Notes: a model not told the origin generated them from the letters alone. Numbered from the stretch's first letter, positions 1 through 64,000 are shown. The stretch: DNA of 64,000 nt from Heptranchias perlo (GCF_035084215.1 NC_090331.1:25296001-25360000), one strand, 5' to 3'. Numbers and translations: made by a program.

Positions 1-13749: not shown

Positions 13750-15520
13750 TATTTGTTTCCAGAATGTGGGCGACGTTGACAAGACCACATTGATTGCCCA
13801 TCCCTAGTTGCCCAGGGAAAGTAGTGGTGAGCCTTCTGCTATAAACTGCTGCAGTTCTTGCAGTGATGGTGCTACCACAATGCTGTTATGATGTGGAGAT
13901 GCCGGTGATGGACTGGGGTTGACAATTGTAAACAATTTTACAACACCAAGTTATAGTCCAACAAATTTATTTTAAATTCCACAATTTGTTGGACTATAAC
14001 TTGGTGTTGTAAAATTGTTTACAATGCTGTTAGGTAGAGAATTCCAAGATTCTGACCCAACGATGATGAAGGAATGGTGATATATGTCCCTGTCAGGATG
14101 GTGTGTGACTGGGAGGGGAACTCAGTGATGGTGGTGCTCCCATCATACTTTTGTCCTCTGTGGTAGAGGTTGCAGTGAAGGGAGGTGCTATTGAAGTGAC
14201 CTTGATGAGATTCTGCATTGCGTCCTGTAGATCGTACAGACTATAACTACAGAGTGCTGGTGGTGGAGAGGGTGGACATTGAATCCAGTGGGAAAGGCAC
14301 TTATCAAGCAAACTGCTATATCCTGAATGGTGTCAAGCTTCTTGTGTGTTGTTGCAGCTGGACTATCCAAGCAAGTGGTGAGTATTCCATCACACTCCAG
14401 CTTTGATTCTTGATGGAGAGGCTTTAAGGGATGAGAAGGTGAGCCACTTGTTGCAGAATACGTATTCTCTGCCCTGTTATTATAGCCATGGCGCTGATAT
14501 AGCTAATCCAGTTCAGCTTCTGGTCAGTGTGACCCCCAGGACATTGATTGTGGGGGACTCAGCGATGGTGGTGCCATTGAAGGTCAAAGGGTGATGTCTG
14601 ACCTTTCCCTTGTTCGTTGTGGTCATTGCTTGGCACTTACGTGATACAAATGTTATTTGCCACTTGTCAGCCCATGATGTTATCCAGGTCCTGCTGTATG
14701 GGCTGCTTCTTAAATTGTGAATGGAGCGGAACACTGTAGAATCGTCAGAGAACAGCCTCACCCCTGATCTTGCGATGGAGGAAAGGTCAGTTGCTTTTTA
14801 ATGAGGAGTGAACTAAATTGGATGGACACTAATATCTATAATGGTGGGGACCTCAGGAAGAAACCAAGTAGGATCAACTACTCCTGTTAGTTGCCTGGTG
14901 GTCAACCACTATTCTCAACTGAAAAAATAGGCTTACAGTGCTTTCCTCTGACCCGTTGATTATGGGACTGCATAGCTTTGTCTATTCTGCTACTTTTGGT
15001 GTTTAGCAGGCAGGTGGCCCTGTGTAGTAGCTTCACTAGGTTGGTATCGCATTCTAAGATATGCCTGATGCTGGCTTCTGGAGCACCCTTCTACACTGCA
15101 CATTGAACCTGGCTTGATGGCGATCAAGGATTGAGGGCTGTGCCAGGTTATGAGGTTACAGATTGTGGTGGTTCACAATTCTGCTGCTGCTGATGGCCCA
15201 TAACGCCTCACTGATGCTCAATTTTAAGCTGCTAGATCTGTCCTTAGTCTGTCCCACTTAGCACAATGGTAATAGCACAATACATAGATAAATATGATTC
15301 TGTGAGTACAAATATATCAGGCTGTTGTTTGGCTAGTCTGTGTGGGGCAGCTCTTCCAATTTAGGCACTAGCCCTTAGATGTTAATGAGTGGACTTTTCA
15401 GGGATTGCTTTAGTCTTATCCTGACATAATGCCTGGGTCATTGCCAATAGGTCCGTCTCATTTTTTTCTTATTATTGAACTCGAAGTGATTGTTTACAAT
15501 TGGGTGGCTTGTTGGGCCAC
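13750..15520 (-). mobile_element. Old diverged family-B LINE fragment
   Basis: Homologous to 2552-3040. ORFs read KKLDTIQDIAVCLI and RLFSDDSTVF...WADKWQITF. Right boundary approximate. Confidence 0.7.
13889..14020. mobile_element. Miniature palindromic Penelope-like (pLTR-only) insertion
   Basis: Matches the ends of 27444-30085. Perfect 43-bp inverted repeat 13925-13967 / 13983-14025. TSD acaatgctgtta at 13877-13888 and 14021-14032. Confidence 0.88.
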
Positions 15521-15965
15521 TTCAGAAGACATTAAGAGTCAACTATGTAGTGTGGGGCTGAACTTACATGTAGGCCCGACCAGGTAGGGATGTTAGCGAA
15601 CAGTTCAGTTTTCACGACAATCTGGAAGCTTTAATGGCTATTTTTTTTGGTACTAGCCCATAAATTATTAGATTTATTGAATTAATTTTCACAACTTGCC
15701 ATGGTGGGATTGGAACTCATGACCTCTGAATTGCTAGTTCAGTACCAAAACAACAAGGCTACTGCATGGGGTCTGGGAGGGCCCCCCCCACCCACCCAAA
15801 AAAAAAGTAGGCAGGTGCCATATCATCTCGCTACGTATATCAGTAAAACATTAGCTCCCTCCATATTGCAAGAGTATATGTTATCACTGCCATCTTGATA
15901 TTTTTCACACAATAGGTTAAAAAAAATCCACACCCTAACAGTAGTAGGATTAGGGACACGTAGTA

Positions 15966-16172
15966 TTAGGAACATAGAAACAGGAGTAGGCCATTCAGCC
16001 TGTCGTGCCTGCTCCACCATTCAATTTGATCATGGCTAATGTATACCTGAATTCCATTTACCTGCCTTTGCTCCATATCCCTTGATACCCTTACCTAACA
16101 AAAATGTATTGATCTCAGTCTTGAAAATTTCAATTGACCCAGCATCCACAGCCTTTCGGGGGAGTGTTCCAG
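15966..16172 (-). mobile_element. CR1 3' UTR fragment
   Basis: aacatagaaacaggagtaggccattcagcc matches the other CR1 3' ends in the window. Confidence 0.75.
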
Positions 16173-16931
16173 AGTTGCGCTACCCTATTCCAACACACCA
16201 TAACGTTCTCATCATCCCAAATATGTTCTTTATGCTCCATAAAGTACTATGTAGAGCACAAATTGCCAATCTTGCCAACTCTATTTTAAAACTTAAGCAG
16301 TCCTTGTTACCATTTGAGATGTTGCTAAGAGTGAGTAGAAATGGACCATTTTGGAAAACTTAGCCCATATCTGTACCATTTAAAAGAAAATGGGAATCAC
16401 CGTACACAGATATAAACCACAGTGCTTTTCAAGGTGCAAAAATTGCTGACCATTACTAAGATTCATAACACGTGCTGGTATAGCCTACACATCAGCTCCA
16501 TTCTGGCCAGGTTAATCACTATACAATGCTGATAAAACTCTAACGGAGTAAGTTGTAACACTGTTCCAGATATAGAAGCAACTTGTACAGCGACATTGGA
16601 TACATAGCAGTTTATCAGTCTAATTGAGAGTCTGGTGAGACTTTTCCCGTTGTTGCTCTGCATGCAGGATTACCCAGGGTACTTTGCACTTACATACAGT
16701 CAGATCCATATGTGTGATCCTGATATGCAGTCTCCTCCTGTCACATTACGTAGAAGAGTCTGCTGTGTTCCACAAACCATCAGTGGGGATTCCACGGCTA
16801 AGTGGCAGACTCTGCAGCCCTGGGAAATCACTTGTAAATTAAAAATGATAAATGCTGCATACATTATATAAAGTCTGAGCAGTTTTGTGGTTTACAGGTT
16901 GTGACACTGCTGATGGGTATTGCTGATTTTA

Positions 16932-16950
16932 TAACCGCCACCTTGTGGTC
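16932..16950 (-). promoter_or_regulatory. CTCF-like motif
   Basis: Minus strand reads GACCACAAGGTGGCGGTTA, close to the CTCF core consensus. Motif match only. Confidence 0.3.
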
Positions 16951-17639
16951 TAAATAGTTAGCAGGACCCCACAGTTGTGTTGTAAGCCATGTTGTCTACA
17001 GTATTACTGTTACTTATATAATACTGCAGCATTACTTACGATTAGTCTGGAGTCTGCAGCATGGTTTTGAAGCTGAGCTGCTAATCTGGCCTGTCTCTTT
17101 AAGGCTACTGATCCTGTACTCCACGTAGCATCTTATAATTGTTGCTAAGGTCAATTAAAGATCAATGTATTGCTCATAATTTTCAAGTCCCAAGTCAATG
17201 ATTGGCTTTCTTTTCAGATTATTATGCATCTGTAACAAAACATAACACATATATACTAGTAAACCTCCATCAGCAATGCTCGTGGTGATCTCTGGTTCAA
17301 GGATGATTATTGCAATGTTTAGTTGCTAACCTTGCTTGTTCCTTTAAGGTCAGCTATTACTTTAAATAGGCAATTTCCACTGTCCCATCTAAAAACTGTA
17401 CATTCCCAGTTTCAGGTCAATGACTGGCTTTCTTTCTCTCATTTGTAGTGCAAAGCTCGCCTCTGTTTTCAGGTTCTACACAATTAGCATATTGCAGGCA
17501 AGAACCAGCTGTCTCGCCCATTCGTGGATGGGAAAGCATGTGATGAGTAAAGGGACATTGCTGCAGTTCTGGACAAAGAAAAATGAATTGCTATTGTGAA
17601 ACATCAGCATTGATGTTTCACAATCAGCAAGGCAGTTCA

Positions 17640-19480
17640 ATTTTCAAATGGGGAGGAAGAGATTTTACCAGAGCTGGAGCAGCAGAAGAGGGAGCTGCTA
17701 TTTCCTTGGATGGTTATTAGATGCCCAGAAGAATGAATCACAGTGTGCGGCAGGAAGTAGCAAAGCAAGTAAATGTAAACAACATTATGAGGAAGTAATA
17801 GCTACAAGAAGTTTAATGACCTCACCAGGTGTGCTAAGGTACGACAATCCACCATAACTTTATAGTAAAGCAGTGTATTAACTATGAATGGCAAAAATAG
17901 TCTCATCCAACTCACACAGTCTTGTAGTACTTTGAAAGTTTTCCATGATGGTCAGGGTGCACATTGCAACAACTACAGTTCCACCTGACAAATCCTTCTG
18001 TCTACTGTACCTGACTGATGCATGTTCCTGTCATCATACTTCCTGTCAGCAGCACTCTTGATACATGGGTTTCTATGTATGTCATCCTGCCAAAGCCAGT
18101 TAGTCAATCCCTTCTACTGTTTCTCCAGGAGAAGACGACATATAACCAGAGGAGAGAAGCTGCACAAGAGAATCACCCATCTGCATCCTCATTGAGGAGG
18201 CAGCACAGCAGATCTAGGGAAGAGAGATTATATAGGAAGCAGGAAATTATGAAGTTGGAGGGCTGGACCCAGCTCAGGGTTTGGGCAAAACTTATTGGGC
18301 CCAAAGATCCATAGGCCACTTGCATTGGTCTTGCACCCTGGAGGTGGCATGTTAACATGGGACTACTGTGCTGGGGAGAATGTAAATTGCAGATGCAGGT
18401 TCTTAAAGAGCCCAAAATGGCTGAAGATTTCAGCAGCAGGCTGGGGGAGCAACAGGTAAATACTGAACTTTTTGCCAGACTAAGTTAACTGTCCAGTATG
18501 CGTAATAGAGGGCTCACATGAGTTTTATTTATTTATTTATTTTTTTATTCGTTCATGGGATGTGGGCGTCACTGGCGAGGCCAGCATTTATTGCCCATCC
18601 CTACTTTTAAAGTAAGTAGAGGACCTTACAGAAACACCCCGAGGGAAACTGGCCATTGCAAGCAGGCAGAAAAGAATGATTCTGACCTACGAACCCTCCT
18701 GAATGAGATGCAGCAAAGGAGAAAAAGACAGCTGAGTGTTCATGGGAGTGTAACCGTTTACGGTTACTGGCTTAGTATACAGAGAAGAGTCAATTCTCTC
18801 TTAACTCTCAATTCACTTTATTCACGCCGTTAGATCATATACGTTCCTGTGTATCAGTAGCTGACGTCTCAGGTTATCTTCTGCAGCCTCTGGCCAACAG
18901 GAGAAAGCCAAGTGGCACATACCATGTGGAGGGAGGTGACAGTGGCATTGAATGCCACATCTCTTATACCCAAAACTGCAGACCAGTTCAATGATCTGAT
19001 GAGGGCAGACAAGATGATGTACTGGCCACTGTGTCTTTTTTTACTTGGGCAATATGGGCACCAATACATGGTTCACCCTATAAAATTATTAGGTGCACAA
19101 GTAACTCTTTACACTGCCCTGTAGTTAAGGGCTTCACTAACTCTTAATATGACAATATATGTTGCGCTATCTCCCCAACAATAACTACTTGCATGTGAAA
19201 ATTTAAAACCTCTTCCTCCACTTTAGCAGGGATGATATCAGCATATCTATTACATTAACTGTCTGATGCCACCTGGGAGACATCCTTCAAATGCTAACCT
19301 TCACTTAATTCACTCAATCTTGTTGTAGGTGAAACCTGTACACAATGTCCGCAAAAGGCAATGCAGCAGAGGGAGGGCGTTCTGTACATCAAAGAGCTAA
19401 TCCCGCACAAGAAGCAGTCAATGAGCTGCTGGGGAGACATTCAACTCTAGCTTGGGAGATGGTGAGATTGGAGGGACAGT
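17640..19480 (+). pseudogene. Two degraded Harbinger Myb/SANT-like gene remnants
   Basis: aagaagtttaatgacctcaccaggtgtgctaag|gt (KKFNDLTRCAK) at ~17806-17840, and WREVTVALNATSLIPKTADQFNDLMRADK in ORF 18912. Each is followed by a second-exon-like segment (~18129, ~19329). Confidence 0.6.
18530..18603 (-). mobile_element. Short family-B LINE 3' end
   Basis: ttttattcgttcatgggatgtgggcgtcactggcgaggccagc is nearly identical to 2552-2612. Confidence 0.8.
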
Positions 19481-20399
19481 GCAGGTTGCGGATTAATGGG
19501 TGCACATCTAGACAGTCGCTATGGCATCCATGTGCAGCAGCACACAACCAGAAATCTGTCTTCTTAAACCGAACGTGGTTATGCTCATCCATTCTTAGCT
19601 TATGCCCTCCTTTCCTGCACATCTATCACAGCAATGGGATGGGAGCGGAAGATGATGATGAGGAGGAAGAGGGCAGAAATTTCTTCTTCATTGACTGCGA
19701 AAATGACAATGAAAATGCTTCTGGTGAGCAGTTCCTAGAGCAATAACCTCTCCAATGTTCCTCTGCCACAACCCCCTTAATGTCAAGAGCCTCCTTGTAA
19801 CATTCCTCAGCTGCTTTAGTTGAAACTCTTTAGTGAGGATCATTATCCATGACAGGAAGGATTGTGCATTGTCATCCCCAAGCCATCCAATCTTCTTGAC
19901 TACCTTCTTGGAAGAGCTCAGGGAGGGCACGATTCCTGACAATGCATGCATTAATAACACTCCGGGTGATATTGCACAGATCACCCATGGCTGCTTGTGG
20001 CGTAAAAATTGAATGCGGTTGTCACTTTCACAGCCGTAGGCAGGGCTGCCTGAGCAGATGATCTTGGCCACAAGTGTTCACATTGTAGATGGTACAGCTC
20101 TCTTACTGCCTCTTTGCTGAAGCACACTCTTTTCACACAGAGCATCTCTCTGAGACCATCATATGCTCTGCGTGCACTGTAAACTCATTTTTTTGGAGGT
20201 GGGGTATATCTTATAGGCTGCATTCTCCTCAAATTCTCCTTTGCTCCATCTTGTACTGCTCCTCCATGATATCGCAAACAGGGGACTTCTCATTGGAAAT
20301 CCTATGCCTGCTATTCAGAACCTCTTATTGTGGGTAGGGGCATTAATATCCCATAGGCCTCACTGACCCTCAGGCTGTCAGAGGCAAGTCCAACTCTAC

Positions 20400-21300
20400 C
20401 CATGTGCAAAGCAAAAAAAAGAACACTTTGGCAAGGCTATATTGGAGGATTCCCCAAATCCGCCAAGCCATTGGAATCTTTGCTTTGCTCTGCCTATGGT
20501 GGGCTCAATAAGGGAATTCGCGGGTGTATGCAGTTCATTATACTTGGCTGTTGTACACAGTAGGCATAAAGGGGCCATGAGCCAAGGCTGCAGCGAGTAT
20601 TCCTGGCTTACTTGGATCCAATCTTGCACTTTTCTTTCCAAGTCAAATAATAAGGGCACAATGGATTGCCATAGAATAAAGGCATCATGAATGCTGCTAG
20701 AGAAGTGACCAATCAACCGTGAAAATATTCCATAATTCATTAACTTAAATTGGAATAATTTTCAAGAACGTCTTTTTGGCAATGGTGGACAATAAGTCGT
20801 AAGTAGTTAAAGGAGGTGCTTAGTGTGGAAATATCTCAAAAATGGCCCCTAATCCAGACTAACAGCACTGAGAAATTTTTAGTAGTTGTTTGGTCAGGGA
20901 ACTTATCAGATTGTGAAGTGCAGGTCAAAAGCAACCGACGTTTTATGATTGTTTTGCTTATTTTACAAAGAGTAATGTCTGGAGTTCTGGACCTTAAGGG
21001 ACCTGCTTTCAGAATAAGGCTGTTTTCTAAGCATTGTGCTTGGGGACAATGCCAAGTAGCATATTGTAGAGGGTGGTTTGCGTGGAGGAGTTCACTAGCC
21101 ACATGTGTACAGACTTGCAATCTGGAGCAGAACGCACCATGTGAGAACTGCCAAAGCCAGCCAGTGATTCTCTCATGAGTGCATAGACTGCTACCATAGA
21201 GGTATGAAGTCACAGGAGGGAACCAGGCGGCTTCAACAAGCTTGGGGATTGACTAGAAGTAACGACGAGGCAGGGCTTGATCAAAAGGATGCCATTACCT
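20400..21300 (-). pseudogene. Degraded Harbinger (HARBI1-like, DDE_Tnp_4) transposase
   Basis: HDAFILWQS...YSLQPWLMAP...YNELH...IEPTIGRAKQRFQWL follows the Harbinger DDE nuclease pattern. Convergent with the Myb remnants. Confidence 0.8.
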
Positions 21301-23089
21301 CTGCTGCCACACTGATCAATGGCCATGAATAGAGACAGGACTGGAATGGACACTGATGATGGTTCTATTTCTCAAGATAGGCAGACCATCCTATCGGCCC
21401 CTCCAATGGCTGCATGTGTCAGAAAGGGTACAAGGCCAGGCAGCTCACCTAACAATATAAGGACTCTTTAAAAGCATTTCCGTTACCAGCTCTGCCGCTA
21501 GCAACTCTGGATGCTCAATTTATATGGACGGAATGGTAAAACACCAATATTTTGGAGAGAGCATTGAGAAATTGCAAGAAGAATGTTAGCACCTCATTAG
21601 GGCCTCATTTAAAAATACAAGCTATCAAACTGGCAGCTGCCAGAAGAAAATACCAGGAGAGGTGTTCATGGAGTACTAAATCAGGGTGAATGCCGTGGTA
21701 GTTCTTTACCCCGATTTCCAGCTGGTTTCATTCATTTTATGTCTGCTTTTTCGGCAAAACTGATTGGAACCTTTAGGCTCTAATAGAAGTAAATTAGTCA
21801 ATTCTGAGATTTTACTGATATGCTAAATGCTAAGTGACTATTTTTTTCCCCCTCTTGACTAACTTGGTATTCATCAATATTCCTCTACATGCCAAAATGG
21901 CAATTTCTCATTGGTGTTATTACCCATCAAAAGCTCAATAAACTGCAGTTAAGCCATTTTCTAAGGTAATGCATTAATGGTATTAAGTATGTTCCAAATG
22001 AGTACTGTGTATGAAAGTAGATGGTCAATCACAAATAATTTATTGTTGGTGTACAAAGTAAGCAAACCTCAGGCATTTTGAAATAACCTTATGTGCCTTG
22101 TCTTTTTAATCCATATAAAATCAATAAGTTAATAACATAACCCGCGGAATGCTTCCAGTAATCATAATCTGTTAATGGAACTTTAAACCCAAAGCATTAT
22201 GCTTTATTAAAGACCTTTGTCCCTTAGAACATGTGTATAAGGCTATTTCTACACATTAGTAATACACTCTGTGGACCTAAATATTTTGATTGTTACCCAG
22301 GCTCATACTTTGATACAAAATTGACATGTCATATTATAGGACAATCACAAGGTTACATTCATGTAGACTATGAGAAGCTACCCCAACTATGCACTAGCTG
22401 GGTCCAGACTATCATTAACTCTTCCAGAGCCAAATAAACAGAAATTCAATATTTTTGCCATTACATTACTTTAAAGATTAATAATCTGGGCGTCGGTTTG
22501 AATCCAAGTAACATTGTAGAACAGACTGTCAATTACAAAGGAATCAATGCAAAGAAAAGGTCATGGAGTGAAATTGCCAGTAGCGCGAAATGTGCTAATA
22601 GCGAATCAGCACTCGGTTAATCGGTTAATAAAATCGATTGTGGTGTAAAACGGGCTGCTGATTTTTTATCAGCCTGTTTTGCACAATTGGCGATGACCAA
22701 TGATGTCACTCAAGCTGGTTATTGTGAGCCTTTCTAGTTCTTCAACGCCTAATTTTCATTGCAACCGTAAATGTAAATTTTCACTGCATAGATGTACCAA
22801 GTAATGGCCTACAGCCTAAATTATGCAAATTAGCTTTCTTCATTGTTAGTGTAAACATTTCTACCTCCTTTTCTGGTTTAAAATAGGCTCTGCTGTAGGT
22901 GGATTTCAATCCATTTAGTATAAATCATTGGCTTTTAGTGCCCACTCATTAGGATGTCAAAGTCAGACTTTGAATTTGGTCCACCTCACAAAATTAAAAT
23001 GCTTTGAATGTGACAATTCAAATTGACTGTTGTAAACCCTATGATATTGTATACTTTAACTTCCACATGAAAGGTTACTAATTAAAATG

Positions 23090-23842
23090 AAAGCTCAAAA
23101 CTGTGGGGTTCCAAGGCAGAACTTGGGTCTGGATAAAAAATTGACTGAAGGATAGAAAATAACAGGTATTGGTTAATGTTGGGGTGGTGGGGGGGGGAAG
23201 TACTTAGTGGGTTGCCCCAGGGCTCAGTATTGGCCCACTGCTAATTCTAATTTACATCAATGACTTAGATTCAGAAACTCAATGGAAATTGATCAAATTT
23301 GCAGATGATACCAAACTTGGAGCGGCAGTGCAATCGAAGGAGTCAGCCCAGAAACTACAAACAAGCACTGGAGGCATTGCAGAGAAAAGTCACGAGGCTG
23401 ATCCCTAGTGTCAGAAGTCTGAGTTATTAGGAAAGACTGGAAAGACTTTAATATTTCAGCCTGGAAAGGAGGCGTTTCAGACATGAACTTATGGAGATAT
23501 ATAAGGCAAATCTGGAATACTACTTTAAATTAAACTGTGGAAGTAGAACAAGGTGACACAGGTTTAAATTAGAGGCAAAATACTGCGGATGCTGGAAATC
23601 TGAAATAAAAACAGAAAATGCTGGAAATTCTCAGCAAGGGTATTCAAAGTTGAAGAAATTAGGACTGATTTCTTCAGGCAGAGAGTGATCAACATTTGAA
23701 ATGCACGTCCAATGGCAGAATGGTGGAGACAAAATCCCTGGAATCATTTAAGTAACAATTTGATGCAGAAATGGGAGGAGTGTAAGGTTGTGATGGACGG
23801 ATGAATCCATGAATCAAATGGTTTTCCTCACCTTATGATCTT
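23090..23842 (+). mobile_element. Old CR1 remnant
   Basis: cagggctcagtattgg...tacatcaatgacttag...aaatttgcagatgataccaaactt ([19 protein letters not shown]). Confidence 0.75.
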
Positions 23843-24348
23843 GGAGGTAGAAAGGAGGGACAACAGGGCAAGCCTTCTGAGACATCCGGCAAAATGCCTT
23901 AGAGCTGAACAGCCAAAGTAATTAGCTCAAAGTGGGTGCATGGTTCACTTTAAAAGCCGACCTGATATCTGGTGAGTCTACCCCGGGCTTCACCATTTGA
24001 AAAATGTAATGTGTAAGGGGTAATTTTAAGAAATCACACCCTGTTACGGACCCTCATTGGCTCGATTGGATGGGAAATCCTCGGGAATGAACCCCTGCAT
24101 TCCACTTATGTGCTCCCAGTGGGTGAGGCTCCACACAGGGAGTGTTATTTTGTAAAATTACTCCAATAGTGCGAACACAATGGGGGGAATCCAGTTCACT
24201 CCAAATTAATCCAATCTAAATCAAACAAAAGGGAAAAAACTTTGAATCTGGAAATAAGAAATAAAACAAAACATGCTGGAAATACACAGCAGGGCTGTCA
24301 GCATCTGAAAAGAGAAAAGGTAGGCTAGGATTTCAAATGGTGACCATA

Positions 24349-25656
24349 GCCTAGATTTTCAAGTATAGGTCCAGTTTACTCCCAAATCATTACAAACAGG
24401 CATTGCACTAACACAAATGGAAATGTGCTATTTGCACCCAATCTTCTGAGGTCAGCTCATTATCAAATGATGAATAGCTCCAGATGTAGATTTGAATGTG
24501 TGCAAGAAGCACACTAGGGCTGTGGGTGGAAAATTATGTGTAAGTAAAATTTAAAGGGATGGGAACAATTAAAGGGAAGTGTCACTGTTAGAAATTCGGG
24601 TCTGTTGTAAATGCTTGGGTTCTTGGGTTCAGTGGCATCAGTCGATTCCATAAGTGGGAGCTTCTTACTTTTATGGGAGTTGACTTACACTGCCCAATAT
24701 CTACTTGCATAATAGTATAAACTGGGAAGTATAATAATACAACTCCCTTGCAACTTGAACTGGTTATTCATTGCTTTTGCATATTTGCTTTTTCAAACTC
24801 TGCATTCGTGGACTGAGCAAACACTTGGTACTTGAACATGTTGTCACCTCCCAGATCTGTGCCCATTTTTCCTTGAACTTCCTGTTTGAATCACGGGTGC
24901 CCGATCCACTACCGCCTCCGCTAAAAGTTAAAATAACCTCTTGGGTGCCCTCTCTCCTAGTAGCTTGCACCTATGTTTTTAATGCAGAGTGGTCTTCAAC
25001 GTCAAATAGTTCTTCGGCGCACCTCATGCAGCAGGATGTCCGACTCTTTAACATCAAAGGGGCCAGTATTGTCCACATATGTCCGTTGTGCCATTGTGAT
25101 CAATTTCTCCAGTTTTCTGTCCCCACAGCTTCCCTTTTAATGGCTAGGTGCAGTTCTTTAAAGTAAGTGTAGTCCAGTCATCTCTTAACAATTTTGTTTC
25201 ATTTCCCTTTTTCTACAGGCTCATAGGTTCTCATGAGACTTTGTGCTAATTGTTCTATATTTTTTCTCCAGCACCATTGCTGGCCCCAGTGGATTTGGAA
25301 CAAGAAGAGGAGAACCAACAAGGAAATGCCTGGCAGGTCAGGCTGCATGAGATGTGTATGTGTCTGCAAGCACCTCCCACGGTTGCAGAGAAAGGTAAAC
25401 ATACCTCACTTTGGCAGATGAACTGTGCATGCAGGCACTTTTCTCTAATTGTTCCCATCCCTTTAACTTTCACTTATGAAGAGTTTTCCGCTCCCATCAC
25501 TAGTCTGCTCCCTGCATACGTGCAAATCTGCACCTGCTATTCTAATGAGCTGACTCTGAAAAATTACATGTAAACTGTACACTTCAATTTCAGTCTGTCT
25601 AAAGGCTGTTTCTAACCATTTGCTCTAAATTGCACCTATAGAGATAAAATCTAAGC
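24349..25656 (-). mobile_element. Old non-autonomous Harbinger-derived element
   Basis: Imperfect ~50-bp TIRs (24349-24401 vs 25604-25656). Internal Myb-like remnant on the minus strand (LLHEVRQR...WREGTQEV, clearest in the duplicate copy). Confidence 0.55.
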
Positions 25657-25681
25657 AGCTATATTTATTCCTCATTCCTAC
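24897..25681 (+). repeat. Local duplication, copy 1 (copy 2 = 26911-27445 + 30086-30366)
   Basis: Collinear, high-identity match along the whole length, from cccgatc to cctcattcctac. Confidence 0.93.
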
Positions 25682-25788
25682 ACTGGAGTATCAGCCTAGA
25701 TTTTGTGCTCAGGACTCTGGAGTCGGGCTTGAATCTACAAACTTCTGACTCAGAAGTGAGAGTCCTACCACTGATCCATGGTTGTCAC
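25681..25788 (-). mobile_element. tRNA-SINE head fragment
   Basis: Homologous to 4735-4834. Confidence 0.7.
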
Positions 25789-26636
25789 CCTATACCTGAT
25801 ATATCTGATGTACATATCCAGTACTTTTATTTTTATTTCAGAATCCAAATGGAATATGGTTGATATCTCAGACAGTGGTTTCTTCAGAACACTACTCTAA
25901 TATCTAGTCTTTGGCACTCATTTCTTTTTAATCATTGCACTGTAATAGTAAAATCAATTCTCAAAGTGGATCTCTTCCACCTTCTGAGAGGAGCTACTAG
26001 CTTTTTTTGTCACTGGTTGATGAGGTCACATTGCTTTCTGAGGTATATGGAAAATGAGAACATAAGAGAATGTTTTAATTAGAACATTTCATAAATGTTC
26101 GTTTTTACTTGTGATTAAATGTTTGAATTTTCAGTATGTTAATGGTCGGTCTGGTTTCTGCTTAAAGCCACACAGAGCTCCTGGATCTCCAGCTGGCAGC
26201 AAGCAGTGGGGTCACCAACTGCTCCAGATCATCTCCTGAAAACAATTAGCTTCTTTTACCAAGGAAGTGGAAAATATTCACTTTGAAGTTTCATTAAATA
26301 AATTAATTACTGTTATGAGCTGAATAATGAGTGTCTGTCTGTTTATAGCCAGAAATAATTTGGAGTCTGGAGTTTTCCATTCACCATTGTTTTTGTTGAG
26401 TCCAATATTTTCTGCAGTTTCTTCCCCCTAAGACATTTTCTCCAATCAGTACCTATGGAATATCCAGCTGGAACATTATTTCAGACAGTTAATGGTTTTT
26501 GTGGTAGTTATGAGTCTCGTCCACTCGAGCGGGGATGGAGGTACTGCAACTGATATTTCCATCTGTTTGAAGATATTGTAACTGAAAATTGTGTTGGGAC
26601 ATATCAACTAACCTTGGTGATGAGTTCAAAGCTTGC

Positions 26637-26803
26637 AGGGGAGGTTTTCCACTTCAGCACTGACAAGAAGTTGTGCACCATAGCCTGTGATTTTCTTTCA
26701 TCCATTAAGTCAAATGAATGGAAAATTATGGGTTGAGGGTGTATAAGTTCCCGATGTACAGTCCTGACTTACGCCAAGAGTGCCCAGGCAGAAAACCTCC
26801 CCT
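26637..26803. mobile_element. Small MITE
   Basis: Perfect 13-bp TIR aggggaggttttc / gaaaacctcccct. Confidence 0.65.
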
Positions 26804-27528
26804 TGAATGCCTTGGATAACATTGATGTTGTCCCAGATACAATCAATGGGTTAGTGCCAATTGTGAAAGTGGGTATACTGTACTTGGTGCATGGATTCAT
26901 TTTATAATAAGCGCCCGATCTGCTACCGCCTATTTACTGCCACTGCCAAAAGTTAAAATGACCTCTTGGGTGCCCTCTCTCCAAGCCTCTTGCACCTGTG
27001 CTTTTAAGACAGAGTGGTCTTCAACCTCAAATAGAGATAAGCTCCTTTGGCGCACCTCATGCAGCAGGATGTCCGACCCTTTAACATCAAAGGGGCCAGT
27101 ATTGTCCACATATGTCCGTTGTGCCATTGCGATCAATTTCTCCAGTTTTTTGTCCCCACAGCTTCCCTTTTAATGGCTAGGTGCAGTTCTTTAAAATAAC
27201 TGTAGTCCAGTCATCTCTTAACAATTTTGTTTCATTTCTTTTTTTCTGCAGGCTCATTGGTTCTCATGAGACTTTGTGCTAATTGTTCTATATTTTTTCT
27301 CCAGCACCATTGCTGGCCCCAGTGGAATTGGAACAAGAACAGGAGAACCAACAGGGATATGCCTGGCAGGTCAGGCTGCATGAGATGTGCATGTGTCTGC
27401 AAGCACCTCCACAGCTGCAGAGAAAGGTAAACATACCTCACTTTGTGGAGATGCCGGTGATGGACTGGGGTTGACAATTGTAAACAATTTTACAACACCA
27501 AGTTATAGTCCAGCAATTTTATTTTAAA

Positions 27529-27567
27529 TTCACAAGCTTTCGGAGATTTTCTCCTTCCTCAGGCAAA
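27529..27567 (-). ncRNA. Minimal hammerhead-ribozyme-like motif
   Basis: Reverse complement of 29996-30034. Confidence 0.65.
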
Positions 27568-27815
27568 TGTTTCAAGATCTCCTTGAAGCCTACGCATTTA
27601 TACATATTGAACAATACATGGTGTTTACAGACTGCCCCTGCAACTGCCCGTTGCCAAGGCAATCACCGTGTTCAGACAGAGAGGTGTTACCTGCAGAACC
27701 CCCGAATACACATTCTACAAAAAAACAAACAGGGAAAAAAAACAGAGAAAAAAAAAACACAGAGAGAGGCAGAAACATCCGGAAGGCAGAGAGAGCCAGC
27801 AAATGACCCATTATA

Positions 27816-28727
27816 TTAAAAACAGATAACATTTGTTCGCTGGTGGGGTAACGTGTAGCGTGACATGAACCCAAGATCCCGGTTGAGGCCGTCCTCATGG
27901 GTGCGGAACTTGGCTATCAATTTCTGCTCGACGATTTTGCGTTGTCGTGTGTCTCGAAGGCCGCCTTGGAGTACGCTTACCCGAAGGTCGGTGGATGAAT
28001 GTCCATGACTGCTGAAGTGTTCCCCGACTGGGAGGGAACCCTCCTGTTTGGCGATTGTTGCGCGGTGTCCGTTCATCCGTTGTCGCAGCGTCTGCATGGT
28101 CTCGCCAATGTACCATGCTCTGGGGCATCCTTTCCTGCAACGTATGAGGTAGACAACGTTGGCTGAGTCACAGGAGTATGAACCATGCACCTGGTGGGTG
28201 GTGTCATCTCGTGTGATGGTGGTATCTGTGTCGATGATCTGGCATGTCTTGCAGAGGTTACCGTGGCAGGGTTGTGTGGCGTCGTGGACGCTGTTCTCTT
28301 GAAAGCTAGGTAGTTTGCTGCGAACGATGGTCTGTTTGAGGTTGGGTGGCTGTTTAAAGGCGAGTAGTGGAGGTGTGGGGATGGCCATAGCGAGGTGTTT
28401 GTCCTCATTGATGACATGTTGAAGGCTGCGGAGAACATGGCGTAGTTTCTCCGCTCCGGGGAAGTACTGGACGACAAAGGGTACTCTGTTGGTTGCGTCC
28501 CGTGTTAGTCTCCTGAGGAGGTCTATGCGATTTTTTGCTGTGGCCCGTCGGAATTGTCGATCGATGAGTCGAGCGTCATATCCCGTTCTTACTAGGGCGT
28601 CTTTCAGCGTCTGTAGGTGTCCATCGCGTTCCTCCTCGTCTGAGCAGACCCTGTGTATTCGCAGGGCCTGTCCATAGGGGATGGCCTCTTTGACGTGGTT
28701 AGGGTGGAAGCTGGAAAAGTGGAGCAT
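27816..28727 (-). CDS. 5'-truncated PLE ORF: RT thumb, Cys linker and GIY-YIG endonuclease
   Basis: Uninterrupted 303 aa. HPNHVKEAIPYGQALRIHRVCS thumb, PCHGNLCKTC linker, VVYLIRC...YIGET...RMNGH GIY-YIG. Confidence 0.85.
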   Translation of the reverse strand: MLHFSSFHPNHVKEAIPYGQALRIHRVCSDEEERDGHLQTLKDALVRTGYDARLIDRQFRRATAKNRIDLLRRLTRDATNRVPFVVQYFPGAEKLRHVLRSLQHVINEDKHLAMAIPTPPLLAFKQPPNLKQTIVRSKLPSFQENSVHDATQPCHGNLCKTCQIIDTDTTITRDDTTHQVHGSYSCDSANVVYLIRCRKGCPRAWYIGETMQTLRQRMNGHRATIAKQEGSLPVGEHFSSHGHSSTDLRVSVLQGGLRDTRQRKIVEQKLIAKFRTHEDGLNRDLGFMSRYTLPHQRTNVICF

Positions 28728-28738
28728 CGTGAGGTTGA

Positions 28739-29747
28739 CTCCTCAGAATCAGTTTCTTTCTTGGACACACGAATCTCCATCAAAGACGGGCACCTCAGCA
28801 CCTCACTCTACCGCAAGCCCACGGACAACCTCACGATGCTCCACTTTTCCAGCTTCCACCCTAACCACGTCAAAGAGGCCATCCCCTATGGACAGGCCCT
28901 GCGAATACACAGGGTCTGCTCAGACGAGGAGGAACGCGATGGACACCTACAGACGCTGAAAGACGCCCTAGTAAGAACGGGATATGACGCTCGACTCATC
29001 GATCGACAATTCCGACGGGCCACAGCAAAAAATCGCATAGACCTCCTCAGGAGACTAACACGGGACGCAACCAACAGAGTACCCTTTGTCGTCCAGTACT
29101 TCCCCGGAGCGGAGAAACTACGCCATGTTCTCCGCAGCCTTCAACATGTCATCAATGAGGACAAACACCTCGCTATGGCCATCCCCACACCTCCACTACT
29201 CGCCTTTAAACAGCCACCCAACCTCAAACAGACCATCGTTCGCAGCAAACTACCTAGCTTTCAAGAGAACAGCGTCCACGACGCCACACAACCCTGCCAC
29301 GGTAACCTCTGCAAGACATGCCAGATCATCGACACAGATACCACCATCACACGAGATGACACCACCCACCAGGTGCATGGTTCATACTCCTGTGACTCAG
29401 CCAACGTTGTCTACCTCATACGTTGCAGGAAAGGATGCCCCAGAGCATGGTACATTGGCGAGACCATGCAGACGCTGCGACAACGGATGAACGGACACCG
29501 CGCAACAATCGCCAAACAGGAGGGTTCCCTCCCAGTCGGGGAACACTTCAGCAGTCATGGACATTCATCCACCGACCTTCGGGTAAGCGTACTCCAAGGC
29601 GGCCTTCGAGACACACGACAACGCAAAATCGTCGAGCAGAAATTGATAGCCAAGTTCCGCACCCATGAGGACGGCCTCAACCGGGATCTTGGGTTCATGT
29701 CACGCTACACGTTACCCCACCAGCGAACAAATGTTATCTGTTTTTAA
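28739..29747 (+). CDS. 5'-truncated PLE ORF: RT C-terminus and GIY-YIG endonuclease
   Basis: Starts at about SSESVSFLDTRI...LYRKPTD. The rest is identical in protein to the minus-strand arm. First ATG at 28836. Confidence 0.85.
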
Positions 29748-29995
29748 TATAATGGGTCATTTGCTGGCTCTCTCTGCCTTCCGGATGTTTCTGCCTCTCT
29801 CTGTGTTTTTTTTTTCTCTGTTTTTTTTCCCTGTTTGTTTTTTTGTTGAATGTGTATTCGGGGGTTCTGCAGGTAACACCTCTCTGTCTGAACACGGTGA
29901 TTGCCTTGGCAACGGGCAGTTGCAGGGGCAGTCTGTAAACACCATGTATTGTTCAATATGTATAAATGCGTAGGCTTCAAGGAGATCTTGAAACA

Positions 29996-30034
29996 TTTGC
30001 CTGAGGAAGGAGAAAATCTCCGAAAGCTTGTGAA
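29996..30034 (+). ncRNA. Minimal hammerhead-ribozyme-like motif
   Basis: UUUGC-CUGAGGA-A-GGAGA(AAA)UCUCC-GAAA-GC-UU-GUGAA. Contains the CUGANGA and GAAA core, stem II, a wobble stem I and a palindromic AGCU in place of stem III. Confidence 0.65.
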
Positions 30035-32583
30035 TTTAAAATAAAATTGCTGGACTATAACTTGGTGTTGTAAAATTGTTTACAAATACCTCACTTTGGC
30101 AGATGAACTGTGCATGCAGGCACTTTTCTCTAATTGTTCCCATCCCTTTATCTTTCACTATTAACATTTTTTCCATTCCCACCACTAGTTTGCTCCCTGT
30201 ATATGTGCAAATCTACACCTGCTATTCTAATGAGCTGACTGTGGAAAATTACATGTAAACTGTACACTTCAATTTCAGCCTGTCTAAAGGCTGTTTCTAA
30301 CCATTTGCTCTAAACTGAACCTATAGAGATGAAATCTAAGCTGCTATATTTAATCCTCATTCCTACTTTAGCCTACAAAAAGTAAAAAGCGAGTATACTC
30401 AGTATATCATTGTATATTTTCCACTACATGATACAGTGATCTCACAATATTGGGCAATGCCATTTATTCATTGCTCACTTAACACAATGGCTAAAGCCCT
30501 GCTAATTTGCTGTGCTGATGGTGCGATGGTATCACCAACATATCAAAGCTGTTTTACAAAGTGACTGCTATGTTCCAGAACAACTATTTCCTGGGTGCAT
30601 GTATCTTTACTAAACCTAGAGATGGTATGAGGACAAGAGGGGTGATTCTGTGATGCGATATCCCAGGTGAAGAGCATCACAGAATGGACAGAATGCACTC
30701 GCCGGGAGTGCATCTTGGGCAAGTCTCAGGCAAGTGGATGGAAAATCATAGCTGCACAAACACGATTTCCTGAGATGTGCATTGGTCTTCACTGGGATCA
30801 CCAGATTGCGGAGTCACACCTAATACATGCTCATCAATTTTACCGTAATATTTCTTTTTGCAACCTTTTAATTTTTGGAACCAGAGTGTGTACTGACTCT
30901 TGTACAGAGCATGCTTTAGGATTTTTGGCTCATGGTGGTGCTAACATCATGTCTGCTGCTATTCATCTCAAAAATGGCACTTTCTATGCAATACATTTCA
31001 AGAATATTTTGATGGATTTCTCTGAAACTTGTATAACAGGTTCTAGTCACAAACCTTTTCAGTGTTTGTCTCTTCCCAGGCAGCATCTTAAATAAGGATG
31101 GGGTCTGAATTGTCCCATCTATTTTTGAACAACGATGAAACTGGTCCTCTTTTCATTTTAATTCATGAAGTCTTTGTGTCTAATCCCATAGTTTGACATA
31201 TAATATATAACAAAACCACTTCAGTATGACTGTTGTATTGAATATTTTACCTAAAATCAAAACTTACAACATTTAAATTGCACCAAAGCAGACATGCCAC
31301 TTAAAATTGATATCATGCATGGAGATTACTATCATTTTTGGTTGGCTACAATTCTGACCGACAGTTAAAGAATAGATACTTGAAGTCATTTTCCAAAATA
31401 TAATGATCCAGCATATTTGTACTTTCAACAGTAATAATGTTGGTCTTTGTTGTTCCATCAAGATCACTAGATTTGTTTTGAACTTCTGGCAGCTTTAATT
31501 TTACGGCAGTCTATTCCTTAATATCTTTGCTTGGGTCACAGGCAATTAAAGTACAGTCTGGGTATTCATAGATTAGTCTTGTGAAATGCTTACATTAAAA
31601 AGTACTGTGTTATTGTAGTTCATATTTCTGAGTGACCTTAATGAACTCACTAATGACTTACTCCTTCCTGCCACCTTTTTGATAGTGTGCATGTTTTGAT
31701 ACATTTTAAGGACAAGGATTTTTGTTGGCAATCAATCAATAAAAAGCTGGCAACTTTAAAAATTAAGGTAAAACAGGGCAAAGAATTCAAAGCAATAGAT
31801 TAAAAAAATTATAATATAGTTGATAATGCCAGTTCACAGCGCTGACAGTCTCTAAATCCCGCTTTGTGATGATAGATGCTTCCTCTCTGCAGGAGGATTG
31901 TAAAGGGATGTGCATTCAGATTAGTTCAGAAGGTGGGTTTGGACCCCTTGAAATAAGAATGTTCCATATTTAAAGTCAAGAAGAAAATGGTGTGCAAGGA
32001 GTTATCGGGGAGGAAGACAGCTCCCATTCTGAGCACCTCAGAGAAATGGAGTGCTTCAGATAGGCTGGAGACCCTCACCATCAGATTGTCAAGGAAGTAG
32101 GCAGTTCAAACTAATAGCCTTCTCAGACGCCCAGGGAAATGCATGCTTTAAAAGCACAGCCACTAGACCACTAGAGAAATCAGACAGATCAGATGCAAAT
32201 GATAAGAGAAAAACAAGGGGTGGTGACCCTGCCTGTCAATCATTCCCTTCTGACACCAAAGCCTGAATTAGGGAAATGCTCAAACATTACCTACATTACG
32301 GAAATGTTCGCTACATTATGACCAACATGATAGTACAGATATAGAGCAGGCAAGAAACAGGCAACTGTCTGATCTTGCCATTTTTGTTAGATCTGAATCA
32401 TGCAAACTTTAGACAGATTTAGTTCAATTTGGAATTTCAATTTGGTTCAGAACTCATCTCCTAAGTTCCACTTTTCAAATCTTGGTAACACACAATAGGC
32501 CTAATTCTGCACTTGCAATTGGATGGCAAGCTTCCAGGGAGTGTGCGTTGGTGAATTGGGGATAGCCCTATCTCTGGCCCAAG

Positions 32584-33346
32584 GGGGTAAATTTTAACTT
32601 CCAGCTAGGAAGGGAGCAGGGGGGAAGACTTCCGATTGCCAAACCTGGAAGGTAAGTGGGCGGGGATCGCGACCTTAACGAGGCCCATCAATGGCACTTC
32701 TGGGTTTCACGCCAGGCAGCTAGCCTGATTGACAGGCTGACTGCCTGTTGACAGTGAAAGGAGCTGCATATTAGAAAGGGGGGCGGGAGGGAGAGAGAGA
32801 TCATCGGGCTTGGAAAAAATCGGAGTTGGGGGGGGGTTGGAGGTGGGGGACGTGGAAGACACCAGGGGGTCAGCCAGCGTTGTGGATTGGGGGTGGGGGG
32901 GTCAGCTGATCGCAGGGGTCCTGTCAGCCAGGTGAGCTTGTTGAGCCTGAATGAAATACTCCTGCTCCTCCGGGCCCATAAGCAGTGCAATAAAGGCACT
33001 CACTTCACGGATCCTGCCCTTTCCGCCTGCTTTCACCTGACGTGATTCGGAGGCGATGGGAAACCTGAACAGGTAAGGTTAAATTTGTTTTAATTGTCCA
33101 ATACACAAAATATTAAGTACCTCAAGTATCTCAATGAGGTACATTGCCCTTTTAAGTATCGGCCCGCTGGCTTTAAGAGGGGTTAAGACTTCCTGTTGTT
33201 TGTTCTCCGCAGGTGCACAAATCTGCCTGGGTTAAACCTAGAAGTGGGCTTGTTGGAGCCGGGATGCGCTCCCGCACCGCAAACTTAGCATTTTCACAGC
33301 CCACCCATCTCCAACCCACCCGTTCTTGGGGGTTAAAATTTACCCC
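32584..33346. mobile_element. PIF/Harbinger-type MITE
   Basis: TIR ggggtaaattttaac / gttaaaatttacccc, the same as 45325-46327. Shared internal motif ctcctgctcctc...gcagtgcaataaaggcac. TSD unclear. Confidence 0.82.
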
Positions 33347-33636
33347 GTAGTCTCTGCATTGGAAGTGTGGGATCGTGGAATTACCCAGATAAGTAATATA
33401 ATAGCTGAAGGTGAAGAATACACTGTGGACATCCTTTTCTGAACTACTTAATACCTGAGCAACCTCAAAAAGCAACGATCAAATAGACTGCTAAGCCTGA
33501 AAATTCCTGCCAGCAAAGGTGCTTTCTCCAGTAGGAACTGTGTGAATGAGTGCTGGAAAATCGGCAATTCAGGAACTCTCTCCCTTTCCACCCGCCTGGT
33601 CACTTCCGGCAGTGTACTGTCACACAACTTGTGAAA

Positions 33637-34112
33637 GAACATACGAACATACAAATTAAGAGCAGGAGTAGGCCATTCGGCCCCTCGAGTCTGCTGTGCC
33701 ATTTGATAAGATCATGGCTGATCTGATTGTGACCTCAACCCCACTTTCCCGTCTACCTACTATAACCTTTGACTCCCTTGTTAATCAGGAATCTATCTAA
33801 CTCAGCCTTAAAAATATTCAATGACCCTGCCTCCACCGCTCTCTGGGGAAGGGAGTTCCACAGACTCACGACCTTCTGAGAGAATAAATTTCTCCTCATC
33901 TCCATCTTAAATGGGAGTCCCCTTATTTTTAAACTGTGTCCCCTAGTTCTAGTCTCTCCCACAAGGGGAAACATCCTCTCAGCATCTACCCCTTCAAATC
34001 CCCTCAGGATCTTATATGTTTCAATAAGATCACCTCTTATTCTTCTAAACTCCAATGTATACAGGCCCAACTTATCCAACCTTTCCTCATAAGATAACCC
34101 CCTCATCCTAGG
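33637..34112 (-). mobile_element. CR1 3' fragment
   Basis: MRGLSYEERLDKLGLYTLEFRRIRGDLIETYKI, followed by a CR1 3'UTR. Confidence 0.92.
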
Positions 34113-37100
34113 AGTTTTATTTCAAGTTAAAATTCAGAGCAAATAATGGGGAAGCCTGCTAGTTTGATGATTTCTCTTCCTGGGTGTTAAAGGAGATCCA
34201 GTTTTTTGGCCTGTTGGGAAGGGATTCCTTAAAATTGCACTCCTCATTTCTTTTTGCTACCATTCAAGTGCAAGCTATGGGGAATTCTATCCACTGGATT
34301 TAATGGAAGGGGACTAAGAGAACAAAAAAAGAATGCCAAGGTCTCAGGTGGTATCAGAGACAAATTGGTCATAGCTCCCAATATGCCACCAATAGGCCCA
34401 CAAACAACTACCTGGCAATGATCGAGGAGAAACTCCTCTGCATGCTCTGGTTCACCAATAAGGCAGTTACAGAATTGTGCCGTCTATTACAAGGAGAATT
34501 GCAGCCACGTTCCGCAAGGTGATCAGAGCCCTCAACTCTTATGCATCTAGTTCCTTCCAGGCCAGCACAAAGGATAGCTGCAGAATCAGTAAATTTGCTG
34601 TCCACAGGTATATTATGCAGCAGGGCCAACACTTTAAATTCTTTTCCCACTGAACAGCAAAATAAGCTTGACTGAGATGCCAAATTAGTCATATTAGCAG
34701 ACAAATACCTAACTCATTCATACGATATTCCTCTGTCACCTACTTTACCTTAGGCATTACCAAATTTATTTTAAATGGCTTTAACAGTCCTCTAAAATAC
34801 TGGACAGAGGAAAGTCAGACAAGTGTATTAAGGGTTTGCCTGCTGATACTGTATCTCCATCAATAGGTTCTAGGCTTCAGACTTTAGATTACAACATTTA
34901 CAAACATAAGCAATTTTCCACTTTTTTCCCTCTTTGCAAACTGTCCTTGAGAAGCACGCTGAGGTCTGGACAAGAACATGTGGTAAAATCACAGATTTGT
35001 TTCAAATGTGCTGGTATTTCACAAGATTACTAATTTAACTACTCATTTTGGTCACTGATTGCTTTCTGTCAAGTATTTTGTCTGAAGGGCATTATCATGC
35101 TAATTTTAAATCTTCCCTTTACAGGAACAAACTCTTTGAAAGGGGATTATCACCTCCGCCACTATAGGTGCTGGTTTTGCCTGATGTACACTTGTGCAGA
35201 TCAATACTGTTGTAGCGCTTTGACATTTATATTTAAAAACTGCATTTCCCCCCCTTACTCAATTAACCTTTTGAGGACTAGGCCTTCCCTAGGTGATACT
35301 CATCTTAAAACGTCTTTTTGCATAGGATTCCTCTGAATGCTTCTCTGTTCAGCCCAGTATCTCAGTGTGCTGTAATTCTCAACCTATGTAACAGCAGATA
35401 GAATTTATTATGTTAAAACAAGTAAGGAATAGTCAAAAGGAAATTCTCTGTTTTTGTGTTACCCTTTGCAGAAAGTTCTAGATGATAAATAACCACTTTT
35501 GTAGGTTAAGGGGTTCCAGAACAAGTGGAATATTTAGGGTCAGAAGTATGTCTTTCATTTTGAGCATAATATATTTTACTTTACAATGCACTTTATGTCA
35601 ATTTTAGATCAGTTTCAAGAAATCACAATCAACCAAGCAGCACTCTTTGACTGATTCAGAGACTAGATCATTAATTAGGTGGAATAGAATGGAAATAAAT
35701 TCTGAAACAAAATGATTTGGATATTATAGTGTATAAAATTCACAGCACTTTGACGTTTTTCTGGCAGAAACCTATTAAAGTTCCAGCAGAATGAATTCTG
35801 CAACTTAAAAATTAGGATTGCAGCTTTACAGATTCTTGTAGGTATGCTATGAGAAGAATATTCCTTCTTTGCAAAATCCTACAGAAAGTCAGTACTGTTC
35901 AGTGTTAACAAGATAGCTGTAGATGAAAATTCCACCCTGCTGTCATTGATGATACCGAGGTTCAGGAACATATAGTGGATGACTTGTTTGCATGACTGAA
36001 AGTAACCACTCTGATCTAATTTACTTGCAGTAACAAAGTGCATATGGGTGACTGGCAACAAAATGAATGCTTGTTGAACACCATAACAGAATGGTAACTG
36101 GGTGGTGCTGTTACTGAGAGTATTAGGCACATCTCTAACAGTTCATTGTATAAAACATGGTGTGCTCATTTCACTGATAAAATCAGAAGTGACATTGAGC
36201 CAACGGACTGGTTATTCAGCACAGTACAATGGTTTTCCCACAACAGTGAAACAGGAAATTGCTATCTACCTGTGATTCACTGCGTGGTGAATTTCCTAAT
36301 CTCAAAGGAGGCGTTTTACCCTAGGGTGGGAGGGGAAGATGGCGGTGATGAGTAAGCTCAGGTTGTTCTTGTGCATCCAGTGGCCAGTTATAGCAAAGTA
36401 TGGCAATGGCCTGAGAGAACGTTACTAGTCTACATTATCAAATGGGTAATTGAATGTGATTAGGAGGTGGTTAATGAAAAGATGAATTGGGGTGAAAAAA
36501 CGTTAAATAAACAAAACATCTTGCTTTATTTTTCACTGAACCACCCTTGAACATGGGACCTCTTGGATCTTATGGTCTGTTTCACATTCTGAAGCCTCAA
36601 GTTCCGTTTCAGGGAACTTGAGTTTTAGTGATCATTAAGGTTGGTCAAGAATCTTATATTGAGGTAGAGAAATTGGGATTGGTTTACAGTGATTTTTTTT
36701 TTACCTATCTATAGGCAAAACATGCAATTCAAAGAAAGAGCTAAATCATGTTCTGTTTGACTCGAGTCTCCTGGGAGTATTGTTGCCCTGGTAAAATGAT
36801 TGGAGTGGTGTTTGTCAAGTTTATGCAGCGATGGAGTTGATGCTGTTACCATGATTATGCCTGTATTAAGAATAGATTAATAAATAGTTTCTGTGAAAGC
36901 TAGTTCATCCTGCAGCATCCACTGCAGGTGGAACTTTCCTTATACAGTGGGAAATCAATTTTTTTGGAGCAGGCCATTATAGGGAATGAGGCAGCCAAGA
37001 AACTCCCTGGTAAGGTGATGATTGGAGCAAGTGATTTAGCATTGTGTGATGTGATGTCCAGTAGAAAAACTCCGGTGAACTTCCGTACTTACTGTATTTA

Positions 37101-39055
37101 GTGCAATTTGCTGTTCAAATGTAACAGTTTTGTGTTAACGTCCCAGAGGTAGTGGAACCGCTAATTTCTGAGCACATCTCAGTGACAGCATATCACTTGC
37201 CGCAATAAGTCACTTGTCCTAATAATAATGCCCCTTTAAGTACTAGCCTTGCGGGTGTGAGCTGGGCAAGAAAAAGAGGTCATTCTTCCATTCAGTGTGG
37301 CAGGCTTGAGGTATCTGAGCATGTAGTTCCAGTGGCTATTAGCGAAATATTCAGCATCTTCACATCTGATTCTAACTGAAGTTCATTTTGTTTTGGTCAG
37401 ACAAATCTATCGTGCAAATGATTTTAAGCATGCTTTTAACCTCTCTGAGCAAGCAAGGGTTAAATCCAGATTCAAACCATCTAAAAAATATTCTGTACCT
37501 TTTACACGGTGGACTGGTTAAAAGGATCAAATCAGACTAAAGAGTGTCATGTTAATAAGGTTTATCATATCACTATGAATCTTAAATCATGTTCAGCAAT
37601 GCCTGTTTTAATTGCATTAAACTAACAATATGCTCTTTCCACTAATTAGGCCCTTTAGGAATGTCTACATTAAAGTATCTTTAATTTTCCTATGCACTGC
37701 TCATAAAACAAATCACAGATTCTCCCTATATGCTGGCTCGATTCAACCAAAGGCTTTTGAAAATATGCAAAATTGAAAAGACCTCTGTTTAGGAGATATT
37801 AATTTATGAGGTTTCAGTTCATATGAAGAAAGAAAAGATTAGTTTGTACCTAGTGAGATTGCATGTTTGCAGAATTGATGTGCTTTCCTGTCATAGTCAG
37901 GTGCTGTAGCATAGCTTCTGAGAAAGAGATCTGCAGAACCCAAGCTGAAACAGATATCTGAGCAAGGTAAATATAGAGCAAAAGATTGGCAGGGGGGGTG
38001 CGGGAATGGTGGGGTGGGGGACTACAAGGCTGGCAAGATGATACTGTAAACTGCAAAAGTAAGCTCAAGTTGTTTATGCGTGCAATCTGAACCTTGAGCT
38101 TGTGTTACTGCCTTTAACTTCCTCCTGTATAGTGTTACTTTTTATAATAGATATTGCTTTGATTTATAATTCATGGACGTTGCAAATCCTTAAAGGTTTA
38201 CCAGTATTCAGAGCGAGCTGAGATCCCGGTGGGGTGATGTCAGTGAGTGTTTGCTACAATCTTTAAGACGTGAAAAAGTGCGAGATATTAATCACCTGAC
38301 TGGTGATGGTGTATTACAGGAGAATGCTTTTACAGCCAGAAAAGTCAGTGGAAAGTATTAAAAGAGATTATTTTTTAAAAGTCTGATAGCAGGATATTTT
38401 ATGCTGAATATTTCACTTGGTCCCGAAAATCCATGGCTGTTTCAGCATAGTCCCGTTGTCATTTTGGCAGGGCTCCACTGGATAGGCTGGAAACTAGGGT
38501 AAGGCCCAGATAGGTGGGGTCCCAGCCTTGCACGAAAGTATCCGCAATGGCCTGTTGACAGAAGAACTACCGCCAACTAAAAACTTGGCCATCATCATAA
38601 GGTGGCGGGCACGGGGCTGTGATGGGGACTACCTCGGTTGTGAATTCCCATACCACAGGCCTTGATGCGGAGCTGGTGTATGGTTCATGGAGGTACACGT
38701 GCTCAGACCAGGTATACCTACCTGACCATTGGTGGTGGTGGGGTCCAAGGCCAGGATTGAGGGCTAGACCCATGCACAATTTTTAAAAAAATTACTGAAC
38801 CAATGACAGGTGACCCAGAAGAAATTCAATATAATAGCTCCTTGGCCCCTGAAGTTAATTGATCAAAACTTGCACATACCATTCTAATACTACAATGTAC
38901 AGATTCAACTCCGGCCAGTTCCATTTTACATTTCTTGATAACCTATGCTTATACTTATGAAGGAGTTAAACACCACAGCATTAACTGCCTTAGATGTGAG
39001 TTTTTCTATTCTTGTTCTCTAGTTCTGTGATTAGAGTTTATTGGAGGGAGACAAT

Positions 39056-39844
39056 GGCCCTGATATTTATGGGGAGGTGGCGAGGGAGCGTGGGGAGGGC
39101 GGTTGCGGGAGGTGGGGGGAATCTCGAAAATCCCGGGAACGCAGAGGCCGTGCGAATTCAACGGCAGGATCTCTATCATTTTTAAAATTCCATTTCCTGT
39201 CTGGCATCCGGCCAGATTGACAGGCTGGCCAGCTGCCGGGCGGAAAAGACCGTGGTAGAAGGCTGCAGCCAGGGACCGTTAGGGATGGTCCCCGGCAATC
39301 GGAAAATATCGTAGCTTGGTGGTGGTGGGGGGGCAGGTGGGAGGCTTGGAGCCTGGCAATTGGGAAGGGGGGAGGCAAAGATCTGGGTTGGGCGGGGGGG
39401 GGAAATCGGCCGATTGCAGCATCAAGGAGAGGCCGCAATCGGCAGAAGGTTTGCTTGAGGGGCTGAGGGGAGCACTCCTGCTCCTCCTAGTTCACAAGCG
39501 GTGCTATAAAAAGCACTTACCTGCTTGATGCAGCTGCTCCCGTCTCCACTTAGCTGCCAGGTGTCCCGAGCCCTGGGAAACCTGGCTGGCCAATATTAAA
39601 TTTAAATCAGGCTCCCAACTGCAATGTGGGAGCCTGATTTAAATATTATAATGAAATATCCCGCCTCTCAAGAGCAGAACACAGACACGACACGGAATTC
39701 GCCGCCGTAAAAATGGCAGGAGGCCGTAGGCGGCGGGTTGGAGTAGTGTTGTGCTATTTTTCATTTTGAACCCTCCGCCCGACCCGCTCCCGCCCAGCTT
39801 CGGGGGGGGGGGGGGGGGCGGTTGGTAGAGTTAATATTGACCCC
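39056..39844. mobile_element. PIF/Harbinger-type MITE (imperfect TIRs)
   Basis: Ends ggccctgatattta / ttaatattgacccc. Shares internal blocks gattgacaggctgg and gcactcctgctcctc with the other MITEs. Confidence 0.7.
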
Positions 39845-39929
39845 AAGGTGTTTCCCCAGAGCTAGGAAGGGAGAATCGGTCAGGTGCTCACTTCCTCTTG
39901 TCTTACATGTCTCCAGATGACCAGTTTAA

Positions 39930-40490
39930 ATGTATGTTCTCACTGAAAAGGAGAAGTTTGAGATGTGATATGTTTGCTGTTTTTAGAATTGTAAAGGGGT
40001 TCGATAATGTAGACAATGACAAACTATTTCACTGTGTCCAGAACAGTAGAACCAGAGGGCTTGAAGGGGAGTAAATTCAAAACTAATCTGCAGAAATTAT
40101 ATTTCAGGGAACGAGTGGTCAATCAATGGAACAGACTCCCTAGGGAGACGATAGAAGCAGTTAGCGTTGATTCATTCAAATGCAAATCAGATAGATTTCT
40201 TTTAAAAAAATAATATTTTGGGATACAGTATATGAGTAATTTGAGACATGACATGTGGTAAATGTAGCATGCTTAGGGTGAAAAAGGTAACTTTTATGGT
40301 TCATAAAGCTCTCCACTACTGGGCTTTTCCTTGTGTTATTTCCGGGTCAGTTGTAGACTAATTGATAAGAGATTGATTGCTATGATGAGTCAACAACTCC
40401 ATTATCATTGTATCATGCGATGTACCAGGATGGTAGAAGGAAAACTAGATGGACCTTTTATCATCTAGCAATTCCTATGTTCCTATGTAA
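39930..40490 (+). mobile_element. CR1-like 3' remnant
   Basis: YFRERVVNQWNRLP...SFKCKSDRFL, with a ttcctatgttcctatgt tail. Confidence 0.75.
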
Positions 40491-42111
40491 CATTGGTAGA
40501 GGCTGAGGAACAGGTCATCAGTCCATTATCTGGGCTAAAAATGATGCATGGTGCAAGGGATCACATGAGTTGGGAATATCTTACCTTTAAAAGAAAACAT
40601 GAAAAAAAATCAGATTAGATAACAGATGGCTTAAGCAGTTCTGCTTTTATTTTTGTTTTCAAAACAGAGATAACATGCTGGAGAAATATGGCAAAGCTTG
40701 GACTGTCATTGTTTTCTGGAATAGCAATACTGGTTTGGTAGCTATACAGTTTAGTTTTACAATTCAAATATAAAATACTTTGTAGGTAAGATAGCAAATG
40801 TTGGTGAAACCAATGTACATTTTATTTGTGATTGTTACATGAAGTCGAAGGCCAGCTGAAACAAGTAAGGCATCTTTTGGTCATTCTGGAACATTTATTT
40901 TATTTAAAAGGCCTTTGTTCCCATTTGTCGTTGAATATTAAAATAGGATTGAACCATGCAAGGCCCAATCTAGTAATATTAGAATTAATCAAAAACAAAC
41001 TGTTTCCTGTAGTCAGTTTGACTGCACAGAGCACACTCAGTGCTGAAGAGCCATTGGAAATAGACCTGGAATCTCTTTAATCCTCACTGTGCTCACATTG
41101 CCACATAAACAAACAAAAAAAAAACAACTGGCTGAAAATGGTCCATCTGAACATCTGGTTCCTAAAGAATGCAATATGCTACACAGTTGAGTTACACTTT
41201 TTTTTCCAATTTCCGATGTTATTCTAAACCTGCTTTTTCCAGGAAAAGGCAGATACTGTACAACACAAACAGCATATTTTCTCTTCTGTGCTCCAGCATA
41301 ATGAAATCAGTATTGTCAAATCAACTTGACGATGTCAAAGCTCGTTAAAGCTGTGGGGGTGCATAATGACCACATTTTTATTTTAAAATTACACCGTCAT
41401 CGGAATTTTGTGTCTTGCAAGACATGTTCAAAAATGAATCTAATTCAGAGGTATTGAGGAATCCGCTCACCAAATTTGGCCATTTTTGATTTTGCAACAA
41501 GTGCCTAGATATTACTGAATACATCCAAACCTGATGTGTGTTTTTGTGTGTTTTTTAAAATAAAGTTTGCAGGGGTATTTATTTTATTCTCAGTAGCTGC
41601 AGTAATAACCTAGCCCCAGTATCCTCTTAATAGACGAGAGGATAGGCAGGTGGGCATTGCACATCAAGGTGCCTCCTAGCTGCTGATGTTTACTGGCAGC
41701 TCGGAGGCACGAAGAGAAGCCAATGGATAACCCTCCCTCTCATTTGCTGTTGCCTCTCGGGGAGTTACCTGCCTTTTCATTCAGCCCCTCTCCACAGCAA
41801 AAGTTTGGAAATCAAATCAGTTTATTGCTGCTCTAAAGAGTTGTACTTCTGTGCTACCATCTTATGAGAATTCTGGTCTTGCCACATATAAATTCCTGCT
41901 GGCATTGCCCTTTGAACCATTATGCAGAGCTCATTCAGCTCTTTGTTAATCCATAAACACAATAATAAGTTGGAAATGATGCATGGGAACCAGATATTAG
42001 TGCTAAACTTAGTTCACACCCCATTGCAAGTGGTTTATTGACAAGAACATTAGCATCGGCTGGGAATCAGACCATACTGGCTCACACCCTTAAGTCCACC
42101 AACCATGTGTG

Positions 42112-43199
42112 ATCAGTGTTATCAGTTATCCAGTACTTCCAGTACTTCCCCGGAGCGGAGAAGTTATCCAGTACTTCCCCGGAGCGGAGAAACTACGCCA
42201 TGTTCTCCGCAGCCTTCAACATGTCATCAATGAGGACAAACACCTCGCTATGGCCATCCCCACACCTCCACTACTCGCCTTTAAACAGCCACCCAACCTC
42301 AAACAGACCATCGTTCGCAGCAAACTACCTAGCTTTCAAGAGAACAGCGTCCACGACGCCACACAACCCTGCCACGGTAACCTCTGCAAGACATGCCAGA
42401 TCATCGACACAGATACCACCATCACACGAGATGACACCACCCACCAGGTGCATGGTTCATACTCCTGTGACTCAGCCAACGTTGTCTACCTCATACGTTG
42501 CAGGAAAGGATGCCCCAGAGCATGGTACATTGGCAAGACCATGCAGACGCTGCGACAACGGATGAACGGACACCGCGCAACAATCGCCAAACAGGAGGGT
42601 TCCCTCCCAGTCGGGGAACACTTCAGCAGTCATGGACATTCATCCACCGACCTTCGGGTAAGCGTACTCCAAGGCGGCCTTCGAGACACACGACAACGCA
42701 AAATTGTCGAGCAGAAATTGATAGCCAAGTTCCGCACCCATGAGGACGGCCTCAACCGGGATCTTGGGTTCATGTCACGCTACACGTTACCCCACCAGCG
42801 AACAAATGTTATCTGTTTTTAATATAATGGGTCATTTGCTGGCTCTCTCTGCCTTCCGGATGTTTCTGCCTCTCTCTGTGTTTTTTTTTCTCTGTTTTTT
42901 TTCCCTGTTTGTTTTTTTGTTGAATGTGTATTCGGAGGTTCTGCAGGTAACACCTCTCTGTCTGAACACGGTGATTGCCTTGGCAACGGGCAGTTGCAGG
43001 GGCAGTCTGTAAACACCATGTATTATTGTTCAATATGTATAAATGCGTAGGCTTCAAGGAGATCTTGAAACATTTGCCTGAGGAAGGAGAAAATCTCCGA
43101 AAGCTTGTGAATTTAAAATAAAATTGCTGGACTATAACTTGGTGTTGTAAAATTGTTTACAATTGTCAACCCCAGTCCATCACCGGCATCTCCACATCA
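42112..43199 (+). mobile_element. Penelope-like element subfamily A, single 5'-truncated arm with stuttered 5' junction
   Basis: Near-identical to 29092-30085 plus the tail ...catctccacatca. GIY-YIG frame open to 42822. atcagt is present at both junctions. Confidence 0.95.
43073..43111 (+). ncRNA. Minimal hammerhead-ribozyme-like motif
   Basis: Identical to 29996-30034. Confidence 0.65.
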
Positions 43200-43742
43200 G
43201 TTCAAAGCCAGATTGCTAGGTGGGAAGATGAAGCTTCTCACCTCAGTGAGAGGAAACAGTCAGAATTTTGTCTAACATAAAGCAAACTGTCTGGCACGAG
43301 ACAAACCTCCCACCGGCTGAATGTGACAGGCTGCTAAAGTGAAAAGGCAACTTGGCGAGGGCGAAAAGCAAAATAGTACATCAAAAATCCAATTTCAAAG
43401 GTAATGTATAACAACTTTTCTGTTTGTGAGGCTACTTTCATTACTCAAGAATAAGGCTATGTGCCCATAATTAAAAGAAAACATCAGAAAATGTCTCATA
43501 AAAGTTGTATTTTTAAGTCTGGGGGAGAAATACACTAATTATACCTAATTTTAATAACAAAAATAAGTAAATTAGGTAAATACAGGGGTATGGTCCCATA
43601 GGTGCTGGCTACCCTCTGGTACTTCATCAAGTGACTAATTCTTCATGTGTAACCTTAGGCAGTGTGTGTTGATGGGCTATTCAACCATTTGGGGTATAAT
43701 AGACAATCTTGATCTTATCATTAGCTGATGTCAACATACAGG

Positions 43743-44251
43743 GGCCTAGAAATTTAGGCGCACCCATATTGCACCCCTGCTATTGGGCCTTGGGCCTCAT
43801 TTTTATGAAGCAGATGCTCTGCAGAGAGAAAGAGGCTACTCGCCCAGTGAAGCGTGTTTGAAGATTGGGCTGCTGTGAAGCTAGGAGTGGCCCACAGGTA
43901 AGTGAGGAGGGGGAGATAACCAGGTCACGAGGTAGCGGTGGCCAGGGGGAGCAAATCGGTAGCTGGTGCAGTGGCACTCATTTTTTTTACTGTGGGGGTG
44001 GGGGGGAGCACTCTGGCTCTACATTCAGGTAAGTATATTTTAAAAACGTACTTTGTTGGTTAAGGTCTAACAGGCAATCCCTTTAAGGCGTTGGCTGCCT
44101 CAGGACAAACCAATCTTGCAGTGGGGTCTCAAACAGGCATTAGGCCTCTATATGCACTTCATGCTGATTTTTTGGCCTTTACCACACTTGCGGCTTTCTA
44201 CCCGTCATATTAGGGGCTTAGGAGGCCACTTAATCCCAAAATTTCTAGGCC
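43743..44251. mobile_element. MITE inserted in an old SINE-like sequence
   Basis: 13-bp TIR ggcctagaaattt / aaatttctaggcc. Confidence 0.7.
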
Positions 44252-45324
44252 AATGCACTTTCCAGCAAGGACTATGGGTTAGTGAAGTAGGAACCTTTGT
44301 TAAGTTGCTCTCCTCCCTCAAGTACTGAAGCCAGTTATAATATTCTGAATGAGATCCTATAGCTCAACAAATACTAGGGATTAAACTTGGTCAAAGGTTT
44401 AGGGAGGGGTGTAGAGAGAAAATTCCAGAGCGTTAGCGTTAACCTAAGTGGTTGAGGGCGCAGCTGCCAGTTATAAGGACAAAGGAAAAAGGGAAAGTTC
44501 AGATAGTTAGAGCACTGGAGGATGTTACAGAGAAAGGGAGGGGTGAGGCTATGGAGAAATGTTAAATTCGAGGTGTTGGGGTACCAGGAGCCAATGTAGA
44601 TTAGCAAGGACAGGAATGATGGCCGAATGGGACATGGTGCAGGATAGGATAGGGGCAGCAGAGTTTTGGATGAGTTGTAAGGGTTTATAACCTAAGAGCA
44701 ACCCCATGAGCAGCTCTTTTACATATTACATTCCATGAAAAATCTAAAAGGCCAGTTTGCTGGGAGGCTAGTATGTTTCTAATAAGAAAAATTCCATTTT
44801 TAGCTAATGCTTAGCCCAGTACTAATGGTGAGAAATTTGTGGAAGAAGAAATAAAATAACTTGATATTTTTGAATTCAAAGAACACCCAGCAAAGTCTTG
44901 CCAATAGAATTGGTATGAGATATTCCCTGGACTGTTCCTTTAAAAAAGTATAATTAAAAAAATCTTGCCCTTCAAAAAACAGATTTAATATCTTTTAATT
45001 ACTAAGATGTAGCAAATTAAAGTTTGTTATTGCTTTTAGTCATTGTTTGGTCAATTAACCATGCCACTGTGAATTTGACTGCAGTATGGCTGACCAACAG
45101 ATACAAAAAACTTTACTGGACTTTAACGATTCCATGAAAATAGAGGCTTTTTTTTCCCAAGTTGTATTTTTTTGGGAAAGTAATTTAAAATTATATAAAG
45201 TAACTATAAATTAGTGATGATAAAATGGAGTAACAATAATCTAGCCTCAGGCAAACATCACCTAGATAGGATGAGACAAATGAAAACACAGTGAGGGAGA
45301 ATACAAAAAGTAAACAAAGACAAG

Positions 45325-46327
45325 GGGGTAAATTTTAACAGGGAGCCTGGCAGAGGGCCGGGGGGGGGGGGGGGGGTGTTCCTGACAGGAAACCCCAAAT
45401 TACGGGTTTCCCGGACGTCCTTACGATTTTGACATAAGGATGTCTTTAATTTTTTTTCTGTAGGTTTCCCGCCCAACAGGCCAACCAGATTGACAGGCCG
45501 GCTGTCAGTCGGATGGGAGAGGAGCCAGGGAGCAGTCGGCAGCAGGTAAGTCTTAGATTGGGGGGGGGGGAGGATCATCGGGGGAGTCGGGGGTCATCGG
45601 GGGGTAGTCCGTCAACGGGGGGGGGGGTCGATCTTGGGGGTCGGGGTCGGGGGTCACGGAAGGGGCTGGGGGTCGTTGGGGGGCAGTCATCGGGGTGTCG
45701 GTCTTCGGGTGGGGTCAGTCATTGGGGGTTCCGGGTCGGGGGTCATTGGGAGTGGGTTCGGTCACCGGGGGGAGTTATCAGGCCTGGTGGTCATTGGTGG
45801 GAGGGGGTCATCAGGGGCTCAGTCATGGGGGCTGACATCGGCGGGGGGTTGGACTTCGTGGGGCTGGATCGAAGATCGTGGGGTGGTCAGAGATTGTGAG
45901 GGGTGTCAGACAAGGGGAGGGGGGTTTGCCAATCGCATGTGTGGGATCGCGGAAGGTGGGCTTGTTGGGCCTGGAGGAAACACTCCTGCTCCTCCTGGCC
46001 CACAAGCAGTGCAATAAAGGCACATACCTGCTGAGCCGGGCCTTCTCACCCCCTCTTGTGTGACGTGAAGTAGAAGGCCCGGGAATCCCGGCCCCCAGGA
46101 ATTAAAAATAAAAAACCTATTAAAATGGAGTCCCGAGGCTTCCTTAAAAGATTTTACTGACCAACCCGGCTCCTGAGAGCGGGTTGGTCGCCCGCCCCTC
46201 AACCCATCTCCGTTAAAACCGGAAGTGGGCGGGTTGGAGGTGAGTTGGGATCGGGTTTTACTTTTTTACGAGTTTTAGCTGTCCATCCGCCCCCAACCCA
46301 CTCGTTCATGGGGTTAAAATTTACCCC
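45325..46327. mobile_element. PIF/Harbinger-type MITE in the inferred ARHGAP15 3'UTR
   Basis: Perfect 15-bp TIR ggggtaaattttaac and 3-bp TSD AAG (45322-45324, 46328-46330). Confidence 0.9.
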
Positions 46328-46413
46328 AAGCAGCAGGACCACGGTCTTATCCAAATATTCACAAAACGCAAGTCATCTGAGTATGCCACTATCCTACTGA
46401 AGGAGAGGCATCC

Positions 46414-46597
46414 TCACTTCCCCTCAGGGTCGAAGATTTCAGTGTGCTCTGAGAGTATCAGATCGACTATCTGGTTCTGGTACATCATGTATACTGCTAT
46501 GTTTGTGGTCTCCTGTTCAGGCCACAGAAGAGTTGGTCCAAATACGATGCCTAAACTCTGCGATGACATTAGATTCACCGATGCTTTGGTTATAATC
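46414..46597 (-). CDS. ARHGAP15: Rho GTPase-activating protein 15, terminal coding exon (RhoGAP domain C-terminus)
   Basis: IITKASVNLMSSQSLGIVFGPTLLWPEQETTNIAVYMMYQNQIVDLILSEHTEIFDPEGK*. As recalled, this fits ARHGAP15 better than ARHGAP12/27/9. Polypyrimidine tract plus CAG acceptor at 46600-46598, TGA at 46416-46414. Confidence 0.88.
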
Positions 46598-48039
46598 CTG
46601 GAAATAAAAAAGACAAAGGGAAAAAAAAACAAAATGATTAAACTACAGATTGTATCCAGTAGTCTGTTTTAGTCAGCAACATGAATAAACTATATTCCAG
46701 TATTTGGGTGAAGCCTGTGCCCATAAAGGTGAAAGATTTCAATGCTGGGGGATAGACCACTTTCAATCTTTCTGAAACTTGTATCAGCCTAGTTCAAGTA
46801 CAGAATGATCAAAATCCAGAATAAGTCTCTATACACTCTCAACAATGCTCTTCAAGCTCAATCTAGGAAGAGCTCCCCTTCAGTTTACTGAAGGAAGAAA
46901 GCGATTTTAAGCTGAATTTTATTTTAAAGAAAGTTGGTACCTTACTCAGTTGTTGCCACCAGGTTTGAACTAATAAAGGCTATGTACTTACAATGCATGT
47001 TAGAGATATGGGCCATAAATTTTAGCACAGCGGCAAAAAAATCTGTGGGTGGGTGGATTTGCACGTGGGGAACCCGGAAGCAAAGTGAGCACGTTTAAAT
47101 CTGCGATCGTATCTCGATTGCAGTCAATTACCTTTGCTTCCAGGTTTCGGGTATCCAAGCTGCCCAGCGGGCCGACTGTGCATCCGAATGATTCGATTTA
47201 AAGCGCACTATTTAAAGGGCCAGTCCAAGAATGGATTTTGAAGGAGAAAAGAGAAATGGAGTCCAGGAGAGTAAAGACAGCGCCAAGATTTACTGATGTC
47301 TCCCTAGATGTACAACTAGCTGTAGAGAGAGTCAGGAAGGAGGTAATTTATCCCAGTGATGGGAGGAAGAAACCCAGTTCTGTCACCAAGAAGGCGTGGC
47401 TGGAGGTGGCAGAAGAGGTGAGCAGCAGGAGCATAGTGCCCAGGTCTTGCCTGCAGTACAGGAAGCGGTTTAATGACCTAACCAGGTTAGGAAAAGTGAG
47501 TACACTTGCTGATTCACCCACATCCTGTGAAATGCAACGCCCCCCTCTCACTCTGTCTTGGCAAGCCTACTCCATCACATCACTCCTTACACCCACTTAA
47601 GTTTCAGCATCAACTAACCTTCTCTTTCTGTGCACTTCCTCACCTCCCCATTTGTGCACCCACCACTCCCACTCACTCCAATCCTGATGCAATGTGATGC
47701 TTTTGTCTGATAGTCACCCTCTGATGTATCGGTTTCATTGTCAGCCTCACCCAAAACAATGCATCCATCGGGTGAATACGTCACCTTCAGTCACTTACAG
47801 GTCTGTTCTTTCTCTCCTTGTAGGAGAAAAGAGTGCAAAAAGCAAGGAAGAGGAGCAGAACTGGAGGTGAACCACCACAAATAGTCCAGCTGACAGATGC
47901 AGAGGAGGCGGCCATGGAGATCAGTCGTACCGTTGCATGCCTATCCGTTGGAGATGGAGAGACTGGTAACCCGCAGATGGCTGGTGACAGAACTTTAACA
48001 TCTTTCACACACATGATGATTTGATTTTATAGTATTTCA

Positions 48040-49110
48040 GGTATTTAAAAAGGAAAAGAGTAAATAAAGTGAGTGTTGGTCCTCTAGACAATGAGTCTGG
48101 GGAATTAATAATGGAGAACAAGGAAAAAGCGGACAGGAAATGGCGGATGAATTGAACAGATATTTTGTGTCCGTCTTCACTGTAGAGGATGCAAATAACA
48201 TGCCAGAAATAATTGTGAATCAAGAGGTGAAAGGGAGGGAGGAACTTAAAACATTTACAATAGTCTGAAAAAAAGGTTTCTGAAAAAATTATTAGAACTA
48301 AAACCTGACAAGTCCCCAGGTCCTGACGGACTTCATCCCAGGGTCTTAAAATAAGTGGCTGCAGAGATAGTAGGTGCATTGGTATTAATTTTCCAAAATT
48401 CTCTAGATTCCGGAAGGGTCCCATCAGATTGGAAAATAGCGAATGTAACTCCTCTATTCAAGAAAGGAGGGAAACAGAAAGCAAGAAACTACAAGCCAGT
48501 TAGCTTAACATCTGTCATAGGGAAAATGCTAGAATCTATTACTAAGGAGGTTATAGCAGGGCACTTAGAAAATCTCAATGCAATCAGGCTTTGTGAAAGG
48601 GAAATCGTGTTTGACTATTTTATTAGAGTTCTTTGAGAAAGTAACAAGCAACATGGATAAAGGGGATCCTGTGGGTGTGGTGTACTTGGATTTCCAGAAG
48701 GCTTTTGACAAGGTGCCACATCAAAGGCTACTACACAAAATAAGAGCTCATGGTGTAGGGGGCAACATATTAGCATGGATAAAGGATTGGTTAGCTAACA
48801 GGAAACAGAGAGTAGGCATAAATGGGTCATTTTCAAGTTGGCAAGATGTAATGAGTGGAGTGCTACAGGGAACAGTGCTGGGGCCTCAACTATTTACAAT
48901 CTATATCAATGACTTGGATGAAGAGACTGAATGTATGGTTGCTAAAATAGATTCCTGATTAACAAAAAAGTCAAAGGTTATAGTAGGTAGACGGGAAAGT
49001 AGGGTTGAGGTCACCATCAGATCAGCCATGATCTTATCAAATGGCAGAGCAGGCTCGAGGGGCCGAATGGCCTGCTCCTGCTCTTAATTCGTATGTTCCT
49101 ATGTTCGTAT
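48040..49110 (+). mobile_element. CR1 fragment (RT region joined directly to a 3' end)
   Basis: WKIANVTPLFKKG, YLDFQKAFDKVPH and [18 protein letters not shown], then an abrupt jump at ~48949 to a CR1 3'UTR with tatgttc tail. Confidence 0.92.
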
Positions 49111-49111
49111 G

Positions 49112-49944
49112 AATTGTTCTCCAACTAAATATTGGGAAGACCGCCACAACCTCCGTTCCCTTGCCACTGATTCCATCTCTCTCCTTGGCCACTGTCTGAG
49201 GCTGAACCAGACTGTTCGCAACTTTGGCATCCTATTTGACCTTGAGCTGAGCTTCCGACCACATATCTACTCCATAACCAAGACCGCCTACTTCCACCTC
49301 TGTAACATCACCCGTCTCCTCCCCTGCCTCAGCTCATCTACTGCTGAAACCCTCATCTATGCCTTTGTTACCTCTAGACTCGACTATTCCAATGCTCTCT
49401 TGGCTGGCCTCCCATCTTCCACCCTCTATAAACTTGAGCTCATCAAAAACCCTGCTGCCCGTATCCTAACTCACACCATGTCCCATTCTTCCAACACCCC
49501 TGTGCTCGCTGACTTATATTGGCACCCGGTCTGGGAATGCCTCGATTTTAAGATTCTCATCCTTGTTTTTAAATCTCTCCATGGTCTCGCCTTCCCTAGC
49601 TCTGTAACCTCCTACAGCCCTGCAACCCTCGTAGGTCTCTGTGCTCACCCAGTTCTTGCCTCTTGTGCATCGCTGACTTTAATCATTCCACCATTGGCGG
49701 CTGTGCCTTCAGCTGCCTCGGCCCTAAGCTCAGGAATTTCCACCCTTAACCTCTCTACCGCTGTCTCCTTTAAGACACTCCTTCAAACCTACCTCTTTGA
49801 TCAAGCTTTTAGTCACCTGTCTCCTTATCTCCTTATGTGGCTCAGTGTCAAATTTTGTTTGATAACGCTCCTGTGAAGCGCCTTGGGACGTTTTACTACG
49901 TTAAAGACGATATATAAATGCAAGTTGTTGTTGTTGTTGTTGTT
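49112..49944 (+). mobile_element. L2 LINE 3' fragment
   Basis: KTAYFHLCNI...AETLIYAFVTSRLDYSNALLAGLP is the L2 ORF2 motif. Tail tatataaatgcaa(gtt)n. Confidence 0.9.
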
Positions 49945-51399
49945 CCGTGCCTCAGTATGGTCAGCGGAAAGATTGTCACTTTTCCGATGAATAATTAATA
50001 TCGGCTTCTGTTGTCTTCCAGGGCCTTCACGCCTTCAAGAGGAAAGAGCCGCGATGGAAGAAAGCAATTCCGGAGGATTTCATTCCTTCTGAGGGTTCAC
50101 CGTCACATGACATACAGCTATGCACCAGTGCAGATACTGGTACTTCGGTGGATCATGTTGGATAGTTGGTTGGATTGTCATCCGGTGATTTACCACTCAC
50201 AAGTGAGCACGAGCAGACACTGGTGGCAGGGGCAGCTGTGGGGAGTCTGCGTCGGGGGGCACACTCCTCTCTAAGCTCTGCTCAGCTGGACATAGATGCT
50301 GAACCCTGGGGGCCATCGTTGAGAATGAAAATGATAGAGGTACAACCACACCTTTGCGAGGTGCTGGAAAATGTGCCCCACACACTTCACAATAGTGGAC
50401 AAGGTGGAGGAGTCCAACTCCATTGTTAGTGGACTGGTGGCGCAGGTAAGTGCGGGAATGTCTGCGATGGAGAGAATGATAGCCTCCATTGATTCAAGCA
50501 CGGCTCTCTAATGAGTTCATGCAGGCCAGGACAACGGCCAGGCGGACGCTGGATGCCAACATGTCTGCCGCCTTAAACAGGCAGACAGATACCTTATCCG
50601 TGGCCTTAGAACGGGGCACATCTGGTCACCAACCTGCTGGCCAACAAAGTGGCGGGAGTGATGTTGCGCTGGCTCGAGAGAGAGATGATGGCAAAAGGGG
50701 ACATGGAAGTGGGGACACCACTCAAAAGCGTTCCCACGTCTCACCCTCTGCGGCCCCCCCACCCCCCAGCCAGTACCCGAAATGCTGCCTCCTCTCCCGA
50801 TGGCTGAGTCTGCCCCTGCAGGTGCAGGTGGAGCAGTCTTTGTTGCTCCAAAACCCAGAGGTCGTAAACCAAGAGCATTTCAGCAGTCAGAGGTGAGAGT
50901 GCTACCAAGTGAGCCAAGCTGACACTCTAAAGTGCTATAAAGTACTGCATGTCTCTAGCATGTATTGTAATTACTCTGCATTTATAAATTCACATCTGGC
51001 GCCAACAACCGATAATGGCACAAACTCTCTTAAAATAAAATTCAGCTTAAGAAAATTGCTTTCTTCCTGTAGCAAACTGAAGTGACCTTAAAGGAGACTT
51101 AACACCTCAGTAGGGAGTGTTCATGCAGGCTCCGTTCCTGCAACATGCTGCTGTGAGAAAGTAACCAGTATATTGGCTACTTTGATGTATTTACGCTTCA
51201 GCTGATGCTATATCTACTGTATTGCAAATTTTGTGACTGCATTTTTAAGTTTTTTGTTAAATTAAAAATAAATAAATGCAATTAATTTGTAAAAAGACAA
51301 TTTTCCAGACAATATAATAAAAGTAAAAGTTGAAAAAAAGGCAAATGGATCATCAAACCAATGGCTCTTTAAAGCATCATGCTGGAGGCTGCATAGCAA

Positions 51400-51490
51400 T
51401 ATCTTCTGCACATCCCATCCTATTCAGAGCACTTATTTTAAGTTATCTTCTGCACATCCCATCCTATTCACAGCACACTTACTTTAAGTT
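51400..51490. repeat. Tandem duplication of a ~44-bp unit
   Basis: tatcttctgcacatcccatcctattca...ttaagt occurs twice. Confidence 0.85.
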
Positions 51491-51567
51491 AATTTTAGTC
51501 AAAGAATCTGACAGCAGCATTCTTGCTATAATCTGACACAATTTTTACTCCTATATTTGTGGCATTT

Positions 51568-51930
51568 TCATAGAATCACAGAAAGTTACGGCACAGAGGA
51601 GGCCATTCGGTTCATCGTGTCCATACCGGCTGCAAAAGAGCTATCCAGCTTAATCCCACTTTCCAGCACTTGATTCGTAGCCCTGTAGGTTACGGCACTT
51701 CAAGTGCTTGTCCAAGTACTTTTTAAATTAGTTGAAGCTTTTTGCCTCTGCCACCCTTTCAGGCAGTGAGTTCCAGACCCCCACCACCCTCTGGGTGAAA
51801 AAAATTCTCCTCAGCTCCCCTCTAATCTTTCTACCAATTACTTTAAATCTATGCCCCCTGGTCACTGACCCCTCTGCTAAGGGAAATAGGCCCTCCTTAT
51901 CCACTCTATCTGCCCCGTCATAATTTTATA
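51568..51930 (-). mobile_element. CR1 3' fragment
   Basis: catagaatcacagaaag tail, and reverse of FFTQRVVGVWNSLP. Confidence 0.85.
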
Positions 51931-54900
51931 TATATTATAAAATATTTATAAATTTATATATTTTATCAATTTCTTCAGAGGATGGCACACAGAACAGCTT
52001 TCAGAATGTTGCAAAAACATTTTCATGTTAGATTTCAACTATGGCTCAGACTGGGGAAAAAAGGAAACCAGTCTCTCAAATAATGTGTGCATTTATGCAC
52101 ATAGAACAGGCTGGGGTTATTAGTCCCTATTATGCATATTAAGCAAGACCATTAATTACAACACCAGGGAAATGTTCAAAGCTAAGTGAATGCCTCCTGA
52201 TGGGTACTGATATTTGGAATTTTCAGATGTGGCCCCATCTGGCATTATGTGAACCAGCCTGAACAAGCGAAAAATCACTAAAACTGGCTAGACACCCCCT
52301 TATTCAAATAACTGCTTATATTACGGGGCCTAGCCCCAATAACCTCACTATTTTGCACATAGGCAGAATATTGGTTGCAAAATTGGACATTCTTACACCT
52401 GCCTTGGATTTGTATGCAAAATGCTCTTGGGCACAGAACACGGTTAAAGTAACGTTAATTAATGAGCGAACAATCTCAGGCTAGTTCCTAGTGGGTTTGA
52501 GTCCATGGCACAAAGCAGCCTATAATTCAGTGTTAATTGGCACTAAATTGGCAGTCTTGCTCAAAGAGGCCTCAAGGATGGCTAGTGGAAATGCCACATT
52601 AAAGCACAAGGTATCCATGTGCTCTTCTAAAATTAGTTACGTGTTGTTGGATAGTGCAGAGGGATATTTATCTTGTATCTAATCTGTGCTATATGTCAGA
52701 CCTAATGCTGTGTGTAAGTGCAAGATGTGAAAAGTGCAAGACGTGAAAAAATGTTCCATTTTTCAGTTTTTGTTCACTTTGATGAACACAAAAATCTCTT
52801 TCTCTTCCTTTTCCCAGGTTTAACTACCACTTGATCGTAACAGTCCAGAATCCACTGGCACTAAGGACTTAGCACTCCAATATCAAATAAATGTGAGAGC
52901 TGAGAGCATGTGTTCTAAATTTGATAAGACAAAAATATTGAGATGGCAGGTATTGTACACTAAAGTCGTATTTAAATGAGTCAAATTAGCTGGACAGACT
53001 GCTTCAGTGACCATAGCTGTTTGGGTCAAATGTAAACATTGTTGGACTCCTTTCTTGGTGTCCATCTTGGTATTGTAGGAAACTTTCACGATGATGTGCT
53101 GGCAGTGGTCGTGAGACAACTCCTGCCAGGACCACCCTCACCTTCTCAAATGGAGGAAAATGTACGGGAATGGGAGGAAATGGGTTAAGACATAAATAAA
53201 ACATAACCATAACCAAATCCTTTCAAAAAAACTTCATAAGATGATGCATTGGATGAAGACATTATAACAAACATTTATAATAAGAAAACAAAACATCAAT
53301 AAAGCAAACACGTTAGCTATTTTGAGTTATAAACAAGTCTGAAGGGGACCAGATGTGCTTTTTAAAGAATAGAATAACAAGCTGTTGTTAGCTGCACAAA
53401 ATGTTCCATGTGGCATTTATTGGCAAATGATAACGAAAACAAGACTTCAGAACTTTGAAAAGAATAAAACAATACTTGAACCAAACACAAAGGAGGAAAA
53501 CCTAAACCTGACAAGTTTAGAAGGTGTTTCGATGATAAAAAGAAGAACCAGAATTGTGTTTGTAATTGCACTGCCTAAGTGCTAAACATCTTATTGCCTT
53601 TGGTAGCTGCACTGAACAGGCGTAGTGTCACCAATTGTGACTAGAGTTGAGTATATAGGCTTACTGATTACAACAGTTGATGGCCAAGCTCACTGAGGGG
53701 AAAGCTTGTTGATTGCACTATATATCTCTTTTAAGCAATCACATGCGCCTTTCCTACACTGTACTCCATGCGCTTTGCTGTTCCAGACACCAAGGGGTAA
53801 TCGGCCTGTGCTTCATATGGAACAAAGACCTGTGAAAATACATACAGTGGCCTGTTGCACTCTTCAATGCTACATGTCAGTATTTGTTCAGGAGGAAGCA
53901 GGATCAAAGGGAAACTTGTGATTCTACCAATACATTATTTGGCTACTACTCAGTAAACCAACGCTATACTTCCGTTCGTAGTGCTGCTTAAGTGAAAAAT
54001 GAGGTGAAGGAGGAAGAATATTAAATACTATGGGGACAGACATTTTAAGTTATTTCCCAGCATGATAATATCATCAGTAACTGACCTGGTGAATGTATAA
54101 GATCTTATGAATGCACAGAATGACAAAGTATTGTTTGTTAAAGGAATTCATCTTGTTGGCCTCAACTGATTTTTGGTATAGATGGATTGTAAAGCCATCC
54201 TACTTGTGTAGTGTAAAGTGGGACATTGTCATTTTATCTCACTCAGTGATGATAATTAGAATTGCTAATTCTAATTATATCAAAAAATGTCTCATTCCAA
54301 CTTGCAGTAGGGGTTTACTTAGAAAGAAAAAATGTCAATTTTGTATTTGAAATATCAGTTGACTCAATTTGCAGTTAGGTTGGGTTGGGAGAGAAGTTTA
54401 AAATTATACTTTCATTTCGTCACTTCCCTTATGCTCTCGAGAAGCTTTGCTGGGATTACAGTTCCATCGGTGCTGACAAGCTTCCGGTACATCGGCCAAG
54501 TCACTTATATTCATGTGATATGATATTCGATAAGAGTACATGATAACTTAGCCTGAGCAGCAGCAACTGGGGTCACTAGAACAATGACCGATTTTCCATT
54601 CCCTAATCCCAGTAGGCCCAGTTATACCTCTGTACTGGCTGAGATCAGCTGACTCTGCAATAACCAGGGATCAAACATACAAACTTTCGGGTTTGTATGA
54701 CTTTACTACTCACTGCCTTTACTAGCTGAGCCATTGGAGGAACTATATTAATACGGCATTTCGATCTGTTCTCCTGTAATTTTATTTAAATGAAAAAAAA
54801 GTAATTTTCTTTTGTTTCTACTTATTACTTCAAATGCTATTTTTTTTCTCCCTCAGTTTTTTCCCTCTCCTTTCCCAAATATGCTGACAATTCCACAGGT

Positions 54901-56344
54901 GCTGACTGCCTGCCAGCACCTCTCCCAAGTGGCCATTGGTCATGTCTGAGTCTAAACATTGGTGCCTGCATGATATTTGACCACGAGGGGCATCACAGCT
55001 GAGTCCTCACCCAACATCTACCCACAAGCACTTTCTAGCAGGAGCCACTGGTTTGTGATCAGGAGTGAGGGCCTTGGCTGATTTTACCTCTTTCCCTAGC
55101 CCAGGAGCGCTGAGGGCAATTGTACTGGCACTCAGGCTGAGCTCAGCAAACTCAGGCTGCTTTTCTAAAGAGTTCTACTGATCATACATATCATGTTACT
55201 CTCTTGTTCAAATATTGCCAAGCCTCAGCACATGTGTGGCTGATAACCTTGAAACAGGAAATTGTGACAACACTGAGGCAGAATTAACAGCTCAGCTACA
55301 GCATTTAGTATAACTGTAGAATCCTTGGACGGTATAGTAACATATTCTTTGGCATTCTATAGGGAAAATGAATCTAATTGGATATTTGATAAATATTAGC
55401 TGCATATTTTAGCAGTACTTATAGAGTTAAAACAAGCTAACAAGAAAGAAACTAACTAGTGCTTCAGTGTGCATTTAAATAAAGTCCAAGGTAACTGAAA
55501 AAAACTTGCACAAATCAATTGGATTATATTACTGGCATGTTTGCAACATTGGAAGGAGATAAATATACAAGGCAGAAACAAAATAATTTGTCAAAGATAA
55601 AATATGTGGGGTGTTCTGTTATGAACTGTATATGAATCCCAAAAAAATACATGCCAAATTAAACACAAACAGGATACTGCTTCTTAAAAATTATAGCCTA
55701 ATAGCACTAAGCAAGAATTCATCTTTACGGAGAAAGGCTTTGTACACCCATTAGTCTTTTGGCAACAGACAGAAAAGTAATATAAATTTAATAACATAAA
55801 AGAGGGGGAAAGGAAATGCCAAAGCTATTCCTTGTCAAGCACAACTGGAAAGAGCAGTGATCCATCAATTTAAGATTATTATAGAGACAATCTATAATCC
55901 TAGGCTAAAGATGCTGGAACGTAGAATTATGAACCATAGTTGCTCGCAGTGTGTAATATTTTCCAAAGGCCAGCTGAAAAAGCGTTGCTAATTCAGAGAA
56001 GCCATTGCATGCATAAGTCATGTGCTCATTTTATAGCAAATCAAACACCCTGTTGCATGATTAAAGGCTGCTGCTTTTAGATGTACATTATTACTTGATG
56101 GGATGGGTGATTTTTTTATTAATCCACAGGTTTCCTGTTGAGAGGCAGCAGTCCCTCACGTAATCCTGTGACTGCAAAAACTATTTGAACATTGCATTGT
56201 GCACACCAACATACCTTGTAATTTGCAACAAAAGTGTTGCAATTGAACTTTGCTAAAAGCCAGCTATCAACAACAACGTATACTTATAAAATGGTTTTTG
56301 GGTAAGAGTCTCAACAAGAGGAAATAGTGGGCATGAAAACATCA

Positions 56345-56499
56345 ATCTGAATTTATATAGTGTCTCCTATCATGTTCTCAGGACATCCGAAAGTGCTTTA
56401 TAACCAATAGATAATTTTTGAAGTACTGTCACGATTATGTAGGCACAGGACATAGCCAATTTATGCACAGCAAGGCGCCACAAAAAACAAATGAATGAA
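56345..56499 (-). mobile_element. SINE 3' tail fragment
   Basis: Homologous to 4405-4555. Confidence 0.65.
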
Positions 56500-58435
56500 T
56501 TACATAGAATGTGCAGCACAGAAACAGGCCATTCGGTCCAACAGGTTCATGCCGGTGTTTATGTTCCACACGAACCTCCTCCCACCCTTCTTCATCTAAC
56601 CCATCAACATATCGTTCTATTCCTTTCTCCCTCGTGCTTATCTAGCTTCCCTATAAATGCATCTATAGTAGTCACCTCAATTACTCCGTGTACTAGCGAG
56701 TTCCACATTCTAACCACTCTCTGGGTAAAGAAGTTTCTTCTGAATTCCCTATTGGATTTATTAGTGACTATCTTATATTTAGGGCCCCTAGTTCTGGTCT
56801 CCCCCACAAGTGGAAACATCTTCTCTACATCTACCCTATCAAACCCTTTCATAATCTTAAAGACCTCTATCAGATCACCCCTCAGTCTTCTCTTTTCTAG
56901 AGAAAAGAGCCCCAGCGTGTTCAATCTTTCCTGATGTGTATAACCTTTCAATTCTGGTATCATCCTAGTAAATCTTTTTTGCACCTTCTCCATGCCTCTT
57001 TATCCTTTTTATAATATGGAGACCAGAACTGTGCACAGTACTCCAAGTGTGGTCTAACCAAGGTTGTATACAAGTTTAACATAACTTCCCTGCTTTTCAA
57101 TTCTATCCCTCTAGAAATGAACCCCAGTGCTTTGTTTGCTTTTTTAATGGCCTTATTAACCTGCATTGCAACTTTCAGTGATTTGTGTCTCTGTACCCCC
57201 AAATCCCTCTGCTCCTCTACCCCATTTAGACCCTTATTTTCCAAGGAGTATGTGGCCTCCCTATTCTTCCTACCAAAATGTACCATCTCACACCTTTTTT
57301 TTGTTCGTTCATGGGATGTGGGTGTCGCTGGTGAGGCCAGCATTTATTGCCCATCCCTAATTGCCCTTGAGAAGGTGGTGGTGAGCCGCCTTCTAGAACC
57401 GCTGCAGTCTGTGTGGTGAAGATTCTCCCACAGTGCTGTTAGGCAGGGAGTTCCAGGATTTTGACCCAGCGACGATGAAGGAACGGCGATATATTTCCAA
57501 CACATATCTATATTGAAATTAATTTGCCAATTACATGCCCATTCTGCAAGTCTATTAATGTCTTCCTGTATTTTGTCGCAGTCATCCTCAGTATTAACTA
57601 TACCCCCGCCACCAAATTTGGTGGTGTCCACAAATTATGAAATTGCACTTCCAATTCCCGAGTCCAAATCGTTGATGTAAATTGTGAACAACAGTGGTCC
57701 AAGCACCAATCCTTGTGGAACACCACTTCCTACCTTTTGCCAGTCTAAGTAACTACCTTTAACCCCTACTCTCTGATTTCTGTTTTGTAGCCAGCTTGCT
57801 ATCCATTCTGCAACTTGTCCCCTGACTCCACACGCTCTGACCTTAGTCATGAGTCTACTTTGCGGTACCTTATCGGAGGCCTTTTGAAAATCCAAATATA
57901 TTACATCTACTGCATTACCCTTGTCTATCCTTTCTGTTACTTCTTAAAAGATTTCAACAAGGCTGCTCAAGCATGACCTTCGCTTTTGAAATTCTTGCTG
58001 ACTATTCTTTATTATATTTTCAGTTTCCAGATGTTTTTCTATTACATCTTTGAGTAAGGATTCAATTATCTTTCCTGCCACCGACGTTAATCCAATTGGT
58101 CTATTGGACTTGTTCTATCTCCCTTTTAAATATAGGAATCACATTAGCTGTCCGCCAGTCCTCTGGCACTATTCCCTTTTCTAATGAATTTTTATACATA
58201 TGTAATCGCGCCTCTGCTATCTCTTCCCTAATTTCTTTTAATATGCACAGATGCAATCTACCCGGACCAGGGGTTTAAGCCTCTCTAAGTTTGATTCGTT
58301 TATCAATTATCTCCCCCTTTTTATCTTAAATGTCTTTATATCTTTTTTGATCTCTTCTTCTAATGTTATGTCCACCATGTTCGTCTCCCTGGTAAATACT
58401 AAGGCAAAGTAATTATTTAATATTTCTGCCATTTT
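56500..58435 (-). mobile_element. CR1 LINE ORF2 fragment with nested family-B 3' end (57295-57500)
   Basis: LGLFSLEKRRLRGDLIEVFKI, LVRPHLEYCAQFWSP, SGVPQGLVLGPLLFTIYINDLD. Confidence 0.92.
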
Positions 58436-58549
58436 GCCTTCCTATGGTATGAAATGGAACTCCTCCTTCCCACACCACTCTTTCAGCCACACATTCACCA
58501 TTCTGATCTGCCTATCCCTATGCTAATTTAGTTCCTAGATAGTCCCTTA

Positions 58550-58770
58550 GCGGGACCACCTCCTCCTTTCTTATGTCATTGGTGCCGACATTCACCATGA
58601 CAACTGGATCCTCCTGCTCCCTTTCCAAGTTCCTCTCCAGTTGCTTCGAGATGTCCTTTACCCTTGCACCAGGTAGGCAACACACCCTCCTGGACTCTTG
58701 GTCGCAAATGCAGAGGACACTATCCCCCTGATAATAGAATCCCCTATTACTACAACCTTTCCATTCTGAT
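58550..58770 (-). pseudogene. CR1 ORF1 SGNH-esterase remnant
   Basis: The reverse strand reads GDSIIRG ... LPGARVKDISKQLERNLEREQEDPVVMVNVGTNDI across broken frames. Confidence 0.65.
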
Positions 58771-59419
58771 CCTCTCCTCCTTGGACTGCCTCATGCTCCA
58801 TGGTGCCACGGTTAACATTCTGGACATCCTCCCTGCAGCCTTCATCCTTATCCTTACAGGTATCAACTACTTCATACCTGTTGGATAGGATCAGTGTCCT
58901 TCCCTACCTCCCTAGGTTCTCATACCCTGCTGACTAACATCCCCTTCCCTTTTGTGTCGGAGTGTCTCTAACTCGCACTCCAGCCAGACTGTCTCAATCC
59001 AAAGACATTTACTGCAGATGTGGCAATCCAGGACAGTCTTGCTGTCAGAAACTCCCACTATTACAGTCCCGACTCACACCCTGCACTGCCATTTCTAGTT
59101 TTTATTTATGTGTAGTTTATTTCTAGGATTAATAGAATCACTTGAGATCTAGATTATATTTAATAAATGGATTTAGCTTGATTTTGGAATAATTAGGGAG
59201 TAGTCTTTTTTTCATTTTACATCTTTATTTTAATTTAAATTTTAAAAATTGATAGATTAGTTTATGGTCTTTTGGTTGAAATCACTGAGCACTTCCTTCC
59301 CCCTCTGCACCTAATTCCCACGCTCATCAAATTCCCAGTTGAAAGTCCTCACATTGTTAGCAATTCACTCCGTTAGAAGTCCACTCTCTGTCCTTACCAA
59401 CCCCTATGCTCAAGCTCTG

Positions 59420-59720
59420 TGATAACCAGTTAATCTGTTTTTGGTGGTGTTGGTTGAGGGATGAATGTTTACCAGGACTCTGGGAGAATTCTCTGCTATT
59501 TCTCAAATAGTGACATAGGATCTTCGAAATCTACCTTGGCAGGCAGACAGGGCCCCAGTTTAACATTTCATCCAAATGATGCCACCTCTGACAACGCAGC
59601 ACTTCCTCAGTGCAGCACTGAATTGTCAGCCATAGATTATGTGCTCAAGTTCCTGATAGGACTTAAGCCACAAGCGTCTGACCTATAGGTGAGAGTTCCA
59701 CCACCTGAGTCAAGCTGATA
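59420..59720 (-). mobile_element. tRNA-derived Deu-type SINE
   Basis: Homologous to 4555-4834. Confidence 0.7.
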
Positions 59721-60049
59721 CTATCAAGCAGGATGTGAGGTTTAGGAGACCGAACACAAGATCAAAGAAAGTGGTTTTGGAAGAGAATTTGAGAGGCTTA
59801 ACAGCATGGTGCCGGAAAACAAGCTCCCATTGTTAACTTTACAAAGTGGGAACATTTGGTTACCTGGAAGGTAAGTTTCTGCAGAGGTTGCCCCGCTCAT
59901 TCACAGTAACACTGGCAGAAAAGCTGCGTAAACCCCAGAGAAAGTATGTAAACACCATTTACGCCATTTTTCCAGGGTTCAGCAGCTCTTGGATTATTTG
60001 TAAGGAATCTTACAACACCAGGTTATAGTCCAACAGTTTTATTTGAAAA

Positions 60050-60086
60050 TCACAAGCTTTCGGAGGCTTTCTCCTTCATCAGGTGA
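60050..60086 (-). ncRNA. Minimal hammerhead-ribozyme-like motif
   Basis: Reverse complement of 61677-61713. Confidence 0.7.
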
Positions 60087-61676
60087 GTGTGGGATTCCTT
60101 GAAGGTTACCGCATATATAGTCAGAGAACAATGCCTGATGATTACAGATAATCTTTCCAACTGCCCGTTGTCAAGGCAATCAGACAGAGAGACAGTACAT
60201 ACAGGACTACTGAATATACAAACGGTCCAAACCCAAAGACAGAGAGAGAGCGAGAGAAACATCCGAAAGGAAGAGAAAGAGAGAGAATGACCAGTTGTAT
60301 TAAAAACAGATAACTCTTTTTTCGCTGGTGGGGTTACGTGTAGCGTGACATGAACCCAAGATCCTGGTTGAGGCCGTCCTCATGGGTGCGGAACTTGGCT
60401 ATCAATTTCTGCTCGACGATTTTGCGTTGTCGTGTGTCTCGAAGGCCGCCTTGGAGAACGCTTACCCAAAGATCGGTGGCTGAATGTCCTTGACTGCTGA
60501 AGTGTTCCCCGACTGGGAGGGAACCCTCCTGTCTGGCGATTGTTGCGCGGTGTCCGTTCATCCGTTGTCGCAGTGTCTGCATGGTCTCTCCAATGTACCA
60601 CGCTCCGGGGCATCCTTTCCTGCAACGTATGAGGTAGACAACGTTGGCTGAGTCACAGGAGTATGAACCATGTACCTGGTGGGTGGTGTCCTCTCATGTG
60701 ATGGTGGTATCTGTGTCGATGATCTGGCATGTCTTGCAGAGGTTGCTGTGGCAGGGTTGTGTGGTGTCGTGGACGCTGTTCTCCTGAAAGCTGGGTAATT
60801 TGCTGCGAACGATGGTCTGTTTGAGGTTGGGTGGCTGTTTGAAGGTGAGTAGTGGAGGCGTGGGGATGGCCTTAGGGAGGTGTTCGTCGTCATCGATGAC
60901 ATGTTGAAGGCTGCGGAGAACATGGCGTAGTTTCTCCGCTCCGGGGAAGTACTGGATGACGAAGGGTACTCTGTTGGTTGCGTCCCGTGTTTGTCTTCTG
61001 AGGAGGTCTATGAGATTTTTTGCTGTGGCCCGTCGGAACTGTCGATTGACGAGTTGGGCGTCATATCCCGTTCTTACACCAGCCACCAGGTACATGGTTC
61101 ATACTCCTGTGACTTGGCCAACATTGTCTACCTCATACGTTGCAGGAAAGGATGCCCCGGAGCATGGTACATTGGCAAGACCATGCAGACACTGCGACAA
61201 CGGATGAACGGACACCGCGCAACAATCGCCAGACAGGAGGGTTCCCTCCCAGTCGGGGAACACTTCAGCAGTCAAGGACATTCAGCCACCGATCTTCGGG
61301 TAAGCGTTCTCCAAGGCGGCCTTCGAGACACACGACAACGCAAAATCGTCGAGCAGAAATTGAAAGCCAAGTTCCGCACCCATGAGGACGGCCTCAACCA
61401 GGATCTTGGGTTCATGTCACGCTACACGTAACCCCACCAGCGAAAAAAGAGTTATCTGTTTTTAATACAACTGGTCATTCTCTCTCTCTTCCTTTCGGAT
61501 GTTTCTCTCGCTCTCTCTCTCTGTCTTTGGGTTCGGACCATTTGTATATTCAGTAGTCCTGTATGTACTGTCTCTCTGTCTGATTGCCTTGACAACGGGC
61601 AGTTGGAAAGATTATCTGTAATCACCAGGCATTGTTCTCTGATTATATATGCGGTAACCTTCAAGGAATCCCACAC

Positions 61677-61713
61677 TCACCTGATGAAGGAGAAAGCCTC
61701 CGAAAGCTTGTGA
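61677..61713 (+). ncRNA. Minimal hammerhead-ribozyme-like motif
   Basis: UCAC-CUGAUGA-A-GGAG(AAAGC)CUCC-GAAA-GC-UU-GUGA. Stem I is UCAC/GUGA. Confidence 0.7.
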
Positions 61714-62818
61714 TTTTCAAATAAAACTGTTGGACTATAACCTGGTGTTGTAAGATTCCTTACATTTGTCCACTCCAGTCCATCACCGACATCTCCACAT
61801 CATGGATTATTTGTGCTATTGAAAGTCAAGAGCTGTACCAATAAGAAGCAATTACAGCCGTGCCTGTTAGAAACTGTATTTAAGAAGCAATAAGCAGTTA
61901 GATACAGGCAATATTTCTTTCTCATTTAACTAAAGGATTAATTTTAAAGATCTAAAAATATCTAATTTTGGAATGAAAATGAAAATCGAATTTTAACTGC
62001 TGATGGGATATGGTGGAAGAATTACACCTCCGTGTTTTGATAAGGGAACAAAACCTCAGCTTCAGAACATCTTTTGATTAGGGCACTTCTTTTATATTAT
62101 AGGATGTTTACAAAACCCCAGTTATAGAAAGACCTGAAGTAATTTTTTTCATGGGGACTAAACAGTCCCTAAATCTAAACCGTCAGTCCTACACATATGT
62201 ACATGTGGAACAGCATCTTACCAAAATTATGTCATTAAATACCAAGTTCCATTGATGAGTTGATTGGGACGAAACAAAAGCAAAACTTTCAAACTGAAAA
62301 TCAAGCTATTATTCAATTGCTTGGTCCACCCACATTTGAATGGGGGACCTGGTGTTGTAGTAGCAGAAGACTAGGTGACTGTAAATCAATTGAAATTTGT
62401 TTACTTAAAAAGATCAGTTGCTGCTGTTGGTGGTAAAATCTCTATGTTCTGTTGCAATCAAAGCCAAACAAAGCAACATCACTTCTTTAATTTTAGCTGG
62501 TGCTAAAGTAAGTTAATGGACATAAATCAGGCACCATGGGCCTGCGAATTCCTGATGAGCAAGTGCCACTCCTTGCTGGAAGTGCCCAATTGTGGAATCG
62601 TCCCTTTATTTTATTTTTATTGGGCTGCTTCATTATTATGTTTAATAATCTGACAAAAATGTTGTAGCCAAAATCAAACTGCTTATTCAACTTCTAAAGC
62701 CTGCAATTATCTCTGCATGGTGGAAATATTAGGTTGACCAGAAAGTGTAGGTGTGGTATAGATATGACTGAAATGTCTTTCCCTATCTCACAATAACTTT
62801 GTCAGCACTGAGATCATA

Positions 62819-64000
62819 GGGGCTATATTGGATAGCCCCAAAAAATGGGCGCTGGGGTCGCAGTGCCCGGTCGTAGCGATGCAGGCGGCACGTAAATTTG
62901 TGCTGCCTGATGATTTTAGTGATTGCTGCATGCAGCCAGTGCTGCCTGCGATGTTGATTGGTTGCACGCCCCAGCAGGGGGCCCTGACATCCGAAGCATC
63001 TAGCTGTACTTAAAGGCAGCCTGTACCTCTTAAAGGGGAGCTGCACTGTGGCTGCAGGAAGTCATTTGGGAAACACTGGAAGATATTGAAGAATGGCTGC
63101 GCCTGGGAGAGAGCATGCACCAAGGTTCTCGGACGGTGCATTAAAGGCCTTGGTGGAAGAGGTGGACAGACGGAGGGCCATCCTATATCTGCAGAGGGGC
63201 AGGAGCATCGCTCCATGCACATGGATGCAGTGCAGGAAGAAGTTCAATGATTGACACGAGTGGTCAAGGTGAGTGCGTTCAACTGTCACGTGGCATATCC
63301 TATCTACTGCACCACTAGCCTCATCCATTGCTCCATGCACTACACCCCCTGTCACCCACCTACCAACAATTAGTACGCAACCCTGCGAATCAGATGCTGC
63401 ATCTCACCCTCACACATTACCACTCTTGCAAGCTGCACACTCACAACTCACAGATCACCCACACTGGCAGCTATTCAACCATGGCAGCCACATCACCTAA
63501 ACACCTTGTAGGACACTCACTGACAAACTTCCCTCTTTCTTCTAAGAGAAGGTGGCACACAACGCTAGGTAGCAGGAAAGAACTGGGGGAGGACAAGCAC
63601 GCCCACGTGTCCTCACCTCCATGGAGGAGGCAGTACTCTCCATCATTGGAAGGGCCATCGCTGAGGCCGTGGCCACTGGTGGTGCTGGAGGTATCGATGA
63701 TGAGGGTCTCTGCATATCTAAACCTCCTTCTCGCTTCCCACTTCTCCATCAGCCCACAAACTTTTCTGACTCACGTGCTGCAGATGGTGTAAGCATGCAT
63801 GTCTTACTTTCTCCTCTCCGCTCACCAAGACTCAACCCATGTCCCTTTGTCACTTTGTCACTTCAGATACCCAAGAACTGGAACCTGCTCAGTCAAAGGA
63901 GGTAGAGGCAGATGACAGTGATGATGCAGACACACCGTCACTCGATCTTACTCTCGCAGCCACCAGCTCAGATACAGACACTGTACGTACTTTAGAGGCT
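62819..64000 (+). mobile_element. Harbinger remnant with degraded Myb/SANT-like gene, running off the window end
   Basis: ATG at 63093 gives MAAPGREHAPRFSDGALKALVEEVDRRRAILY...QCRKKFND..RVVK|gtgag (donor 63269). Later exon-like segments at ~63547 and ~63867. Confidence 0.75.

Follow-up and report, generated by a model that had tools for sequence, protein, structure and literature searches.

Palindromic insertions of a Penelope-like element in a shark genome suggest reverse transcription primed from both target strands

The core architecture of insertions left by Penelope-like elements (PLEs) is already known from published work, and comprises inverted pLTRs, a 30–40-bp tail at one end and a target-site duplication (TSD) (PMC3846280, PMC8557442). 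PMC3846280 favours self-priming for the inverted junctions and PMC8557442 attributes the tail to EN-mediated resolution of an intermediate; in PMC8557442 and PMC11167929 the origin of the inverted repeats is still called open. The full-length Poseidon protein PAc of Anolis nicks and extends both target strands in vitro (Frangieh et al. 2024, PMC11167929). Its reverse transcription begins at two sites bounding the tail with uncleaved RNA as template, and the protein is predicted to dimerise. According to the main text, the initiation site is not homologous to the cut target and neither strand is preferred; the supplement may bear on microhomology. The same paper shows in vitro cutting by the PAc nuclease within its own pLTR region and cites a requirement for the tail in recognition by the D. 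virilis nuclease. The main ingredients of a two-primer model are already published there, and the literature surveyed yielded neither an explicit double-priming model for PLE inversions nor a junction study of shark PLEs; passages of 10.64898/2026.07.22.740005 and PMC9977147 contributed nothing pertinent.

We analysed one strand of a 64,000-nt window from Heptranchias perlo (GCF_035084215.1 NC_090331.1:25296001-25360000), with coordinates counted from its first nucleotide. As originally predicted, the window contains three palindromic insertions with exact flanking repeats at 13.9, 27.4-30.1 and 60.0-61.8 kb, here called A (13889-14020), B (27446-30085) and C (60002-61802). The arms of each are arranged head-to-head, and in all three one arm carries the tail while the other ends ~35 nt short at TTACA(A), again as predicted. 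A fourth copy, D (42129/42167-43199), which the original prediction had omitted, has the full tail without an inverted arm and a duplication of at most 7 bp; the palindromic architecture therefore holds for three of the four copies. All four are 5'-truncated. Neither tblastn nor short-word blastn detected additional copies in the 64-kb window, which also holds no direct tandem copy of the element. A hairpin at 39591-39653 was rejected as an extra copy because it does not match the element. The insertions and their flanks are as follows.

13877..13888, unstranded: left TSD copy of A, 12 bp, exact repeat of 14021-14032
13889..13984, minus strand: tailed arm of A, 96 nt, with its inner (5') end 0-2 nt from a predicted hammerhead cleavage site
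13983..14020, plus strand: tail-less arm of A, 38 nt plus 5 nt common to the TSD, 2-nt central overlap
14021..14032, unstranded: right TSD copy of A, 12 bp, first 5 nt equal to the element's continuing sequence
25401..25413, unstranded: empty paralog of the B target in a local host duplication (B flanks aligned to 25330-25500)
27433..27445, unstranded: left TSD copy of B, 13 bp, last 2 nt common to the tail
27446..28737, minus strand: tailed arm of B, 1292 nt, comprising the 5'-truncated ORF end, pLTR and tail
28738..30085, plus strand: tail-less arm of B, 1348 nt, extending 88 nt further 5' than the tailed arm
30086..30098, unstranded: right TSD copy of B, 13 bp, exact repeat of 27433-27445
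42121..42166, plus strand: 5' junction of D, with a possible 7-bp TSD copy (42121-42127) followed by locally duplicated junction and element sequence
42167..43199, plus strand: single tailed arm of D with no inverted partner, a counter-example to an obligatory palindrome
59990..60001, unstranded: left TSD copy of C, 12 bp, last 3 nt common to the element
60002..61077, minus strand: tail-less arm of C, 1076 nt, second subfamily, extending 388 nt further 5'
61076..61802, plus strand: tailed arm of C, 727 nt, 2-nt central overlap, its last base being the first of the inferred ORF start codon
61803..61814, unstranded: right TSD copy of C, 12 bp, exact repeat of 59990-60001

The following protein and RNA features were assigned.

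28740..29747, plus strand: C-terminal 335 aa of the PLE ORF, with the end of the RT region, linker and GIY-YIG core
29295-29321, plus strand: CX4CxxC linker (B frame)
29409-29459, plus strand: GIY-YIG core with two internal Cys (B frame)
29997..30033, plus strand: minimal hammerhead-like motif of type I within the pLTR, core words and helices identified by inspection
43074-43110 and 61677-61713, plus mirror copies: further hammerhead-like motifs
43125..43188, plus strand: terminal RNA stem-loop of the element, predicted fold

A motif search placed a GIY-YIG motif at the ORF's C-terminal end. Profile matches to PF01541 (E=5e-4 and 2e-4) scored 20.7 and 22.1 bits, the curated cut-off of 22.6 lying just above, and the whole 334-aa piece used as a profile query gave no GIY-YIG match. 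The CCHH motif defined in PMC8557442, with two Cys in the GIY-YIG core and two downstream His, was found in the B protein and in P0001, the closest longer relative (93% identical). In P0001 a single ORF places RVT_1 (E=5e-9) upstream of EN, and the codon upstream in the tail-less arm of B was checked against it. The CX4CxxC linker between RT and EN occupies aa 186-194 of the B frame and lies at 505 in P0001. In one gene model only, P0015, the translated tail equals the 8 residues directly before the first Met of the ORF, which places the tail next to the ORF start codon. The 3' repeat thus appears to double as the pLTR-like 5' region leading into the ORF. Together, the GIY-YIG and CCHH motifs, the RT-then-EN order in one ORF, the pLTR and the inverted truncated copy point to an EN+ PLE with the Neptune/Nematis linker motif CX2-5CxxC. 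The Penelope/Poseidon clade, expected to lack this linker, was rejected. Neptune seems likelier than Nematis given the vertebrate host, and PMC4209133 refers to Neptune PLEs in fishes. When 1.84 billion representatives were searched for gene models running past the element's end, to enlarge the junction sample, four matches (41-46% identity or unstated), covering query residues 9-26, were judged unrelated; the read-through part of P0009 as query gave 0 matches among 1 candidate.

The hammerhead-like motif has core words, an extra base after position 9, a G-C closing pair and a palindromic 15.2-16.2 that fit the description in PMC4209133, and all 8 pairs are kept, in only 2 distinct sequences. 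The Rfam hammerhead family did not match the pLTR motif; at gathering scores no Rfam family was found in the window, and low-threshold scans of two pLTRs returned only weak, unrelated matches. In the predicted terminal stem-loop, the inner hairpin (43146-43161) terminates where the short arm does, and the tail supplies the 3' strand of the outer stem. Fold z-scores were -2.74 for D and -1.31 for C. All 12 named pairs are kept in 3 distinct sequences, 2 of them with double changes; a shuffle control of this covariation was not significant (132/500; 3 distinct sequences), and RNAalifold chose a different inner helix, which is broken in C.

The two arms of each insertion share private variants and come from the same source. 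They differ at 0 of 38 positions in A, with 2 variants relative to B/D common to both arms; at 1 of 1260 in B, with 3 substitutions and 2 indels relative to D in common; and at 13 of 684 in C, where 88 diagnostic sites among 683 columns are common to both arms. D diverges from B by 0.3-0.4%, and C from B/D by 11-15%. With its 88 diagnostic columns, C represents a second subfamily, so that the predicted extension of the pattern across at least two subfamilies stands. The B arms show that the shark element family is young. Gene conversion keeping the arms alike was rejected, as the C arms have diverged independently, with several changes at CpG-type sites. The arm identity is compatible with a single RNA as well as with two RNAs of the same source locus.

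One exact direct repeat lies at both termini of each insertion (A 12, B 13, C 12 bp), in agreement with the predicted lengths; a 12-mer match by chance in a 20x20 position search is expected at ~3e-5. Removal of all shared bases leaves 6, 11 and 7, whereas the maximal TSDs cluster at 12, 13 and 12 bp. Empty paralogous sites confirm the TSDs of A and B: two diverged host-repeat paralogs of the A target (near 2.7 and 57.4 kb) are empty with the repeat single, and the host duplication at B, ~92% identical, holds it once (~25401-25413). No paralog of the C flanks was present among the self-BLAST matches within the window. The target sites of all four copies are not microsatellites, and the TSDs are therefore readable. 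A single TSD encloses each whole palindrome, with none at the centre, and this bears on the idea that a second copy was inserted later, in opposite orientation, at the 5' end of the first. The single-arm copy D and the self-cutting of the pLTR region by PAc (PMC11167929) are in keeping with two such events, but the arms of each pair belong to one subfamily and share private variants despite the presence of two subfamilies in the window, making this history very unlikely. An assembly or library artefact from fold-back chimeric reads, which the near-identity of the B arms (1/1260) might suggest, is more improbable still: it is opposed by the exact TSDs and empty A and B paralogous sites, and by unequal arm ends, unique central spacers and the 13/684 independent differences between the C arms.

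The original prediction placed the two starts at fixed sites. Two start windows are indeed seen, but strict fixity is not, as the ends vary in A, B and C. No one base accommodates all three short ends (within 1 nt); the long end of B lies at least 3 nt short of those of A and C, and the tail comes out at 32-43 nt according to which side the shared bases are counted on. Short-arm microhomology is 5 nt in A, 0 in B and 3 nt in C, so the claim of an ACA match at every short-arm junction fails at B. Here the target ACA straddles the nick and the junction has 2 A's beyond ACA pairing, and ACA priming was rejected. Nor is microhomology confined to one side as predicted, with the B short arm having none and the tailed arms 1-2 nt: 2 nt in B, and 1 nt in A and 2 nt in C when the P0015-implied start codon is counted. 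Over the six outer junctions the summed microhomology is 13 against 4.1 expected (n=6; analytic P 0.003, empirical P 0.004, and P 0.012 if an AT-richer match rate is assumed), for junctions that had already been selected in the original prediction. Taken by itself, the sum for the tailed arms does not reach significance (P 0.08-0.15) and depends on bases taken from the single gene model P0015.

The short-end matches in A (5 nt) and C (3 nt), and the repair-like templated duplications at the 5' junction of D, could indicate that only one cDNA is target-primed and that the second arm is added later, by host repair or by RT jumping back onto RNA or cDNA. The second target end would anneal at a few matching bases near the element end. 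However, the short ends lie within ~1-4 nt of one position in all three insertions and in both subfamilies, even in B, which lacks a match, and repair annealing should not favour one set site; we consider such late addition improbable.

Only one of the two arms bore the tail in 3/3 insertions (P up to 0.125, the value if each arm picks its site independently 50:50). In B and C the tail is found only on one arm and the extra 5' sequence (88 and 388 nt) only on the other, so that neither arm is a plain copy of its partner. As each arm holds sequence absent from the other, simple fold-back copying is excluded for these two. A modified form, in which a self-primed hairpin with two tailed arms loses one tail when the GIY-YIG nuclease trims it at TTACA during integration, would account for near-identical arms and an obligatory one-sided tail. 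It draws on the self-priming proposed in PMC3846280, the EN-mediated resolution of PMC8557442 and the tail requirement of the D. virilis nuclease cited in PMC11167929, and insertion A resembles a hairpin with a ~15-nt loop. Yet the central overlaps are just 2, 0 and 2 nt in A, B and C, which is chance level (P 0.18-0.27) and thus gives little for fold-back priming; the B centre is blunt, offering no annealing base. Moreover, the longer, first-made arm of B and C would have to be the tail-loser, and the position of the short end is that of an RT start shown in vitro for a relative (PMC11167929). We regard hairpin trimming as rather unlikely.

Target-primed reverse transcription from two primers is probably the best explanation of A, B and C. 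The insertions would be 5'-truncated copies of a Neptune/Nematis-type Penelope-like retrotransposon whose GIY-YIG nuclease, judging from the TSDs, nicks both strands ~12-13 nt apart and leaves two 3' ends. Each end would prime reverse transcription, as seen in vitro for the relative, in an uncleaved tandem-type transcript that continues beyond the pLTR to the start of the following ORF. One of them would begin at the 3' foot of the small hairpin (TTACA) and the other ~35 nt further downstream, either on the ORF start codon or immediately before it; pairing of 0-5 nt with the template at either site may aid priming without being required (n=6). Both cDNAs would stop early and independently, as their independent 5' ends suggest, and be joined head-to-head with a 0-2 nt overlap. 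Both primers could use a single RNA, with the cDNA in front displaced by the RT behind it, or there could be two RNAs on a protein dimer. If only one primer were extended, the product would be one tailed arm whose 5' junction is closed by end joining, as in D. The originally predicted two-nick priming and head-to-head joining thus remain the best fit, supported by the arm content of B and C, without the proviso that one side primes by microhomology. Against the two-primer model stand the number of palindromes, only three, on which the asymmetry also depends; the B short arm, whose junction with the TSD lacks microhomology; the PAc findings of neither initiation-site homology nor strand preference, obtained with a Poseidon protein; insertion A, which alone fits a simple fold-back hairpin; and the published preference for self-priming (PMC3846280) or nuclease resolution (PMC8557442).

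A more specific version is a speculative possibility: the inverted pLTR and one-sided tail may result directly from double priming of a single folded RNA. Each overhang of the 12-13-nt stagger would pair a few bases with one of two ACA-containing windows, which the terminal stem-loop carries at a spacing of ~35 nt. Of the two primers, the internal one would lead (it reached further in 2/3) and the distal one follow by strand displacement, which would make the asymmetry obligatory. Copy A, which is very short, would derive from RNA cleaved at the predicted hammerhead. If true, one mechanism would cover two long-unexplained PLE hallmarks, and the in vitro finding of no homology would be amended. 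To a PLE specialist the architecture itself is unsurprising. The junction hints (exclusive arm content, short primer pairing and the 12-13-nt stagger) pose a testable question that is not settled. With four copies per 64 kb and clean TSDs, the shark genome should hold enough junctions to separate double priming from fold-back by simple counting.

In L1 twin priming, cDNA synthesis is likewise primed from both target strands and ends in head-to-head joining within one TSD, giving two non-overlapping segments of which one starts at the poly(A) tail. The shark arms overlap by 38-1260 nt, lack poly(A) and have a nearly fixed second start site, and L1-type twin priming was rejected on the overlap and the absence of poly(A). 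Closer are the Neptune/Nematis EN+ PLEs (Craig et al. 2021, PMC8557442), which share the C-terminal GIY-YIG with CCHH, the CX2-5CxxC linker, 5' truncation, an inverted truncated copy and a 30-40-bp tail often at one end only; unlike the elements described there, those in the shark window lie outside microsatellites and lack a direct tandem. Pen2a/Pen2/Pen3a of Adineta vaga (Arkhipova et al. 2013, PMC3846280) likewise have an insert bounded by inverted pLTRs, of which one carries a 31-bp tail, a TSD confirmed by one empty allele, and head-to-head as the commonest arrangement. They belong to the Penelope/Poseidon clade, their TSDs are 8-10 bp rather than 12-13 bp, and their central palindromes are read as self-priming, whereas in shark B and C the spacers are long and unique and the central overlaps are 0-2 nt. 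PAc (PMC11167929), a Poseidon protein in contrast to the Neptune/Nematis type proposed here, resembles the shark element as modelled here in nicking and extension of both strands, an uncleaved RNA template and two internal RT starts bounding the tail in an AC-rich stem-loop, with a hammerhead upstream that in the shark is a candidate motif; PAc starts 111-118 nt inside the ORF, and the distal site of the shark element lies at the ORF start codon. The account of PAc leaves the origin of inverted arms unexplained and reports no junction homology, where the shark sum exceeds chance (P ~0.004). To this known PLE picture, the mutually exclusive arm content, the excess junction microhomology and the tail adjoining the ORF start codon are modest additions.

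Self-BLAST of the window revealed three inverted-repeat blocks with one common end, at 13.9, 27.4–30.1 and 60.0–61.8 kb, and a fourth, single copy with the same element end at 42.1–43.2 kb. These four copies make up the whole sample. Exact repeat searches at the termini found the target duplications (TSDs) of 12, 13 and 12 bp that the original prediction gave for the three insertions; the chance of a 12-mer match in a 20 × 20 search is ~3e-5.

Copies of the Penelope-like element (PLE), forward-strand coordinates. End positions are counted from the first base of alignment A1; shared bases are common to TSD and element, those of the tailed arms of A and C using the start codon inferred from gene model P0015.
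13889–14020, palindromic insertion A: TSD 12 bp; possible short end 34–39, long end 75–76; shared bases 5 (short arm), 1 (tailed arm)
27446–30085, palindromic insertion B, subfamily 1: TSD 13 bp; possible short end 38, long end 70–72; shared bases 0 (short arm), 2 (tailed arm)
60002–61802, palindromic insertion C, subfamily 2: TSD 12 bp; possible short end 34–37, long end 75–77; shared bases 3 (short arm), 2 (tailed arm)
42129/42167–43199, single copy D, subfamily 1: TSD ≤7 bp; possible long end 71–75

Of the two copies of a local host duplication (~0.8 kb, ~92% identical, 24364–25681 and 26935–30366), one contains insertion B and the other has the 13-mer once (~25401–25413). Insertion A lies inside a dispersed repeat of the host, present in two further copies that each have the corresponding site once. 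Judged by the TSDs and by these single-copy paralogous sites of A and B, the three palindromes are true insertions and not assembly echoes, and an artefact is extremely improbable. An older inverted relative of the duplication flanking B occurs at 24364–24581. Immediately beyond the TSD of A, an inverted symmetry of 5 bp (13872–13876 and 14033–14037), absent from the two paralogous host repeats, is probably due to chance. At the maximal TSDs, the base right after the nick is G in five of six cases and a purine in all six (A, 13876/14033; B, 27432/30099; C, 59989/61815), which at P ~0.01 by hand arithmetic, before correction for the positions scanned, is a lead only for nuclease preference. Protein-database searches for further junctions of the element returned nothing usable.

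The arms code for the C-terminal 335 residues of an ORF, with 93% identity to the Heptranchias perlo protein P0001, which has a reverse transcriptase domain; a shark of this kind is accordingly the most likely host. At its end the ORF encodes a GIY-YIG nuclease (Pfam E = 5e-4, slightly under the curated cut-off) whose core has two internal Cys, with two His downstream, and a CX4CxxC linker is present. By the motif definitions in PMC8557442, the element is classed as a canonical C-terminal-nuclease PLE of the Neptune/Nematis type and not of the Penelope/Poseidon type. The sequence 3' of the ORF includes a TATA-like word together with a hammerhead-like motif and AATAAA. The stop codon of subfamily 2 (C, 61429–61431) is lost in subfamily 1 (B and D), which has 11 extra C-terminal residues (29712–29747). 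Pieces of the element also occur as coding sequence inside several named shark gene models (P0006, P0008, P0009, P0010 and P0015; among them XRCC5, septin 5a, PPP1R12A-like and NOXP20-like), reflecting either exonisation or annotation contamination. Elsewhere in the window are a short, imperfectly palindromic stretch with no relation to the PLE (39591–39653), possibly a small hairpin element, and many decayed reading frames (6114–6557, 8347–8841, 11463–12650, 33753–34121, 48005–49876 and 56604–57343) that resemble pieces of CR1/L2-type LINE reverse transcriptase.

Each palindrome pairs a tailed arm with one that ends at TTACA(A). The arm ends fall into two narrow windows rather than on two fixed sites as originally proposed. 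A 6-bp hairpin has its 3' foot at the short end, and an outer stem takes its 3' side from the tail. In this stem-loop, each of the 12 named pairs is kept in three distinct sequences, with two double changes; pair conservation was not significant against a shuffle control (132/500; three distinct sequences), and the fold is significant in subfamily 1 only (z = −2.74 vs −1.31). ACA occurs in both start windows (43159–43161 and 43194–43199), and the main start region of the anole element (+111 to +118), as given in the methods of PMC11167929, is ACA-rich by hand count; ACA-containing start regions are possibly common across PLE clades.

The hammerhead-like motif in the terminal repeat (pLTR) fits the minimal PLE hammerhead as described in PMC4209133 and retains 8/8 named pairs in both subfamilies, and was undetected by Rfam. 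The final tail bases translate to the eight residues immediately before the ORF's first Met in P0015, and by this one gene model the tail would therefore end on the start codon, as expected of a pLTR that serves a tandem element at both its 3' and its 5' side. The tailed arm of A ends, on its inner side, 0–2 nt away from where the hammerhead is predicted to cleave, and has one extra base (13980–13984); in this one case, A may be a run-off copy of ribozyme-cleaved RNA. Copies B, C and D extend across the predicted site and need uncleaved RNA.

Both arms of one insertion come from a common source. There is one difference in 1260 sites between the arms of B, which have three substitutions and two indels in common relative to D; those of C differ at 13/684 sites with 88/683 subfamily-diagnostic sites in common, and those of A differ at 0/38. 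The tail-less arm extends further 5' than the tailed arm by 88 nt in B and 388 nt in C, and each arm therefore has sequence absent from the other, which a plain fold-back copy cannot produce. The tail-less arm of A is entirely contained in its tailed arm, so that A alone fits a hairpin. The main rival, a self-primed hairpin trimmed by the nuclease, is close to suggestions in PMC3846280 and PMC8557442. We consider it unlikely, since it would require both that the arm synthesised first can be deprived of its tail and that fold-back can proceed unpaired. Centre overlaps of 2, 0 and 2 nt (A, B and C) are at chance level (P 0.18–0.27). The asymmetry in three of three palindromes has P = 0.125 under independent even-odds site choice per arm, so no rule is provable from the window, and the existence of the single-arm copy D means that a palindrome need not form. 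At the 5' junction of D (42121–42166), a few target bases and the first 10–25 element bases are repeated before the body, resembling repeated template jumps or templated end-joining.

Microhomology summed over the six outer junctions, which were singled out beforehand, is 13 bases versus 4.1 expected (n = 6; P = 0.003 analytic, 0.004 with random window targets and 0.012 at a higher match rate), with P 0.007–0.018 for the short arms alone and 0.08–0.15 for the tailed arms alone. The ACA match predicted at the short arm of B is a miss, because it straddles the nick and the actual junction carries two A's beyond such pairing; the original observation stands for the three palindromes and the one-sided tail. 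TSD lengths are tight only when shared bases are counted as target, being otherwise 6, 11 and 7, which favours a fixed stagger with primer–template pairing. The initiation site is not homologous to the cut DNA according to PMC11167929, a statement that few-base pairing would amend, if it holds.

The best reading, and in our judgement a reasonably probable one, is double priming from a staggered nick at two start windows with independent truncation and head-to-head joining. A double nick staggered by about 12–13 nt would allow each 3' end to prime reverse transcription, one per start window, on an uncleaved transcript, with short primer–template pairing optional, and both cDNAs would truncate independently before being joined head-to-head. 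The TSDs, endpoints, arm content and common source of the arms are observed directly in the window; that both priming events took place on one target, and that their products were then joined, we infer. The original interpretation is partly supported: double priming and joining are retained, and priming of one cDNA by microhomology is not supported as first stated, as the short arm of B shares no bases and the tailed arms share 1–2. Synthesis of the second arm by repair is quite improbable and two separate insertions are very improbable; both, like an artefact, are weaker than double priming and the trimmed hairpin. The boldest version, in which double priming would be obligatory and would use a single folded RNA with pairing of a few bases, is rather unlikely.

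A literature search, with several older subscription papers outside its scope, found no explicit double-priming model for PLE inversions and no junction study of shark PLEs. In this young family with clean junctions, the mechanistic question about PLE inversions becomes countable. A Poseidon protein, according to PMC11167929, nicks and extends both strands, uses two start sites that bound the tail and an uncleaved template, and is a predicted dimer. The typical Penelope structure has inverted pLTRs, of which one bears a 31-bp tail, and 8–10-bp TSDs (PMC3846280), a 30–40-bp tail is often present at one end only (PMC8557442), and inverted pLTRs and 3' extensions are included in a curation guide (PMC8969392). 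The palindromic one-tailed architecture is a known PLE hallmark, and the two-site start is already published.
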